DNA of 64,000 bases from Gammaproteobacteria bacterium (lineage in GTDB: Bacteria; Pseudomonadota; Gammaproteobacteria; Eutrophobiales; Eutrophobiaceae). The notes under the pieces were generated by a model, which made no database searches, was not told the DNA's origin, and saw only the letters and a program-made list of their open reading frames with translations. This document shows positions 1 to 64,000 of this stretch, piece after piece; positions within the stretch are counted from its first letter, which is position 1, and each line of letters begins with the position of its first letter. Where the stretch lies: positions 1,082,605 through 1,146,604 of the forward strand of contig OZ245331.1 in the NCBI GenBank assembly GCA_965226155.1. The letters run 5' to 3'. Both the position numbers and the translations under genes were made by a program.

Positions 1-448
1 ATCTGTTGCAGACAATATCATGGCCATACTTGAAACACGCTCTGACCTAACAGAAGACAAGTCTAAGGATATCCTGGATGCCCTGTTAAATGAATTTAAC
101 GTTTCTCATTTGCGTGACGACCTCGGCATGAGTCTGTCGGGCGGAGAACGCCGACGCGTAGAAATCGCACGTGCATTGGCAACGGATCCTGAATTTTTGT
201 TATTAGATGAACCATTTGCCGGTATTGACCCCATTTCAATTACTGGCATTCAACAAATGACTCAGTATTTAAAGAAGAAAGGCCTGGGGATCTTGATTAC
301 AGATCACAATGTCAGGGAAACGCTTGGATCATGTGACCGAGCCTATATAGTGAGCGAGGGACACCTCATTGCCGAAGGGGTCCCAGATCAAATCCTGGCG
401 AACGACCATGTTCGCGACGTCTATCTCGGAAATCAGTTCAGGATGTAA
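1..448 (+). CDS. lptB: LPS export ABC transporter ATP-binding protein LptB, C-terminal part (5' end lies left of the window)
   Basis: ABC signature [15 protein letters not shown], Walker [10 protein letters not shown] and H-loop ITDHN in the translated ORF; conserved position directly upstream of rpoN. Confidence 0.85.
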
Positions 449-501
449 AATATTTTATATAATGGGCAAATCTGGCATGAATTTTGCGATAAACTATAAA
501 T

Positions 502-1995
502 ATGAAGCCCTCTTTACAACTACGTATCAGCCAGAACCTGGCTATGACGCCACAACTACAGCATGCAATCAAGCTGCTACAGTTATCTGGTGTGGAATTG
601 CAGGCAGAAATTCAAGAAGCGCTCGATTCAAACATGATGTTGGAACTTGATGACGGTGCTAGCGAAGAGTCAACAGAACCTTCCGAGCAGGAAGTTGAGA
701 CAGAATCACAAATTGAATCGGATCCTAAAATTGCCAATGACGCGCAAAATATTCCTGATGAATTACCGATTGATACGGTATGGGATGATATTTACGACGG
801 CAATTTTACCGTTAAGACAGCGTCATCGACGGTCAATATGGAGCAATCTGGCTTCAATATTTCGAAAGAGGAATCCATCAAAGAGCACCTGTTATGGCAA
901 TTAAACCTAATGTCTTTGTCAGAAACAGACCGGGCGATTGCCGTTGCAATAATTGACACGCTTGATGCTGATGGTTACCTGTCTAGCCCTCTGGAAGACA
1001 TTCTCCCTACTATCGGTGATGATCATAATGTAAGCACAGAGGATGTTGAAGCTATCCTGATGCTAATCCAGTCCATGGAACCTACTGGAGTTGGATCGCG
1101 CGATCTCAAGGAATGTTTGATCCTTCAGCTTCAACAGCTTGATAAGGAAACTCCCTTTTTGCAACAGGCTGTGCATCTGGCTACCGATTATCTAGATATA
1201 ATCGCTACACGAAACTACGATCAACTGATACATGCGACGAAACTAGACCACACTGAACTTGTGGAAACAATATCGTTAATTCGATCCTTGAATCCCAGGC
1301 CGGGAAGCACCCTACATCAAGACAACATTGAATATATTGTTCCAGATATATATGTCAAAAAGGTTAATGATACATGGAGGGTTGAGCTCAATGCAGAAAC
1401 GAATTCCAACCTTAAGATAAACAGTAACTATGCTGGGATGGTCAAACGAGCAGACAATAGTGAAGAAAATAATTCCCTAAAAGCACATTTGGAGGAAGCC
1501 CGTTGGTTGATAAAAAGTCTTCAAAGTCGTAACGAAACCTTGCTTAAAGTTTCCACAAGCATCGTGGAGCGACAACAGGCGTTTCAAAAGCACGGCGAAG
1601 AGGCGATGAAACCACTGGTTCTGCATGATATTGCTGATGCCCTAGGCATGCATGAATCAACCATTTCACGGGTAACAACTCGCAAATATATGCATACACC
1701 TCGGGGCATATTCGAACTGAAGTATTTTTTTTCAAGTCATGTCAGTACGGAGCATGGCGATGCCTGCTCTTCAACTGCAATACGGGCAATGATAAAAAAG
1801 CTAGTAGCCGAAGAAGATTCAAATAAACCTCTCAGCGATAGCAAAATAACTCGCTTACTGGCAACCCAGGGAATAAAGGTTGCAAGACGGACAGTGGCGA
1901 AATACAGAGAGGCAATGACAATCCCCCCATCCAATGAAAGAAAAAATTATTTTAATATAGAACTGACACGGAGATATCAATGCAAATCAACCTAA
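502..1995 (+). CDS. rpoN: RNA polymerase sigma-54 factor RpoN
   Basis: 497 aa ORF; N-terminal Gln/Leu-rich activator-interaction region (LQLRISQNLAMTPQLQHAIKLLQLS); C-terminal RpoN box ARRTVAKYRE; conserved lptB-rpoN-hpf-ptsN synteny. Confidence 0.95.
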   Translation: MKPSLQLRISQNLAMTPQLQHAIKLLQLSGVELQAEIQEALDSNMMLELDDGASEESTEPSEQEVETESQIESDPKIANDAQNIPDELPIDTVWDDIYDGNFTVKTASSTVNMEQSGFNISKEESIKEHLLWQLNLMSLSETDRAIAVAIIDTLDADGYLSSPLEDILPTIGDDHNVSTEDVEAILMLIQSMEPTGVGSRDLKECLILQLQQLDKETPFLQQAVHLATDYLDIIATRNYDQLIHATKLDHTELVETISLIRSLNPRPGSTLHQDNIEYIVPDIYVKKVNDTWRVELNAETNSNLKINSNYAGMVKRADNSEENNSLKAHLEEARWLIKSLQSRNETLLKVSTSIVERQQAFQKHGEEAMKPLVLHDIADALGMHESTISRVTTRKYMHTPRGIFELKYFFSSHVSTEHGDACSSTAIRAMIKKLVAEEDSNKPLSDSKITRLLATQGIKVARRTVAKYREAMTIPPSNERKNYFNIELTRRYQCKST

Positions 1996-2303
1996 CAGGC
2001 CATCATTTGGACATTACTCCCGCACTGAGATCATTTGTTCATGAAAAATTTGCACGACTAGAGAGACATTTTGACCACATAAACAATATTCATGTAATTT
2101 TAACGGTGGAAAAAGACAGGCAACAAGCAGAAGCCACTATACATGTAAACCGAGGGGACTTATTTGCTGAGGTCGAGCATGACGATATGTATGCGTCGAT
2201 CGATAGATTGACAGACAAACTTGATCGCCAGTTAATAAAGCACAAGGAAAAGCTGACCCGCCATCACAAAAACAACAACATGAAAGGCAAGGAATTTGTC
2301 TAA
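1980..2303 (+). CDS. hpf: Ribosome hibernation promoting factor (sigma-54 modulation protein, HPF/YhbH)
   Basis: 107 aa, start MQINLTGHHLDITPALRSFVHEKF typical of HPF; immediately downstream of rpoN (16-nt overlap). Confidence 0.9.
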   Translation: MQINLTGHHLDITPALRSFVHEKFARLERHFDHINNIHVILTVEKDRQQAEATIHVNRGDLFAEVEHDDMYASIDRLTDKLDRQLIKHKEKLTRHHKNNNMKGKEFV

Positions 2304-2331
2304 GCAACCAAGCATTTATTTTTAAACAATT

Positions 2332-2787
2332 GTGAATATTCTTAATATTCTCTCACCGGAGCGTATCGCCTTTGATACTGCATTGAGCAGCAAAAAGGCA
2401 GCTCTAGAAAAACTGTCAGCATTGATCGCATCCGGTGATACTGGGATTACTCATAATGAGGTCTTTGACAGCCTAATTAGTCGTGAAAGACTGGGCAGCA
2501 CCGGTCTCGGACAAGGTATCGCTATTCCCCATGGAAGGAGAAAAGGCGGAGCAAAAACTCTGGGCGCATTTTTGAAACTTGAAACTGCTATTAACTATGA
2601 TGCCATCGATCAAAAGCCTGTTGACTTGCTATTTGCGCTAATCGTACCCGAACAATCAACGCAAGAGCATCTTGATATTCTATCTAAACTTGCTGAGATG
2701 TTTAGTAATACGGACCTCGTTAATAAGCTGAGAAATGAACCAACTCCCCCGTCTATATATGAGATTCTTGTTGGAAACACATCATGA
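2332..2787 (+). CDS. ptsN: PTS IIA-like nitrogen regulatory protein EIIA-Ntr (PtsN), GTG start
   Basis: 151 aa EIIA(Fru/Ntr) fold with conserved phospho-His region GIAIPHGR; canonical position after hpf. Confidence 0.85.
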   Translation: MNILNILSPERIAFDTALSSKKAALEKLSALIASGDTGITHNEVFDSLISRERLGSTGLGQGIAIPHGRRKGGAKTLGAFLKLETAINYDAIDQKPVDLLFALIVPEQSTQEHLDILSKLAEMFSNTDLVNKLRNEPTPPSIYEILVGNTS

Positions 2788-2821
2788 GAAATTACTTTCA
2801 TTGAACAACGGCAACAATTGA

Positions 2822-3694
2822 ATGCCTAAAAAAGCAGCTGACGAGTCCAAGCACAGGCTGATTTTTGTCTGCGGTCTATCCGGTGCAGGCAAGTCTGTTG
2901 TATTACACGCCCTTGAGGACCTCGGTTATTACTGTATTGATAACCTGCCTATCAACCTGCTGGACAAATTGTCCGACCAGATTGATCAATTTCCAAAAAA
3001 AATAGCAATAGGAATAAGCACACAAAATCAAGAAAATGAACTTTCAACACTGTCAGAATGTATCTCCACGCTGATCAGCAGAAATATAATTTCAGAACTT
3101 CTGTTCGTCGATGCCGATGTCGATGTCCTTACCAAACGTTACAGCGAGACTCGCAGGAAACACCCACTATCTACTGACAAAGTGTCACTCAATGAGGCTA
3201 TAAGGAAAGAACAAAACCTCCTTGCATCTTTAAACGAAATAGCCGACCTGACTGTCGATACTAGCAATTCCAATGTACATGATCTACGCAAAATAATTCA
3301 TGAACGGATCAGCGAAAAATCAGAAACAACATTATCAATACAATTAATTTCCTTTAGATATAAGCACAGCGTTCCTAGAGATGCTGATTTTGTTTTTGAT
3401 GTCAGATGCCTGCCAAACCCATACTGGGAAAAGACGCTTAGAAAATATTCAGGCAAAGATCAGCCAGTAATCAATTTTCTAGAACAACAGCCACTGGTTG
3501 AAGAAATGTTGGAACACTTAAACTCATTCCTGTTTAATTGGGTACCAAAGTTTGAAGCAGACAATAGAAGTTATTTGACTATCGCTATCGGCTGCACAGG
3601 CGGTCGGCATCGATCAGTGTATTTAGTAGAAAAATTGGCAAATATGTTTGCCGAAGCAGAGAAACAAGTAATTATCTCCCATCGTGATTTATAG
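2822..3694 (+). CDS. rapZ: RNase adapter protein RapZ (YhbJ)
   Basis: 290 aa, N-terminal P-loop LIFVCGLSGAGKSVVLHALEDLGYYCIDNLP characteristic of RapZ; ends with TAG. Confidence 0.9.
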   Translation: MPKKAADESKHRLIFVCGLSGAGKSVVLHALEDLGYYCIDNLPINLLDKLSDQIDQFPKKIAIGISTQNQENELSTLSECISTLISRNIISELLFVDADVDVLTKRYSETRRKHPLSTDKVSLNEAIRKEQNLLASLNEIADLTVDTSNSNVHDLRKIIHERISEKSETTLSIQLISFRYKHSVPRDADFVFDVRCLPNPYWEKTLRKYSGKDQPVINFLEQQPLVEEMLEHLNSFLFNWVPKFEADNRSYLTIAIGCTGGRHRSVYLVEKLANMFAEAEKQVIISHRDL

Positions 3695-3705
3695 GGATTA
3701 GTTAG

Positions 3706-3975
3706 GTGATTAGAAAAGAGATGATTATTACCAATAAGCTAGGGCTACATGCACGTGCTGCAGCGAAATTTGTTCAGAAGGCATCTACTTATGCCAGCGA
3801 AATTCATTTAATTCATAAGGATAAAAAAGTCAGCGGCAAAAGTATTATGGGCATCATGATGCTAGCCGCTTCGAAAGGAACCAATATTGATATAGTCGCA
3901 TCCGGTGAAGATGAAAAGCTGGCAGCGCAAGATCTGGAAAAGCTTATAGTGGACAAATTCGGAGAAGCAGAATGA
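3706..3975 (+). CDS. ptsO: HPr-like phosphocarrier protein NPr
   Basis: 89 aa; ITNKLGLHARAAAKFV matches the HPr/NPr active-site His region; follows rapZ as in Pseudomonas and enterobacteria. Confidence 0.85.
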   Translation: MIRKEMIITNKLGLHARAAAKFVQKASTYASEIHLIHKDKKVSGKSIMGIMMLAASKGTNIDIVASGEDEKLAAQDLEKLIVDKFGEAE

Positions 3976-5717
3976 CCGTTAAGCTTTATGGAATGGGCGT
4001 ATCACGTGGTATAGCCATAGGCAAAGTACATGTCATCCTCAGTGATCAAGTTGATATCCTCGAACATTATATCGATCAATCTCAGATAGAGTCGGAAATC
4101 AATCGTCTTCAGCAAGCAGTCGAAAAAGCAAAAACCCAATTAAGCGCCGTACGTGATCAGATACCTGAAACGACATCAGCTGATATTGTCGGATTTATCG
4201 ATGCACATTTATTGATGTTAAATGATGCCATCCTGATTAATGAGCCAATACGGAAGATCCGCGAAAAACTTTATAGCGCCGAATGGGCGCTGAAATTACA
4301 ACGCGATGCATTAGTTAGTATTTTTGAAGAAATGGATGATTCCTATCTTCGCACCCGAAAAGATGACATTGAACATGTTATCAACCGAATTTTACGCATT
4401 CTACTTAACCATTCGACCCTAGCCCATGAAAAGTCTGACAACAAATTAGAGGGTTATGTCGTCTTAGCAGACGACCTCACTCCAGCTGATACTGTGTTAA
4501 TGCAACACAATGGGATTTTAGCGTTCGCCACTGAATACGGTGGGCCTACATCACATACCGCCATTCTCGCTCGCAGCATGGGCATACCGGCCATCATCAG
4601 TTTGCGACAGGCAGTGCGATCTGTCGAAGAAGATGATCTCGTTATTGTCGATGGCGAAAAAGGAATATTCATAATTGATCCGGATGAAAAGACACTAGCT
4701 TTCTACCGTCAAGAGCAGGATAAGTTTAATAATTATTATGCAAGCCTAAACAATCTGGTTGATACCTCAGCTAGCACTATTGATAGTACAACCATCGTAT
4801 TACAGGCCAACATTGAACTACCACGGGATTTCGAATCAGTAAGAAAAGTTGGTGCGGCCGGCGTGGGTTTGTATCGGACCGAATTCCTGTATATGAATAG
4901 GGAATCTCCACCAGACGAGGAAGAACATTTCCAGACCTATCGCAAAGTAATCGATATTCTGGATGGCTTGCCGTTAACTATCCGCACTCTGGATCTTGGC
5001 GCAGACAAACAAGTAGATGGGGGTAGATCGAGCGGGCCCGTTCAATCCAATCCTGCTTTAGGCTTAAGGGCGATTCGGTTATGCCTAAAAGAGCCTGAAT
5101 TGTTCCGACCCCAGTTACGCGCCATACTCCGAGTTTCAGCTCATGGGCCGGTCCGCATCTTAATACCCATGTTGTCTAATGTGCAGGAAATTGAACAAGT
5201 ATTTCTGATGATTGATGAAATCAAGGCAGAATTAAAAACTCAAGCAATTCCGTTTGATAGTAGTGTCGCAATAGGTGCAATGATAGAAGTCCCTGCTGCG
5301 GCAATCTGTGCAGACATCTTTGCAGAAAAATTGGCCTTTCTATCTATCGGAACGAATGATTTGATCCAGTACACCATGGCTATTGACCGCGTAAATGATG
5401 AAGTTAATTACCTCTATGAACCCTTGCATCCTGCAGTTTTAAGGTTAATCAAGATGGTTCTAGATGCCGGAAACAATGCCAATATCCCGGTCTCTATGTG
5501 TGGAGAAATGGCTGGAGATTGTCAATTTACCCGTTTACTGCTCAGTCTTGGTTTACGAGATTTCAGCATACACCCTGCTAACCTGCTTGAGGTCAAACAA
5601 ATAATCACTCGCTCAGATCTACGAAAAATGGCGAACATAGAAACAGAATTACTCGGTGCTAAAAGTGGCGCAGATGTCTCTAAAATACTCGAGAATATTG
5701 ATAACACATTGCACTAA
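3972..5717 (+). CDS. Phosphoenolpyruvate-protein phosphotransferase (PTS Enzyme I), no N-terminal GAF domain
   Basis: 581 aa; EI N-terminal phospho-His domain (GGPTSHTAILARSMGIPA), PEP-utilizing C-terminal TIM barrel (SIGTNDLIQYT, CGEMAGD); start overlaps ptsO stop (ATGA). Confidence 0.85.
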   Translation: MTVKLYGMGVSRGIAIGKVHVILSDQVDILEHYIDQSQIESEINRLQQAVEKAKTQLSAVRDQIPETTSADIVGFIDAHLLMLNDAILINEPIRKIREKLYSAEWALKLQRDALVSIFEEMDDSYLRTRKDDIEHVINRILRILLNHSTLAHEKSDNKLEGYVVLADDLTPADTVLMQHNGILAFATEYGGPTSHTAILARSMGIPAIISLRQAVRSVEEDDLVIVDGEKGIFIIDPDEKTLAFYRQEQDKFNNYYASLNNLVDTSASTIDSTTIVLQANIELPRDFESVRKVGAAGVGLYRTEFLYMNRESPPDEEEHFQTYRKVIDILDGLPLTIRTLDLGADKQVDGGRSSGPVQSNPALGLRAIRLCLKEPELFRPQLRAILRVSAHGPVRILIPMLSNVQEIEQVFLMIDEIKAELKTQAIPFDSSVAIGAMIEVPAAAICADIFAEKLAFLSIGTNDLIQYTMAIDRVNDEVNYLYEPLHPAVLRLIKMVLDAGNNANIPVSMCGEMAGDCQFTRLLLSLGLRDFSIHPANLLEVKQIITRSDLRKMANIETELLGAKSGADVSKILENIDNTLH

Positions 5718-5795
5718 TTCCCGTCTCGGCAACTTTGAAGATTTATGCCGATTTACCTACACTGATATCCATCTACTACTGTTACACTTGTTACC

Positions 5796-7151
5796 ATGAC
5801 AAGAAATCCCGATGACATGAGTGATATTGAACAACAAGAAAAACTTTTGGCATCTATCAGTGCCGGTCAACTTGACGAGGTAAGTAGACAATTATCTCAG
5901 ATTCATCCTTCTGAAATAGCTGACCTGTTGGAAAGCCTTCCGGCCAAAGATAGGGAATTGGTGTGGGATCAAGTTGGTCCCGAACTGGAAGGTGATGTCC
6001 TATCCCACGCCCAAGAATCTGTCAAGATTGGGCTATTAGGGCAAATGCAACCTGAAGAAGTTGCCCAAGTCACAAGGGGTCTTGAGGCTGATGATGTCGC
6101 CGACATACTAAACGCATTGCCCGATGACATTGCTGACAGTGTATTGCTGTCCATGGATACACAAAACCGGGAGCGGCTAACATCTGTCCTCTCCTATCCC
6201 GAAGACACTGCAGGCGGACTAATGAACCTTGATGTCGTGTCTGTTAGGGCCAACGTAACACTAGATGTAGTCGCTAGGTATTTACGAAAAAAAGGCACTA
6301 TACCAAATCAAACAGACAGGTTAATGGTAGTAGACCGTGAAAATACTTGCCTCGGTGTACTGCCGCTTGCCGATATCCTAACCAAAAAACCTAAAGCAAC
6401 CGTCGGCGAAGTTTTAGTTTCAGAATTCATGATAGCGGCGGATACGTCAGCACGCGAAGTTGCAAAAATATTCGAACAGAGAGATTTATTCTCTGCCGCC
6501 GTCGTTGATACTGAAGGGAAGTTACTTGGCAGGATTACAGTCGACGATGTGGTAGATGTCATTCAGGAGCAGGCCGAGGCAACCGTACTTAACATGGCTG
6601 GTCTAAGTGACGAAGATATTTTTGCACCCGTTCTAACCAGCGCGAAACGCCGTGCTGTGTGGCTGGGAATTAATTTATTAACTGCCTTATTGGCATCGTG
6701 GGTGATCGGTCGATTTGAAGAGACTATTCAAGAACTGGTTGCGCTAGCGATATTGATGCCAATTGTTGCAAGTATGGGCGGTATAGCTGGCAGCCAGACT
6801 CTGACACTCTCGATCAGGGGACTGGCCGTAGGCCAAATTAACAAGCGAAACGCGCGATCACTAATGAATAAGGAACTCGCAGTAGGAATCTTTAACGGGG
6901 CAATCTGGGCGTGCGTGGTTGGCACGGTATCCATATTTTGGTTTAACAGCTACCCCCTTGGGATAATCATTGGCCTTGCGATGCTGGTAAATCTCAGCGT
7001 CGCAGCACTTGCGGGATCAATGATCCCAATCATACTGAACCGCCTGGGAGTTGATCCCGCTATTGCGGGAAGCGTTTTATTGACGACAGTTACAGACGTG
7101 GTGGGCTTTATGACATTCCTGGGACTTGCTGCGCTTTATCTTGGCAACTAG
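5796..7151 (+). CDS. mgtE: Magnesium transporter MgtE
   Basis: 451 aa; N-terminal cytoplasmic domain, tandem CBS region, C-terminal 5-TM MgtE membrane domain (GGIAGSQTLT, TDVVGF). Confidence 0.9.
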   Translation: MTRNPDDMSDIEQQEKLLASISAGQLDEVSRQLSQIHPSEIADLLESLPAKDRELVWDQVGPELEGDVLSHAQESVKIGLLGQMQPEEVAQVTRGLEADDVADILNALPDDIADSVLLSMDTQNRERLTSVLSYPEDTAGGLMNLDVVSVRANVTLDVVARYLRKKGTIPNQTDRLMVVDRENTCLGVLPLADILTKKPKATVGEVLVSEFMIAADTSAREVAKIFEQRDLFSAAVVDTEGKLLGRITVDDVVDVIQEQAEATVLNMAGLSDEDIFAPVLTSAKRRAVWLGINLLTALLASWVIGRFEETIQELVALAILMPIVASMGGIAGSQTLTLSIRGLAVGQINKRNARSLMNKELAVGIFNGAIWACVVGTVSIFWFNSYPLGIIIGLAMLVNLSVAALAGSMIPIILNRLGVDPAIAGSVLLTTVTDVVGFMTFLGLAALYLGN

Positions 7152-7206
7152 ACCAATGAATTTTTAAATGTTGGGCTGTGTGTTATTAAAGCGGAAATAA
7201 TCTAGA

Positions 7207-7551
7207 TTACCAGCTGAACATGACCCATTGAGGAACAACATTATTACTACCAAGCCGGTTTGTCCTTGATTCCATCTGACCGTCACCGTCGTTATCGATC
7301 AAATAATAGGGTATGCCTCCGACTGGGGTAACTTTAACCATATAGAGCTTGCCATTAACCCTGTATTCCTCAGTTATAGAATCTTCCTCGCGGATTATAG
7401 TGACTTGAGGCTCGATGGGCTGTCCACTCTCAAGCGTATCTGGGATGTCTGGCGGTGGCGGCACCGCTACAAAGTCATTCTCAGCATCATGTGTATCTTG
7501 AGCAAATAAAGGTAAAGCCACAAAGCAAATTACCAAAATCAAGTTTTTCAT
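7207..7551 (-). CDS. DUF2782-family secreted protein
   Basis: 114 aa with N-terminal signal peptide MKNLILVICFVALPLFA; conserved GIPYYLIDNDGDG motif; located beside polA as in Pseudomonas. Confidence 0.6.
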   Translation of the reverse strand: MKNLILVICFVALPLFAQDTHDAENDFVAVPPPPDIPDTLESGQPIEPQVTIIREEDSITEEYRVNGKLYMVKVTPVGGIPYYLIDNDGDGQMESRTNRLGSNNVVPQWVMFSW

Positions 7552-7606
7552 AATTGTTTCCCGTGTCTATTCAGTTTGTAATCTTTCCGGCTGTTTGAAA
7601 AGATTA

Positions 7607-8311
7607 TCATTTTTGCCCTACTTCATAATAGCTTAAAATTGACCTGGCTACCTGCTCGGGATCGTCAATTACGGTAAACAAATCCAAATCTGCCGGTGTA
7701 ATTGTCCCTTGCTTAATCATATCGGATCTGAACCAATCCAGTAGTCCCTGCCAAAACGCTGACTCTACCAATATAATCGGAATACGCCTGCCCTTACCTG
7801 TCTGCATCAAAGTCAAAATCTCGGCTAATTCGTCGAGCGTCCCAAAACCCCCAGGCAATACCACATAGGCTGACGCATATTTTACAAACATTACCTTACG
7901 AACGAAGAAATGATTGAAGTTGAGTGTTAAATTTTGATAATGATTTGCTTCCTGTCCTCGTGGTAATTTTATATTCAATCCGATACTCATAGCCTTGCCG
8001 GAGTATGCGCCTCGATTAAACGATTCCATCAGTCCCGGCCCACCGCCTGAAATAACACTGTAGCCAGCATCAGAGAGTAATCTCGATATTTTCATTCCGG
8101 TTTGGTAATAACGATGTTGGCGGTTTATACGGGACGATCCAAACATGCTGACGCATGGCGTGAGCTTGGACAAGGTTTCATCACCCTGAATGAATTCGGC
8201 TGTAATGTTCGAAATCAAAACAGGTTCCTGCATAGTCTCAGTTTCGCTCATTGTATGATGGGAAGATTCATTAATATCATTCATAATGTTATCTGAATCT
8301 TGCTTTGCCAC
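7607..8311 (-). CDS. LOG-family (TIGR00730) Rossmann-fold nucleotide-binding protein, putative cytokinin riboside 5'-monophosphate phosphoribohydrolase
   Basis: 234 aa with LOG motifs GGGPGLMESFNRGA and PGGFGTLDELAE. Confidence 0.8.
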   Translation of the reverse strand: MAKQDSDNIMNDINESSHHTMSETETMQEPVLISNITAEFIQGDETLSKLTPCVSMFGSSRINRQHRYYQTGMKISRLLSDAGYSVISGGGPGLMESFNRGAYSGKAMSIGLNIKLPRGQEANHYQNLTLNFNHFFVRKVMFVKYASAYVVLPGGFGTLDELAEILTLMQTGKGRRIPIILVESAFWQGLLDWFRSDMIKQGTITPADLDLFTVIDDPEQVARSILSYYEVGQK

Positions 8312-11025
8312 ATAAATTCATCATGCAAAATCAATCCCTAGTATTAGTTGACGGCTCATATTATCTGTTTCGTGCATTCCATGCGATGCCAGAATTCACC
8401 AATTCTACAGGGGAACCGACTGGGGCAATATATGGTGTGGTTAACATGCTGCATAAATTACTGGACGAGTATAACCCCGATTACTTTGTTGTTGTTTTTG
8501 ATGCAAAAGGCAAAACCTTTCGCAATGATTGGTATCTAGAATACAAGGCAAATCGCCCTCCCATGCCGGATGATTTATCTATTCAGATTCAACCCTTACA
8601 CGACATTATCAAGGCTGAAGGATTTCCGATGCTAATAATTGACGGTGTTGAAGCCGATGATGTCATTGCCACTCTTGCCGTTAATGCAGACAGACAGGGC
8701 CTTAAGACAATTATCTCGACTGGCGACAAGGACCTTGCACAAATTGTTAATGACAACATCAACCTAATCAATACCAAAACAAATATCTTACTTGATCCCC
8801 CAGGTGTAAGAGAAAAATTCGGCGTCCCCCCGGAACGTATCGTCGATTACCTAACTTTAGTTGGCGACAGTGTGGACAATGTTCCTGGCGTTCCCAAAGT
8901 GGGGCCAAAGACTGCAGCTAAGTGGCTACAGAAATATGGATCGTTAGATGACGTTATTGATCATGCTGAGGAAATTGGCGGGAAGGTAGGAGAATATCTA
9001 CGTGACAGCCTATCAACACTACCACTTAGCAAGAAGCTGGTAACGCTAAAATTAGACTTGGAACTTAATCTGGATATTAGCGATCTGTCTCGCACTGATC
9101 CCGATCTTGATTCACTTTCAGACTATTTCAAGCGATGGGAATTCAAAAACCTACTTGCACAGTTACCCATAGACAGCAGTACAAAGAATAACGAACATAA
9201 AAATGACAATGTCAAAAATAATGTTTATGAAACCATCTTTACTGAGGATGCGCTGACAAATTGGATTGAGGCAATTGAAGCATCCCAGTTGTTTGCTTTT
9301 GATACCGAAACGACAAGCCTGAATTACATGCATGCTGAGATTGTTGGGTTATCTTTCGCTGTTGAAGCTGGCAAGGCAGCTTACATACCTGTTGCTCATG
9401 ACTACACCGGTGCACCAACTCAGCTCTCACGCGAACATGTCCTATCAAAGCTGAAACCGATACTATCTTCTCCTGACATTTACAAGGTAGGACACAATAT
9501 AAAATATGATAAACACGTCTTGGCCAATTACGATATCGATCTAGATGGAATAAACCACGATACCATGCTGCAATCATACGTACTCAACAGCACCGCATCG
9601 CGGCATAGCATGGACAGTCTCGCATTAAGTTATCTTAATCACACCACCATTCATTTCGAGGACGTGGCTGGAAAAGGATCTAAGCAATTAACCTTTAATG
9701 AAGTGCCGATTGAAACTGCGTCTGATTATGCAGCAGAAGATGCCGATATAACCCTACAGTTGCATAAAACATTGTGGCCAAAGCTTTCAGCTATTCCAGA
9801 GCTGAAAATACTGTACCAAAAAGTGGAGATGCCGCTGCAAAGAGTGCTCGCAATGATGGAGCGCAACGGTGTCCTTATTAATGCAGATATGCTCAAGCTG
9901 CAAAGCACTGAGCTATCAAAGCGAATGTCTGTAATCGAGACAAATGCATATAAAGCGGCCGGCAAGGAATTTAATATCGGATCACCAAAACAGATCCAGA
10001 TGATACTGTACGACAAGATGAAACTACCGGTATTAGCCAAAACGCCAAAGGGACAACCGTCAACAGCCGAGTCCGTGCTTCAAGAACTCGCAGCCGAGTA
10101 TGAACTGCCCAAATTGATACTGGAGTACCGTAGCTTGAGCAAACTCAAATCTACCTATACGCAAAAGCTACCAGAACTAATCAATTCGGATACTGGGAGA
10201 GTGCACACATCCTATCACCAAGCAGTAGCAGCGACTGGCAGACTGTCTTCATCAGACCCGAATTTACAAAATATTCCCATCAGATCAGCTGAAGGCAGGA
10301 AAATTCGCCAAGCTTTCGTTGCCCCGGCTGATTATGTCTTACTAGCAGCTGATTATTCACAGATTGAATTACGGATTATGGCCCACTTGTCCGAAGACGC
10401 TACGCTTATTGACGCCTTTGATAATAATGTGGACATCCACCGCTTAACTGCGGCAGAAGTATTTGGCGAAAAACCGGAATCAGTAACTGATGATCAACGA
10501 AGAGCAGCTAAAGCGATTAACTTTGGATTGATATATGGTATGTCTCCATTTGGACTATCAAAGCAACTTGGGATCGACTTCGGTGAAGCAAAACAGTATG
10601 TTGAACGTTACTTCGAGAAATATCCGTCTGTAAAACAGTACATGGATACAATCCGGCTAACTGCGAGGGAGAATGGTTACGTTGAAACTGTATTTAAAAG
10701 ACGTCTTTACCTCCCTGAAATTAATTCCCGCAATGCAACACGACGTCAATATGCTGAACGTACTGCCATCAATGCCCCCATGCAAGGTACTGCAGCTGAC
10801 ATCATCAAACGTGCAATGATTGAAATAGAACGGAAAATCCTCCAACAATCAGAAAGCATTAAAATGATCATGCAGGTGCACGATGAACTGGTATTCGAAG
10901 TGGAACAAGGGACGACTGAGGAAGCAATATCGCAAATACGGGAAATCATGGTAAATGTCCCTGAACTCAGCGTACCATTGCTTGTCGATATAGGCACTGG
11001 CCCCAATTGGGACGAAGCTCACTAA
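8305..11025 (+). CDS. polA: DNA polymerase I
   Basis: 906 aa; 5'-3' exonuclease N-terminus (LVLVDGSYYLFRAFHA), 3'-5' exo domain, polymerase motifs A (LLAADYSQIELRIMAHLS) and C (QVHDELVFE). Confidence 0.97.
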   Translation: MPHKFIMQNQSLVLVDGSYYLFRAFHAMPEFTNSTGEPTGAIYGVVNMLHKLLDEYNPDYFVVVFDAKGKTFRNDWYLEYKANRPPMPDDLSIQIQPLHDIIKAEGFPMLIIDGVEADDVIATLAVNADRQGLKTIISTGDKDLAQIVNDNINLINTKTNILLDPPGVREKFGVPPERIVDYLTLVGDSVDNVPGVPKVGPKTAAKWLQKYGSLDDVIDHAEEIGGKVGEYLRDSLSTLPLSKKLVTLKLDLELNLDISDLSRTDPDLDSLSDYFKRWEFKNLLAQLPIDSSTKNNEHKNDNVKNNVYETIFTEDALTNWIEAIEASQLFAFDTETTSLNYMHAEIVGLSFAVEAGKAAYIPVAHDYTGAPTQLSREHVLSKLKPILSSPDIYKVGHNIKYDKHVLANYDIDLDGINHDTMLQSYVLNSTASRHSMDSLALSYLNHTTIHFEDVAGKGSKQLTFNEVPIETASDYAAEDADITLQLHKTLWPKLSAIPELKILYQKVEMPLQRVLAMMERNGVLINADMLKLQSTELSKRMSVIETNAYKAAGKEFNIGSPKQIQMILYDKMKLPVLAKTPKGQPSTAESVLQELAAEYELPKLILEYRSLSKLKSTYTQKLPELINSDTGRVHTSYHQAVAATGRLSSSDPNLQNIPIRSAEGRKIRQAFVAPADYVLLAADYSQIELRIMAHLSEDATLIDAFDNNVDIHRLTAAEVFGEKPESVTDDQRRAAKAINFGLIYGMSPFGLSKQLGIDFGEAKQYVERYFEKYPSVKQYMDTIRLTARENGYVETVFKRRLYLPEINSRNATRRQYAERTAINAPMQGTAADIIKRAMIEIERKILQQSESIKMIMQVHDELVFEVEQGTTEEAISQIREIMVNVPELSVPLLVDIGTGPNWDEAH

Positions 11026-11154
11026 TATTAGAGACTTAACTGCGCATATTTTTTCTAGCACCCTGCTGAGATTGTGCTAACATTTATTTTACAGATACTA
11101 AATTCCTGCTGTGGACTACTCCAAACCTTAATTCTGATCAAGTAACAACGACCC

Positions 11155-11898
11155 ATGCTGTTAATCCCTGCTATTGATATTAAAAATGGAAAATGCGTCC
11201 GCCTGCGCCAGGGGGACATGAATGACGAAACAATTTATAGTGAGAACCCTCTAGAAATTGCAAATAGATGGGTCAAAGAAGGGGCTAAACGCCTACATAT
11301 CGTCGACCTTGATGGCGCCATTTCTGGCAAACCTGTTAATACAGATATCATTCACAGCATTGCTGAAGCACATCCGGACATTATGATTCAAGTTGGCGGA
11401 GGCATACGCGATGAAGATACCATACAAACTTATTTAGATGCGGGCGTTAACTACGTCATCATTGGAACAAGAGCAGTAACTACGCCTCACTTCTTGTCAG
11501 ATGTTTGTCTTGAATTTCCTAGTCACATCATTGTCGGACTTGATACCAAGGACGGCAAGCTTGCGACTGAAGGCTGGTCAAAACTATCTAATCACGATGC
11601 TGTTGATATGGCACAGAGGTTTGAGGAAGATGGTGTCGAAGCCATTATCTTTACCGATATCGGTCGGGACGGCATGATGAACAGCGTCAATATATCTGCG
11701 ACTGTGGACTTGTGCCGACAAATTACTATTCCCGTAATTGCTTCAGGCGGAATCAAAAACATGAATGACATTAAAGCATTATGTGAAATTGCTAGTGAAG
11801 GTGTTGATGGGGCAATTACCGGACGTGCGATTTATGAAGGGACTATTGATTTCGAGATGGCTCAAAAATTTGCAAACGATTTCACCGAGAGCAACTGA
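11155..11898 (+). CDS. hisA: 1-(5-phosphoribosyl)-5-[(5-phosphoribosylamino)methylideneamino]imidazole-4-carboxamide isomerase
   Basis: 247 aa; [17 protein letters not shown] start typical of HisA; his operon context. Confidence 0.92.
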
Positions 11899-11905
11899 AT
11901 CTAAC

Positions 11906-12679
11906 ATGGGCCTTGCAAAGCGAGTGATACCTTGTCTCGATGTCGATGCTGGCCGAGTTGTAAAAGGCATAAAGTTTGTTGATATCAAGGATGCCGGTGA
12001 CCCCGTCGAAGTTGCCAAGCGTTATAATGAGCAGGGAGCAGATGAGATAACATTTCTTGATATCACCGCCAGCAGCGAAAACCGCGATATCATGGAAAAG
12101 GTAGTCAAGGACGTTGCAAGCCAGATTTTTATCCCTTTGACGGTTGGTGGCGGCATTCGGACTATTGATGATATTCGAAAATTACTTAATGCTGGCGCAG
12201 ATAAGATTAGTATTAACACTGCAGCAATCATCACTCCATCTTTGATCAAGGAAGCGTCAACAAAATTCGGATCGCAGTGTATTGTCGTCGCTATCGACGC
12301 AAAGCAAGCAAGCAACAAAGATGGAAGCAAACGCTGGGATGTCTATACCCATGGTGGACGTCAAAATACCGGAATGGATGCCATCGCCTGGTCACAACAA
12401 GCAGCCGAACTTGGCGCAGGCGAAATCCTTCTGACTAGTATGGATCGAGATGGTACTAGGGATGGCTTTGATGTAAATTTGACCCGAGCTGTAACTGAGG
12501 CTGTATCAATTCCAGTTATTGCATCTGGAGGAGTGGGCAAGCTACAACATCTTGTGGACGGTATCTTGTTGGGCAAAGCTGAAGCTGTACTTGCTGCGAG
12601 TATTTTTCACTTTGGGGAACACTCTGTTGCCGAGGCAAAAGCCTTGATGGCAAGCAATAACATTTCGGTAAGATTGTAG
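11906..12679 (+). CDS. hisF: Imidazole glycerol phosphate synthase cyclase subunit HisF
   Basis: Start placed at ATG 11906 ([21 protein letters not shown]); the longer ORF from 11765 overlaps hisA and is not supported; TIM-barrel HisF motifs. Confidence 0.92.
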
Positions 12680-12684
12680 ATCAA

Positions 12685-13083
12685 ATGACTAAAGAGACTA
12701 AGTGGCTAAATCAAATCAGCTGGGACAGTAATGGTTTGGTACCTGCCATTGCTCAAGAAAAAGAAACTGGTAAAGTTCTAACCCTTGGGTGGATGAATCA
12801 GGACGCGCTTCAAAAAACCGTGTTAGAAGGTCGCGCAGTCTATTGGTCTCGTTCAAGAAATAAGACCTGGCGCAAGGGCGAAAAATCAGGACACATACAG
12901 TGGGTAGACGAGATAAGGATCGATTGTGATAAGGATGCCATACTGCTGACCGTCAGACAGGATGGTGGGATCGCCTGCCATACTGGAAGACATAATTGCT
13001 TTTATATGAAATTACATAAAACCGAGTGGGATATTACTGACCCGGTAATAAAAGATCCGAAAAAAATATACAAAGATAAATAA
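12685..13083 (+). CDS. hisI: Phosphoribosyl-AMP cyclohydrolase
   Basis: 132 aa; conserved region LGWMNQDAL...WSRSRNKTWRKGEKSGH...DCDKDAILL. Confidence 0.9.
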   Translation: MTKETKWLNQISWDSNGLVPAIAQEKETGKVLTLGWMNQDALQKTVLEGRAVYWSRSRNKTWRKGEKSGHIQWVDEIRIDCDKDAILLTVRQDGGIACHTGRHNCFYMKLHKTEWDITDPVIKDPKKIYKDK

Positions 13084-13104
13084 AATCATCTAACCAGTAT
13101 CACA

Positions 13105-13422
13105 ATGACAGAGCTTTTTACAAGACTTGCGTCGATTATTGAAGATAGGAAAAATAAAGATCCTGCGGATTCCTACGTCGCCGAATTACATAACAAAGGC
13201 ATGGACACCATTCTAAAAAAATTAGGCGAGGAAGCCACAGAGGTCGTAATTGCCGCAAAAAGCCAGGATAAACAGGCAATTATCCATGAAATGGCTGATC
13301 TTTGGTTCCACTCACTTGTGCTTTTGTCCAGCGTAAATTTGCAACCTGAGGACGTAATTTCCGAACTTGAACAACGATTTGGCACTTCCGGACTGAAAGA
13401 AAAGGCAAGCCGCACCAAATAA
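13105..13422 (+). CDS. hisE: Phosphoribosyl-ATP pyrophosphatase
   Basis: 105 aa; LGEEATEVVIAAKSQDKQAIIHEMADLWFHSLVLL typical HisE/MazG-like. Confidence 0.9.
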   Translation: MTELFTRLASIIEDRKNKDPADSYVAELHNKGMDTILKKLGEEATEVVIAAKSQDKQAIIHEMADLWFHSLVLLSSVNLQPEDVISELEQRFGTSGLKEKASRTK

Positions 13423-13474
13423 TGCGTATAATTAGCTACATGCATTAAATAATCAGATTTTCCGGAGGTATTAA

Positions 13475-13696
13475 ATGGGCATTAGCGTTCCACAATTACT
13501 AATTATTCTTTTGATCATTGCTTTACTGTTCGGAACCAAAAAGCTTCGAACTATCGGCAACGATTTAGGTTCAGCATTAAAAGGCTTTCGAGGTGCAATT
13601 AAGGATGATGAACCAGAAACGGTTAGCCAAAATCAGGAAAGCAACGAAGGTGATGTTATTGAAGGTGAGGTACAGTCTAAAGAAGACAAAGTTTGA
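13475..13696 (+). CDS. tatA: Sec-independent protein translocase TatA
   Basis: 73 aa; N-terminal TM plus amphipathic helix [28 protein letters not shown]. Confidence 0.9.
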
Positions 13697-13757
13697 AAAG
13701 GCATAACAGCACCCTAGTCTCTCACATTTAATTTTCCATCCAGCAGGCTCTCGTTCG

Positions 13758-14051
13758 ATGTTCGATATCGGTTTCTGGGAATTGTCATTAATTTGTATTG
13801 TTGCTCTGTTAATCGTCGGGCCAGAAAAGTTACCTGGACTAGTTCGCGAAGTCAGTCGCTGGGTAAGAAAGATACGGCGATCAATAATTGAAGCTCGTTA
13901 CGAACTTGAGCGCGAATTTGATTTCGAAGAAGAAAAAAAAGATTTTGAAGCTCAAGGAAAAAAACTGCTGGGCAAAATTGATGAACTAGATGACCTAATG
14001 GAAATCGCCCCAGATAGGGAACCGAATACTAATAAAGATCCATCCTCCTAA
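13758..14051 (+). CDS. tatB: Sec-independent protein translocase TatB
   Basis: 97 aa; MFDIGFWELSLICIVALLIVGPEKLP TatA/B family, longer charged C-terminus; between tatA and tatC. Confidence 0.85.
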   Translation: MFDIGFWELSLICIVALLIVGPEKLPGLVREVSRWVRKIRRSIIEARYELEREFDFEEEKKDFEAQGKKLLGKIDELDDLMEIAPDREPNTNKDPSS

Positions 14052-14078
14052 TAGATAGCTAGTCTACCAACATTAATA

Positions 14079-14849
14079 ATGACCGATCATGATAATGAGG
14101 CGGAAGCGGACACAGAACAGCCGCTAATCGCACATCTTGCTGAGTTACGCACACGCTTGGTAAACAGTCTGTATTGTGTGCTACTAGTGTTTCTTCCGCT
14201 GGCTATATTTTCTAAGGAGATATATCACTCTATTGCCACACCATTGATAAACAAGCTGCCTGAAGGAACAAATATGATTGCTACCGAAGTGGCTTCCCCC
14301 TTCCTTGTGCCGTTCAAATTGACTGTCTTCGTCGCTGTATTTCTTTCCATGCCCTACCTGCTCTATCAAACGTGGGAATTCATTGCGCCTGGACTTTACA
14401 AGAATGAAAAACGATTTGCCATGCCCTTACTGATCACTAGTGTCTTTCTGTTTTATGCTGGTACTTGTTTTGCTTTTTTTGTTGTATTTCCTTTGGTGTT
14501 CGGATTTTTTACTGCGGTTGCGCCTGATGGCGTCGCCGTTATGACTGACATCAGCCATTATCTGGATTTTATCCTGAAAATGTTTTTTGCGTTTGGCCTT
14601 GCTTTCGAGATGCCTATTGCAACAATTTTGCTCATTTCTTCAGGCGCCTTGACGATTGAATCAATGAAAAACAAACGGCCATATGTAATAATAGGCGCCT
14701 TTGTTATTGGGATGCTGTTGACTCCGCCGGATGTAATTTCTCAATCATTACTGGCGATACCTGTGTGGTTATTATTCGAATTGGGATTAATGTTCAGCAA
14801 ATACTTTGTAAGTGAACCACAAGAAGACGCCGAAGAAAAAGATGACTAA
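14079..14849 (+). CDS. tatC: Sec-independent protein translocase TatC
   Basis: 256 aa, six-TM TatC with conserved LIAHLAELRTRL N-terminus. Confidence 0.92.
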   Translation: MTDHDNEAEADTEQPLIAHLAELRTRLVNSLYCVLLVFLPLAIFSKEIYHSIATPLINKLPEGTNMIATEVASPFLVPFKLTVFVAVFLSMPYLLYQTWEFIAPGLYKNEKRFAMPLLITSVFLFYAGTCFAFFVVFPLVFGFFTAVAPDGVAVMTDISHYLDFILKMFFAFGLAFEMPIATILLISSGALTIESMKNKRPYVIIGAFVIGMLLTPPDVISQSLLAIPVWLLFELGLMFSKYFVSEPQEDAEEKDD

Positions 14850-14884
14850 TAAAAATCGGGTAGTTTAATATATTTATGGAATTT

Positions 14885-15301
14885 TTAAGTTTGCTGCCAA
14901 GGAAGTTTGTGATTTCGCCAACCGTTGATTGTTCCCCTATGCTGATCAGCGTCAAGATCGCCCTCAAACCCTTCGACAACATTAAACACCTTCTTAAACC
15001 CACTATCTATCAGTACTTCACCCGCTGCAGCAGATCTGCTGCCGCTTCGGCAGATAGTTAACAAGGTCAAGTCTTCAAGCTTGTCTTTATTTGGGTTCAG
15101 TTCTTTTAATTGTTCACAAACTTTTTCGACAAATTCTGGCTCAATTTGCCAAGATGGGGGCTCTTGCCAAGGTATATTTATTGCACGAGTGGGATGACCG
15201 ACATAGTCGTATTCCATTTTAGACCGAACATCGATCAGTACAACATCTTGTTCGGATTCAAGGATATTCCAGGCTACAGTTGGTGTAACCTCTGGTATCA
15301 T
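14885..15301 (-). CDS. Rhodanese-domain sulfurtransferase
   Basis: 138 aa single rhodanese domain with catalytic Cys loop ICRSGSRSAAAG. Confidence 0.75.
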   Translation of the reverse strand: MIPEVTPTVAWNILESEQDVVLIDVRSKMEYDYVGHPTRAINIPWQEPPSWQIEPEFVEKVCEQLKELNPNKDKLEDLTLLTICRSGSRSAAAGEVLIDSGFKKVFNVVEGFEGDLDADQHRGTINGWRNHKLPWQQT

Positions 15302-15527
15302 GTTTTGCCTCGGGAAAATAAATTCGAATCATTATATCAAAGTAGCACACTGTGGTCACAACTGCCTATAGTAAGTTTAGGGCAAAGATATGCTCAATCA
15401 TAAAACAAGGATAACAATTTCTATCATCACACGGCATCTATTTTCTATCATTGATATTTGGCAGAAACCACTGAAATGTGGTGGAATACCCAACTTGGGA
15501 TAATTTTCATTTAACAGGAGAAACTCT

Positions 15528-16454
15528 ATGTCTATGGATGACCGTGACGGCGTCATCTGGCTTGATGGTAAATTGTGTCCATGGCGGGACGCAAAGGTCC
15601 ATGTATTGACACATACCCTGCACTACGGAACTGGCGTGTTTGAGGGAATTCGTGCCTATAAGACACCGAACGGAACAGCAATATTTCGCCTGCAGGACCA
15701 TATCGACCGTCTATTTGATTCTGCCCATATCATGTGCATGAAAATAAGCAACAGCAAGGACGAGCTCATTAAAGCCTGCATCGAGGCTGTGAAAGGAAAC
15801 GATCTTGAATCGGCTTATATTAGGCCTGTTGTTTTTTTTGGTTCTGAGGGAATGGGTTTACACGCAGAAAATTTGAAAGTTCATATTGCCATTGCAGCAT
15901 GGGAATGGGGCACCTATCTCGGAAATGAAGCCTTAGAAAAAGGAATACGCATCAGAACGTCTTCCTTTACCCGACATCATGTCAACATAACCATGTGCAA
16001 AGCCAAAGCAAACGGCCACTACACAAACTCTATGTTGGCAATTCAAGAGGCGCATGACTGCGGTTATGATGAGGCATTGTTACTAGATAATGAAGGCTAC
16101 GTTGCTGAAGGCAGCGGTGAAAATATTTTTATGGTCCGCAATAATGTCATTTATACGCCAGACCTAACGTCGGCAATAGAAGGGATTACCCGCGACACGA
16201 TTATGACGTTTGCCCAAGAATGCGGAATTACTGTCAAGGAAAAGCGCATTACACGTGATGAAGTATACATTGCTGACGAGGCATTTTTCACGGGAACTGC
16301 TGCAGAGGTCACGCCCATTCGTGAGCTAGACAATAGACAAATCGGCACAGGGGGAAAAGGACCTGTGACTAACCGCCTACAGAAGATGTATTTTGATACT
16401 GTCAATGGTGAGTTGCCTGACCATCCTGAATGGTTTACATACGTTAATAATTAA
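15528..16454 (+). CDS. ilvE: Branched-chain amino acid aminotransferase
   Basis: 308 aa class IV PLP aminotransferase; N-terminus WLDGKLCPWRDAKVHVLTHTLHYGTGVFEGIRAY and PLP-binding region typical of IlvE. Confidence 0.9.
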   Translation: MSMDDRDGVIWLDGKLCPWRDAKVHVLTHTLHYGTGVFEGIRAYKTPNGTAIFRLQDHIDRLFDSAHIMCMKISNSKDELIKACIEAVKGNDLESAYIRPVVFFGSEGMGLHAENLKVHIAIAAWEWGTYLGNEALEKGIRIRTSSFTRHHVNITMCKAKANGHYTNSMLAIQEAHDCGYDEALLLDNEGYVAEGSGENIFMVRNNVIYTPDLTSAIEGITRDTIMTFAQECGITVKEKRITRDEVYIADEAFFTGTAAEVTPIRELDNRQIGTGGKGPVTNRLQKMYFDTVNGELPDHPEWFTYVNN

Positions 16455-16472
16455 TTCTGGCAGATTTCAAAC

Positions 16473-16670
16473 ATGTTAAAACCTAACAGCGGTACCGAAA
16501 CACCGAACGACAAGCGCATTCACGAAGTATCAAGTCAAGATTTGCCGCTTCATTGCCCGTTGCCCAGCATGAGCCTATGGAATTCACACCCGCGCGTTTA
16601 CCTACCAATAGAAAAAACTGGCAAAGCTAAATGTCCGTACTGTAGTACCGATTTTGTTCTCCAGGAATGA
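16473..16670 (+). CDS. Zinc-ribbon domain protein
   Basis: 65 aa; paired Cys motifs (LHCPLP ... CPYCSTDF) consistent with a 4-Cys zinc ribbon; co-oriented between ilvE and the LPS cluster. Confidence 0.45.
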   Translation: MLKPNSGTETPNDKRIHEVSSQDLPLHCPLPSMSLWNSHPRVYLPIEKTGKAKCPYCSTDFVLQE

Positions 16671-16682
16671 GCGGAACAATAA

Positions 16683-17630
16683 TTGGATGCTAGCAACAAT
16701 CAATCCAGAACACTAACAATCTGGCGGTTTAGTGATGGGAAAGCTGGTCATGACTCTCAAAGTGTCGGGCTAGTCCAGGCCTTGTCTGGCTTGACCTCTT
16801 GTACACAACTTGACATTCGTGTGCCGCCGTTACTCAACACCCTAGCCTGCTTGGTCGGCGCGGGTTACTTAACGACGAAAACGTTTCCCGATCCAGATCT
16901 GATTATTGGTGCCGGTCATGCTACACATTTACCACTACTGTGCGCGAGAAAATACAGAGGCGGGAACACTGTCGTAATTATGAAACCCTCGCTCCCAACT
17001 AGTTGGTTTGATCTCTGTCTTGTCCCCGCACACGACGACCCTAAATTGACAAAAAATATTGTACTTACAAAAGGCGCAATGAATACGATCAAACCAGGAA
17101 ATACTCATCAATCAGACAAGGGATTGATACTCGTCGGCGGCCCATCAAAACACTTTTCATGGAACACCGAAGATGTTTTGAATCAAATTAAAACACTGAT
17201 TGATGCAGAAATTCAGGACTGGGTGATCACCGATTCGCCTCGAACACCTGGAGAAACGAGCAACGCGCTTCAGACATTATCATCAGACCGAACACAGTAC
17301 TGTCCGCATGACTCTACCAACAAAGGATGGCTTGCTGAACAGCTCTGGATTGCGGGGTCCGCTTGGGTAACTGAAGATAGTGTTTCTATGATTTACGAAG
17401 CACTAACATCAGGGGCCTCAGTAGGTCTCCTGCGTGTATCACCCAAAAATAGTGGACGAATTCAAAAAGCGATTAAACCACTCATTGAAGAAGGGTATCT
17501 CACACGCTTTGAAAGTTGGCGCACCAACCATAAACTGGTCCACAAAAAAGGGGATTTTAATGAAGCTGTCCGTTGCGCCGGACTCGTGCTAGGCCGGTTT
17601 TTCCCTCTGCCTGACGCAGGCCGTAGCTGA
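16683..17630 (+). CDS. ELM1/GtrOC1-family (DUF1022) putative glycosyltransferase
   Basis: 315 aa; N-terminus IWRFSDGKAGHDSQSVGLVQAL characteristic of the mitochondrial-fission ELM1-like family; head of the LPS core gene cluster. Confidence 0.6.
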   Translation: MDASNNQSRTLTIWRFSDGKAGHDSQSVGLVQALSGLTSCTQLDIRVPPLLNTLACLVGAGYLTTKTFPDPDLIIGAGHATHLPLLCARKYRGGNTVVIMKPSLPTSWFDLCLVPAHDDPKLTKNIVLTKGAMNTIKPGNTHQSDKGLILVGGPSKHFSWNTEDVLNQIKTLIDAEIQDWVITDSPRTPGETSNALQTLSSDRTQYCPHDSTNKGWLAEQLWIAGSAWVTEDSVSMIYEALTSGASVGLLRVSPKNSGRIQKAIKPLIEEGYLTRFESWRTNHKLVHKKGDFNEAVRCAGLVLGRFFPLPDAGRS

Positions 17631-17645
17631 CGCCGAGCATCACTC

Positions 17646-18779
17646 ATGATAACGGTTTTGCAAGCACTTCCATCCCTCGAATTTGGTGGGGTCGAACGTG
17701 GCACAATTGAGGTTGCTGAGGAACTCGTAAAACAAGGGCACCGCTCACTGGTCATTTCGGCGGGAGGCCGTCTGGTCAAACAGTTAGCTGAAAATGGCAG
17801 CGAACATATTGAAATGCCTATAGGCAAAAAATCACTACTCACTTTCCGACATGTGCGTGTATTGCGTAAATTAATCGTGGACAACAACATTGATATCGTA
17901 CATGCCCGGTCTCGATTGCCTGCCTGGATTTGCTATCTTGCATGCCGGGGCATCGCACGTGAGCATCGGCCAGGATTCGTCACGTCAGTTCACGGACATT
18001 ACAGTGTAAACCCTTACGGCAAGATAATGACATACGGTGACCGGGTCATCGCTATCTCGGAATTTATCAATCAATATATACTTAAAAATTATCCTAACAT
18101 TGCTCCAGAAAAAATTAGTGTAATCCCGCGTGGTGTTGATCCTAATTATTATCCCTATGGCTTTAAGCCGCCTGATCCTTGGATTCGATCATGGAACGAG
18201 CAATGCCCCCAACTTAGGAATAAGTATCTTTTAACACTTCCAGGCAGGATATCGCGCCGCAAAGGTCATGAAGATTTTCTAAACATCATCTTGGCTCTTA
18301 AAAACAGTGGTGCAAATATACACGGATTAGTAGTCGGCGGCGCCCAACCAGGTAAGGTAAGTTATGAAAATGATATAAAATCTAAAGCATCATTACTGAA
18401 CATAAATAATTCAGTCACATTTTTAGGACACCGTGATGACCTTCGAGAAATTTTAAGCGTGTCAAATATTGTACTGTCACTCTCGCAAGAACCTGAAGCA
18501 TTCGGCAGGACGGTGCTCGAGCCAGTCTCTATGGGTATACCAGTAATTGCCTATGATCATGGCGGGGCATCAGAGATACTCAAGAAGATCTTTCCCGAAG
18601 GACTAATTACAAATGGTGATATAAATGCTGTAGCTGAACGAGCTCTCAGTTTTATGAAGTCTGCACCATCCGTCCCTGACGCTAATCCGTATACGCTCCA
18701 GCGCATGCTTGAAAATACCTTATCTTTATACGGTGCTATAGCCTCTGTCAGAAAAGCGAACAGCAACGGATTCAGATAA
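17646..18779 (+). CDS. Glycosyltransferase family 4 (LPS core biosynthesis)
   Basis: 377 aa GT-B fold; C-terminal GT4 region EAFGRTVLEPVSMGIPVIAYDHGG. Confidence 0.8.
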   Translation: MITVLQALPSLEFGGVERGTIEVAEELVKQGHRSLVISAGGRLVKQLAENGSEHIEMPIGKKSLLTFRHVRVLRKLIVDNNIDIVHARSRLPAWICYLACRGIAREHRPGFVTSVHGHYSVNPYGKIMTYGDRVIAISEFINQYILKNYPNIAPEKISVIPRGVDPNYYPYGFKPPDPWIRSWNEQCPQLRNKYLLTLPGRISRRKGHEDFLNIILALKNSGANIHGLVVGGAQPGKVSYENDIKSKASLLNINNSVTFLGHRDDLREILSVSNIVLSLSQEPEAFGRTVLEPVSMGIPVIAYDHGGASEILKKIFPEGLITNGDINAVAERALSFMKSAPSVPDANPYTLQRMLENTLSLYGAIASVRKANSNGFR

Positions 18780-18791
18780 CACTAAAACAGC

Positions 18792-20084
18792 ATGAATAAT
18801 CTAATAAAAAAAGATATTGCTGTATCACTAAATTCAGGGGGCCTGTGGATTAAGTCAAATATTGCTGTCGTTCTAGTGTTGACGACTCTGGCGTTATCAG
18901 TCAGTAAATCACTATTTAGTATTCCTGTTAGTCTTATGGCGTTGATGGGATTGTCCCGTATTCTAAAATCGCCCAAGGCGATCTTAGACGATACTGCCGT
19001 TCGCGCCGTATGCCTGTTGTTCCTATGTATCTGGCTGCCCATGCTCATTTCCATGACTGATGCCGTAAATCCTGGACGTTCAATAGAGACTGTCTTCCCA
19101 TACCTGCGTTTTCTATTCATGAGTATTTATCTGGTGCATGAGTTAGATGTCAGAAAAATAAGAGCCATTGTGTTGGGCACTGTCTGTATATTGACATTCT
19201 GGTGTGTCGATGTAGTCATTCAACTCGTATTCCGCGCAAATCTGTTTGGTTACCCCTATGAATCTGGCCAGGCAACTGGGATGTTTTATCCCCGAAATAT
19301 TCTAGGCCATCTTTCTGCTGTGCTTGCACCGCTATGTTTTGAATGGATACGCACCCGCTATCAGCGACATAAATGGCTTATATGTCTATTACTCCCGCTA
19401 TTCATGGCCCCACTACTCAGCGGTAGACGTGCAGCTTGGGTGATGATGGGAGTCAGTGCAGTCGTTTATCTTTTCTATTTGATAAGACAGAATACTAATC
19501 GAAATCGTTTGTTAGGAGGGATCGCGGTCGTTATCACAATGATTGCCTTAAGCTCACTTTTTGCCTTCAAAGCAAATCCTGACCTTATGCGCAGAGCTAA
19601 CATGACGACTGATCTTTTAAGTTTTGATTTTGAAAGAACCGATGTTGCTTTATCTCGTAGGCTTTCTTTGTGGAAGCCGTCTACTCGAATTATTCAAGAT
19701 CACTGGATAAACGGAATAGGGCCTCGTGGCTACCGAGATTTGCTTCCGGAGTATACAAGTGTAGATAGTTATTGGCATGGACTTGGGACGACACACCCTC
19801 ACATGCTTATTTTAGAAATAGTCGCCGAGACCGGGATAATTGGTTTCGTAGGAATAATATTTTGGGTCTGGTTACTTCTGCGCTTTATACGCAGCAAACT
19901 ATTGGTGACAGATATCTTTCCTTGGGTACTAGCCCTGTTTGTTGCTGTATTGCCGTTAAACGTACATATCTCATTTTACGGTTCATATTGGGCAACAGTC
20001 GTATGGTGGTTAGTTGCAATCTTGTTTGCTTCTGTAAATATTCAATCTAAGGAAATTCCACAGCGTGAAAATCCTAATCATTAA
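18792..20084 (+). CDS. waaL: O-antigen ligase family protein (WaaL-like)
   Basis: 430 aa polytopic membrane protein with ~11 TM segments and a Wzy_C-type periplasmic loop; embedded among glycosyltransferases. Confidence 0.7.
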   Translation: MNNLIKKDIAVSLNSGGLWIKSNIAVVLVLTTLALSVSKSLFSIPVSLMALMGLSRILKSPKAILDDTAVRAVCLLFLCIWLPMLISMTDAVNPGRSIETVFPYLRFLFMSIYLVHELDVRKIRAIVLGTVCILTFWCVDVVIQLVFRANLFGYPYESGQATGMFYPRNILGHLSAVLAPLCFEWIRTRYQRHKWLICLLLPLFMAPLLSGRRAAWVMMGVSAVVYLFYLIRQNTNRNRLLGGIAVVITMIALSSLFAFKANPDLMRRANMTTDLLSFDFERTDVALSRRLSLWKPSTRIIQDHWINGIGPRGYRDLLPEYTSVDSYWHGLGTTHPHMLILEIVAETGIIGFVGIIFWVWLLLRFIRSKLLVTDIFPWVLALFVAVLPLNVHISFYGSYWATVVWWLVAILFASVNIQSKEIPQRENPNH

Positions 20085-21033
20085 ATTAGGTGCACTAGGT
20101 GATGTAATTATGTCGACTCCTATCATCAAGCGAATTTCAGAACACCATCAAGGCGATAATATCTATCTTTTGACATCTCCAGCTTACGTTAGTCTTTTCA
20201 AAGACTGGCAAATTAAACTGCAGCTCATGCCTATCTCCAGAAATGGGCCGCTGTTGCTATGGCGCAATATAAACAAGATACGTAGTCAGAATTTCGATCG
20301 CTGTTATGATCTACAATCAAATGATCGAACGAGCCTTATTTGTGCCTTGTCTAGCATACCTGTTAGGGTAGGCAACCACCCAAGATTTCCATATCATATG
20401 CATCCGCTGGAAAAATATGTTGGTCAATGCCATTCTCAAGAGCGTTTAAAACAGATTTTATCCAGTGCCGGAATAGAGCCAAGCGATGAGCCGCCTTATC
20501 TGCCGGTCAGCAACTCATCAAGAGAAAAAGTGGCCGCATGGCTAAAACAAAATAATCTGCTAGAGAAACAATTTGTGGTCATGCATGCAGGGTCGAGCGC
20601 AAAACATCCACTAAAGAGATGGCCATATTACCAACAGCTCGCTACCGAGCTACAAAAATGCGGTTTGAAAACAGTCTGGGCCGGGGGAAAAGAAGATTCT
20701 GATATTAACAGACGGCTGTCTGCAAATATTGGGATCGACTTAACTAGTATATTCAATATCCCGGAAGAAGCAGAACTTGCCCGTCATGCAGCTTTTGCGG
20801 TAACCAACGACTCAGCGCCCATGCATATATTTTCGTGTTCTGGCATTCCGGTGTTTGGCATATTCGGGCCCTCAAACTGGCGCCGTGCTCACGCCGTCAG
20901 TCAAAAAAAAAATGTTATTACATTGGGTGCCGAAGAAAATAAAAACGACCGCACCTTTGTTGCTGCTGATATCAAACAAATTTCTGTCGCCATGGTGATG
21001 GACAAACTAAAACAAGCTAATGTAATACCATGA
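20065..21033 (+). CDS. Glycosyltransferase family 9 (LPS heptosyltransferase)
   Basis: 322 aa; N-terminus MKILIIKLGALGDVIMSTPIIKRI and C-terminal NDSAPMHI motif typical of ADP-heptose:LPS heptosyltransferases; contains an A10 tract at 20903-20912. Confidence 0.85.
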   Translation: MKILIIKLGALGDVIMSTPIIKRISEHHQGDNIYLLTSPAYVSLFKDWQIKLQLMPISRNGPLLLWRNINKIRSQNFDRCYDLQSNDRTSLICALSSIPVRVGNHPRFPYHMHPLEKYVGQCHSQERLKQILSSAGIEPSDEPPYLPVSNSSREKVAAWLKQNNLLEKQFVVMHAGSSAKHPLKRWPYYQQLATELQKCGLKTVWAGGKEDSDINRRLSANIGIDLTSIFNIPEEAELARHAAFAVTNDSAPMHIFSCSGIPVFGIFGPSNWRRAHAVSQKKNVITLGAEENKNDRTFVAADIKQISVAMVMDKLKQANVIP

Positions 21034-21072
21034 CATCGGCCATGCTTACGCCTTTACACGACTAACAACACT

Positions 21073-22188
21073 ATGATTGTAATTTCAACCCAGTGCTATC
21101 CGCCAAAAGTTGGAGGCATCGAGTTTTTGATGGGTGGGCTTAGTGCTGAGCTGTCAACTTCTGGAAACGATGTGGTTGTTTTTGCAGATGGGGCAGGAAA
21201 TAAAGAGGAGCGTAAATTTGACACAAAACAGCCTTTTCCTGTTTATCGACATGCTGGAATCAAACTATGGAGGCGCAGAAAAAAAGCGAAGGATATCGCC
21301 CATTATATTGCTAACCACAAACTAAAAAATTTAACATTGCTAACAGATTCCTGGAAAAGCCTTGAATTAATAAATCCATCTCACTTCAACAAAGTACTTT
21401 GCTTAGTTCATGGTACGGAGATCTCGTCGCAGCTGTCTCGAAAAACCCCCATGCGCATACGTGAGGCCCTTGCAAAAGCAACTCACATAATTGCCAATTC
21501 CGAATATACCGCCAATCGCATACGTCCACACATAGACACAGAGGGAAAGCTTCAGGTAATTTATCCTGGGATCAATGTTCCGAAAAAAGACATGGCTATT
21601 AACGAAAAAGTTAAACGACTACTCGTTGATCATCGTCCTGTATTGATTACAGTGGCTAGATTGGAAAAGCGAAAAGGTCATCACCATGTATTAGAATTAA
21701 TCCCAAGATTAATTAAGCAGTTTCCTAAACTGATCTATATAATTCTTGGCAAGGGCTCCCAAAGATCTGCGCTTGAATCTACCATTCAGTCTTGTTCTCT
21801 CCAAAATCATGTATTGTTCATACAGACAACAAATGAAGAAGAGCGAAATGCTTATATTTTCAACAGCGATCTCTTTATCATGCCGGGAGACATTGTTGAA
21901 AACGATGTGGAAGGTTTTGGTATGGCCTATATCGAAGCTGCAAGCTTCGGGATCCCGTCTATTGCCTGCAATGTCGGCGGGGTTAATGAAGCTATTGTAC
22001 ACAACGAAACGGGGCTAGTTTGCTCGCCTGGAGATCAACAACAATTGTATAGCTATACTCTAAAAATGCTTGAAGATAGTGAATTTCGAGAGAAACTCGG
22101 GATCAGTGCTCAGAAAAGATCCGTGAATTTCCTCTGGCCTGAACAAATCAAACAATACAAAAAATTGCTACATAGCCGATCTGACTAG
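21073..22188 (+). CDS. Glycosyltransferase family 4
   Basis: 371 aa; GT4 motifs EGFGMAYIEAASFGIPSIACNVGG and EXXXXXXE-like region. Confidence 0.8.
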   Translation: MIVISTQCYPPKVGGIEFLMGGLSAELSTSGNDVVVFADGAGNKEERKFDTKQPFPVYRHAGIKLWRRRKKAKDIAHYIANHKLKNLTLLTDSWKSLELINPSHFNKVLCLVHGTEISSQLSRKTPMRIREALAKATHIIANSEYTANRIRPHIDTEGKLQVIYPGINVPKKDMAINEKVKRLLVDHRPVLITVARLEKRKGHHHVLELIPRLIKQFPKLIYIILGKGSQRSALESTIQSCSLQNHVLFIQTTNEEERNAYIFNSDLFIMPGDIVENDVEGFGMAYIEAASFGIPSIACNVGGVNEAIVHNETGLVCSPGDQQQLYSYTLKMLEDSEFREKLGISAQKRSVNFLWPEQIKQYKKLLHSRSD

Positions 22189-22250
22189 AAACAATATTAA
22201 TTTAGTTCTCGTTGCATATTTCAGCAAGTAATTAGGGTGCTGCTAATTGT

Positions 22251-22661
22251 TCACAGAACATAATTGCATTGCCTACTTGTAATCCTTATATGATTTTTCT
22301 TCGACCAATACGGACCCCGATTTTTGATTAATCTGTTTTTTTTTTTTGCTCTTAAATCATTAGTATTATAGACAGCGCGTGCCAGCTCAACAAATACTTG
22401 GTCAAACTCCTTCCTGGACTCCTTGTCACGAATATCATCTTCAATGTCCCACAGTTTCAAGTTAATCTCATATAGTGATGATATTTCATCCTGCAAACTT
22501 GATTTATCATACGACGTCTTGTCCCATCCCTTCATTAAGGTATTTAGTTCTAAGTTTATATTGGCGAGCTTATCCGGGTCTTTAATCTTCGCCTGCTTGA
22601 TCTGCAATATTGTTAACTTATCAAGAAATTCGCCTACTGATATTTTAGTGTTTATACTCAT
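22251..22661 (-). CDS. Hypothetical protein, AT-rich coding sequence (~30% GC), charged and coiled-coil-like
   Basis: 136 aa ORF downstream of mnmE on the same strand; composition far below the local average; contains a 12-nt homopolymer (plus-strand T12 at 22336-22347) near its 3' end. Confidence 0.4.
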   Translation of the reverse strand: MSINTKISVGEFLDKLTILQIKQAKIKDPDKLANINLELNTLMKGWDKTSYDKSSLQDEISSLYEINLKLWDIEDDIRDKESRKEFDQVFVELARAVYNTNDLRAKKKNRLIKNRGPYWSKKNHIRITSRQCNYVL

Positions 22662-22716
22662 TTAAATTCCTGTTTCAGTTTCATGCGCCAGCAAACAATT
22701 GGATAAGGATGCCGGC

Positions 22717-24078
22717 TTATTTTCCTATACAAAACCGGGAGAAAATTTCTTCTAGCAGACCCTCTGCGTTAAACCCTCCGGTTATCTCTGCTAGTGCCTG
22801 TTGCGCCAAAGAAAGCTCTTCGGCTATGAGCTCTGGCGAGCCATTAGAATCAAGCATGCGTATTCCTTCGTCTATGTGATTTTTTGTCTTCTCAAGTGCC
22901 TTTATGTGCCGACCTCTTGCAAGCACTACGTCCTCGCCCAAATTATTTAGTCCGGACACTTGCATTAATGCCTCTCGAAGTAGATCCATGCCCTCGCCCG
23001 TTTTTGCCGACAAGCAAACATGTTTTACTCCGTTAAGTGATTTGCATTCGGCTTCAGCGTTATGGAGATCGATTTTATTATGGACAACAATGGTATTATC
23101 CGTCATCGGCACAATGCCTTCTAGCAACTGATCGCCGTTTAGTTGGTCTGAACTATATTCGGCAACAAGTATAGCTATGTCCGCATTATCAAGCTCCCGC
23201 AACGATCTCTGAATTCCTTCATGCTCTATCGTATCGTTCGGATTTCGTATGCCGGCAGTATCGACAAGATTTATCGTTACGCCTTTGATGAGAACTGCAT
23301 CTTCAATGACATCTCTCGTAGTTCCTGCAATTTCAGTAACAATAGCGCGGTCGGAGCCTGAAAGTCTGTTTAACAAACTTGATTTTCCAGTATTGGGTTG
23401 GCCGACAATTACCGTCCTCAAGCCTTCTTTTAATTTTCTGCCGTTTCGTGCGCTTACTAGAATACTATCAATCTCAGATGATACATTGTTGATCCTTTTC
23501 AATAATTGTGGGTGCTTGAGAAAATCAATCTCTTCTTCAGGAAAATCCAACGACCCTTCAACATAGACCCTTAACTCTATCGTCTTTTGCTGCAGGGATT
23601 TTATTTTACAGGAAAACTCACCTTCCAATGATCTCGCAGCACTGCGTGCCGCCTGGGCAGATCCGCTGTTAATCAAATCGGCAACGGCTTCTGCCTGAAT
23701 AAAATCAATTTTTTCATTTAAGAAAGCGCGTTCTGTAAACTCGCCTGGCTTAGCAAGTCTTGCCCCATGCTTAATAACCTCATCCAACAATTCGTGCATT
23801 ACCACCTGACCGCCATGACCTTGCAATTCGGCGATATCTTCTCCGGTAAAAGAATTGGGCCGTTTGAAGTAAATCAATATCCCTTTGTCGATGATCGCCC
23901 CACCATCATCACGGAATGCACAGTAATAAGCCCGGCGAGGCTCTGGCCGAATCCCCGATATTGCATAAGCAACATCAAAGCTCTTATTGCCAGATATTCT
24001 TACGACGCCGATTCCGCCCTTCCCCGCAGGCGTAGATATTGCTGCGATCGTGTCATTACGAACGGACATGGTTTTCAA
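22717..24078 (-). CDS. mnmE: tRNA uridine-5-carboxymethylaminomethyl(34) synthesis GTPase MnmE (TrmE)
   Basis: 453 aa; G1 GQPNTGKSSLLN, G3 DTAGIR, and C-terminal C(I/L)GK motif (FCIGK). Confidence 0.95.
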   Translation of the reverse strand: MKTMSVRNDTIAAISTPAGKGGIGVVRISGNKSFDVAYAISGIRPEPRRAYYCAFRDDGGAIIDKGILIYFKRPNSFTGEDIAELQGHGGQVVMHELLDEVIKHGARLAKPGEFTERAFLNEKIDFIQAEAVADLINSGSAQAARSAARSLEGEFSCKIKSLQQKTIELRVYVEGSLDFPEEEIDFLKHPQLLKRINNVSSEIDSILVSARNGRKLKEGLRTVIVGQPNTGKSSLLNRLSGSDRAIVTEIAGTTRDVIEDAVLIKGVTINLVDTAGIRNPNDTIEHEGIQRSLRELDNADIAILVAEYSSDQLNGDQLLEGIVPMTDNTIVVHNKIDLHNAEAECKSLNGVKHVCLSAKTGEGMDLLREALMQVSGLNNLGEDVVLARGRHIKALEKTKNHIDEGIRMLDSNGSPELIAEELSLAQQALAEITGGFNAEGLLEEIFSRFCIGK

Positions 24079-24081
24079 AAG

Positions 24082-25764
24082 TTAACTGGGTTTTGGTCCC
24101 AGCCCGGCTTGTTCGATACTCCTTGTTATCATCCATTGCTGTCCTATAGAAAGCGTATTATTGGCCACCCAATAAAGCACCAGTCCTGAGGGAAAGAACC
24201 CAAAAAAGATTGTAAAGGCAAATGGAAGAATCATCATGACCTTGGCCTGCACCGGATCGAGTGGTGCAGGATTGAGTTTCTGTTGTATAAACATTGTTAA
24301 GCCCATAAGTATAGGCAAAACCCAGAAAGGATCCGGGGTTGATAGATCATCAAGCCAGAGAATAAAACCTGCCTGCCTCAATTCGACGCTCTCAAGCAAC
24401 ACCCAGTACAGAGCAATAAAAACGGGAATCTGTATCAGTATTGGAAAGCAGCCGCCCAATGGATTGATCTTTTCTTCCTTGTAAATCTGCATCATGGCCT
24501 GATTCAGGCGTGTTTTGTCATCCTTATATCGGCCACGAATAGAAACTATACGCGGCTGGACTCTTCTCATGTTTGCCATGGATCTATACCCTGCCGCGGA
24601 CAACTTATAAAAAAGAACCTTTAACAAAATAGTAATCAGTATTATTGACCAGCCCCAGTTGCTAGTGACCTTGTGCACTTCATTCAGACCCCAGAATAGC
24701 GGCTTTGCGATAAACCATAAAACACCGTAGTCTACAGTTAGATCCAATCCTTCTGCGATAGATTCAAGCGTCTCCTGATCTTTTGGCCCGATATAATACT
24801 GTAAAATTATTTCCTTTTTTTCTCCCGGCAAAACTTCTACTGTAGGGGTAATCGCCCCAACGGCAAACCGGTTGTTTGCGAGCGCCTTGGTATAGTAATG
24901 GTGCGTCTTCGATTTGTCCTCAGGGACAATCGCCGTCAGAAAATAATGTTGTATCATCGCCGCCCAACCGTTTTGAACATCCCTGTCAACGGATTGATCG
25001 CTGATCTCATCGAAGTCGATTTTTTCATAGCGGTTTTCAGGGCTAGACAACACGGCGCCAGTGTAGGTATAGATGATGCGGCTACTGCGTCCTGGATCGT
25101 CACGTTTAAATTGAGCGTATGATTGCCCCACCCAGCTTGTATCAGTATTGTTGCTTACTTCGTAAATTACCTTGATCAGATGGCTGTCCCGAGTAAACCT
25201 GTATGTCTTGGTAACCTGTATGCCTTGGTCTGACCAAGTAAACGGAACTTCTAATGTCTGCCTGCCCGGCTCAAGCGAATAAGCATCTCTGGCAGATTGA
25301 AAAAAGACGTCGTGAGTTGCTGCTGGCTGCTTACTCAGTAATCCCCCCTGTAATATATAATGCAACTGTTCGCTTTCATCCATAAGCACGAAAGCTTCGT
25401 CTTGTTGGTCAACCGAGACAGGGAATTTAACAAGCGCAGCATAGTGGACCCCTGCCCCGCGCAGGCCTATCTTCAGATGAAACATATCTGTATATACATT
25501 AACTGGCTCGCGTGTTGGCAACGTTTCAGTCGTGAGATCTGAAAACAAATCAGCGCCCGCTTCACCTCTGGGCCTTGGAGTCACATCAGCATCTCTTTCG
25601 TCTCTGAGCTCAGGTATTTCGTTCGGGTCATAATCAGTTTGGTTGTCCTGCAGAACGTTGGTCTCCTCTGCCGGCTTTGGTCCGTAACGTATCTCCCACT
25701 CTGTCCAGAGTTTTAGCGTCACCAGAACCAGGGACGTGATGAGTATGAGTCTGAGAGTATCCAT
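24082..25764 (-). CDS. yidC: Membrane protein insertase YidC
   Basis: ~560 aa from the MDTLRLILI start; large periplasmic domain then the 5-TM insertase core; conserved mnmE-yidC-yidD-rnpA-rpmH order. Confidence 0.92.
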   Translation of the reverse strand: MDTLRLILITSLVLVTLKLWTEWEIRYGPKPAEETNVLQDNQTDYDPNEIPELRDERDADVTPRPRGEAGADLFSDLTTETLPTREPVNVYTDMFHLKIGLRGAGVHYAALVKFPVSVDQQDEAFVLMDESEQLHYILQGGLLSKQPAATHDVFFQSARDAYSLEPGRQTLEVPFTWSDQGIQVTKTYRFTRDSHLIKVIYEVSNNTDTSWVGQSYAQFKRDDPGRSSRIIYTYTGAVLSSPENRYEKIDFDEISDQSVDRDVQNGWAAMIQHYFLTAIVPEDKSKTHHYYTKALANNRFAVGAITPTVEVLPGEKKEIILQYYIGPKDQETLESIAEGLDLTVDYGVLWFIAKPLFWGLNEVHKVTSNWGWSIILITILLKVLFYKLSAAGYRSMANMRRVQPRIVSIRGRYKDDKTRLNQAMMQIYKEEKINPLGGCFPILIQIPVFIALYWVLLESVELRQAGFILWLDDLSTPDPFWVLPILMGLTMFIQQKLNPAPLDPVQAKVMMILPFAFTIFFGFFPSGLVLYWVANNTLSIGQQWMITRSIEQAGLGPKPS

Positions 25765-25766
25765 GA

Positions 25767-25997
25767 TTAGCCCGGCACAGGATCGTGACCACCGCGGCAA
25801 AACGGGTGACATTTTCCAATTCTCTTCACGGCCAGAAAAACCCCTTTCATAGCGCCATGACGATCAATTGCCTCGCAAGCATAACTGGAGCAGCTTGGAA
25901 CAAACCTGCAACGAGGCCCCATTAAAGGGCTGATAAAATAAGAGTACAACTTTATGGTTTTAACCAGGAGGTTCTGCACTTGGCGACCTTTCCCCAA
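25767..25997 (-). CDS. yidD: Membrane protein insertion efficiency factor YidD
   Basis: 76 aa; conserved [26 protein letters not shown] and KCHPF motifs. Confidence 0.85.
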
Positions 25998-26317
25998 TGA
26001 GATTCTAATGAATTTCGCAAATCCTGCCGACTTGTCAACAAGATTTGTTTTTGCGGCACGACAACCACATCCAGGCCAGCCAAAACCACACTGTGTTGCC
26101 GGAAAATTTCTCTAACTAATCGTTTTAACCGATTTCTCGATACAGCCGTTTTTATTTTCTTTGCGGATACCGCCAAACCAAGACGCGCATGCTTCAAGCC
26201 ATTCTCTCTCGCAAGAACGAGAAAATGGCGATCTGATGATCGTGTTTTTGTGTCAAAAACGCGCCTGAAATCGGATGGGCTTATTAATCGATGCTGTTTT
26301 GTAAAACAACCGTTCAC
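25952..26317 (-). CDS. rnpA: Ribonuclease P protein component
   Basis: 121 aa basic protein; RNR-like motif [18 protein letters not shown]; overlaps yidD start as is common. Confidence 0.9.
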
Positions 26318-26320
26318 ATA

Positions 26321-26455
26321 TTATGCGGTCAACCGTTTCCGTCCTTTTGCCCGTCTTGACTTTATGACCAGGCGGCCACATTTAGTGCTCATCCGCGAGC
26401 GAAACCCATGCCGGCGTTTTCTTTTTAATTTACTGGGTTGATATGTTCGTTTCAT
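26321..26455 (-). CDS. rpmH: 50S ribosomal protein L34
   Basis: Manually translated 44 aa (too short for the ORF track): [44 protein letters not shown]; ATG at 26455, TAA at 26321-26323. Confidence 0.9.
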
Positions 26456-26650
26456 GGTAATGGCCTGATTACACTGTCAATATGTTCTGGGTTTATAAGG
26501 GCTCGACATATTACTTTCCCCTTCTTCTTAATGTCAATTTAATACGATGTTTTTTAATAATTATTGTGTGTAGATAAGTCCAGCAAACAAGTATACACTC
26601 TAGGTCCTCTTCGTATTTTTTAATTACTAGTCTTTTAAAGGAGCCCGTGC

Positions 26651-27982
26651 TTGGGGATGTCTATCTGGCAATCTTGTCGCGAACGTTTGGAAGGAGAGCT
26701 TTCACCGCAGCAATATAACACTTGGATTAGGCCGCTGCAGGCAGTCGAAGAAAACAATAGTATACGTCTACTCGCCCCAAATCGTTTTGTGCTGGACTGG
26801 ATCACGGAAAAATACCTTGATCGTATTAACGTGCTTCTTGAAAAGGATTCAAACGCAAACAATTGTCTGCTTGTTATGGGAATTGGTAGCAAGCCTATAT
26901 CCCCTCAACAATCAAACAAACCGAAGGCTCGACAAGAACCTGCCCCAAAGCAGCGGCATTATTCCAACTACCTGAATTCCTTATTTACCTTCTCCTCCTT
27001 TGTCGAGGGGAAATCAAATCAACTCGCTAGGGCTGCTTCAATACAAACAGCGGAAAACCCCGGAACTTCATACAACCCGCTTTTTATCTATGGCGGCGTC
27101 GGATTAGGGAAGACACACCTGATGCACGCAATTGGTCATGCCATAACGGAACATATGCCGGGGGCAAACATAGCCTATCTACACTCAGAACGGTTTGTTG
27201 CAGATATGGTTCGTGCCTTGCAACACAATGCGATTAATGAATTCAAGCGCTACTATCGAACCCTTGATGTCCTGCTGATCGATGACATTCAATTCTTCGC
27301 TCGCAAGGAACGCTCCCAAGAAGAATTTTTCCATACTTTCAATGCCTTACTAGAAGGCCAACATCAAATTGTATTGACATGTGACCGTTATCCTAAGGAA
27401 GTTAATGGTTTGGAAGAAAGGCTGAAATCTCGGTTCGGCTGGGGACTAACTGTTGCCATTGATCCGCCTGAGCTCGAAACTCGAGTTGCTATTATCAACA
27501 AGAAAACAGAACAAACTGAAACCAGTGTACCAGAAGACGTTGTTTTTTTTATTGCCAAGCGATTTCGTTCAAACGTTCGGGAACTTGAAGGAGCGCTGAA
27601 TCGTGTAATCGCAAATGCCAACCTGACTGGACAGCCAGTTACCCTTGATTTTACCCAGCTTGCACTTAAAGACTTACTTTTAATTCAAGACAAGCAAATT
27701 ACATTGGGGAACATCCAGAAAACCACTGCAGAATACTATAAGATCCGTATTGCTGATTTACTATCAAAGCGACGCAGTCGTTCGGTAACTAGGCCGCGGC
27801 AAATCGCCATGGCATTAGCAAAAGAGCTCACAAACCACAGTCTCCCGGAAATAGGCGATGCCTTTGGAGGGCGTGATCACACAACCGTAATACACGCATG
27901 CAAAAAAGTGGCAGAGTTAAGAACAACAGAAAAGCGAATAGAAGAAGACTATAAAAATATATCGAATATCCTGAACAGCTAA
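26651..27982 (+). CDS. dnaA: Chromosomal replication initiator protein DnaA
   Basis: 443 aa (start may be the third codon, 26657); AAA+ Walker [14 protein letters not shown], sensor motifs, C-terminal DNA-binding signature. Confidence 0.96.
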
Positions 27983-28161
27983 TTGTGTATAACATGTTGG
28001 AACTATAGGGACCCTACTAATTGGTTAAAGTTATTCACAGAAACGCTAAAGTTATGCACAGGCATAAGGCCCAGATACCCGGCGTAACAAACTGAAAAAT
28101 AACATTATTTAACTTATACCCGCTAAACTTATCACTTATAATAAACATAAGTATATATATT
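27983..28161 (+). promoter_or_regulatory. Candidate oriC/DnaA-box cluster in the dnaA-dnaN spacer: two co-oriented near-consensus boxes TTATtCACA (28031-28039) and TTATgCACA (28052-28060) followed by a very AT-rich stretch at 28130-28185
   Basis: Match to TTATNCACA seen directly; genes diverge from this locus (minus-strand set to the left, plus-strand set to the right). Confidence 0.3.
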
Positions 28162-29262
28162 ATGAATATTATTATTAAAAGAGAGAAGCTTCTTCCTTTG
28201 ATACAGGCGGTTGTTGGTGTTGTAGAGCGGCGTCAATCTCTCCCTGTTCTATCTAATTTGTTGGTGATGCTGGCAAAAGGTGAAATTCGACTAACAGCAA
28301 CGGACATGGAGGTGGAATTGGTGTCGATAACGAAACTCGCGGAGAGTAGGGATGCAGAGTTTACCCTTCCTGCAAAAAAGATTTTAGACATATGCCGCGC
28401 TCTTCCCGCAGAAGCGGATATCAATATCTCTTTTGACGGTGATCGAGCACAAATATTGTCAGGAAAAAGTCGTTTTACTCTCGCAAAAGTGCCAGTACAG
28501 GAATACCCGATAATTGAGATGCAGGATACTGTAGCTGAGTTTTCCATTACTGAATCAGCGTTTAAAGACTTGCTTGAAAAAACAGCATTTGCTATGGCGC
28601 AGCAGGATGTTCGTTATTATTTAAATGGCCTGTTACTGGAAGTTGAAAGCGACAAAATACGTGCCGTCGCTACGGACGGCCATCGCTTAGCCTTGCATGA
28701 CATTGAAGGCAAGACAGGCGTCGAGTCTACCGCTCAAATTATCGTGCCGCGTAAGGGTGTTATGGAGTTGGTCAGATTACTTGAGGGAGGCGAAGATGAA
28801 CTGAAGGTTCAGCTCAGCCATAATCATATTCGAATTGTGTTATCTGATCTTGTTTTTACCAGCAAGCTCATTGATGGAAAATTTCCTGACTACGACAGAG
28901 TTATTCCTGAACCAGGAGACACGCCGATTTTTGCTGATCGCGAACTACTAAGACAGAGTTTGACCAGGGCCTCGATCTTGTCCAATGAGAAAAATAAAGG
29001 GGTGAGAATTCAACTAACAAAAGGAAAATTAAACGCATTAGCTCATAACCCAGAACAAGAAGAGGCGGAAGAAGAAGTAGAAGTTGATTACCAAGGGCAA
29101 GAGATAGAGATTGGATTCAATGTTTCTTACCTACTAGATGCGCTCAACGTTATTAAGACAAAACAAGTGAAGATAAACATCCAAGACCCAAATAGCAGCT
29201 GTCTGCTGTCTTCAGATAAGGATGCCACCAGTAAATATGTCATCATGCCTATGCGCTTGTAA
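28162..29262 (+). CDS. dnaN: DNA polymerase III beta sliding clamp
   Basis: 366 aa; three-domain clamp, MNIIIKREKLLPLIQAV N-terminus and C-terminal MPMRL. Confidence 0.95.
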   Translation: MNIIIKREKLLPLIQAVVGVVERRQSLPVLSNLLVMLAKGEIRLTATDMEVELVSITKLAESRDAEFTLPAKKILDICRALPAEADINISFDGDRAQILSGKSRFTLAKVPVQEYPIIEMQDTVAEFSITESAFKDLLEKTAFAMAQQDVRYYLNGLLLEVESDKIRAVATDGHRLALHDIEGKTGVESTAQIIVPRKGVMELVRLLEGGEDELKVQLSHNHIRIVLSDLVFTSKLIDGKFPDYDRVIPEPGDTPIFADRELLRQSLTRASILSNEKNKGVRIQLTKGKLNALAHNPEQEEAEEEVEVDYQGQEIEIGFNVSYLLDALNVIKTKQVKINIQDPNSSCLLSSDKDATSKYVIMPMRL

Positions 29263-29278
29263 GTAGAGATCCACGCGC

Positions 29279-30259
29279 TTGGAATTATTGCAGGTTAGCA
29301 AAGTACGCAATTTAACCGCTGTAACTATCACCCCCGGCCCAAACTTGAATGTTCTTGGTGGGCCAAATGCGAGCGGGAAAACAGCCACACTCGAATCTAT
29401 TTGTCTTTTGGCAAGAGCGCGTTCTTTCCGGACGGCCCGCATTCAAGATGTCATACAGCATGGGAGCCAGGTGTTGCGGGACAGGGGTGAAATCTTAAAA
29501 GAAAAGCAGGGGAAAATTAGTGCGGGGACAGAAAAGAGGGTGGGCGAAAGCAAGATACGCTATAACGGAGAGACGGTTAAGTCTGTGTCGGAACAGGCGA
29601 GAAACACCCCCTGGTTTTATTGAACCCAGATAGCCACATTATTGTGTCCGGAAGCCCTACACAGAGGGGGCATTGGCTTGATCGGGTAATGTTCCACGTG
29701 GAACCAGACTGTCTGTCTAACTGGAAGCAATATTTCAAGGCGTTAAGACACCGCAGTTCGCTTTTAAAAAGAGTGGTTACGGACAGAGAAAGCTATCGTG
29801 GTTGGGAGCACGCAATGGTAGAATCTGCAGCTGTTTTACAAGATTCGAGAGCGGATTTTATCCGGATGTTGTCGGGTTTGGTGAAGCAACTGACCGGTGA
29901 TTTTTCCCGGAAAATATCGCACTAAAGTTCGATTCAGGGTGGTCGAATGTGGTGAATTTTGAGGGCAGCTTGAAGTGGGCTTGGAGCATGGATAGAGAGG
30001 CTGGGTTTACAGGGGCGGGCCCGCACAGGGCAGACATCACAATAATGATAGAAAACAATAAGTTATCGTCTGTTTTTTTTCAAGAGGGCAGATAAAATTG
30101 TTTGTGTGTATATTAATGCTCGCACAGGCAAAGGCCTTATACAGTAAAACAGGCATAAAACCGGTTAATTTGCCAGATGATTTTAATGCTGAGCTTGATC
30201 CTGTTTATAGTGAGTGTTTACTGTCTTTGTTGTATGAAGAGAATTTCCAGGTATTTTAA
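29279..30259 (+). pseudogene. recF: recF (DNA replication/repair protein RecF) disrupted by three frameshifts
   Basis: RecF-like segments found in three frames: Walker A GPNASGKT (frame 2), LLNPDSH...WLDRVMFHVEP (frame 1), FFPENIALKFDSGW...GAGPHRADI (frame 3), then SRGQIKL...LPDDFNAELDP. The shifts map to homopolymers: C5 at ~29596-29600, T5 at 29901-29905, T8 at 30072-30079. Confidence 0.8.
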
Positions 30260-30373
30260 ACGACTACTGACACACAATTGTTGCAGTTAACAGCCGATCG
30301 ATGTCGTTGGTTTCGTGTGAAACAGGGTTTGGTACAACCTGTATCACAACAAACTTGTTCTGATATAAATTGA

Positions 30374-32788
<2,415 letters not shown>

Positions 32789-32791
32789 CAA

Positions 32792-33480
32792 TTAGTCCGC
32801 GCGTTCCAGCGCCCATAGTTCGATGTGCTTAACGCCGGCCTGTCTATATCGCTTAGCACTCTCGTTGCCGGTAACGCCGGTGGTAATGATATCGTCCACT
32901 ATGGCAATCGATCGGTAACTTACTGGTTTTTTAATGCGAAAAGCCCCCCCAGATTATTTTTACGTTGCTGGGGCGTAAGTTTGTATTGAGGTGCAGTAGC
33001 GCGCATGCGTTGCAATGAATGCCCCTCCACAGAGACATTTAACGCATTGCCGACTGTTTTTGCTATGTCTAGTGCCTGATTGAACCCCCTCAAATAATGA
33101 CGCAAGTAATGCAAGGGTACGGGGACTATTACCTGTGGTAGGGCAGTTGACTCATTATTTATACTACAAATGAGCGTGTTGATTAACGGCCGGACAATGC
33201 TAAGATCTTGTTTGTATTTATATTTTTTAATTATCCGGTCAACCGGATAGCCATAACGATACGCTGTTAGAACCTTGTTTAGTTTAGGCGGTTTGCGTTG
33301 ACACTTGCCACATACGCCCGGGTGTAGCATGGAGATGCCGCAGAGTTTACAGGCCTCCTTGATAGCGGGCAGATCAGCGAGACAACCCTGGCAAATGACA
33401 TGAAGAGACTCGGCACGTTTTGGGCACAAACAACAAAATGTAGGCAGGAGTGTTGTTACAAAATGCTTAAAATTTACCAT
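32792..33480 (-). pseudogene. comF: comF (ComF/GntX family phosphoribosyltransferase-domain competence protein) with a -1 frameshift in a G7 (plus-strand C7) run
   Basis: N-terminal 4-Cys zinc finger (CCLCP...CQGC...CKLC...CGKC). The ORF track stops at 32920. The PRTase C-terminus (AFRIKKPVSYRSIAIVDDIITTGVTGNESAKRYRQAGVKHIELWALERAD) continues in another frame after the C7 run at 32944-32950. Confidence 0.7.
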
Positions 33481-33507
33481 CTGTAAACATACTCTCCCTG
33501 TATACAG
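33481..33507 (+). promoter_or_regulatory. Candidate BirA operator (bioO): imperfect palindrome CTGTAAAC-N11-GTATACAG in the comF/bioB divergent spacer
   Basis: Half-sites resemble the E. coli bioO TTGTAAACC/GGTTTACAA arms; location immediately upstream of bioB. Confidence 0.35.
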
Positions 33508-33541
33508 TTGACAGCGCCAATCCCTAACATATCATTCCACT

Positions 33542-34558
33542 ATGTCCTTAGACAAGAACCCAAATACGGCGAATTCACTCACAACTCAAGACCAAGCTGA
33601 TGATAATTTTGAGGCCAGCATCCGTCATGATTGGTCCCATAAAGAAGTGCGCCAATTGTTTTCTCTGCCATTTCACGATCTGATCCATCATGCACACTCT
33701 GTGCACCGACGCTTTTTTGATCACAATGAAATTCAGTTAAGTACGCTATTAAACATTAAGTCCGGCGGTTGTCCGGAGGACTGTGCTTATTGTCCGCAAA
33801 GTGTGCGGTATAAAGCAGGTGTCGAAGACACACCCCTAATGGAAACGGATGAAGTTGTTGAGGCAGCAAAACTGGCGAAAGAAAAAGGCGCCACACGATT
33901 TTGCATGGGTGCAGCTTGGCGCAGCCCTAAGGATAGGGACATGGCAAAAATTGAGGAAATGATAACCGCAGTTAAGAAGCTGGGTCTTGAAACCTGTGTC
34001 ACGCTAGGAATGTTGAACAATCATCAGGCGCAGCGACTAAAATCTGTCGGCTTAGATTTTTATAATCATAATCTCGACACCTCTCCAGAATTTTATAAAC
34101 AGATCATCACAACCAGAGATTACCAAGACAGACTAGATACGTTAGAGAATGTACGTGATGCAGGAATAAATGTTTGTTGTGGAGGGATAGTTGGGATGGG
34201 TGAAGGCGCAGAAGACCGAGCGTCATTACTGAGACAGCTTTCTAATATGAAAACTCATCCTGAGAGTGTGCCCATAAACATGTTAGTAAAGGTAGCCGGT
34301 ACTCCGCTTGCAAGCGCGGAAGGGATCGACCCATTGGAAATAGTCAGAACGATTGCCGTCACCCGCATCATGATGCCGGCTTCCTATGTGCGATTGTCTG
34401 CAGGCCGTAACGAGATGTCTGAAGAGTTGCAAGCGCTATGCTTTTACTCTGGTGCCAATTCAATTTTTTATGGCGAAAAATTACTAACCACTGATAACCC
34501 ACAGCAGCAAAGGGATATGGCCTTGTTTGAGAAACTAGGCATACGGGTTATGCAATAG
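33542..34558 (+). CDS. bioB: Biotin synthase
   Basis: 338 aa radical-SAM enzyme with [11 protein letters not shown] cluster motif. Confidence 0.95.
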
Positions 34559-34591
34559 CAAGATTGGGTCCGCAAACTTGACAGCATTAAA

Positions 34592-35764
34592 GTGTTTGGA
34601 ATAGACGCTGGCAGTCGGCTGAAAAACCTCACTGACATGGGGTTGTTTCGACACGTCAACGTTTACTCATCAAAACAAGACGCTGAAATAGTCGTTGATG
34701 GCAGACGATATATTAATTTTTGTAGCAATGACTACCTTGGCTTAGCTAAACATCCGCGCGTCATTAGCGCATTTCAACAGGCTAGTGCTACATATGGTGT
34801 GGGCAGCTCTGCTTCACCAATGATATGTGGTAAGAGTGAGGCGCATGAATTATTGGAACAGCGTCTTGCTAAACGGCTAGGGCGTGAGCGGGTAGTTTTG
34901 ATGTCATCAGGTTATATGGCAAACCTGGCTATTATTTCGGCGTTGATTACATCGCGTAGCCACAGCGTATATATGGACAAATTATGTCATGCCTCAATGG
35001 TAGACGGAGCCGTATTGTCACGAGCGAGGATAAAACGATATCGTCATGCTGACCCAGATGCACTAAAGGCCTTGTTTGCAACCAATCAGGCGGCCGTAAA
35101 GTTAGTGCTTACCGAGTCTGTATTCAGCATGGATGGTGATATTGCCCCCCTTTCTTTATTGGCAGAACTTTGTGGCGACTATCAGGCATGTTTGATAGTA
35201 GATGATGCCCATGGATTTGGTGTGCTAGGTGACAATGGTCTTGGTGGGCTTGATTATTTTTGCTTGGGAGAATCTGATGTGCCTCTGCTTATGGGGACTT
35301 TGGGCAAGGCATTGGGGGTATATGGTGCCTTCGTTGCGGGCCCTAGTGAAATGATCGAATTAATCGTGCAGCATGCTAGGCCATATATTTACTCCACAGC
35401 ATTACCTGCTGCTGTTGCTGCAGCTGCGTTAGAAGCATTGTCCGTACAGGAACAAGAAACAGCGCTTCGTGAACACCTCTTCAGTTTGATAGGCAGATTC
35501 AGAGCAGGCCTGGAAGCAGCGGGGATCTATCGATCATTATCTACAACACCTATTCAACCTCTAATCATTGGCAGCATAGACAAGACCTTGAACCTTAGTC
35601 AGCGACTACAACAAAATGGGATCTTTGTAACAGCAATACGACCACCGACAGTCCCACAAAACTCTTCTCGATTGCGCATTACATTATCTGCCAGCCACAC
35701 TAAGGACCAGGTGGATTATCTGCTTGAAGTATTATGCAAACATTTTCCAGAGGACCGAAGATAA
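34592..35764 (+). CDS. bioF: 8-amino-7-oxononanoate synthase
   Basis: 390 aa class II aminotransferase; PLP-lysine region GTLGKALG; bioBFCD order. Confidence 0.9.
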   Translation: MFGIDAGSRLKNLTDMGLFRHVNVYSSKQDAEIVVDGRRYINFCSNDYLGLAKHPRVISAFQQASATYGVGSSASPMICGKSEAHELLEQRLAKRLGRERVVLMSSGYMANLAIISALITSRSHSVYMDKLCHASMVDGAVLSRARIKRYRHADPDALKALFATNQAAVKLVLTESVFSMDGDIAPLSLLAELCGDYQACLIVDDAHGFGVLGDNGLGGLDYFCLGESDVPLLMGTLGKALGVYGAFVAGPSEMIELIVQHARPYIYSTALPAAVAAAALEALSVQEQETALREHLFSLIGRFRAGLEAAGIYRSLSTTPIQPLIIGSIDKTLNLSQRLQQNGIFVTAIRPPTVPQNSSRLRITLSASHTKDQVDYLLEVLCKHFPEDRR

Positions 35765-35777
35765 AACTAATCCCACC

Positions 35778-36680
35778 ATGACCGATAATTTTTTACAGGA
35801 CCACACCAAGGAAAAGGCTGACATTATCCATAGCTTTAATTCGGCGGCCGTTGGTTATGATGTCGTGTCCGTATTACAGAAGACGGTGGGCGAGAGATTG
35901 CTAGACCGGCTTGAGCTGATGAGAATAAGCCCGCAGTGGATACTGGATACCGGTTCGGGCACTGGATTGATTTCTCGCTCCCTGAAAAAGCAATACCGTC
36001 GTTCTGCTGTCTTACAGATGGATATTGCTGAAAACATGTTACATCATTCTCGCAAACAATCTCGTTGGGCGTTTTCAAAAAACCATTTTCTATGTGCGGA
36101 CGCTGATCAAATGCCTTTAAGTTCACAAGCCATAGACATGATCTTTTCTAACCAGATGCTTCAATGGGGTAATGATCTTGATCATTTGTTTGCTGAGACG
36201 TTTCGAATTTTGAACAATAAGGGGCTGTTTATCTTTTCCACTTTGGGCCCTGATACCCTGTGCGAGTTGAGGGAGAGTTGGAGCCACGTTGATGATTACA
36301 CGCATGTTAACCCCTTTATTGATATGCATGATGTGGGCGATGCATTGATTAGGGCTGGTTTCACAGATCCGGTAATGGAGCTTGAGTATATAAACATGAG
36401 TTATAAAAGTGTTTACGACTTGATGCACGATCTTAAGAAACTAGGGGCTCACAATATTAATTCAGGTAGACAACGGTCCTTGACCGGAAAGAACAAATTC
36501 AAGCAGATGGTCTCGGAATATGAAAAGAAAAAAGTCGAGGGCAGACTTCCCGCCACCTATGAGGTGATCTATGGCCATACGTGGGCGCCTGATGCAAATG
36601 CTCGTATGAGCACAGACGGCCAAACTGCAGTAATTCCTCTAGAAGTGCTAAAAAAGAGCTTGCGCGTGAAAGCTGACTAA
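35778..36680 (+). CDS. bioC: Malonyl-ACP O-methyltransferase BioC
   Basis: Start at ATG 35778 (MTDNFLQD), which avoids overlap with bioF; SAM-binding motif ILDTGSGTGLISRSL; position between bioF and bioD. Confidence 0.75.
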   Translation: MTDNFLQDHTKEKADIIHSFNSAAVGYDVVSVLQKTVGERLLDRLELMRISPQWILDTGSGTGLISRSLKKQYRRSAVLQMDIAENMLHHSRKQSRWAFSKNHFLCADADQMPLSSQAIDMIFSNQMLQWGNDLDHLFAETFRILNNKGLFIFSTLGPDTLCELRESWSHVDDYTHVNPFIDMHDVGDALIRAGFTDPVMELEYINMSYKSVYDLMHDLKKLGAHNINSGRQRSLTGKNKFKQMVSEYEKKKVEGRLPATYEVIYGHTWAPDANARMSTDGQTAVIPLEVLKKSLRVKAD

Positions 36681-36695
36681 TCACCCAGGGTAGCT

Positions 36696-37379
36696 ATGGC
36701 AAAAATAACTTATTTCGTTACTGGAACGGATACAGGCTCAGGAAAGACGTGGTTGACGCTAGGCTTGCTATCGGCCTTCAGACAGCGCGGTAATTTGGCC
36801 TTGGGTATGAAGCCAATCGCTAGCGGTTGTAGCCGGATCGATGACGTGTTGGTGAGTGAAGATGCCGAATTAATCCGGAAATACAACAGTACCAGCTTGC
36901 CATATCAGCTGGTAAATCCGCTTGCTTTCGAACACGCTTGCTCTCCGAATCTCGCTGCACAGATGGAAAAACCCGAGGTTGCAATAGAGCCAATCTTAAA
37001 TGCCTACAAAGAGGTATCCGAACAATGTGATATTACTGTATTGGAAGGCATTGGTGGTTGGCGTGTGCCGTTTTCAGAAAAACTTGATGCTGCCACTATA
37101 GTTAAAAGTATAAATGCGGAAATTATTATGGTTGTTGCTATCAGGTTGGGTTGTATTAATCATGCTTTTTTGACGCTGGAGGTAATAAATAGTGATGCTG
37201 TAAAACTTGCTGGTTGGGTCGCAATCTGTACTGAGCCGGATTTTGATTTTTCAGATCAGACCGTGGAATTCTTGCAAGGGAGTCTTAATTTACCGCTGCT
37301 TGGCGTCATTCCGTTTCTGCAAAAACTTGATCCGCCTACGATAGGATCACACCTGGATCTTGATCTGCTTCGATTATGA
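36696..37379 (+). CDS. bioD: ATP-dependent dethiobiotin synthetase
   Basis: 227 aa; P-loop TGTDTGSGKT typical of BioD. Confidence 0.9.
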   Translation: MAKITYFVTGTDTGSGKTWLTLGLLSAFRQRGNLALGMKPIASGCSRIDDVLVSEDAELIRKYNSTSLPYQLVNPLAFEHACSPNLAAQMEKPEVAIEPILNAYKEVSEQCDITVLEGIGGWRVPFSEKLDAATIVKSINAEIIMVVAIRLGCINHAFLTLEVINSDAVKLAGWVAICTEPDFDFSDQTVEFLQGSLNLPLLGVIPFLQKLDPPTIGSHLDLDLLRL

Positions 37380-37535
37380 AAATACCGGTTAAAATTGCAG
37401 CCTGGACAGGCTTGCAACCACCTATCAAAATAGGCATATTGACTAAGGGGACACCGAATCTGCGATCATCAGGTATAGGCCTGATTTTTAACCATTACTG
37501 CACCAGGAATATGAAAATCTCATACAAACACGGTC

Positions 37536-38680
37536 ATGTCAGTTACTAAGTTAAAATCGTTTATATCCACTTTTATAGCATGCTTCGGTCTGACGTGGTG
37601 CGGTAGCGTCATGGTGGACTACAAGCTGAATTTGACTCAGGGTGCCACTACCATTAGTAGGGAAGTGTATTACCTGCACATGCTCGCCTTGTGGGTCGTA
37701 TCTGACATCGGCGTTATCGTTTTCGGCCTGATGTTTTGGTCTATCATATTCCATAGAAAATCAAAAGGGAGCCCAGCAGCCCAATTTCATCACAGCACAA
37801 AGTGGGAAGCGCTATGGACAGTAATACCGATTTTTATACTACTCTCCTTCGCAGCACCATCTACTAGAACCCTTATTCTGATGGAAGACACTGAAGATTC
37901 GGAGATGACGATCAAGGTCACGGGGTATCAATGGAAGTGGCGATATGAATATTTAGATGAAGGCATTAGTTTTTTCAGTGCTCTCGCGCCGGAACATAAT
38001 CAGGCGATAGAGAAAAATTCCGGCGTGGACGCAACGTAGATAGAGAATTACTTGCTTGAAGTTGACACTCCGCTGGTCATCCCCAAAAAAAAATCCGCAT
38101 CCTGACTACGGCCAACGATGTTATTCACGCATGGTGGATACCAGAATTAGGTTGGAAGCGTGATGCCATCCCTGGCTTTATCAATGTTAACTGGACCAGG
38201 CTTACTGAACCGGGAATATACCGTGGCCAGTGTGCAGAATTGTGCGGAAAGGATCATGCTTATATGCTTGTTGTGCTTGAAGCGGTAAGCGAAAGTGATT
38301 TCGCAGACTGGGTTGTACGAAAAAAGCGTGAATTGGCCGAGGCTGCTGCGGGCGCTGACAGGGATTGGACGATGGCAGAACTCATGGAACGAGGTCAAAG
38401 GGTTTATACTTCCACTTGCATAACATGTCACCAAGCGAACGGTCAGGGTTTGCCTCCAACCTTTCCAGCGCTTACCGGAAGCGCAGTAACGACCGGCCCC
38501 TTGCAGGAACATCTTAATGTCGTGCTTAATGGTCGACCCGGAACCACCATGCAGGCGTTCGGACAACAACTAAATACAGTGGATCTAGCGTCTGTCATTA
38601 TCTTTGAGCGTAACGCGCCAGGAAGCAGTGTCGGAGACATGGCTCAGCCCTTAGAGGTTAAAGCCGCATTTGGAAATTAA
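37536..38680 (+). pseudogene. coxB: Native-GC paralog of cytochrome c oxidase subunit II (caa3-type, with C-terminal cytochrome c domain), disrupted
   Basis: The N-terminal TM/CuA part (37536-38039) ends at an in-frame TAG (38037-38039). ENYLLEVDTPLVIPKKK..IHAWWIPELGW..CAELCGKDHAYM continues after a -1 shift in an A9 run (38083-38091). C-terminal CxxCH domain CITCH at 38240-38680. ~50% identical to the intact coxB at 53919-55106. Confidence 0.75.
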
Positions 38681-38716
38681 TCGAAAACAGCAAGTAACCA
38701 TTTGAGGTAACGACGA

Positions 38717-40308
<1,592 letters not shown>

Positions 40309-40450
40309 CTTGGCCATGGTGAGACATGACCATAACGGTAATATTAAATTGAACGAAGAGCTGTCTCGCAAAAACAAGAGACTGGCAATAATGCTCGGGT
40401 TTTTTTCGTTGCTAATGTATCTGGGATTTATTTTGGCTTATTCTTAAAAA

Positions 40451-41011
40451 ATGCAACAAGATCGAAACAAAAAAACCGTCTTAAGCTTAGCGCTAATTGC
40501 TATAGCGATGTTTGGGTTCGGGTATGCATTGGGGCCCTTGTACGATGTTATCTGTGAGATAACAGGTTTAAATGGAAAAACAGGAAGAGTGACGGAAACA
40601 CAAGCTGGGGCTAGTCAGTTAGACCAGGACAGATTAGTCACCATCCAATTTGACACCAATGTAAATAGCGAACTTCCATGGAAGTTTGGTTCCATGGTCA
40701 AGAAAATGCAGATACACCCAGGCGAGTTGAACGAGGCCGTGTTTTATGCAGAAAATCTGTCGTCACAGACAATTACCGGGCAGGCCGTTCCCAGCGTTGC
40801 ATCAGCCGAGGCATCCTTGTACTTTAATAAGACCGAATGTTTCTGTTTTACTCAACAGTCGTTGGAGCCAGGAGAGCGTATTGAAATGCCGGTACGTTTT
40901 ATAGTTGATCCAAAACTGCCAGAACGTATCAGGATGCTGACTCTGTCTTACACCTTTTCCCGTGTCCAGAGCCAAGTCACATTCACGGTCTCAGGCTATA
41001 GTGGTACATAG
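40451..41011 (+). CDS. ctaG: Cytochrome c oxidase assembly protein CtaG/Cox11 (native-GC copy, apparently intact)
   Basis: 186 aa; N-terminal TM and conserved CFCF copper-binding motif; paralog of the 51695-52267 gene. Confidence 0.8.
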   Translation: MQQDRNKKTVLSLALIAIAMFGFGYALGPLYDVICEITGLNGKTGRVTETQAGASQLDQDRLVTIQFDTNVNSELPWKFGSMVKKMQIHPGELNEAVFYAENLSSQTITGQAVPSVASAEASLYFNKTECFCFTQQSLEPGERIEMPVRFIVDPKLPERIRMLTLSYTFSRVQSQVTFTVSGYSGT

Positions 41012-41038
41012 AGATCATGAGCACCCATGTAACGGAGA

Positions 41039-41919
41039 ATGACTATGTCTGAATCAAATACTTCATACTATCTGCCGGATCCCAGCCACTGGCCTATCAC
41101 CAGTTCGATCGGACTGTTCACAATTTTTGTCGGTGGTGCAGTTTGGCTCAATGGGTTCGGATCAGGTCCTTGGATCCTTATAGCGGGCATTGCGGTGTTT
41201 GTATATATGCTGTTTGGTTGGTTTGGTATTGTTATTCGAGAAAGTGAAGGCGGGAAATACAATGATCAGGTAGATGATAGTTTTCGCATGTCGATGATCT
41301 GGTTTATTTTTTCTGAGGTCATGTTTTTCGCATGTTTTTTTGGCGTGCTATTTTATGCTCGGCTTTTTCTATTCCTTGGCTAGGCGGAGAAGGTGCTGGT
41401 GTCGCTACCAATTTGTTTCTGTGGCCTGATTTTGTTGCAGAGTGGCCGATTAATGTCATGCCTGATCCGTCAGGATTCAATATTTATACGGAATTCATGC
41501 CTGCATGGGGTATCCCTGCCATCAATACAGTCATACTTTTGGCGAGCGGCGCCACAGTGACTTTTGCACATTGGGAGTTAGAGGAAGGTAATCGATCGGG
41601 GTTGTGCTGGTGGTTAGCCGTGACGGTTGCTCTGGGTTTTGTATTTGTTTGTATGCAGGCGTATGAATATGTACACGCCCATGAAGAATTGAGCCTTACT
41701 ATGCATTCTGGGATTTACGGGACGACATTTTATATGTTAACAGGTTTTCATGGTGTGCACGTGTCCCTGGGCGCGACTATGTTAGCGGTTATTTTAGCCA
41801 GGGCGATGAAAGGCCATTTCAGAGAAGTTCATCATTTTGCCTTCGAAGCCTTTGCTTGGTATTGGCATTTCGTCGACGTCGTATGGTTGATGTTGTTTAT
41901 TACAGTCTACTGGGTTTGA
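41039..41919 (+). pseudogene. coxC: Native-GC paralog of cytochrome c oxidase subunit III, one frameshift
   Basis: Two ORFs (41039-41383, 41332-41919) collinear with intact coxC; the shift lies in a T5 run near 41366 (FYARLF|SIPWLGG); C-terminus FITVYWV matches the subunit III end. Confidence 0.7.
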
Positions 41920-41986
41920 TAACCAAATCATCGGTTTAATTTTTTCGGAGCAGGCCGATAATGGAAGCCACTATTTTGTCAGTACC

Positions 41987-42073
41987 GGTTTCGTGCTGAG
42001 AGAATCGATCAAGCACCCGACGAAACACCTGATCTTTCATGTGGTGGCGTCCGAGGTATTCAATTCGAGGATG
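41987..42073 (+). pseudogene. Orphan 5' fragment of an actB-like gene (29 codons, no start), inverted partial copy of the actB1 N-terminus
   Basis: Translates GFVLRESIKHPTKHLIFHVVASEVFNSRM*, versus ActB1 GFMLRESIKHPTEYLIPHVMAPEDFSTGI. About 80% nucleotide identity to 49691-49775 (opposite strand), including 31/33 identical at 41975-42010. Confidence 0.7.
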
Positions 42074-42110
42074 TAACCCGACTGTTTTTCTTCATATTTG
42101 TATACTGGTT

Positions 42111-42296
42111 TTAGATGTATCTGCTTATAAACCCTATCCCCAACAGAACAAGCAACAGGACAGCTAAAGCTACCCGAATGCTCAGTGAAATAACAGTTCG
42201 CTCCGTCTTGCCGTGGTCCCGCACCAGAAAATAGAGACCGCCGCCCAGACTGACAAGAATTCCAAACATCACAAGTATAATAAGAAGGTTTAACAT
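42111..42296 (-). CDS. Twin-transmembrane-helix small protein (DUF2909 family), copy 1
   Basis: 61 aa, two hydrophobic helices separated by RDHGKTERT; family typically sits between coxC and SURF1; paralog at 55886-56131. Confidence 0.6.
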   Translation of the reverse strand: MLNLLIILVMFGILVSLGGGLYFLVRDHGKTERTVISLSIRVALAVLLLVLLGIGFISRYI

Positions 42297-42469
42297 TTTG
42301 TTACGGAGCGTGATGCGGCTTCAAAGAATTAAGGACACAGAATGGTGTAATGAATTATCGAAGTCAAACTGACCGTTGCCCCTTAGGGCGACAGCCACCA
42401 GCCACACTCGAAATACCCGTAGATTTGATTGACTCACACAGTCACCGTATAGGTCAGACACCAATTATG

Positions 42470-43054
42470 CTAACGATCTGAAGCGCGAAGCAACCGCTTT
42501 AGATCATCGAGTGCGCCATGCCCGTCTTCACTAGGGGGATAGGTCAAAACGATGCGCCCCCGATAATCGACGATGAGTAATGCTATATTGAGCTGCGGCT
42601 CGCCCGTAGCGCGACGCAGTGCACCGATGAGCTTGCCGTCTGTAGGCAATAGCCAGGGTTGCCCACGCGGGATTTGCGCATCGTCTTCAGGGCCGAGCGA
42701 GACCAAGGCAACACGGTTTATGTCGCGTCCCACCGCGACCTGGATACGCTCGGCAATCTGCAACAAGGTCTGACACGGCTCAGTGCAGTAGGCATCGTGC
42801 AACACCACTAGAAACCAGTCGCGTGCGGCAGCGTCCACAGTGAGCTCCGCACCAGCAGCGTCCATGACACCATAAGATTTCAGGTGTAACGGCGGTTGTA
42901 ATAGCATGCCGTGATTGACGGTATTTACCGGGCGCCAGTCGAGTGGCCCCACAGCAAATAGCCATGCGAGTACTATCGGTAGCGCGAACACCGTTACGAT
43001 CACCAACAAGGTGCGGCGCCCCTTCGTTTGCACTTCCTGTTCCGGCGCGTTCAA
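42470..43054 (-). CDS. Membrane-anchored thioredoxin-fold protein with CxxxC motif (SCO-like, PA0112-like family), island copy
   Basis: 194 aa; N-terminal TM; YCTEPC motif; clear paralog of 56983-57558 (shared LxVLH/LYLV-C-x3-C and C-terminal LIVDYRGRIVLTYPPSEDGHGALDDLKRLL vs LYLIDPLGNLMMFYPSETDPNGILKDLIRLL). Confidence 0.55.
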   Translation of the reverse strand: MNAPEQEVQTKGRRTLLVIVTVFALPIVLAWLFAVGPLDWRPVNTVNHGMLLQPPLHLKSYGVMDAAGAELTVDAAARDWFLVVLHDAYCTEPCQTLLQIAERIQVAVGRDINRVALVSLGPEDDAQIPRGQPWLLPTDGKLIGALRRATGEPQLNIALLIVDYRGRIVLTYPPSEDGHGALDDLKRLLRASDR

Positions 43055-43152
43055 GGCGTGATTGCTTTAGCGCTAAGTAGCGTGACTCCGCCGACCAAAG
43101 CAGTTAGTGGAAAACCGATTCTCGGCACTTTTCGTCGCACTATCACGTGCGA

Positions 43153-44394
43153 CTATGGGCGGATGCTGGTACGGTCCGGATCGCCGTCGAATGTTCCAGC
43201 CGTGTCGGGCCGCAAGTTTATCTCCCAGTATGAGAACAGGGGTAATCGCCTGGCGAGAATAACAACCATAGCAAGGAAACCGGCCAACAGCCCAATCGAC
43301 AGGCCCACGTTCAGCAAATTATCGAGCGGACGATCATTGGGTGAGAAAACCGGAATGACCATCAGGTACTTGTTTATCCAGATACCCAGGTTGATGCCGA
43401 GTCCGATGATACACATCGCCAATAACGATCGATTAAAGATGGCGAAAATTAAGGCGATAAAGGGGACGAAGAAACAGCCGGCCATCATGGTCCAATAATA
43501 AGGCGCGTAATGTCCGTACATTTGGCGCCACAAGGGTTCGGTTTCGTGGGGCAGGTTGCCAAACCAAATCACAAAGAACTGAGCCCAGAAAAAATACAGC
43601 CACAACAGCATAAAGGCGGTGATCAACATGCTGAGTTGACGGATTTGGCGGGGTCCAAAGTAGGATCCCGCTGTTGAGAAACGGCCAAGAATCACCGGGA
43701 TCACCATCAGCGCAGCCGTCCCCGCATACAGGTTACCGAACCAGAAGTGAATCGGAAACACGGTACTGTGCCAGTGTGGAATAAGCATCATGGCGAAATC
43801 CCAGGCAAAAAAAGTGTTACAGATTACGAAACTGATCAGAACCAGAGGTGACAATAAATAAAGTTGGCACGCTACTTCACGATGGTCGACATCATGCGAT
43901 CCCGCAAGATCGGGCCGTATGGCCTTTACAACGTAGACTGTACTCAGTCCGTAGAACAATAACAGGCCAAAGAGTTGCCTCAACAACAACCAGTTACTGT
44001 TCAACCATGGACTAAGATGTTCGTCAGGGGAGGCCGAGAGCCAATAGAAGAGATCTTCTTTGGCGTAGTAATAAATCAGCAGGAAGCCCAAGATGGCGAA
44101 CGGGAAAAACGCCATGGTGCTGAGCTCGGCGACCCGATAGTAAGGCTTGGACCATTCTGCGCCGACCAGGCGGCAGATGGCGCAAAATACAACGCCAGCC
44201 TGGCTCACGCCCATGAGAAATAGAAACGAAACGATAAGCAAACCAAACTCGGGCTGAATAGTCTCATTAGTCGCCCCGTAAACGGGACCTGCAAATCCTA
44301 CAAGGGTCAATGCGATTAGCGCCCAATGCGCAACATTGCCTCGTTGACGTGGCAGAGGGTGCTGGACGATTACTGAGGACTGTTCGGCGCTCAT
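43153..44394 (-). CDS. actF: Alternative Complex III subunit ActF (NrfD/PsrC-like polytopic membrane subunit)
   Basis: 413 aa with ~10 TM segments; last gene of the actABCDEF series; NrfD-like topology. Confidence 0.65.
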   Translation of the reverse strand: MSAEQSSVIVQHPLPRQRGNVAHWALIALTLVGFAGPVYGATNETIQPEFGLLIVSFLFLMGVSQAGVVFCAICRLVGAEWSKPYYRVAELSTMAFFPFAILGFLLIYYYAKEDLFYWLSASPDEHLSPWLNSNWLLLRQLFGLLLFYGLSTVYVVKAIRPDLAGSHDVDHREVACQLYLLSPLVLISFVICNTFFAWDFAMMLIPHWHSTVFPIHFWFGNLYAGTAALMVIPVILGRFSTAGSYFGPRQIRQLSMLITAFMLLWLYFFWAQFFVIWFGNLPHETEPLWRQMYGHYAPYYWTMMAGCFFVPFIALIFAIFNRSLLAMCIIGLGINLGIWINKYLMVIPVFSPNDRPLDNLLNVGLSIGLLAGFLAMVVILARRLPLFSYWEINLRPDTAGTFDGDPDRTSIRP

Positions 44395-44930
44395 TGGTTC
44401 CCAAACTGGTGTTTAACGTAATTGATGACGTTCCACCGTTCCTCCGCGTTTAACGCGTCACGGTAGAACGGCATCAGCTCCCGACCGCGCGTGAGCGTAA
44501 AGAACATCTGCCCGTCGGCCTGGTCCTGAGTATAGTCATCATTAAAGTCCACCGGGGCTTTGGTGATAAATTTTTTCCCGACCGGTCCTTCGCCTCGGCC
44601 TTGTGGGCCGTGACAGACTAGGCAGTTCATCTCGTAGAGATACTTCCCCCGGGCCAGTGATTCTACGGTCGCGGGCACTGGATTTGGCACTGCCGCCGCT
44701 GCATCCTTGGCCTCGTCCATGCCGACATTGGTCGTTGGCGCCGGCAGGGTTTCGCCGCCCACGATGGGAACCGAACCGGGCTCCGCGGGCGCCGGTGATC
44801 TCTGAGGTTTGGCTCCCGGCTGATCGACCATGTCCTGATCCCAGGGATAGCCCCAGCTGAGACCCGTCTGGCCTAATAGCAGCAATACCGTGATAGCACG
44901 GATAAACCTCTTTACAGCTTCTCTCATCAA
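44391..44930 (-). CDS. actE: Alternative Complex III subunit ActE (monoheme cytochrome c)
   Basis: 179 aa; signal peptide; single CxxCH (CLVCH); 4-nt overlaps with both neighbours. Confidence 0.7.
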   Translation of the reverse strand: MMREAVKRFIRAITVLLLLGQTGLSWGYPWDQDMVDQPGAKPQRSPAPAEPGSVPIVGGETLPAPTTNVGMDEAKDAAAAVPNPVPATVESLARGKYLYEMNCLVCHGPQGRGEGPVGKKFITKAPVDFNDDYTQDQADGQMFFTLTRGRELMPFYRDALNAEERWNVINYVKHQFGNQ

Positions 44931-45436
44931 TTCTCCTCCACCATTTCCCGGACCTGTTCAGCGCCGGCCTCACGCAGGATGGCTTCAGCGTGTTTGAAGT
45001 GTTCGTCGTCGTAGGCCACCATCACTGCAAATTTGTCGACCGCCGTTTCCGGCGCGTAGACGCGGTTGCGGATAGCGGGCAGCCGTGAGCTGATAAAAAA
45101 GCCCAGTACCGTAAACACGATGCCGAACAAGATGGTCATTTCGTAAGTAATAATCAAATACGGAGGCAAGGTAATGATGGGTCGACCACCGGTTGGGTGC
45201 GGATAGAGCACGGCGGTGCCCGCTGCAAGTACAAAGCCCGATATGCCGCCGATCAGTGCACCAAAAAATGTAAAGTGCTTGATCACGGATTTTTTCTCAC
45301 CGAGCACTTCTTCCACACCCTCAACCGGGACCGGCGACATAAGCTCCGGGGTGGCAAAGCCGGCGCCTTTGAGCTTGCCCGCCGCTGCCAGGGCCGAGCG
45401 AGGTTCGTTAAAGAGTCCTAGAGCAATGTTTGTCAT
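44927..45436 (-). CDS. actD: Alternative Complex III subunit ActD (DUF3341-like membrane protein)
   Basis: 169 aa, two TM helices; position between actC and actE. Confidence 0.65.
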   Translation of the reverse strand: MTNIALGLFNEPRSALAAAGKLKGAGFATPELMSPVPVEGVEEVLGEKKSVIKHFTFFGALIGGISGFVLAAGTAVLYPHPTGGRPIITLPPYLIITYEMTILFGIVFTVLGFFISSRLPAIRNRVYAPETAVDKFAVMVAYDDEHFKHAEAILREAGAEQVREMVEEN

Positions 45437-46779
45437 GCAGGACTCCGATGGACGGCGGCCGTGGCCTTGGGGGTGTCCATGGTTTCCTTCACTTCGTACA
45501 TAGACACACTGGGAAATATCTTGACGAACAGAAGAAACAGCGTCACGAATAGCGTGAGAGACCCTACCAAAATCGAGATCTCAACCAGACTGGGTACGTA
45601 CAGGCCCCAGGCGTCCGGTAGGTATTGCCGCGACAGCGAGGTGGCGATAATGAGGAAACGCTCCGTGTACATGCCGATATTAATTGCAATCGACAATATC
45701 AGCATGGGCACGAACGAGGTTCGAAAGCGCTTGAATATGCACAGTAGCGGCGCTACCGCGCAGAACGCAATCATCTCCCAGTACAATGGGGCGTAATAAC
45801 CGAATAATTTATACCTCAGCGCTTCGTGCTCGGTGGAAGTGCCGCTATACCAGCCGGTAAATAGCTCGATCACATTGATATAGGTCCAGATCAACGAAAG
45901 CATTAGCAACAGTTTACCCAGATTGTCGAAATGGATTTTGGTGATGTATTGTTCGAAGTTCATATATTTTCTGAGTACGAACATCACCGTGACGATACCG
46001 GCAGTGCCGGAGTAGATGGCGCCGACCACGAAATACGGTGCAAAGATGGTCTGGTGTAGCGCCGGCACGATGGACATGGCGAAATCCCAGGAGACGATGC
46101 TGTGCACCGAGACCGCCAGTGGAATGATGAGGACCGCGAGAAACGTGTAGGCCCAATGTAAGCGGTGCCATTCCTTGTCAGTTCCACGCCAGCCCAGGGA
46201 CAGCAAGGTATACATGTGGTTGCGCCAGCCGCTGGTGCGATCTCTGACCGCGGCGAAATCTGGGATGGAACCCATATAAATGAAGATTGAACTACCTGTC
46301 AGATAGGTGGTGATGGCCATGACGTCAAACAGCAATGGAGAGCGAAAATTAGGCCACATTTCCATTTGATTAGGATAGGGCAGTGCCCAATGAATGAACC
46401 ATGGACGCCCAACGTGCACCATCACCATGGTAGCAGCCACCATCAGTGAAAAAAGCGTCATGGCCTCTGCGCTTCGATACATAGCTTTACGCCAAGAACT
46501 ATTGGTCAGGTGCAGAACGCAGGACAGCAAAGTGCCTGAATGGCTGAGGCCTATCCAAAAGACAAAGCTGGCGAGATACGTTCCCCAGACTCCGGGGTGA
46601 TTCATCCCAGCCGCGCCAATGCCATAATAGAGCTGATAGAACCAGGGGAAAAAGAAGCACAGTAGGGTTATGCTGCCAGCGATCGCTAGCGTGACATAAT
46701 AGTTGGGACCCGTTTCCAAAATGGACCTTACAACGTCCTGGTGGACGTCGGCGTACTGCAAGTCGTTCGTTTTAGCCAT
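45433..46779 (-). CDS. actC: Alternative Complex III subunit ActC (NrfD-family quinol-interacting membrane subunit)
   Basis: 448 aa polytopic NrfD/PsrC-like protein immediately after the FeS subunit. Confidence 0.75.
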   Translation of the reverse strand: MAKTNDLQYADVHQDVVRSILETGPNYYVTLAIAGSITLLCFFFPWFYQLYYGIGAAGMNHPGVWGTYLASFVFWIGLSHSGTLLSCVLHLTNSSWRKAMYRSAEAMTLFSLMVAATMVMVHVGRPWFIHWALPYPNQMEMWPNFRSPLLFDVMAITTYLTGSSIFIYMGSIPDFAAVRDRTSGWRNHMYTLLSLGWRGTDKEWHRLHWAYTFLAVLIIPLAVSVHSIVSWDFAMSIVPALHQTIFAPYFVVGAIYSGTAGIVTVMFVLRKYMNFEQYITKIHFDNLGKLLLMLSLIWTYINVIELFTGWYSGTSTEHEALRYKLFGYYAPLYWEMIAFCAVAPLLCIFKRFRTSFVPMLILSIAINIGMYTERFLIIATSLSRQYLPDAWGLYVPSLVEISILVGSLTLFVTLFLLFVKIFPSVSMYEVKETMDTPKATAAVHRSPA

Positions 46780-46781
46780 AG

Positions 46782-47546
46782 TTACACTTTTTCGTCAACT
46801 TTTTTCAGGTAGACGATGGACGGGTCGGTGTTCAGCTCGTCCAACACTCGATAGCCGCGTGGATCATTCATCGATTTGGAAACTTGACTTTCTGGATCCT
46901 TGCGATCACCGAAGACCAAGGCTTGGGTGGGGCAGGTCTGTACACAGGCCGGTTGAACCTCGCCGTCGCGCACTCGCCTACGGCCGTCGTCTTTGGCGGT
47001 ATCTTTGGCCTGGCGGATGCGCTGGATGCAGAAGGTGCATTTCTCCATCACTCCCTTTTCGCGCACAGTCACGTCGGGATTCAATTGCTGGTCCAGCGGG
47101 CTGTCCCAGTGATGATCGTTGTAATTGAAGTAACGGACCTCATAGGGACAATAGACCGCACAAGAGCGGGTTCCAATACAGCGATTGTAGATCTGGGTGT
47201 TGAGACCGTCCTGGTTGTGATAGGTGGCGCTTACCGGACACACCGTCTCGCACGGCGCCGAATCACAGTGTTGGCATAACATCGGGATGAAGCGAAGCTT
47301 GACGTTAGGGTACTCCCCCTCCCAGTAGCGTTCGATCCGGATCCACTTCACCTCTCTGCCCTTGGCGAACGCCTTCTCGCCGACGATGGGTAGATTATTC
47401 TCAGCCTGACAGGCGGTCACACAAGCCTCGCAGCCGGTGCATCGATCGAGGTCGATGGTCATCGCCCAGTGGTAGTCGAATTCGTCGTAGTAGCCGGGCT
47501 TTCGGTATTTCCGCCAGCTGTTGGTAAATCGGTCCAGTAAGCTCAT
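46782..47546 (-). CDS. actB: Alternative Complex III FeS subunit ActB2 (4Fe-4S ferredoxin-type)
   Basis: 254 aa with multiple Cys clusters (CTGCEACVTAC, CQHCDSAPCETVCP, CIGTRSCAVYCP, CTFCIQR) typical of the PsrB-like FeS module. Confidence 0.8.
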   Translation of the reverse strand: MSLLDRFTNSWRKYRKPGYYDEFDYHWAMTIDLDRCTGCEACVTACQAENNLPIVGEKAFAKGREVKWIRIERYWEGEYPNVKLRFIPMLCQHCDSAPCETVCPVSATYHNQDGLNTQIYNRCIGTRSCAVYCPYEVRYFNYNDHHWDSPLDQQLNPDVTVREKGVMEKCTFCIQRIRQAKDTAKDDGRRRVRDGEVQPACVQTCPTQALVFGDRKDPESQVSKSMNDPRGYRVLDELNTDPSIVYLKKVDEKV

Positions 47547-49831
47547 GTTGATACCACCGTTATTGGGATACTGTTCAGTTTAGCGCTAGCATTCTGGCGA
47601 GTTGTGCCACCAGTTGTTGGCACGATCTCTCTGCCCAGTTCGCGCGAGTTACCGCCGGTCTTCACCAGATCGACCCGGCGCCCGGTGGCAACGATCTTCA
47701 CCCGCGTGGCGCTCGAAGCAAGTCCGCCCGTGTGTGGTTCCATCTGCGGGCTAAGGATTTCAATCGGGTTGGCGCCGCGGTCTTTAGCATAGCGGCCGTA
47801 TTCGCTGTGACCTTGTCCAATAGGCATCGCGATGACGTCGGGCATGATGGCTGGATAAATGTAAACCGGCGCACGGATCTGCCCGTGTTCGGACTCAATG
47901 TCGACCAAAGCCCCCTCCGTTAAACCTAGCTGCTTCGCAGTAGCCGGATTAATTTCCACCCAGGACCCGTAGACCACGCTGGTCAGAGGGTCCGGTAGTT
48001 CCTGCATCCAGGGCAAATTAGCAGCACTGCCATCATGCAAGGCAGTTGAAAGATAAGGGTGCAGGATAAACGGATACTCTTCAATTGACCCAGAAAATTC
48101 GGGGGGCTGGACGCCAATGCTGTCAATGACACCTTTGTCTATGGTAATTGATGACTCGCGGCGTGTTGTTTCTCCCCATACGCCGGCCTTTAGGATCGCC
48201 GTCCAGAACAAATCGAAACTTTCCGTACCTGTTTGTGGACCACCGCGCTCGTAGATCTGGCGCCAACTGTCCTTTATATAATCTTCCATGCTGCTCCACG
48301 GGATTGCGTTACTTAAGCCCAGCTGTTGCGCTAGACTCAGGATAATGTCTCCGGTCGCTCGGGTGTTGTACAGGGGCGATACTACCGGTTGCGAGACGGC
48401 GCCGATGCGGAAACCCACACCCGGTTCCGGAAAGTCGTCGCCCCAGCTTTCCAGGTAAGTGTGGCTCGGTAGGATCAAGTCTGCTAGCACCGTGGTTTCA
48501 TCCAGGAAACTGGACAAGCTGACAACCAGCGGTATCTTAGTCAGCGCCTCTTTGAACCCGACCACCAATGGCATAGTAAATACCGGGTTGGTGTCATTGA
48601 GGATCAAAACCTCGATGTTGCCCTGCTGCGCATCCTCAGCGAGTTCGAGCATCGTACGATAACTGGCTTGGCGCTGGTGAGAGACCTGGCCTGCGGTTAC
48701 TGGGTTGAACACCAGCCCACCTGTCTTGCCGATGTTGTCAACCAGATAATTGAGTGCATTGACCGCAACCAAGTTGTCGACACCATTGGTATTGCTACCC
48801 GCGCCTCCGCCGCCAATGGCAAGGCTAGGGTCGGTGTGAAAAAACGTGTCGGCCAACCGGGTGATGGTGGCCTCCGGGACGTCGGTCTGTTCGGCCACCT
48901 TGGGAGCCGAGTAATCGGCAAGTATAGCTACCCAGTCGTCGTGATCGGCTCCCTGGTAGAGGCCTTTGGAGACTATATGGTGGGCCAGGCCCAGGGCCAA
49001 AATACCCTCCGTGCCGGGTCTGCTAGCAATCCACTCATCTGCAGCAGCGCCGCTTAGAGACATCCTCGGTTCGATCTGAACAAACTGCCCCCTGATATCG
49101 GGCCGGCCCTGGCGGCTGTCGCCATAGCCGAGGCTGTGATGCACGGGGGAAATCCAGCTTCCGAGGAAATCGGCCCCGAAAGACAGCAGAAAACGGGTAT
49201 TTTTTAAATCGTAATAAGGCAGGTTCTTCTCACCAAAGAATCGGTTGTTGGCCTCATACAAGGTATGCGGATGGTCAAAATCGTAGTGCAGCAGACGTTC
49301 GGAGCCCAGTTGGCCCATAAATCGTTCAAATAGTTGCGCCAGATTTCCGCGGACACCCTGGCTCAGCAAACAAACGCGGTTGCCCCGCCCTGCAGCTACT
49401 AACAAGTCCAGGCGCTTAGCGAGTTTGCTTAAGCCCTCTTCCCAGGTGATTTGCGCGAAGGACATGGAGCCGCGCTCTGCAGTTTGTTGCAACGGACCAG
49501 TCAATCGATCTGGGTTGTACAAGACTTGAAGTCCTGACTGGCCCATGGCGCAAAGCCGGCCCTGGTTGACAGGATGCGAAGGATTGCCTTCAATCTTTTT
49601 GGCGCGTCCTTCTCGGGTCCGTACGGAGATACCACAACCAGCCGTACACATCTGGCATACTGAGTTATACCATGTGGCGATTCCAGTGCTGAAGTCCTCG
49701 GGCGCCATCACATGAGGGATCAGATACTCCGTCGGGTGCTTGATTGATTCTCTCAGCATGAACCCGGCACCTGCCCCTACGCCTGCGGCGCCAACCAGCT
49801 TGAGAAATTCTCTGCGTTCTATATTTGGCAT
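47543..49831 (-). CDS. actB: Alternative Complex III subunit ActB1 (molybdopterin-oxidoreductase-like domain, Tat signal)
   Basis: 762 aa; twin-arginine signal RREFLKLVGAAGVGAGAG; MopB-like fold; split B1/B2 arrangement. Confidence 0.8.
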   Translation of the reverse strand: MPNIERREFLKLVGAAGVGAGAGFMLRESIKHPTEYLIPHVMAPEDFSTGIATWYNSVCQMCTAGCGISVRTREGRAKKIEGNPSHPVNQGRLCAMGQSGLQVLYNPDRLTGPLQQTAERGSMSFAQITWEEGLSKLAKRLDLLVAAGRGNRVCLLSQGVRGNLAQLFERFMGQLGSERLLHYDFDHPHTLYEANNRFFGEKNLPYYDLKNTRFLLSFGADFLGSWISPVHHSLGYGDSRQGRPDIRGQFVQIEPRMSLSGAAADEWIASRPGTEGILALGLAHHIVSKGLYQGADHDDWVAILADYSAPKVAEQTDVPEATITRLADTFFHTDPSLAIGGGGAGSNTNGVDNLVAVNALNYLVDNIGKTGGLVFNPVTAGQVSHQRQASYRTMLELAEDAQQGNIEVLILNDTNPVFTMPLVVGFKEALTKIPLVVSLSSFLDETTVLADLILPSHTYLESWGDDFPEPGVGFRIGAVSQPVVSPLYNTRATGDIILSLAQQLGLSNAIPWSSMEDYIKDSWRQIYERGGPQTGTESFDLFWTAILKAGVWGETTRRESSITIDKGVIDSIGVQPPEFSGSIEEYPFILHPYLSTALHDGSAANLPWMQELPDPLTSVVYGSWVEINPATAKQLGLTEGALVDIESEHGQIRAPVYIYPAIMPDVIAMPIGQGHSEYGRYAKDRGANPIEILSPQMEPHTGGLASSATRVKIVATGRRVDLVKTGGNSRELGREIVPTTGGTTRQNASAKLNSIPITVVST

Positions 49832-49843
49832 AACATTCTTCTC

Positions 49844-50416
49844 TTACTTATGACAAGTCCAACAATCCAGGCCGTTCTCTACCTCATGTTGCTTGTGGCA
49901 GTTGAGGCACAAACCCATTTCCCAAGGACTGTCCAGCTGGATAGATCCATCAATTGCCCTGCTGGTCACATGAATTTTGTCCATGGTTTCAACGGGTCCG
50001 TGGCAGGTTTGGCACTCAATGCCTGCCAATACGTGGCGTTTATGAGTGAAGTGAACGAAATCTGGCAGATCATGAACTTTGATCCAGGGGATGGGCTCTT
50101 TATTGTCCCAGTAGCTGATTAGTTTGCGTATCTGTGGCCGCTCCGTTGCGACCTCGTTGTGACAACCTACACATTTTGAGACGCTGGGGACCCCGGCGTT
50201 TATGGAACGGCGCGCCTGGGTATGACAATACATGCACTGGATCTCATTGTCGCCAGCGTGGACCTTGTGGCTGAACGCGATAGGTTGTTCCGGGCTAGTG
50301 CCCGGAAAGAACGCCGCGTTTGCCCAATAGCCTCCCACCAGACCGAGCAATACGGCGGTGGTTACCAGTGCCGCTGGCTTTAGTACTCTTAATGCCGGGA
50401 CAATTGAAACGTTCAT
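49844..50416 (-). CDS. actA: Alternative Complex III subunit ActA (pentaheme cytochrome c)
   Basis: 190 aa with N-terminal TM anchor and five CxxCH motifs (CMYCH, CVGCH, CQTCH, CLNCH, CWTCH). Confidence 0.8.
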   Translation of the reverse strand: MNVSIVPALRVLKPAALVTTAVLLGLVGGYWANAAFFPGTSPEQPIAFSHKVHAGDNEIQCMYCHTQARRSINAGVPSVSKCVGCHNEVATERPQIRKLISYWDNKEPIPWIKVHDLPDFVHFTHKRHVLAGIECQTCHGPVETMDKIHVTSRAIDGSIQLDSPWEMGLCLNCHKQHEVENGLDCWTCHK

Positions 50417-50761
50417 CTATTCCGCGCTCCGAGTTACCAAACCCAGGGTTTCTCCAAACCCGTCACCGAACTCGTGGATCGAGCTGGCCATGTCCGCATT
50501 CTTTGTTGCCCGTAAATAAGTGTCAGCCATCTTATGAATTACTTGGTAGAAATAGAGGTTCATGTCGTCGACGGTCGTATCTTTAATCCATAGATCGATC
50601 GCGGCAGTCGTCTTGTTTTCGTTGTCCCAGACTGAAAGCATCATCGACTGACATAAAACCGGGCCGTTTTCTTGCCCCTCTGAGGCTTGCCATTCGATTC
50701 GAGTTGGCAAATCGTCGCTGTCAAGGTCGACGGTCAATTTGATTTCTGCAGTTCTTGACAT
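50417..50761 (-). CDS. Small acidic cytoplasmic protein, possibly GldC-like (low confidence), between coxC and actA
   Basis: 114 aa; no TM or signal; resemblance to GldC-family proteins (IKLTVDLD...RIEW...MLSVWD...IDLW.KD...MADTY.RAT) recalled from memory, not searched. Confidence 0.4.
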   Translation of the reverse strand: MSRTAEIKLTVDLDSDDLPTRIEWQASEGQENGPVLCQSMMLSVWDNENKTTAAIDLWIKDTTVDDMNLYFYQVIHKMADTYLRATKNADMASSIHEFGDGFGETLGLVTRSAE

Positions 50762-50813
50762 TAATTTTATTCTATTCGCTTGTTTTTAACGTTGTGTTTG
50801 TAAGCAGATTCTT

Positions 50814-51698
50814 CTAAAACCAGTATACAAATGTAAAAAGAAATAGCCATATCACATCCACGAAGTGCCAATACCAGCTCACAGCTTCAAAGGCGAAATG
50901 GTTTTCCGGGGTGAAATGGCCACTGAAACAACGCAGCAACATGACAGTCAGCATGATCGTTCCCATGGTTACATGCACGCCGTGGAACCCGGTCAGCATA
51001 AAGAAGGTCGAGCCGTAAATTCCAGCTCCCAGATTCAGGCCCAACTCGTTGTAGGCATGGATGTACTCAACGGCCTGCAAGGTCAGGAAGGTCGCGCCCA
51101 GAACTACGGTAATAGCTAGCCAGATTTGTAACGGTAATCTTTGGTTTTTTCTTAGTGCCCAATGAGCAAACGTGACCGTGACGCTACTGGTGACCAGAAT
51201 GACAGTATTGATAAAGGGCAGACCCCACGCCTCCATCGCCTCGGTAGCATCGCCGCTGGGGGTCATAAACAGCGGCCAGGTATCTGCGAAGTTGGGCCAT
51301 AACAGCACGTGTGTTTCCAGATTATTGCCCGCTCCGGCCAGCCATGGTACAGAAATGATCCGGGCGTAAAAAAGCGCACCGAAAAACGCGGCGAAGAACA
51401 TGACTTCTGAAAGAATGAACCAGGCCATGCCCATGCGATAGGTACGGTCGAGCAAATTACTGTTCATGCCTTTGACAGATTCCCTGATGACGGTCCCAAA
51501 CCAGCCGAACATCATGAACGCGACCAGGGCCAGTCCGGTGTAGAAGATCGGTTCCCCGTAACTGCCATCGGCTGTGACCTTTTCAGTGCTCTGGTGGATG
51601 AAGGTGGCGCCACCGAAGGCGGTCACAAACAGCGCAATAGACCCGATAATGGGCCAGGGGCTGGAGTGTGGGACGTAGTAGCGGGGCGCTTCACTCAT
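50814..51698 (-). CDS. coxC: Cytochrome c oxidase subunit III (intact, high-GC copy)
   Basis: 294 aa, 7 TM, conserved HFVDVIWLFLF C-terminal region. Confidence 0.9.
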   Translation of the reverse strand: MSEAPRYYVPHSSPWPIIGSIALFVTAFGGATFIHQSTEKVTADGSYGEPIFYTGLALVAFMMFGWFGTVIRESVKGMNSNLLDRTYRMGMAWFILSEVMFFAAFFGALFYARIISVPWLAGAGNNLETHVLLWPNFADTWPLFMTPSGDATEAMEAWGLPFINTVILVTSSVTVTFAHWALRKNQRLPLQIWLAITVVLGATFLTLQAVEYIHAYNELGLNLGAGIYGSTFFMLTGFHGVHVTMGTIMLTVMLLRCFSGHFTPENHFAFEAVSWYWHFVDVIWLFLFTFVYWF

Positions 51699-52267
51699 TG
51701 CTGATCACTCGCAAGCATCGCAACAGTGCTCGTGGTCTGAACTGTAGGCACCTTGTACAGGGCATAAGACAAACTGAGGGTATGGATCTCCTTCGGTAGA
51801 TCGTCGCCGATATAAAACCTCACGGGCATCCGCCGATCTTCACCATCCTCTAGGAGTTGTTGAGTGAAGCAAAAACATTCAATTTTATGCAGATACTCAG
51901 CAGCGTAACCCGGCGCCACGCTGGGCACGGCTTGTCCAGTCACCGCCTGAGTGGCGAGGTTACGGGCGTAGTAGTCAGTGCTGTTGATTTCCCCCAGTCG
52001 AACCCGCAGCTGATTTTCTGTTGGCCGAAACTCCCATGGCATGCCGTTACCGACGTGGGCCAGGAACTGGATCGTCACTTTGCGATCAGAGATTTGCGAG
52101 ACTATGGCGGGGTCAGCCGCGCGCCCGGCGGTTTTGCCGTTCAGCCCGGTCACCTCGCAAAAGAGCTCGTAAAGCGGCACCAGGGCGTAAGCAAACCCAA
52201 ACATACCGAAAGCCAGCAAAGAAAGCAGAATTACATGCTTACGCTGATTGTTGCGTGTCTCAATCAT
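51695..52267 (-). CDS. ctaG: Cytochrome c oxidase assembly protein CtaG/Cox11 (high-GC copy)
   Basis: Start set at MIETRNNQ (ATG 52265-52267), 5 nt after the coxA stop; CFCF motif; the longer ORF to 52402 overlaps coxA. Confidence 0.8.
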   Translation of the reverse strand: MIETRNNQRKHVILLSLLAFGMFGFAYALVPLYELFCEVTGLNGKTAGRAADPAIVSQISDRKVTIQFLAHVGNGMPWEFRPTENQLRVRLGEINSTDYYARNLATQAVTGQAVPSVAPGYAAEYLHKIECFCFTQQLLEDGEDRRMPVRFYIGDDLPKEIHTLSLSYALYKVPTVQTTSTVAMLASDQQ

Positions 52268-53906
52268 CGACAGGCGTTCCTGTTCGATGATACGGGGGTT
52301 CCCCCGTTGACCACGCATCCATAATCGGAGGGAATGGCGGTGGCGTCTCGAACGTGTGATGTGGTGCCGGAGACGGCACTGTCCACTCCAAACCGTCCGC
52401 ACCCTCCCAAACCTGGGCGCTTGCCGGCTCCCCGCCGCGTATGGTCTTGATCACGATGTACAGGAACAAGACCTGTGTCAGGCCCAGCAGTCCGGCGCCG
52501 ACGCTGGAAACCATGTTGAAATCCGCAAATTGCAGGGAGTAATCTACAATCCGCCGGGGCATGCCGGCAAGCCCCGTAAAATGCATTGGGAAAAAGGTCA
52601 GGTTGATCGCGATCACCGCCGTCCAGAAGTGAATCTGGCCCAGCCGCTCATCGTACATGTGGCCAGTCCACTTGGGTAGCCAGTAATACACCCCCGCCAT
52701 GGTGCCGAAGATGGCGCCGGGATATAAAACGTAGTGGAAGTGTGCCACCACAAACATGGTGTCGTGATATTGAAAATCGGCCGGCACGAGGGCCAGCATA
52801 AGCCCGGAGAAACCGCCAATGGTAAATAATATGACGAAGCCGAGGGCAAACAACATGGGTGTTTCAAAGGTCATGGAGCCGCGCCACATGGTGGCCACCC
52901 AGTTGAACACCTTCACCCCGGTGGGGACGGCGATCAACATCGTCGCGTACATAAAGAACAATTCAGCCACCAGTGGCATGCCGGTGGTGAACATGTGATG
53001 CCCCCAGACAATAAAGGACAAAATTGCGATCGAAACAGTCGCGAACACCATGGAATGATAGCCGAACAGCTTCTTGCGGGCGAACGTGGGGATGATCTGT
53101 GAGGCGACGCCAAAACCCGGCAGGATTAAGATGTAGACCTCCGGGTGTCCAAAGAACCAGAAAATGTGCTGAAACATAACCGGATCGCCGCCGCCCGCCG
53201 CATTAAAAAAACTGGTGCCGAAATGACGGTCGGTGAGCATCATGGTGACCACCCCGGCCAACACCGGCATGACCATGATGAGCAGGAAGGCAGTGATTAA
53301 CCAGGTCCAGACGAATAGGGGCATTTTCATCAACGTCATGCTCGGCGTGCGCAGATTGAAGACGGTGATAATGATGTTGATGGCGCCCAGTACCGATGAA
53401 ACTCCCATCATGTGGACACCGAGAATAAAGAAATCGGTGCTCGGCGGCCCATAGGTGGTAGATAGGGGTGCGTAAAAAGTCCAGCCGAAATTAGGTGCGC
53501 CGCCTTCCATAAAGAGCGACGAGAGTAACAGGGTGAAGGCGAAGGGCAGGATCCAGAAACTGAAATTATTCAGCCGCGGCAACGCCATGTCGGGCGCGCC
53601 TATCATCAACGGGATCTGCCAATTGGCCAATCCAACGAAGCCGGGCATCACTACGCCGAATATCATGATCAGCCCGTGCATAGTCACCATCTGATTGTAG
53701 AAAAGCGGGTCTGTGAATTGGATTCCGGGTTGGAACAACTCCAAACGGATAACCATCGCCATTGCCCCGGCAATAAAAAACAGTGTCAGACTGAGACACA
53801 GATACAGAGTGCCGATCTCCTTGTGGTTGGTGGTCAGTAACCAGCGGGCGAGAAACGCCAGCAGCCGAGAGCGATGTGGAATTACGTCTTCTGCGTGTGT
53901 AACCAT
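52260..53906 (-). CDS. coxA: Cytochrome c oxidase subunit I (intact, high-GC copy)
   Basis: 548 aa, 12 TM; heme/CuB His ligands in conserved blocks (GHPEVYILILPGFG, HHMF, VAHFHYVL). Confidence 0.95.
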   Translation of the reverse strand: MVTHAEDVIPHRSRLLAFLARWLLTTNHKEIGTLYLCLSLTLFFIAGAMAMVIRLELFQPGIQFTDPLFYNQMVTMHGLIMIFGVVMPGFVGLANWQIPLMIGAPDMALPRLNNFSFWILPFAFTLLLSSLFMEGGAPNFGWTFYAPLSTTYGPPSTDFFILGVHMMGVSSVLGAINIIITVFNLRTPSMTLMKMPLFVWTWLITAFLLIMVMPVLAGVVTMMLTDRHFGTSFFNAAGGGDPVMFQHIFWFFGHPEVYILILPGFGVASQIIPTFARKKLFGYHSMVFATVSIAILSFIVWGHHMFTTGMPLVAELFFMYATMLIAVPTGVKVFNWVATMWRGSMTFETPMLFALGFVILFTIGGFSGLMLALVPADFQYHDTMFVVAHFHYVLYPGAIFGTMAGVYYWLPKWTGHMYDERLGQIHFWTAVIAINLTFFPMHFTGLAGMPRRIVDYSLQFADFNMVSSVGAGLLGLTQVLFLYIVIKTIRGGEPASAQVWEGADGLEWTVPSPAPHHTFETPPPFPPIMDAWSTGEPPYHRTGTPVDD

Positions 53907-53918
53907 TAGTAAGTCACC

Positions 53919-55106
53919 TTAACGGGCCGCGTAAATGGTTCTGGGTTGAACGACATCACCTATATTGTTACCCCAGGCATTGCGCTCATAGGTAATCACG
54001 GCGGCGATGTCGCGATCGGATAACTGTGGTGCCCAGGCTTGCATCTCGGTATCGGCCAAACCAAACATAACGCGATCGAGATGCGCCGCTAGGGGTCCTG
54101 TGGGGATCTCACCGCCGGCCAATGCTGGATACGTGATGCCCTGGCCCCTGCCATCTGCCTCATGACAGGTCGAGCAATGTTCCAAAAAGACCTGCTCGCC
54201 GATCACCATGAGCTCCGCCATATCCCATTCCTTTGCCCGGTCGGCCACCGCTTGTCCTGAGGCGAGCTCCTTGGCGATTCGTTGATCTTCGATCCACTGA
54301 TCGAATTCGGCCTCCGGTTTCACTTCCACGACGACTGGCATAAAGGAATGGTCTTTGCCGCAGAGTTCGGCACATTGACCCCGATACAGCCCCGGTTCTC
54401 CGACCCGTGTCCACGCCTCGTTGATATACCCTGGAATCGCATCCTGCTTTACAGCAAAGTCCGGCACCCACCAGGAGTGAATGACGTCGTTGGAGGTCAC
54501 AAGGAAACGAACCTTCTTATTAGTGGGCAGCACCAGGGGATTGTCCACCTCAAGCAAATAGTTCTCGCCCTTGGGTTCGAGGTTGTTGATCTGTGCCTCA
54601 GGCGTAGTTATGTTGCTGTAGTAACCGATGTCCGCTTCAATATATTGATAGTGCCATTTCCACTGAGAGGCGGTGATGAGGATGGTGAGATCCGCATCGC
54701 TGTTGTCTTCGATGTCTATTAGCGCCGTGGTCGCTGGTATGGCCATGCCGACCAGGATCAAGACTGGGATTACGGTCCATATGACTTCCGCTACGGTGCT
54801 CTCATGAAAGTCAGCGGGTTGTGGGTGCCTCGAGCGCCGATGGGCGAAGATGGAGTAGAACATGGCGCCGAAGACAATGACACCGACAACTACGCAGATC
54901 CACAGACTCAGTTGGTGCAGCCTCTGAATAGTCTGGCTCATTTCGGTGACACCTACACGTAAATTGTACACGGCGGCTAAGACGGTATGGGAGTAACCCC
55001 ACAAGAGACAGAGCATCAGACCGCGCTTGAGCTTGTTGGTGATAGGACTCACTTTTCTAGCCCAATTGTTATTTATTATCAGCATTAAATTAAGGCGACC
55101 TTTCAA
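53919..55106 (-). CDS. coxB: Cytochrome c oxidase subunit II with C-terminal cytochrome c domain (caa3-type)
   Basis: 395 aa; CuA motif CAELCGKDHSFM, C-terminal CSTCH heme c site. Confidence 0.92.
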   Translation of the reverse strand: MKGRLNLMLIINNNWARKVSPITNKLKRGLMLCLLWGYSHTVLAAVYNLRVGVTEMSQTIQRLHQLSLWICVVVGVIVFGAMFYSIFAHRRSRHPQPADFHESTVAEVIWTVIPVLILVGMAIPATTALIDIEDNSDADLTILITASQWKWHYQYIEADIGYYSNITTPEAQINNLEPKGENYLLEVDNPLVLPTNKKVRFLVTSNDVIHSWWVPDFAVKQDAIPGYINEAWTRVGEPGLYRGQCAELCGKDHSFMPVVVEVKPEAEFDQWIEDQRIAKELASGQAVADRAKEWDMAELMVIGEQVFLEHCSTCHEADGRGQGITYPALAGGEIPTGPLAAHLDRVMFGLADTEMQAWAPQLSDRDIAAVITYERNAWGNNIGDVVQPRTIYAAR

Positions 55107-55513
55107 CGTCTCAATTGGGCCGGTGTTCGTAGCTGATTTTCACCCTTCCAATCACGGTAGCGGATGGCGGTCACACGTTCGGCGGCGCCTTTCCAATCAC
55201 CTCGATGGGCCAGCAAAAACGTGTCCATGTCGATTTTCGCCTGCCACGGCCTGCCTTCCCAGTCGATAAACGCCAGGCTGGCATTGGCATGGCCGCTCCA
55301 TTGTCCTTCATTCTGAGGCCGTTGTTCAAAGGCATCATCACGAATCCAGGCAGTCCACTTTTCACCGTTCCAGGACACAAACTCCATTGAATTTTGTGCC
55401 CACGGTTGGTTAGCAGGCCCGGCTCCAGTGTCGATCGTTGCATCGAACGTCAGCTTAGCCGCCACAATAGTCGCTAGCACAGCCAGCGACAGACCCAAAA
55501 CAACTTTGATCAT
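55103..55513 (-). CDS. Secreted protein with two internal ~37-aa repeats, first gene of the cox-act operon
   Basis: 136 aa; signal peptide MIKVVLGLSLAVLATIVAA; repeats SMEFVSWNGEKWTAWIRDDAFEQRP / SLAFIDWEGRPWQAKIDMDTFLLAH; 4-nt overlap with the coxB start. Confidence 0.55.
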   Translation of the reverse strand: MIKVVLGLSLAVLATIVAAKLTFDATIDTGAGPANQPWAQNSMEFVSWNGEKWTAWIRDDAFEQRPQNEGQWSGHANASLAFIDWEGRPWQAKIDMDTFLLAHRGDWKGAAERVTAIRYRDWKGENQLRTPAQLRR

Positions 55514-55885
55514 TGAACCCCCAGATCACATTGGCATGCAAGGTGCCGAGCTTGGTATTGATGCATAGAGTTGCCGCAATCGACAGCATTCTTTTGTCGC
55601 CACGACCAGTAAAGTACTGTTGGGAAGCGCTCAGTTCTGCCAGAATTGCAGTCTCCACATCATTTTAAGCAGGGTAGGAAGGTAACTGCAGTTCGTATCC
55701 AAGTCAATAATTTCATTAAATTAGCGGATCTAGGTATTTAATCAAAACTTAACGTGAGATATTTCCCTTAAAAAATACGCCTAAATGTTGATATTATTCA
55801 ATAAGTTTTAAAACTGAATACTGCTTCGGAAACCAAACGGATTAATGTCAGTAATCTTACAAATTAAGTTTGGACAGGTAATATT

Positions 55886-56131
55886 CTAAGGTTGGGAAGT
55901 GTCGGCCGGTATCGGAAATAGCCCATGAGGTTTTATCAATCCGGTAGCATAACCAAGTAACAATAGCAGGAAAAGACTGATCGATAACACCACACGTGTG
56001 GTCAAAGAATAGATCGTCCGTTTTGATTTACCTTTGTCGTTTGCGAGGAAGAACAGTCCGCTTGCTAATGATGCTAGGATAAGCATAAAAATAAGAAAGA
56101 TTAATAATTTAAATAACATATTGGCAATCAT
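55886..56131 (-). CDS. Twin-transmembrane-helix small protein (DUF2909 family), copy 2 (native GC)
   Basis: 81 aa, two TM helices separated by NDKGKSKRT; upstream of SURF1. Confidence 0.6.
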   Translation of the reverse strand: MIANMLFKLLIFLIFMLILASLASGLFFLANDKGKSKRTIYSLTTRVVLSISLFLLLLLGYATGLIKPHGLFPIPADTSQP

Positions 56132-56203
56132 AGCCGATTTTTCTCCGAGAGCCGATTGTGACTATGAAACAGCGAACTATACATCGATGTCCAGACAAGT
56201 GAT

Positions 56204-56950
56204 ATGCAGATAGGCACATGGTTTTTTCGGCCAGGATGGATGCCTACCATTACTACCGTGGTCTTGTTTCCCCTATTGATTTTGTTAGGAAACTGGCAGT
56301 TGGATCGAGCGGATCAAAAAGTAGCTCTATATGAGTTATATCAAAATCGAGGGCTGTTAGATCAGGTTAACATTAATCAATCACCATTATTCCTGAACAA
56401 CCACAATGAATTGTTATGGCGAAAAGCTCGCGTGACTGGTCAGTATGTTGAAGACAAAATGTTTTTGTTGGACAACCAGGTCGTTAATGGTGTTGTGGGC
56501 TATTTTGTGTATTCTCCAATTAAACTAGAGCAAGGAACTAAAAGGCTGTTGGTAAACAGAGGGTGGGTCCCGGCAGGCTCTTATCGTAACGATGTACCGG
56601 TTATTGAGATTTCATCAGGCAATGTGACGATTAATGGTGTAATTAAAGATCCTCCCCTAACAGGTATAGTATTGTCGGATAATATTGTTGAGGATATGGG
56701 TAACAGAATTGTTCGGCTGCAGAATATTGATATTGATAACATAGGCAAGTTACTAGGAACACCTGTTTACCCTTTTGTCATGCGGTTAGAGCCATCTTCT
56801 GCGACGGGATTTGTCAGAAACTGGCCTCAGCCAGGTTCGGGCAGTGAGCGGCATCATGGCTATGCTTTTCAATGGTTTACCATGGCTGCGATATTGTTAA
56901 TCATTTTTATCGTATTAAACAGCAAACGACATAGAACTGATGAGCGATGA
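56204..56950 (+). CDS. SURF1-family cytochrome oxidase biogenesis protein
   Basis: 248 aa; two terminal TM segments flanking a periplasmic domain; conserved GYAFQWFTMAA near the C-terminus. Confidence 0.85.
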   Translation: MQIGTWFFRPGWMPTITTVVLFPLLILLGNWQLDRADQKVALYELYQNRGLLDQVNINQSPLFLNNHNELLWRKARVTGQYVEDKMFLLDNQVVNGVVGYFVYSPIKLEQGTKRLLVNRGWVPAGSYRNDVPVIEISSGNVTINGVIKDPPLTGIVLSDNIVEDMGNRIVRLQNIDIDNIGKLLGTPVYPFVMRLEPSSATGFVRNWPQPGSGSERHHGYAFQWFTMAAILLIIFIVLNSKRHRTDER

Positions 56951-56982
56951 TGACCCTATAAAAGACGGGAAAAAATAGACTA

Positions 56983-57558
56983 GTGTTAATAACATTGGTT
57001 GTCGTATGCCTATTGCCTTTGTCCAGTTCATGGTTGATGTACCGGTTTACCGACATTGGCAAGAGTGGCAGTGGTAGTCATGGAAGTCTGAATAATCCCC
57101 CAACGCCGCTAGCTGACGTAGTCTTGCTTGATCCTGTGGCCGGAGTTTCGAACCATAGGCTATATGGTAAATGGAGCCTGTTGTATTTGGTAAAAACGGA
57201 ATGCAATATTGAGTGTAAGAACAACCTAAATATTATGTACAGCCTTTGGATAGCGTTGGGTGCCGATACGCCACGTTTGCAGAGAATATTGGGCGTATTA
57301 GACATTGATGACCTAGGGCGGATACGAAATTATATACAAGATTATCAAGGTCAATTGGTGCTAATGATGGACAAGTCTGATCCAGCAAATATTTTCCGCC
57401 CCCTAGATACAGAAGAAGGTGATTTTCCTTTCACCGTAGGCGGGCTATATTTAATTGATCCTTTGGGCAACCTGATGATGTTTTATCCAAGCGAGACCGA
57501 CCCAAACGGTATTTTGAAGGATCTGATAAGACTACTGAAGTACTCGAGAATTGGATAA
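56983..57558 (+). CDS. Membrane-anchored thioredoxin-fold CxxxC protein (SCO-like, PA0112-like family), native copy
   Basis: 191 aa; KWSLLYLVKTECNIEC motif; paralog of 42470-43054; sits between SURF1 and ctaA as in Pseudomonas. Confidence 0.55.
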   Translation: MLITLVVVCLLPLSSSWLMYRFTDIGKSGSGSHGSLNNPPTPLADVVLLDPVAGVSNHRLYGKWSLLYLVKTECNIECKNNLNIMYSLWIALGADTPRLQRILGVLDIDDLGRIRNYIQDYQGQLVLMMDKSDPANIFRPLDTEEGDFPFTVGGLYLIDPLGNLMMFYPSETDPNGILKDLIRLLKYSRIG

Positions 57559-57580
57559 TAGCTGATTACAGAAAAAAATT

Positions 57581-58588
57581 ATGTTTGCAGATAGATTGTT
57601 TTTAAATCTGACAAAATTAACGATAGCTGTCGCTTTCGTTGTTATTGTTTTGGGTGCTTACACGCGTCTGTCGCATGCCGGATTGGGATGCCCAGACTGG
57701 CCTGGGTGTTATGGCAGGATGCTGTTGCTGGCCGATGAGACAGAAATTCTGAGCGACGCAGTGTTATATCCTGAACGCCCATATGAACAGGGAAAGGCAT
57801 GGAAAGAAATGATACACAGGTATGTTGCAGGGGCCTTAGGACTGTTAATCCTCGGGTTGGGATTTATGGCGTGGTCACGACGAAAGACCAATGGACAATC
57901 AGTTTTAATACCTGTCTCGTTGATTGGATTGGTCATATTCCAGGCGTTGTTGGGAATGTGGACAGTGACATTATTATTAAAGCCGATCATTGTAATGGGC
58001 CACTTGCTAGGCGGAATGACGATCCTGCTGTTATTGGTTTGGGTATTGTTACGTCATCAAGTTGCCATGAAAGGCGGAAATTATCCAGGTGAATCAGGCA
58101 GACTATATCCGTGGGCAATATTGGGCTTAATCATCGTCTACCTGCAGATTTCACTCGGTGGATGGACCAGTGCCAATTATGCGGCGTTGATTTGCCCGGA
58201 TCTCCCAAGCTGTCAAGGCCAATGGTGGCCAAATATGAACTTCAGGGAAGGATTTAAGCCTTGGCGGGGTTTGGGCGTCAATTATGAATTTGGCGTGCTT
58301 GATACACAAGCGCGTACCGCTGTCCATGTTAGCCATCGTATAGGGGCGGTATTGACACTGTTTATTGTAGGCGCAATTGCGATTAGCTGTTTTCAAGATT
58401 CAAACTTGAAAATAAAACGTACTGGAACAGTGTTGCTTCTCGTGTTGTTGACCCAATTCAGTTTGGGCATTGCAAATATCTTGTTCGTATTGCCAATAGC
58501 TGTTGCAGTAACTCATAATGCAGCAGCTTCTTTGCTGCTGACAATTATGGGTGCTTTATTATTTTATACCAAACATTCTATTCGATAG
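57581..58588 (+). CDS. ctaA: Heme A synthase (COX15/CtaA)
   Basis: 335 aa, 8 TM with conserved His pairs. Confidence 0.85.
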   Translation: MFADRLFLNLTKLTIAVAFVVIVLGAYTRLSHAGLGCPDWPGCYGRMLLLADETEILSDAVLYPERPYEQGKAWKEMIHRYVAGALGLLILGLGFMAWSRRKTNGQSVLIPVSLIGLVIFQALLGMWTVTLLLKPIIVMGHLLGGMTILLLLVWVLLRHQVAMKGGNYPGESGRLYPWAILGLIIVYLQISLGGWTSANYAALICPDLPSCQGQWWPNMNFREGFKPWRGLGVNYEFGVLDTQARTAVHVSHRIGAVLTLFIVGAIAISCFQDSNLKIKRTGTVLLLVLLTQFSLGIANILFVLPIAVAVTHNAAASLLLTIMGALLFYTKHSIR

Positions 58589-58613
58589 ATGGAGAGGGTT
58601 TAAAATTCGACAT

Positions 58614-59519
58614 ATGGAACTAATGTTGATAAACAAATGGCAGGATTATCTGGCTCTTTGTAAACCAAAGATTGTCGCTTTAATTGTTTTTACCGCTATT
58701 GTCGGCATGTTTCTCTCAACACCAGCATTAGTGCCGCTAGACGTGCTTGTATTTGCGACGCTCGGTATTGCCTTTGCAGCAGCATCTGCCGCCGTGATTA
58801 ACCATGTAGTTGATCAGAAAGTTGATGCGGTAATGATAAGGACTAAACGTAGACCGCTACCACAAGGCAACTTGTCTATGGATGCGGCAATACGGTTTGC
58901 GGTGTTATTAGGTGCAGTCTCAATGAGTATTTTGATGATTTATGTGAATACGTTAACCGCAGCATTAACATTGGGCTCATTGATCGGTTATGGCTTTATC
59001 TACTCGATGTATCTGAAAAGGGCAACGCCACAAAATATTGTCATAGGTGGGGCGTCGGGCGCAGCGCCTCCGGTATTAGGTTGGACTTCTGTAACAGGCT
59101 CATTGGACCCTAATTCATTATTGTTATTTTTAATTATTTTTGCTTGGACTCCGCCTCATTTTTGGGCGTTGGCAATCTGTCGACGTCACGAATACGAAAA
59201 AGCTGCGATACCCATGTTGCCGGTTACGCACGGCGTTGAATTTACTCGGTTACATATTCTGCTTTATACAATTGTGCTTTTTTTAGTTAGCATGTTGCCG
59301 TATGTTTTTTACATGAGCGGAGAGATGTATCTATTCGGGGCTATAGTGCTGGGAGGTGGGTTTCTATACCTGGCAATCAAGATGCAGAAAGATCATTCAG
59401 ACAGACTCGCTATGCAGACATTTTCATATTCAATAGTCTACTTGATGGCATTGTTCGCTTTTTTGTTGGCAGACCATTACATGCCTTATGTTATCCAGAG
59501 CATCCATTCAGTGAGATGA
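58614..59519 (+). CDS. ctaB: Protoheme IX farnesyltransferase (heme O synthase)
   Basis: UbiA-family prenyltransferase, 9 TM; start preferred at MELMLINKWQDYLALCKPK (58614) rather than the upstream 58551 ATG that overlaps ctaA. Confidence 0.85.
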   Translation: MELMLINKWQDYLALCKPKIVALIVFTAIVGMFLSTPALVPLDVLVFATLGIAFAAASAAVINHVVDQKVDAVMIRTKRRPLPQGNLSMDAAIRFAVLLGAVSMSILMIYVNTLTAALTLGSLIGYGFIYSMYLKRATPQNIVIGGASGAAPPVLGWTSVTGSLDPNSLLLFLIIFAWTPPHFWALAICRRHEYEKAAIPMLPVTHGVEFTRLHILLYTIVLFLVSMLPYVFYMSGEMYLFGAIVLGGGFLYLAIKMQKDHSDRLAMQTFSYSIVYLMALFAFLLADHYMPYVIQSIHSVR

Positions 59520-59526
59520 TTAGTCT

Positions 59527-59544
59527 GGTCTTTGCTAAAAGACC
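59527..59544. terminator. Hairpin GGTCTTT-gcta-AAAGACC between convergent ctaB and the 59579-60091 gene (possible bidirectional terminator, weak)
   Basis: 7-bp perfect stem seen in sequence; no flanking U-run. Confidence 0.25.
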
Positions 59545-59578
59545 CAGTGTGTAAGTGTTTCCTAACTGTGGTTTTAGG

Positions 59579-60091
59579 CTATGGAAAGGCTGGTATCTCG
59601 ATACCGTGATCTTCTGCGTCCGGGTAATGGTCTTTTATAATCTTCCGTACATCATTAGCCCGCTTTGTTGGAATGTCTAGAATCAACAGTATGTGTCCTT
59701 CCTGCATAGATTTTTGATATTCCTCTAAGTGGACATTGGGAGTGCTCGATCCGATTAATGGGCCGGATATCCATGCACCCACTACGGCGCCTATGACAAT
59801 AAATATGAATATGAGATATGGCTGAATCTGCATATCTATGAAATCGGGATTCATGTAGGCATATAACCCTGCAAGCGCTCCAGTCAGGCTGCCGGTAATG
59901 AGGCCAATAACAATTCCATGCAACAGATCAGTTTTTTGTGCGTGGGAAGCCACCGGCAGATCCTTCATATCTGTTCCACGTTTGCCAAGAAAGTGCATGC
60001 GTTTCTCTTCAATGCGGGCCAGCAGAAGTTCTTCTTCTACCTTGGTTGCCGTATCAACATCCGGGAGGATGAAATAAAGCCTTCTGGACAT
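59579..60091 (-). CDS. Hypothetical membrane protein with two glycine-zipper TM helices
   Basis: 170 aa; TM segments GIVIGLITGSLTGALAGLYAY and IFIFIVIGAVVGAWISGPLIG; the IS30 element begins 41 bp upstream of its start codon. Confidence 0.5.
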   Translation of the reverse strand: MSRRLYFILPDVDTATKVEEELLLARIEEKRMHFLGKRGTDMKDLPVASHAQKTDLLHGIVIGLITGSLTGALAGLYAYMNPDFIDMQIQPYLIFIFIVIGAVVGAWISGPLIGSSTPNVHLEEYQKSMQEGHILLILDIPTKRANDVRKIIKDHYPDAEDHGIEIPAFP

Positions 60092-60132
60092 AGCTCGCCT
60101 CCTAATTAATTAGGTAGTTGTTAATTTAATAA

Positions 60133-61200
60133 CGCGGATTCAACTTTGAAGTGCAACGTTGATGTTAAAAAAGACTTCCTGTGGTGTTTTTGAATTAAGT
60201 GTTTTTCTGGGACGGTGATTGAGTTTTTTCATGACCAAGTTTAACTGCTTTTGTGTAATCGTGCTGGAGTCCATTTTCTTTGGGAAGTACTATCGAATGA
60301 GACCATTGATATTTTCATTTAAACCCCGTTCCCAGGAGGCATAAGGATGTGCAAAATAGAACCCCGCGTTCAATTGTTGAGCAATAACCTCATGCTCAGC
60401 AAATTCTTTTCCATTATCCGAGGTGATCGTGTGAACCGACGCCTTCATATTAGACAACAATCGCACGATAGCTTGCCTGACGGCAGAGGCAGTTCGTCGT
60501 TTCACCTGTGCAATCAAGGTGTACATCGACTTGCGCTCGCTCAAGGTGACCAGCGCCTGTCGATGGCCTTTGCCGATGACGGTGTCCACTTCCCAGTCAC
60601 CGATGTGTGTCTTCCTGTTCACAATGGCGGGACGCTTATCAATGCTGCCCTGATTCACCAGAACCCCACGACGTTGATAACTACCATAACGCTTCTTTCG
60701 TTTCTTCTGGCAACGCAAGTACCGGTACAGCTCACCGCCGTCTGCCTTGTCCTGGTATATGTAGTGATATATCCATTCATGACTCAGAGCGATACCTTCT
60801 CGTTTATGCAACCAGTCACTGATTTGCTCAGGACTCCATTCGTCCCGCAGCCAGACCTCTACTCGCTCCCACAAGGTCGTGGGGAGTCGCTGTTGTTGGC
60901 TGGCTTCTCGACGCGCTTGCCGGAGCAACTGAGCTTGGCGGGGTCGATAGCCTCTCAAGCCACGGTTGCGTCTGAGTTCACGGCTAATAGTAGATTTATG
61001 CACGCCTATCAAGGCGGCTATCTCCGTTTGTGTATGTCCTGCTTTCATCAGGGCGTAAATCTGGTAACGTTGATGCTCGGTAAGCTGTGTGTAGTGTCTC
61101 ATCTGTGCCTCTCTTTCTTGCTGGAACGAAAGGTAAGGATGCTACCGCAACTTGCCGTTCGTGCCACCTAATTGAGTTGCACTTACAAATTGAATTCACG
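60133..61200 (-). mobile_element. IS30-family insertion sequence (~1.07 kb) with ~26-bp imperfect terminal inverted repeats and candidate 3-bp target duplication TAA
   Basis: Left end CGCGGATTCAACTTTGAAGTGCAACG (60133-60158) vs right end AGTTGCACTTACAAATTGAATTCACG (61175-61200), 20/26 complementary; TAA at 60130-60132 and 61201-61203. Confidence 0.75.
60140..61102 (-). pseudogene. IS30-family transposase interrupted by an in-frame TAG (amber) at 60290-60292
   Basis: N-terminal HTH MRHYTQLTEHQRYQIY...TQTEIA; DDE core (DWEVDTV, ITSDNGKEF). The reading frame continues in-frame past the TAG for 49 more codons (YFPKKMDSSTITQKQLNLVMKKLNHRPRKTLNSKTPQEVFFNINVALQS) to TGA at 60140-60142, inside the terminal IR. 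Confidence 0.8.
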
Positions 61201-61299
61201 TAACTAGCTTATTACTGACTACAGGATTAAGTCTAGAAGGTCTACTATATCTTGTCGAATGGTTTGTAAGCAACCACTGTCAATACAGAGTGTTGACTA

Positions 61300-62139
61300 T
61301 TAGCTCGGGGTCAGATCACGTTTAAGATTTTTTAGTGCATTTTGTTCAAGCTGTCTGATTCGCTCAGCCGACACACTAAATTTCAGGGCTAACTCTTGCA
61401 AAGTTGTTTTGTCAGAATTTAACCATCGTCGCTGGATAATTTCCTTGCTGCGATCATCAAGAGTACGTAACGTAGACACAAGCCGCACGTGGTCAACAGC
61501 TTCAGTCTGCCTATGCTCAATTTCTTCTTCCGGGCCAGGACGTTGATCCTCAAGATACGCAGCAGGTGTGAAAGGTATATCATCATCCTCGGTCAAAGGG
61601 CTTTCAAGCGACGCGTCATAAGACGCCATTCTTTTTTCCATCTCTAGTACATCACGAGTTTGAACGCCGAGATCCTTTGCGACAGATTCAACTTCCTCGC
61701 TATTTAACCAGCCCAGTCTCTTCTTTGTTGATCTAAGGTTGAAAAAGAGTTTTCGTTGAGCCTTGGTAGTGGCTATTTTGACAATTCGCCAGTTACGCAA
61801 GATATACTCGTGCATCTCTGCTCTGATCCAGTGGACAGCATAAGAAACCAGTCTTACCCCATAATCAGGATCAAATCGTTTAACTGCTTTCATTAAGCCG
61901 ATATTTCCTTCCTGTATCAGATCCGCCTGTGGTAGTCCGTAGCCACTGTACCCGCGAGCCACCTTGACCACGAAACGCAGATGAGACAAAACAAGCTGAC
62001 GAGCCGCCTCCAGGTCACCTTCATCCCGAAATCGTCTGGTCAATTCCTGTTCCTGCTCAGCAGGGATCATGGGAATAGAGTTAACCCCTTGTATATAGGC
62101 TTCAAGTGAGCCGCTGGGTAAAGCTAGTTGTAAGTCCAT
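61300..62139 (-). CDS. rpoH: RNA polymerase sigma-32 (heat shock) factor
   Basis: 279 aa; region 2 [18 protein letters not shown], RpoH box QRKLFFNLR, region 4 HTH; follows ftsYEX as in E. coli. Confidence 0.95.
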
Positions 62140-62173
62140 GATAGTAATCCGGTTGTTTGATTTATATTGTTAA

Positions 62174-62204
62174 TATTAGCACTCAACGAGTTAGAGTGCT
62201 AATA
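62174..62204. promoter_or_regulatory. Perfect 11-bp inverted repeat TATTAGCACTC-N9-GAGTGCTAATA in the ftsX-rpoH spacer
   Basis: Seen in sequence 65 nt upstream of the rpoH start; flanking runs are on the wrong side for a minus-strand intrinsic terminator, so an operator or attenuator-like element is more plausible. Confidence 0.3.
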
Positions 62205-62251
62205 AAAAATTGAGTTCCCTATGTCCAGGTTATTAATTAAATAACAATAAC

Positions 62252-63217
62252 TTACATAGGTTCAACTTCACGTAGGTGTCGTTGGACTGCTAACCAGGAG
62301 CCAAACAGGCCTAATCCACCCCCGCAGGTCATGAGAATACCCATTTCTCGCAAGCCTAGACCGGTCAGGGAAAAATCGCTGTTATAAAGAGTTGCCAGCT
62401 GACTGATAGGCCCGTGCATGATCATGATGGAGGTAATCAATATCAACCATGCAAAGATACTCCCAGTGAGACCATATAGTAATCCGGTATACAGAAATGG
62501 CCGTTGGATAAAAGAATTTGTAGCGCCGAATAATTTATTTATTTCAATTTCTGTACGCTTGTTAGTTATAGAGAGCCTAATTGTGTTGCCAATAATAAGC
62601 ACTACAGCAATAGACAATACACAGGCGAGTATAATGACAGACCTTTGTAATATTTTGAGTATTACTAATAATCGACTGACCCATTGACCATCAAACTGAG
62701 CAGATTCCACTTCCTCTAAACCGCTTAAATAATTAATTAAGATATCGCCCTGTTGTGTTGATAGTGCATCTGCACGAGGTTGTATTAGTAACAATGATGG
62801 CAGTGGATTTTCTTCAAGTGCATCGAGTGCTTCTGCGAAACCAGAAAGTTGCTTAAATTCTTCCAGAGCTTGATCTTTTGTAATTATACGAGTGGTATCT
62901 ATCATTTCATGCTCGGATAATTTTTTAATTAGTGAGTTAGCTTGATCACTATTTACGTCTGAATGTAGGTATAGAGTGATTTGAATCGTCCCTTCCCAGC
63001 CTTCCATTACTAGTTGAGCATTGTCGAGCATGAGATAAAATCCTGTTGGTAGAGCCAGAGATATACCGATTACGGCTATTGAAAAAAGACTGCCGACAGG
63101 ATTTTTTGATAACTGACCAAGACTAGCCAAAAATGATCGGACATGATGTGATATCCATATTCTAATAAACATTCCAGCGCTGGAACTGTTTTTCTTTGTT
63201 GTTCGTTGCTTATTCAT
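62252..63217 (-). CDS. ftsX: Cell division ABC transporter permease FtsX
   Basis: 321 aa; four TM with large periplasmic loop; downstream of ftsE. Confidence 0.9.
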   Translation of the reverse strand: MNKQRTTKKNSSSAGMFIRIWISHHVRSFLASLGQLSKNPVGSLFSIAVIGISLALPTGFYLMLDNAQLVMEGWEGTIQITLYLHSDVNSDQANSLIKKLSEHEMIDTTRIITKDQALEEFKQLSGFAEALDALEENPLPSLLLIQPRADALSTQQGDILINYLSGLEEVESAQFDGQWVSRLLVILKILQRSVIILACVLSIAVVLIIGNTIRLSITNKRTEIEINKLFGATNSFIQRPFLYTGLLYGLTGSIFAWLILITSIMIMHGPISQLATLYNSDFSLTGLGLREMGILMTCGGGLGLFGSWLAVQRHLREVEPM

Positions 63218-63891
63218 TAATCTGTACTGTCTTCAGTGCTGGTCAAGATTCTGCCGTTTTTTAGTGTGATTATCGGCTTTTTCATTTTTCTGATCATTTC
63301 GAGATCATGGCTTGCGACTAATACCGTTACACCTACCTGGTTGAATTGTTCGAACAGTTTCATGCTTTCCCAAGACAGTGCGGGATCTAGATTTCCGGTT
63401 GGTTCGTCAGCTAACAGAAGCGGAGGCCGGTGAACAACCGCCCTGGCTATCCCCACTCTCTGTTGTTCTCCACCAGACAAAGATAAGGGGTAGGATTTTT
63501 CGTTGGGCAGTAGCCCCACTTTGTCGAGTGCTGCATGGACACGTTTGCGAGCTTCCTGGTAGGAACAGTCTGCAACCACCATAGGTAAAGCAACGTTATC
63601 GAATACAGTTCTATCATTTAATAGTCTGTGGTCTTGAAACATGAATCCGATATTTCTTCGAAAAAGTGGGATGCGATTTCCTCTCACTCGCTCTAGGTTC
63701 TGGCTGTTGACAATTATTTGTCCTCTGGTGTGGCGTTCGATTAGAGCTATCAATCGCAACAGAGTTGTTTTGCCCGCACCAGATCGCCCAGTGACATAAA
63801 CCATAGCTCCTTGTTCAATTTCAAGGTTCATTCTTTCTAGCGCTTCTTTCCCTGTTCGATAGCGCATATGGACATCTGTAAAACGGATCAT
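63217..63891 (-). CDS. ftsE: Cell division ABC transporter ATP-binding protein FtsE
   Basis: 224 aa; Walker A GRSGAGKTTLL, signature LSGGEQQRVGIARA, Walker B LLLADEPTGNLD. Confidence 0.93.
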   Translation of the reverse strand: MIRFTDVHMRYRTGKEALERMNLEIEQGAMVYVTGRSGAGKTTLLRLIALIERHTRGQIIVNSQNLERVRGNRIPLFRRNIGFMFQDHRLLNDRTVFDNVALPMVVADCSYQEARKRVHAALDKVGLLPNEKSYPLSLSGGEQQRVGIARAVVHRPPLLLADEPTGNLDPALSWESMKLFEQFNQVGVTVLVASHDLEMIRKMKKPIITLKNGRILTSTEDSTD

Positions 63892-63899
63892 AATTCTCT

Positions 63900-64000
63900 A
63901 CCCAGCAATGCATTGACAAAAGGCTTAGCTTTAAACGGATTCAGATCAGTCATCTGTTCTCCTGCCGCAATATATCGTATTGGGATGCCAAGTTTGGCAG
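63900..64000 (-). CDS. ftsY: Signal recognition particle receptor FtsY, extreme C-terminus (gene continues right of the window)
   Basis: Manual translation of the minus strand gives ...AKLGIPIRYIAAGEQMTDLNPFKAKPFVNALLG*, matching the FtsY C-terminal consensus. Confidence 0.7.

Follow-up and report, generated by a model that had tools for sequence, protein, structure and literature searches.

How did a piece of the gene actB1 that has no start codon come to lie between the broken coxC gene of a host genome and a DUF2909 gene, inverted and 7.6 kb away from the complete actB1 gene that it resembles? Here, we address this question for a stretch of 64,000 nt (contig OZ245331.1; hereafter, the window), which we compared with related loci designated by L numbers. 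The comparison points to the fragment being, very probably, a junction scar, non-functional and in decay, that marks the outer edge of a cox-ACIII island gained by horizontal transfer. The features on which the argument rests, among them an actB1 relic (b1) and a coxC relic (c2), are listed in Table 1.

Table 1. Features of the scar and its surroundings, in window coordinates.
Feature	Position	Strand	Basis
Native low-GC coxC pseudogene, 3' ORF, end of the host coxB-coxA-ctaG-coxC operon	41332..41919	+	Pfam COX3
Native intergenic DNA 3' of coxC, outside the relic	41920..41983	.	Unbroken L050 homology to 41983
Whole foreign segment, 13,679 nt, 52-56% GC	41984..55662	-	GC profile, Pfam, L050 homology
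b1, actB1 relic, codons ~22-48, just past the Tat signal	41984..42062	+	Homology to actB1; no start codon
c2, coxC relic, last ~19 codons and stop (TAG 42112-42114)	42055..42114	+	Match to 50875-50796 (-)
Intact island DUF2909 gene, 61 aa	42111..42296	-	Pfam PF11137, E 1e-14, full length
g1, relic spanning the DUF2909-GldC intergenic region and ~20 initial GldC-like codons, now with stop codons	42297..42412	+	
o194, thioredoxin-like/SCO-like assembly protein, last act-side gene before the inverted module	42470..43054	-	PF26971 on called homologues
Functional actB1 stretch, source of b1	49690..49770	-	Gene 47543-49831; Molybdop_Fe4S4, Molybdopterin, Molydop_binding
3' end of functional island coxC and 18 nt downstream	50796..50875	-	coxC = 50814-51698

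The fragment and the edge of the island

Self-BLASTN of the 64-kb window aligned 41982-42062 (+) with 49770-49690 (-) without gaps, with identity at 67/81 nt (83%) and an E value of 1e-18. The in-frame translation of the fragment is GFVLRESIKHPTKHLIFHVVASEVFNSRM*, and codons 23-48 of ActB1 read GFMLRESIKHPTEYLIPHVMAPEDFS. The source gene of b1 encodes 762 aa and, based on Pfam, lies within a complete actA-B1-B2-C-D-E-F cluster. The sequence-only reading had described the fragment as a remnant of actB1 that forms an inverted repeat with the island gene at a spacing of 7.6 kb; the self-BLASTN alignment bears out both claims, and the remnant is non-coding. The interval that had been assigned to this remnant, 41945-42076, was only partly right, in that homology is found from 41982 onward but the first 39 nt (41945-41983) are native DNA shared with L050, a close relative of the host without the island. 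An extension of the relic through 41920-41981 to the actB1 start was considered and rejected: the similarity is not significant (80% of shuffles score as high), and 41920-41983 is native DNA.

The downstream part of the fragment has a different source. In a second self-BLASTN match, 42055-42132 (+) aligns with 50875-50796 (-) at 63/80 positions (79%, E 4e-13), and the target comprises the last ~19 codons of the island coxC gene (~56 nt), its stop codon, and 18 nt downstream. The b1 and c2 matches overlap by an ambiguous ~8 nt (GGTATTCA). Because c2 carries a 2-nt deletion relative to coxC that breaks the coxC register, the tail of the fragment ORF reads coxC-derived sequence out of frame. Together, the two matches show that the fragment is a chimera in which b1 is fused at 42055 to the coxC relic c2. 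The stop codon earlier ascribed to the actB1 remnant is, accordingly, present, but the tail leading up to it belongs to the coxC 3' end.

Chance similarity is ruled out for both pieces by their E values. The fragment has homology to a functional gene, lacks a start codon, and has a frame that runs out of register into the coxC relic before meeting a stop, as in a pseudogene fragment. An assembly artefact is likewise ruled out, because two independent short-read assemblies from other runs, L044 and L045, reproduce the junction region 31591-43603 with 3 and 13 mismatches, respectively, and zero indels.

Three lines of evidence identify the adjoining DNA as a genomic island. First, the GC content is 52-56% over ~42.0-55.5 kb compared to ~44% in the background. 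Second, the island is missing in L050, in which ctaG is 94% identical, the same genes gyrB and bioBFCD lie upstream, and coxB, coxA, ctaG, and coxC are all intact. L050 aligns to 34000-41983 (90.7%) and 55663-59581 (87%) with nothing between; because this homology stops at 41983 and resumes at 55663, the foreign segment spans 41984 to 55662. Third, copies of the island are present at other sites in other low-GC hosts. The scar begins at, or a few bases from, the native/foreign boundary (41983|41984), and b1 is the outermost piece of the foreign DNA, making up its first ~80 nt. The earlier suggestion that the fragment may be a footprint of integration or rearrangement is, thus, supported by the position of the scar at the boundary defined by L050.

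On the minus strand, the island genes are arranged in the order o136, coxB, coxA, ctaG, coxC, GldC-like, actA, B1, B2, C, D, E, F, o194, and DUF2909, followed by the inverted relics. The ACIII genes are those for a multihaem cytochrome c (actA), molybdopterin-like proteins with 4Fe-4S domains (actB1/B2), NrfD-like proteins (actC/actF), ActD, and a cytochrome c (actE); each act gene has a Pfam match, and the operon is syntenic in 40+ loci. No integrase was found among the 15 island ORFs using Pfam.

The insertion site is the coxC-DUF2909 intergenic region, and the two ends of the island share, by eye, only a weak imperfect repeat. Integration anchored by homology in coxC and DUF2909 was rejected, as native coxC, a 64-nt native spacer, and native DUF2909 all flank the island intact. 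At the host/b1 joint, the native sequence TTTTGT[C/T]AGTGGC (L050) resembles GGCAGGTGCCGG of actB1, a resemblance that would fit microhomology-mediated illegitimate joining. The same joint contains the 12-mer TTGTCAGTACCG (41976-41987), which is also the tip of a MITE-like element in L046. This element has perfect terminal inverted repeats of 18-22 nt spaced ~100-125 nt apart (6203-6225, 6347-6369, 8748-8769, and 8862-8883), and its two copies flank a qNOR gene, one of them abutting the island end. We do not regard the shared 12-mer as meaningful: it occurs once in the window, consists mostly of native sequence, and is probably a chance match (p ~0.007 locally).

The inverted module and the relocated DUF2909 gene

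To place c2 and its neighbors in context, the island genes were mapped on loci with ActB1 relatives, of which 42 came from genomes, 4 from metagenomes, and several more from protein look-ups. Two arrangements recur. In type A, found in ~28 of the 40+ loci, coxC and DUF2909 are tail-to-tail with overlapping stop codons, and the order is o136, coxB, coxA, ctaG, coxC ->, <- DUF2909, GldC-like ->, actA...actF (SURF1, o194). In type B, found in the window and about a dozen other loci, the order is coxC -> GldC -> act... (SURF1) o194 -> DUF2909 ->. Type A corresponds to the canonical proteobacterial order coxC -> <- DUF2909 SURF1 -> with the GldC-act genes inserted, and the native genes of the window itself keep this canonical order (native DUF2909, 55886-56131). 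We conclude that type A, the arrangement of the majority, is in all likelihood also the ancestral one.

Against this background, the last ~430 nt of the island (41984-42412) can be read piece by piece. They consist of b1, c2, the intact DUF2909 gene, and g1, all inverted with respect to the island genes. From 42055, where colinearity with type A begins, to 42412, the sequence is colinear with the coxC 3' end, DUF2909, the intergenic region, and the GldC 5' end of the type A loci L002, L003, L014, and L039. The stop codon of DUF2909 overlaps that of the relic coxC, as in the ancestral tail-to-tail arrangement, and the gene is 72-83% identical at the nucleotide level to type A DUF2909 in the same register. 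For g1, local alignment of 42359-42412 (+) to the 5' end of the island GldC gene gave p ~0.0005 by shuffling, with a non-significant reverse-complement control. These observations show that c2-DUF2909-g1 reproduces, in inverted orientation, the ancestral module coxC-> <-DUF2909 GldC->.

The original site bears traces of the same event. The 18 nt past the island coxC are a relic of the 3' end of the DUF2909 gene that was deleted there. In L024, the nearest sampled relative of the island, the stump measures 43 nt and is part of an inverted repeat (8972-9014 versus 18527-18485, 91%, 43 nt), and a second inverted repeat involves the GldC 5' region (9020-9143 versus 18317-18196, 82%, 125 nt). The tail of c2 is also found at the island end in L046, L057, and L058/59, and the position of o194 is syntenic in 12 type B loci. 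In the type B lineage, then, an inverted copy of the coxC'-DUF2909-GldC' module was placed at the operon end, after which the original DUF2909 was lost by deletion. These two steps explain both c2 and g1. A poorly resolved neighbor-joining tree of ActB1, B2, C, and D intermixes type A and type B loci, so that DUF2909 may have been relocated once or several times independently.

The loci also differ in SURF1. An island copy lies between actF and o194 in L024, L035, L005-L009, and L047 and is missing in the window (43054-43153), L057, L058, and L055; in L046, a truncated copy of SURF1 is joined without a gap to DUF2909. For SURF1, the window presumably depends on its native gene at 56204-56950. 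Two further genes stand out by their conservation. The GldC-like gene (50417-50761, -; PF19937, E 3e-28) lies between coxC/DUF2909 and actA, and a gene upstream of coxB encodes a 136-aa protein without a Pfam match (55103-55513, -). Both are kept in essentially all of the 40+ related clusters, which suggests that their products are unannotated parts of the oxidase-ACIII module.

Age of the scar and decay of the host oxidase genes

The sequence-only reading took the fragment for a recent partial copy, on the grounds that it matches actB1 far better than the two cox operons match each other. The latter observation is correct, the cox operons matching at 66-74%, but it is uninformative about age because the two operons are xenologues (native, ~44% GC; island, 52-56% GC). 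A comparison with orthologues contradicts a recent origin. Over the same 81 columns, the island actB1 is 88-90% identical to the actB1 genes of L003, L004, L014, L024, L039, and L055 but only 82-83% identical to the fragment, even though the whole ActB1 proteins of these loci are only 76-80% identical to that of the island. The fragment is, thus, farther from the island actB1 than orthologues from other species are. At some sites at which the island actB1 has changed, moreover, the fragment retains the state of the other species (TCG, GTG GTG).

The pattern of change is that of sequence free of selection. Differences between b1 and actB1 are distributed 6/3/6 over the codon positions, and 8 codons differ non-synonymously and 2 synonymously, so that synonymous change is not in excess in b1. 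Conserved residues are among those hit (P->F, P->S, and D->V).

The scar is shared by a second host lineage. In the lineage of L055, L056, and L060, the island occupies the same site with the same two boundaries, and its identity to the window is 80% in ctaG and, at the nucleotide level, 78% in the bio genes and 83-84% in the island. In b1, L055 and the window share the derived GGTTTCGTG, where every actB1 has GG[G/A]TTCATG; in c2, they share the derived CCGACTG and ATATTTGT. The two c2 copies are 73% identical compared to 94% for the functional coxC ends. These shared derived bases, together with the divergence, imply that the scar predates the split between the window and the L055/L060 lineage. 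In each lineage, the scar has since decayed neutrally by roughly 13-19%, a noisy estimate based on ~80 nt.

In L055 (9213-9985; also L060, 7068-7661), b1 is split by a 772-nt low-GC insertion. This insertion carries a complete gene for a 198-aa Rieske/petA-like protein with a Tat signal and CTHLGC...CQCH motifs, an orphan Rieske gene that neighbors the ACIII operon and for which the locus shows no partner cytochrome b or c1. Native coxB and coxA have been deleted outright in this lineage.

In the window, the native oxidase genes are present but damaged. Relative to the intact L050 coxC, with which it shares 90.7% nucleotide identity, native coxC has a 1-nt deletion at 41363. Within 37536-41919, coxB has a 4-nt deletion and a stop, and coxA has +1, -4, and -1 indels and a stop. 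In total, coxB, coxA, and coxC have five frameshifting indels and two premature stops compared to L050, and the same lesions are present in two independent assemblies. Four assembly genes, ctaG (40451-41011) and, farther downstream, SURF1, ctaA, and ctaB (56204-59519), have by contrast remained intact. Because the lesions in coxB, coxA, and coxC are so few, the inactivation of these genes is much younger than the scar. It looks as if the native oxidase was replaced in situ by the island xenologue and the host structural genes then decayed.

Assembly of the scar and use of the insertion site

How b1 came to adjoin c2 is less readily explained than how c2 came to adjoin DUF2909. We suggest that illegitimate recombination at the short microhomology GG[A/T][A/C]TTCA fused b1 to c2, most likely in the donor lineage and in the same complex, template-switch-like rearrangement that moved DUF2909. 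In a template-switch version of this event, copying would have covered GldC'-DUF2909-'coxC first and would then have jumped to the opposite strand for ~80-140 nt of actB1. The donor DNA would subsequently have been joined, inside b1, to the host coxC-DUF2909 intergenic region at the microhomology CAG[G]TG[G]C. One simple inversion or deletion in a type A cluster cannot, on its own, produce the order b1->c2, and the proposed path is, therefore, a reconstruction rather than an observation. Single-step models, i.e., one inversion with staggered breaks, one deletion of an inverted duplication of the whole island, and circular permutation, were also examined, and none yields actB1'->'coxC in this order and orientation. 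Among the loci compared, a donor genome with the b1-c2 junction was not found.

b1 is present only in the window and the L055/L060 lineages and, therefore, could have arisen at integration. In that event, the donor DNA ended in c2, and a copy of ~80-140 nt of actB1 was captured as templated filler by microhomology-mediated repair. We consider this alternative the less probable one. It accounts for the location of b1 exactly at the native/foreign boundary and for its confinement to a host clade that shares one integration event. It also accounts for four other island ends that stop 2-20 nt past DUF2909 without b1; in window-equivalent positions, these island/host joints lie at 42109 (L024), 42105 (L058/59), 42099 (L057), and ~42093 (L046). 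In addition, b1 is marginally closer to the actB1 genes of the window and L055 (82-83%) than to those of L024 or L003 (78-79%), and its rough neutral age is about that of the window/L055 split. However, capture at integration requires an extra template switch 7.6 kb inside the incoming DNA, the four other ends may stem from a donor with b1 and simply have been truncated farther in, and distances over 80 nt cannot tell "at integration" from "shortly before". Because an origin in the donor makes the four shorter ends simple truncations and needs no extra event at integration, we weight a pre-existing b1-c2 joint somewhat above capture at integration.

An older tandem duplication is an unlikely source of the joint. 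If, in a type A cluster, ~1.4 kb reaching from the 3' end of coxC to the 5' end of actB1 were duplicated in tandem, and later inverted to the operon end and trimmed by deletions, the duplication would create a head-to-tail actB1'->'coxC joint and leave coxC and actB1 intact. Reasoning on the maps, an inversion, a flip between the two GldC-actA copies, and two deletions would then reproduce b1, c2, g1, and the DUF2909 stump of 18-43 nt, all correctly ordered and oriented. This path takes about five events as opposed to two, i.e., one complex template switch and one deletion, and among 50+ loci there is no intermediate with a duplicated DUF2909-GldC-actA segment.

The sequence-only reading also raised the possibility that the fragment is a substrate for inversion. 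Under this view, a recent duplication of the actB1 start would provide one of two inverted arms between which homologous recombination could flip the 7.6-kb act segment. Only the geometry speaks for this idea, with inverted arms of 83% identity 7.6 kb apart bracketing a gene-containing segment as in the invertible segments of phase variation. Several observations set the locus apart from such segments. The copy is older than the 16% nucleotide divergence of the island, and the longest exact run shared by the arms is 15 nt, a length below the minimum of ~25 nt generally cited for RecA-dependent recombination. Flipping would cut actB1 at codon ~48 and, thus, destroy the operon. All five assemblies (window, L044, L045, L055, and L060) have the same orientation. 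Finally, no recombinase gene was detected in or beside the island, whose 15 ORFs encode respiratory or assembly proteins or unknowns based on Pfam. A role as an inversion substrate is, thus, unsupported and very unlikely.

We give hardly any credence to a function of the fragment, be it as a small ORF, as an antisense or regulatory RNA, or in terminating the convergent transcripts of coxC and DUF2909: a sigma-70-like match at 41976-42005 is weak and not above shuffles, and the last ~20 nt of c2 are kept beside DUF2909 in several islands, but the start codon is absent, the reading frame does not continue across the b1/c2 joint, the L055 copy of the relic is interrupted by the insertion, divergence is neutral-like, also between the c2 orthologues as compared to coxC, and searches for an Rfam match, a terminator, and a promoter above shuffles found none in the fragment.

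The island itself belongs to a known type. The combined aa3-oxidase/ACIII cluster has been described as "COX operon type a-I" (Degli Esposti 2014, PMC4013037; Refojo et al. 2010 cited therein), and DUF2909, which is related to COX4, is a COX4-like gene for a small subunit in such operons (PMC4013037). The island is such a cluster of an aa3-type oxidase and ActA-F; the fragment itself is no gene of the system. The island of the window differs from the described operon in the position of DUF2909, now at the operon end rather than between coxC and GldC/actA, and in lacking an island SURF1. The scar, a start-less and frame-broken short piece that lies at the native/foreign boundary, appears joined by microhomology, and evolves neutrally, resembles the gene relics found at island edges. 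Gene fragments at the edges of islands are commonplace, as are joints at microhomologies. Unlike such relics, the scar is a two-piece chimera attached to a relocated DUF2909 gene that is still functional, and it also records an internal rearrangement of the operon that predates integration. It resembles the templated insertions of FoSTeS/MMBIR as well, in that short inverted copies from within 9 kb are joined at microhomologies beside a rearranged segment, except that the mechanism is here read from the end product and neither an intermediate nor a reciprocal product has been observed. FoSTeS/MMBIR models are best documented in eukaryotes and in experimental systems in E. coli.

In the literature that we searched, neither this scar nor the DUF2909 relocation is described. 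Nevertheless, the scar is an ordinary rearrangement scar and an instance of a well-known type of feature. Its value lies in the history that it records: it helps to date the island, places the island boundary with single-nucleotide precision, shows that DUF2909 had already been moved to the operon end when the island arrived, and shows that the window and the L055/L060 lineages share one integration event. The surroundings are of more interest than the fragment, comprising a foreign oxidase-ACIII cluster inside the host cox operon, the decay of the host structural genes, and an unrelated oxidase cluster in a sister lineage.

The type B cox-ACIII island is present in at least five different low-GC genomic contexts. 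In L024, L046, L057, L058/L059, and L006, the high-GC island lies beside a methyltransferase gene, the qNOR gene, or genes for an NHL protein and an rve transposase. The host DNA of L024 contains a REP-like hairpin, ATGACCGCTTTCGACCCAAAGCGGACAT, at least four times in 8 kb (2445-2473, 18952-18989, 20697-20727, and 21574-21602). Because its flanks carry this repeat, which is absent from the window, and have no match in the window, L024 is ruled out as coming from the same host as the window. On the DUF2909 side, the island ends all lie within ~25 nt of the DUF2909 stop except in the clade of the window, which keeps 125 nt more. One might, thus, ask whether the scar is the visible end of a recurrently mobile respiratory cassette, an idea that we regard as quite improbable. 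If true, it would imply an unrecognised, integrase-independent and end-defined exchange of terminal-oxidase modules at the coxC/DUF2909 junction, and b1-c2 would be the remnant of a transfer intermediate, e.g., the joint of a circular or concatemeric form.

The sister lineage has used practically the same nucleotide. At the position equivalent to window 41984/55662, L050 carries a different oxidase cluster of 5.07 kb (11536-16607, minus strand; COX2, COX1, two COX3, and COX4_pro) with host-like GC content, flanked by an 8-nt direct repeat, TTAGTGGC. The empty coxC-DUF2909 site is predicted to read ...TTTTGTTAGTGGCTGTTTTTAAGCAGG..., which puts the insertions in L050 and the window at most 10 nt apart, and the site may be a hotspot for respiratory modules.

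Follow-up and report, generated by a model that had tools for sequence, protein, structure and literature searches.

A GC-rich ACIII–caa3 respiratory cassette, probably acquired laterally, at the native aa3 oxidase cluster of a gammaproteobacterium

Near the replication origin of an uncultured gammaproteobacterium, a run of respiratory genes stands out by its base composition, which raises the question of whether these genes arrived from elsewhere as a unit and, if so, what became of the oxidase that the host already had. We analyzed 64,000 nt of contig OZ245331.1 (assembly GCA_965226155.1, positions 1,082,605 to 1,146,604; hereafter the window). The origin-proximal position proposed by an earlier note on this DNA was confirmed: homologues of mnmE and yidC together with dnaA, dnaN, recF and gyrB were located at 22.7–32.8 kb of the window, and the cumulative GC skew reached its minimum at 27–28 kb.

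The edges of the block were placed at ~42,096 and ~55,662 by homology to cassette copies in other genomic contexts (L028 and L029), close to the 42,300–55,680 given earlier and slightly wider on the left. The resulting 13.6 kb hold 15 genes, all intact and co-oriented on the minus strand. GC content was 0.492–0.567 (mean 0.536) in all thirteen 1-kb windows of 42,001–55,000, compared to 0.390–0.485 (mean 0.439, sd 0.024) in 50 1-kb windows outside the cassette, with zero overlap between the two sets (Mann-Whitney p = 1.8e-8). The gap of 9.7 points is smaller than the 12–15 points first estimated. Third codon positions separated even more clearly, with a mean GC3 of 0.625 (range 0.50–0.71, n = 15) for island genes and 0.421 (range 0.33–0.50, n = 33) for host genes, a gap of ~20 points (p = 2e-8); composition, once computed as GC and GC3, was thus not uniform. 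Both edges were as sharp as had been described: on the left, GC was 0.43–0.47 across 42.0–42.4 kb and had risen to 0.59 by 42.5 kb; on the right, 0.53 at 55.4 kb gave way to 0.29 by 55.7 kb. GC skew was 0.001 within the island, and the flanks gave +0.09 and +0.13. In a close relative, L033, the native cox genes are functional and have a GC3 of 0.44–0.48, indicating that the bias of the cassette is not explained by gene function.

Table 1. Coordinates within the window of the cassette, its genes, the junction relics and the native aa3 cluster
Feature	Coordinates	Strand	Basis or remark
Whole ACIII–caa3 cassette, 15 genes and ~150-nt shared 5' leader	42096..55662	-	nucleotide homology to L028 and L029 copies
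Gene 1, 136-aa secreted protein, N-terminal signal or anchor, W-rich repeats	55103..55513	-	first gene in 6/6 cassette copies
coxB, oxidase subunit II, C-terminal monohaem cytochrome c domain, caa3 type	53919..55106	-	Pfam, NCBIfam, motifs
coxA, A-family haem-copper oxidase subunit I, A1 type (GHPEV motif)	52260..53906	-	PF00115 E = 4e-162
ctaG/Cox11 copper chaperone	51695..52402	-	PF04442 E = 6.5e-48; longest ORF
coxC, oxidase subunit III	50814..51698	-	PF00510 E = 1.8e-54
GldC-like protein, 114 aa, 0-nt gap to actA	50417..50761	-	PF19937 E = 3.4e-28
actA, pentahaem cytochrome c, N-terminal membrane anchor	49844..50416	-	five CxxCH motifs
actB1, molybdopterin-oxidoreductase-like, Tat signal (RREFLK)	47543..49831	-	Pfam Molybdop_Fe4S4, Molybdopterin, Molydop_binding
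actB2, four-cluster iron-sulfur subunit	46782..47546	-	Pfam Fer4_11, Fer4_7, related families; cysteine motifs
actC, NrfD-type membrane subunit	45433..46779	-	ACIII chain C matches
actD	44927..45436	-	PF11821 ActD E = 1.9e-42; ActD chains of solved ACIII
actE, monohaem cytochrome c	44391..44930	-	one CxxCH; 6f0k_E, 6lod_E, 6btm_E
actF, second NrfD-like membrane subunit	43153..44394	-	PF03916 E = 3.3e-7; ACIII chains F, C
194-aa CxxxC (CTEPC) membrane-anchored thioredoxin-like protein, PA0111/PP_0108 family	42470..43054	-	NF058629, PF26971, motif
Cassette DUF2909, 61 aa, twin transmembrane helix, last cassette gene	42111..42296	-	PF11137 E = 1e-14
Junction relic resembling ActB1 codons ~22–48, inverted relative to island	41982..42062	+	inverted repeat I1
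Junction relic resembling last ~19 codons of cassette-type CoxC	42055..42116	+	inverted repeat I2, 79% match
18-nt relic of DUF2909 3' end, just downstream of cassette coxC	50796..50813	+	DUF2909-matching part of I2
Native coxB pseudogene	37536..38680	+	homology split over two reading frames
Native coxA pseudogene	38777..40308	+	four frame segments
Native ctaG, intact	40451..41011	+	PF04442 E = 4e-50
Native coxC pseudogene	41039..41919	+	two reading frames
Native DUF2909, 81 aa	55886..56131	-	PF11137 E = 1.6e-20
Native SURF1, intact	56204..56950	+	Pfam SURF1
Native PA0111-family protein, intact	56983..57558	+	NF058629
Native ctaA, intact	57581..58588	+	Pfam COX15-CtaA
Native ctaB, intact	58551..59519	+	Pfam UbiA

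Searches of Pfam, NCBIfam and PDB found every gene named in the earlier note present and intact, 15 in all when DUF2909 is counted (Table 1). In the oxidase half, CoxA and CoxB both exceeded their NCBIfam equivalog cutoffs (CoxA, TIGR02891, 706.5 against 670.75; CoxB, TIGR02866, 198.9 against 147.7). CoxB combines the Pfam domains COX2_TM, COX2 and Cytochrome_CBB3 and carries the CuA motif H…CAELC…H…M together with a single CxxCH (residue 311). Six Act subunits matched chains A–F of the solved ACIII structures 6btm, 6f0k, 6lod and 8k9e, with E = 1e-24 to 1e-32 for ActA against chain A and 1e-100 to 1e-102 for ActC against chain C of all four, and ActB1 matching chain B of the same set. These matches uphold the reading of the block as an ACIII–caa3 quinol-to-oxygen chain. 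Relatives of coxB are called at 377 aa (equivalent start near 55,052), and those of the cassette ctaG at 190–192 aa (equivalent start near 52,273).

The smaller genes could be named more exactly than before. The gene first described as a small acidic protein is GldC-like; it scored 99.2 against TIGR03515, slightly below the cutoff of 102.15, is 88–91% identical at the amino acid level in L028, L029 and L032, and is called at the same cassette position in L116 and L117. The "SCO-like CxxxC protein" does have the CxxxC motif, and matches the PA0111/PP_0108 redox-active disulfide family (NF058629, E = 1.3e-15, below the family cutoff; PF26971 recorded on orthologues). The DUF2909 gene, thought to follow the operon, is part of the cassette, being 80–87% identical at the amino acid level to the last cassette gene of L028, L029 and L032, and we found a second, native DUF2909 beyond the right edge. 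The first gene had no Pfam, NCBIfam or PDB match and only ~75 matches among 1.84 billion representatives; DUF4751 repeats were present in those of its distant matches that were tested. From gene 1 to gene 13, neighbours overlap or are separated by 0–52 nt; gaps of 98 and 173 nt precede the final two genes. Promoter and terminator scans of the cassette did no better than on shuffled sequence, so it is the gene spacing that suggests transcription as a single operon.

The surroundings of the cassette, previously given only as a conserved core region, proved to be the host's own aa3-oxidase cluster, with the cassette lying between its coxC and DUF2909; the native pseudogenes on the left had been overlooked. 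Relative to the intact genes of L033 (357 aa for coxB, 531 aa for coxA), native coxB has a 4-bp deletion at 38,084 and one in-frame stop, native coxA has three lesions (1 bp inserted at 38,909, 4 bp lost at 39,401 and 1 bp lost at 39,886), and native coxC has a 1-bp deletion at 41,364. The coxB deletion recurs in L120, L121 and L030, the first two coxA lesions in L120 and L121, and the coxC deletion in L120. Altogether, native coxB, coxA and coxC carry five frameshifts; dnaA, dnaN, gyrB, bioBFCD and ctaG carry none, and the native ctaG is 93% identical at the amino acid level to that of L033 (dN/dS 0.06). Four of the five are also present in strains from other samples (99.1% identity), each of which has private extra lesions. 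The pseudogenes still show a dN/dS of 0.08–0.11 against L033, indicating that their inactivation was recent; replacement of the native oxidase is suggested by a correlation. The native assembly genes at 56204..59519 have a host-like GC3 (0.40–0.45).

Short inverted repeats mark the interior and the left junction. Repeat I1 matches 49,690–49,770 at 83%, and its translation, GFVLRESIKHPT…, compares with GFMLRESIKHPT… of ActB1. Repeat I2 pairs 42,061–42,132 with 50,796–50,867; its CoxC-like relic reads …FIFVYWF followed by a stop, against …FTFVYWF and a stop in CoxC, and its stop overlaps that of the cassette DUF2909. This CoxC-like relic is common to the window and L032. Where the window has the 18-nt DUF2909 relic, L116 has a real DUF2909 gene.

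Relatives were then compared for presence of the block. L033, the nearest relative found (GyrB 94% identical at the amino acid level; 91.3% nucleotide identity over 16.5 kb), is collinear with the window up to 41,983 and then continues into unrelated genes instead of the cassette; its native coxB, coxA, ctaG and coxC are all intact, and its 75-kb contig contributed none of the close ActB1 clusters. The second relative, L032, has the cassette at the same site as the window, still compositionally foreign (GC 0.52 versus 0.42–0.43 in its flanks). There, a 2.6-kb deletion took out native coxA together with the 3' part of coxB, and no intact coxC was called. Among distant gammaproteobacterial loci, coxC (usually also DUF2909) lies directly upstream of SURF1 in 22 of 24, a DUF2909 match holds this place in most, and none of the 24 has act genes.

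The cassette was also found elsewhere, at 84–86% nucleotide identity, in the different contexts of L028, L029 and L117. In L029 it adjoins polA, which is just 64% identical to the polA of the window at the nucleotide level, and the L117-bearing genome is 71% identical to the window in GyrB and 81% in ActB1. The comparison of ActB1 that had been suggested as a route to the donor yielded ~30 clusters at least 80% identical to the window protein (3 for GyrB), and the best compositional match was L116, a 4.6-Mb genome in which the cassette appears at home: its GC is 0.58 between flanks of 0.55–0.60, and its GC3 of 0.74 is matched by three of the four flank genes (0.71–0.78). From host to host, cassette GC3 declines in the series 0.74, 0.69, 0.69, 0.67, 0.64 (window) and 0.59. 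The donor was probably a GC-richer gammaproteobacterial lineage resembling L116, with 55–60% GC. Of the five other contexts examined, four have a cassette richer in GC than its flanks, so codon selection might make some contribution to the high GC.

Taken that far, selection (for expression, for example) on an old resident paralogous oxidase/ACIII operon would make lateral transfer unnecessary, and the cassette is indeed intact and conserved (dN 0.04–0.16 between the window and L032). We consider this very improbable and already largely refuted: the cassette is missing from L033 and the 24 other cox loci, sits in unrelated locations in L028, L029 and L117, differs far less from genome to genome than host genes do, and agrees in GC with its flanks in L116, and L033 keeps host-like GC3 in its functional native cox genes. 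An assembly from an uncultured organism with an abrupt composition change at both edges might also suggest that an assembler joined in a GC-rich block from another organism. However, the left junction is reproduced independently in the Logan assemblies L030 and L031 and in L120 from another sample, with a diverged form in L032, and the right junction in L001, L002 and L032; the join is not an assembly artefact, and we give mis-assembly next to no weight. Transposases near several copies (an IS240-type gene directly after the L117 cassette, an IS30-type gene ~3 kb from that of L028 and, at a distance of 4.6 kb from the island in the window, a pseudogene of the IS30 type) would fit an integrative element or composite transposon with its own recombinase. 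Against such self-mobility, the window's island showed neither an integrase nor a tRNA and had no terminal repeats, direct or inverted; the window and L028 share just 33% identity between their IS30 genes, and six native genes separate the window's IS from the island. This reading is very unlikely and already disfavoured. Lateral acquisition as a unit, as the earlier note had proposed, is well supported by the foreign GC and GC3, the absence from L033, the lack of act genes at the 24 distant loci, the other contexts and the GC-matched L116. With a probability of roughly 85%, we conclude that the block is a horizontally acquired respiratory cassette at the native aa3 cluster that has since been replacing the native oxidase.

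When it entered is less clear. The host tree is ((window, L033), L032), yet of these three only the window and L032 have the island, so that either L033 lost it or a second transfer took place by recombination; moreover, dS between the window and L032 is 0.39–0.72 (mean ~0.57) for the island and 0.85–1.34 (~0.98) for the host flanks, which simple vertical inheritance does not predict. A single entry into the ancestor of all three, followed by vertical descent, loss in L033 (where another oxidase cluster would now occupy the former site) and independent inactivation of native cox genes, has somewhat less than an even chance. The shared insertion site and CoxC-like relic, the sister position of the window and L032 in the cassette tree (170/200 bootstraps), the differing native lesions (frameshifts versus deletion), and GC3 values of 0.64 and 0.59, consistent with partial amelioration from ~0.74 over a dS near 1, all point this way. 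The low island dS does not, and a single entry further needs a precise loss in L033 and long purifying selection on native genes beside the cassette (dN/dS ~0.1 until recently). Tentatively, and again short of even odds, the cassette may instead have settled first at the cox locus of a related lineage and reached the window lineage after the L033 split, by homologous recombination across flanking cox-cluster homology with rapid native-gene decay. This would fit the intact native cox genes of the cassette-free L033, the young pseudogenes of the window, the lower island dS, the decay of native cox genes in every sampled lineage with the cassette at the cox locus, and the low dS of native DUF2909 (0.43, from 81 codons only), which an imported tract extending over this gene would produce. 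On the other side, the donor relative is unsampled, codon-usage constraint could alone account for the lower island dS, and the island dS to L032 (0.57) far exceeds the host dS between the window and L033 (0.30), indicating that the donor was not the L032 lineage itself.

On the preferred reading of a laterally acquired cassette, integration would have occurred at the convergent coxC–DUF2909 junction, placing the cassette head-on to replication ~15 kb from dnaA. It would then have taken over from the native enzyme, and native coxB, coxA and coxC would have decayed. SURF1, ctaA and ctaB (haem O/A synthesis) are missing from the cassette and intact in the adjoining native cluster, and the new oxidase may depend on these native assembly genes. 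In solved ACIII, ActC is the quinol-binding subunit. Judging from homologous ACIII–oxidase supercomplexes that have been solved and characterised, quinol would be oxidised at ActC/ActF, and electrons would pass through the iron-sulfur clusters of ActB2 and the haems of ActA to ActE. The cytochrome c domain of CoxB would take them directly from ActE and hand them on via CuA and haem a to haem a3–CuB, where O2 is reduced. Such a chain, probably assembled as a supercomplex, would need neither a bc1 complex nor soluble cytochrome c; bypass of bc1 is a property of ACIII in general. Act-fused cox operons and ACIII–caa3 supercomplexes have already been described (PMC6431628, PMC5928083, PMC8552683), as has the transfer of such operons, so the novelty is modest: rather than a new system, the cassette is a clean case of a known type of event.

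The island occupies window 42,096–55,662 and consists of 15 consecutive intact ORFs on the minus strand, the first 13 of which are spaced by anything from 4-nt overlaps to gaps of no more than 52 nt. Domain, motif and Alternative Complex III (ACIII) structure matches bore out the gene identities that the earlier note had read off the sequence. For each of ActA to ActF, the counterpart chain was matched in 6BTM, 6F0K, 6LOD and 8K9E, four solved structures of ACIII. ActC, a membrane protein of the NrfD family whose homologue in solved ACIII binds the quinol, aligned near full length with 6lod_C, 6f0k_C, 6btm_C and 8k9e_C (E = 1e-100 to 1e-102). Three molybdopterin-family Pfam domains were found in ActB1, which matched chain B of four ACIII structures, and ActB2, encoded by a separate gene with a 4-nt overlap, has the Fer4_11 domain and multiple Cys motifs of the ACIII four-cluster Fe-S module. 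CxxCH counts make ActA pentahaem and ActE monohaem, and the two matched ACIII chains A and E; ActD (PF11821, E = 1.9e-42) matched ActD chains, and ActF matched chains F and C. The island is predicted from these matches to encode an ACIII with a complete ActA–F set, a putative quinol:cytochrome c oxidoreductase.

The oxidase half of the island was similarly well defined. In CoxA, PF00115 spans 2–434 of 436, the TIGR02891 score is 706.5 (cutoff 670.75), and a GHPEV glutamate motif is present, which is taken to mark the A1 type. CoxB combines the CuA motif H…CAELC…H…M with a CxxCH at residue 311, and matches the Pfam families COX2 and Cytochrome_CBB3. With a haem-copper subunit I and a CuA/cytochrome c subunit II both encoded, the oxidase is predicted to be an A-family haem-copper enzyme of the caa3 type. 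The putative 15-gene operon runs head-on to replication from an origin near dnaA (~26.5 kb), and the host genes from 26.6 to 41.9 kb are all on the plus strand except a small DZR_2 (double zinc ribbon) gene. This DZR_2 gene, shortened relative to its L033 counterpart, may be another decaying gene. A promoter and terminator scan of 41.8–56.3 kb gave counts no better than those for shuffled sequence and so says nothing on operon structure.

Features of the island and of its surroundings in the window (L033, closest relative found)
Feature	Position	Strand	Description
Gene 1, 136-aa protein		-	Signal/anchor and W-rich repeats; without family match
Gene 2, CoxB		-	caa3 type: CuA motif, single CxxCH near C terminus; TIGR02866 above cutoff
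Gene 3, CoxA		-	PF00115, E = 4e-162; TIGR02891 above cutoff; GHPEV motif
Gene 4, CtaG/Cox11		-	PF04442
Gene 5, CoxC		-	PF00510
Gene 6, GldC-like	50,417–50,761	-	PF19937; TIGR03515 99.2 bits, cutoff 102.15
Gene 7, ActA		-	Five CxxCH
Gene 8, ActB1		-	Tat signal RREFLK; molybdopterin-type domains
Gene 9, ActB2		-	Fe-S
Gene 10, ActC		-	NrfD family
Gene 11, ActD		-	PF11821
Gene 12, ActE		-	One CxxCH
Gene 13, ActF		-	NrfD-like
Gene 14, 194-aa CTEPC (CxxxC) protein		-	PA0111/PP_0108 family
Gene 15, DUF2909		-	61 aa; PF11137
ActB1-like relic	41,982–42,062	+	Resembles ActB1 codons ~22–48, 83% nt
CoxC-like relic	42,055–42,116	+	Resembles cassette-type CoxC over its last ~19 codons, 79% nt
DUF2909-like relic	50,796–50,813		18 nt, just downstream of cassette coxC; resembles DUF2909 3' end
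Native coxB lesion	38,084		4-bp deletion vs L033
Native coxA lesion	38,909		1-bp insertion vs L033
Native coxA lesion	39,401		4-bp deletion vs L033
Native coxA lesion	39,886		1-bp deletion vs L033
Native coxC lesion	41,364		1-bp deletion vs L033
Native DUF2909	55,886–56,131	-	Second DUF2909 gene, right of island
Native ctaA	57,581–58,588		Intact
Native ctaB	58,551–59,519		Intact
recF pseudogene	29,279–30,380	+	1-bp deletions at 29,607 and 29,901; 2-bp insertion at 30,073; one in-frame stop
DZR_2 gene	32,920–33,480	-	1-bp deletion at 32,949; 186 aa vs 229 aa in L033
IS30-family transposase	60,290–61,102	-	Frame on to ~60,120; HTH_38 and rve; in-frame stop; GC 0.51, above host

In 1-kb windows, GC content ranged from 0.492 to 0.567 (mean 0.536) within the island (42,001–55,000) and from 0.390 to 0.485 (mean 0.439, sd 0.024) in the rest of the window, with zero overlap between the two sets of values (Mann-Whitney p = 1.8e-8). 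The change is abrupt at both island ends, just as the earlier note had described, although the GC excess of 12–15 points given there was too high, the measured figure being 9.7 points. The GC and codon-usage check that it had proposed showed the island to be atypical in GC, GC3 and codon choice alike: mean GC3 was 0.625 for the 15 island genes and 0.421 for 33 host genes, a larger gap than that in overall GC, ATC made up 0.58 of Ile codons in the island and 0.28 in the host, and CTG made up 0.36 and 0.18 of Leu codons, respectively. GC skew was 0.001 within the island, with +0.09 and +0.13 in the flanks. Because the functional native cox genes of L033 have a GC3 of 0.44–0.48, as against 0.64 for the cassette, neither membrane-protein function nor expression level explains the cassette's GC3.

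Composition is one of five agreeing lines of evidence that the cassette was acquired laterally, and as a unit, as had been proposed; the others are its absence from a relative, its presence in other contexts, a discordance of identities and a compositional home elsewhere. A survey of relatives, also suggested in the earlier note, found L033 without the cassette at this locus and the more distant relative L032 with it. Collinearity between L033 and the window ends at window 41,983, where cassette-related sequence starts; past that breakpoint, L033 has two oxidase genes on the other strand, COX4_pro and a short gene for a CyoC/QoxC-like subunit III (L033:16530-17326). No ActB1 of the L033 contig was found among the close ActB1 clusters.

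Three further loci (L028, L029 and L117) bear the cassette in identical gene order, at 84–86% nucleotide identity, in other surroundings: dioxygenase and amidohydrolase genes are its neighbors in L028, and in L029 it adjoins a polA that is only 64% identical in nucleotides to the window's polA. At 80% identity or more to the window's proteins there are about 30 ninety-percent clusters for ActB1 and only three for GyrB, the three all belonging to the host's own lineage. L117 comes from a genome with 71% GyrB identity and 81% ActB1 identity to the window. The DNA thus fits the working definition of horizontally acquired DNA: it is atypical in composition, patchy in its presence, and more similar to distant genomes than host genes are. 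As side observations, an IS240-type transposase (18738-19193) directly follows DUF2909 in L117, an IS30-type transposase gene (20602-21762) lies ~3 kb from the cassette in L028, and the GC-rich tract of L117 reaches upstream through cNMP-binding/FAD reductase, multihaem cytochrome and DUF4426 genes, the same three that lie upstream in L116.

In L116, which comes from a 4.59-Mb contig, the cassette sits in matching surroundings: cassette GC is 0.58 and GC3 0.74, with a flank GC of 0.55–0.60 and a GC3 of 0.71–0.78 in three of the four flank genes. DUF2909 also lies there directly after coxC, in its canonical convergent position. Across the copies, cassette GC3 falls from 0.74 (L116) through 0.69 (L029 and L117), 0.67 (L028) and 0.64 (window) to 0.59 (L032), with host genes of the low-GC recipients at 0.41–0.51. 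This series looks like amelioration in progress.

The earlier note overlooked the setting of the island, which interrupts the aa3-type oxidase cluster of the host itself. Native coxB, coxA, ctaG and coxC lie left of the island on the plus strand at 37.5–41.9 kb, and on its right side follow the native DUF2909 (the second such gene in the window), SURF1, a gene of the PA0111 family, ctaA and ctaB; SURF1, ctaA and ctaB are intact, the last two 2–4 kb from the island. Because coxC lies directly upstream of SURF1 in 22 of 24 other gammaproteobacterial loci retrieved via SURF1, most of them with a DUF2909 match in between, the insertion site is the convergent coxC/DUF2909 junction. None of the 24 loci contained act genes. 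In a GTDB genome scan with SURF1, the best match reached 43% identity.

The native catalytic genes are in early decay. By tblastn, native coxB is split over two reading frames, coxA over four and coxC over two, and coxB and coxA each contain one in-frame stop. Lesions were mapped by alignment to L033, a 75-kb JGI metagenome contig (GyrB 94%; 91.3% nucleotide identity over 16.5 kb) in which coxB (357 aa), coxA (531 aa), ctaG and coxC (291 aa) are intact; the same alignment showed no frameshifts in dnaA, dnaN, gyrB, bioB, bioF, bioC, bioD or ctaG. Four of the five cox lesions are shared by the sister strains L120 and L121, which come from two other samples (99.1% nucleotide identity). Both sister strains have an additional 1-bp deletion in the coxB cytochrome c domain (window-equivalent 38338), and in L120 native ctaG has a GAG→TAG nonsense mutation (window-equivalent 40733) and coxC one more insertion. 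The native cluster is therefore polymorphic and still decaying. Inactivation is also recent, since dN/dS of the native cox pseudogenes against L033 is still 0.08–0.11. Elsewhere in the window, recF is a pseudogene with a dN/dS of 0.31 (~0.1 in its neighbors); L033 recF is intact at 366 aa, and the L120 gene calls show nothing between dnaN and gyrB.

We considered whether these features could be artefacts. Sequencing error was rejected as the source of the frameshifts: two are 4-bp deletions, two others lie outside homopolymer runs, they cluster in the four genes recF, coxB, coxA and coxC, and strains from other samples have four of the five cox lesions too. The window's version of the native lesions was also reproduced in two independent Logan assemblies. 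A chimeric assembly is excluded, since independent assemblies reproduced both junctions. As for a vehicle, the IS30-like transposase at 60.3–61.1 kb is a pseudogene, lies six native genes away and is 33% identical to that of L028; it is probably unrelated to the island's arrival.

The island does not resemble a classical genomic island or integrative element: there is no integrase among its 15 genes, there are no terminal repeats or target duplications at its edges, and a tRNA/tmRNA scan and Rfam at gathering thresholds gave zero matches in the whole window. Substantial repeats are limited to the left junction, where an ActB1-like and a CoxC-like relic form two inverted matches; the relics are fused to each other and both inverted relative to the island, and the stop codon of the CoxC-like relic overlaps that of the cassette DUF2909. 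The order in L116, coxC followed by convergent DUF2909, accounts for the pair of coxC and DUF2909 relics but not for the ActB1 fragment. In the window-type cassette, DUF2909 was relocated and inverted to the distal end. SURF1, found between actF and the CxxxC gene in L029 and L117, is gone from the subtype represented by the window, L028 and L032.

In the L032 lineage (GyrB 85% and ActB1 85% identical to the window's), the cassette shares locus and orientation with that of the window: it lies between native DUF2909–SURF1–ctaA–ctaB and native ctaG–bioD–bioC, and the CoxC-like junction relic is common to L032 and the window. The native cluster of L032 has lost coxA and the 3' portion of coxB to a deletion, seen as a 2.6-kb gap in the alignment. 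Native catalytic genes are decayed in every sampled lineage that has the cassette here, and intact in the one without it. At the left junction of the L032 island, an orphan full-length gene for a proteobacterial bc1 Rieske protein (L032:17811-18404, minus strand; TIGR01416, 204 bits) takes the place of most of the window's ActB1-like relic.

Two routes could account for the timing of the insertion. In a neighbor-joining tree of 3,957 concatenated codons (200 bootstraps), the window and L032 cassettes were sisters (170/200) within a clade that includes L028 (200/200), with L029 and L117 forming the other clade and L116 the outgroup, while the hosts are related as ((window, L033), L032). Synonymous divergence between window and L032 was 0.85–1.34 in the flanks, 0.39–0.72 in the cassette and 0.43 in the adjacent native DUF2909; between window and L033, host dS was ~0.30. 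There may have been a single ancestral insertion followed by loss of the cassette from L033, in which case the lower dS of the island may come from codon constraint. Alternatively, the whole locus segment may have been imported by homologous recombination from an unsampled relative after the window and L033 had split. A SURF1 homologue search found no full-length SURF1 of the L033 lineage, and an 88% identical SURF1 fragment in L119, a TARA marine contig, ends short of the junction. A single metagenome scan for sequence of L033 past position 17,326, seeded with its CyoC-like protein, retrieved 80 other loci and not the L033 contig. Under either route, the cassette is foreign to the clade of window, L033 and L032.

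For function, we drew on homology to characterised systems (PMC5928083, PMC8552683). Quinol would be oxidised by ACIII at ActC/ActF, and electrons would pass through the Fe-S clusters of ActB2 and the haems of ActA to ActE, then directly to the cytochrome c domain of CoxB within a supercomplex. The quinol is presumably ubiquinol, not menaquinol, in a gammaproteobacterium. From CoxB, electrons would travel by CuA and haem a to haem a3–CuB, where O2 would be reduced, on a path that would need neither a bc1 complex nor a soluble cytochrome c. The cassette brings its own Cox11 and CxxxC protein and lacks the haem O and haem A synthases (ctaB, ctaA). The native SURF1, ctaA and ctaB to its right would be the obvious suppliers of the missing functions, and a need of the cassette for them would explain why the native assembly half survives while the catalytic half decays; the assembly genes have apparently been kept because the newcomer needs them. 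This putative in-situ replacement of the native oxidase adds to the earlier note, whose observation was confirmed and whose interpretation was supported, its GC figure and the missed native cluster apart.

Act-fused oxidase clusters, termed 'COX operon type a-I', occur in alpha-, gamma- and deltaproteobacteria and usually carry A2-type oxidases (PMC6431628, summarising Refojo et al., 2010 and Degli Esposti, 2014). The cassette resembles this type in its contiguous, co-oriented act and cox genes and in its SCO/thioredoxin-like copper-assembly gene (here the CxxxC gene 14). It differs in that its GHPEV-bearing CoxA is of the A1 and not the usual A2 type, A2 being typical rather than strictly defining, in that its cox genes precede the act genes, and in its conserved GldC-like, 136-aa secreted repeat protein and DUF2909 genes. 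Like the ACIII–caa3 system of Rhodothermus marinus (PDB 6F0K; PMC5928083), it has ActA–F with a pentahaem ActA and a monohaem ActE, a subunit II cytochrome c domain predicted to take electrons directly from ActE, and adjacent act and oxidase clusters. In R. marinus, however, ActB is one polypeptide where the cassette has separate B1 and B2 genes, ActG and ActH are present (neither was found in the cassette), and the oxidase cluster lies downstream of act rather than upstream. ActA–F are also homologous to those of the ACIII–aa3 supercomplex of Flavobacterium johnsoniae (PDB 6BTM), in which electrons pass directly from ACIII to the oxidase (PMC8552683); unlike that system, the cassette has the short 190-aa pentahaem form of ActA and a CoxB bearing a haem c domain.

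The host's own cluster is of the Pseudomonas PA0105–PA0113 type, with the order coxB-coxA-ctaG-coxC / DUF2909 / SURF1-PA0111-ctaA-ctaB. The cox half of the cassette shares its gene order and its PA0111-like and DUF2909 genes, but has ACIII genes after coxC, lacks ctaA and ctaB and, in the window subtype, also SURF1; in the host copy, in turn, the catalytic genes are pseudogenes. Gene displacement in situ, reportedly described by Omelchenko et al. in 2003, is xenologous displacement within a conserved gene neighborhood. The locus fits this pattern in that a foreign functional equivalent lies at the locus of resident genes whose copies were then lost; it departs from it in that fresh pseudogenes of the displaced genes can still be seen next to the incoming ones, and in that the incoming unit adds a whole complex, ACIII, instead of a one-for-one replacement. 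ACIII gene clusters often adjoin oxidase clusters (PMC5928083), and ACIII and haem-copper oxidases have repeatedly been inferred to spread by horizontal transfer (e.g., PMC5826079). Act-fused operons, ACIII–oxidase supercomplexes, their horizontal spread and xenologue displacement are already established, and the locus holds no new kind of system; it is distinctive for its A1 oxidase, its cox-before-act order, its three extra conserved small genes and its unusually well-preserved stages of replacement.

The contents of the coxC/DUF2909 junction vary among these relatives: ACIII–caa3 in the window and L032, a COX4_pro/CyoC-like cluster in L033 and an orphan Rieske gene in L032. The different oxidase cluster of L033 at the same breakpoint suggests that this junction may be a recurrent exchange point for terminal-oxidase modules in related marine gammaproteobacteria.

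Two of the small cassette genes deserve attention. No nucleotide separates the GldC-like gene from actA, its product is 88–91% identical to the L028, L029 and L032 copies, and the gene was called at the same cassette position in both L116 and L117. The family of the 136-aa protein is very small (~75 matches with E ≤ 1e-3 among 1.84 billion representatives), and the protein's distant matches are multi-repeat proteins, with DUF4751 in five of five tested. PDB sequence searches with either protein gave no meaningful match, single-sequence AlphaFold2 models (pLDDT 49 for the 136-aa protein and 56 for the GldC-like one) were too poor for use, and a literature search found no paper linking GldC to ACIII. 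Both proteins may serve proteobacterial ACIII–caa3 supercomplexes, as accessory subunits or in their assembly. We regard these two readings, the recurrent exchange junction and this role, as rather unlikely. The GldC family takes its name from gliding motility in Bacteroidetes; if the GldC-like protein is an ACIII–caa3 factor, this would hint that the family is respiratory and not motility-specific.

We regard the locus as a well-documented case of evolution and not as a surprise. It shows how, through gene transfer, the aerobic respiratory chain of a bacterium can have its catalytic core replaced, with the stages side by side: a cassette still foreign in composition next to resident oxidase genes in early decay, resident genes partly deleted in L032, and the same genes still intact in the closer relative L033. 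It lends itself well to teaching in-situ displacement and amelioration, and it provides a natural set of genotypes for asking what ACIII–caa3 offers over the conventional aa3 pathway in marine gammaproteobacteria.
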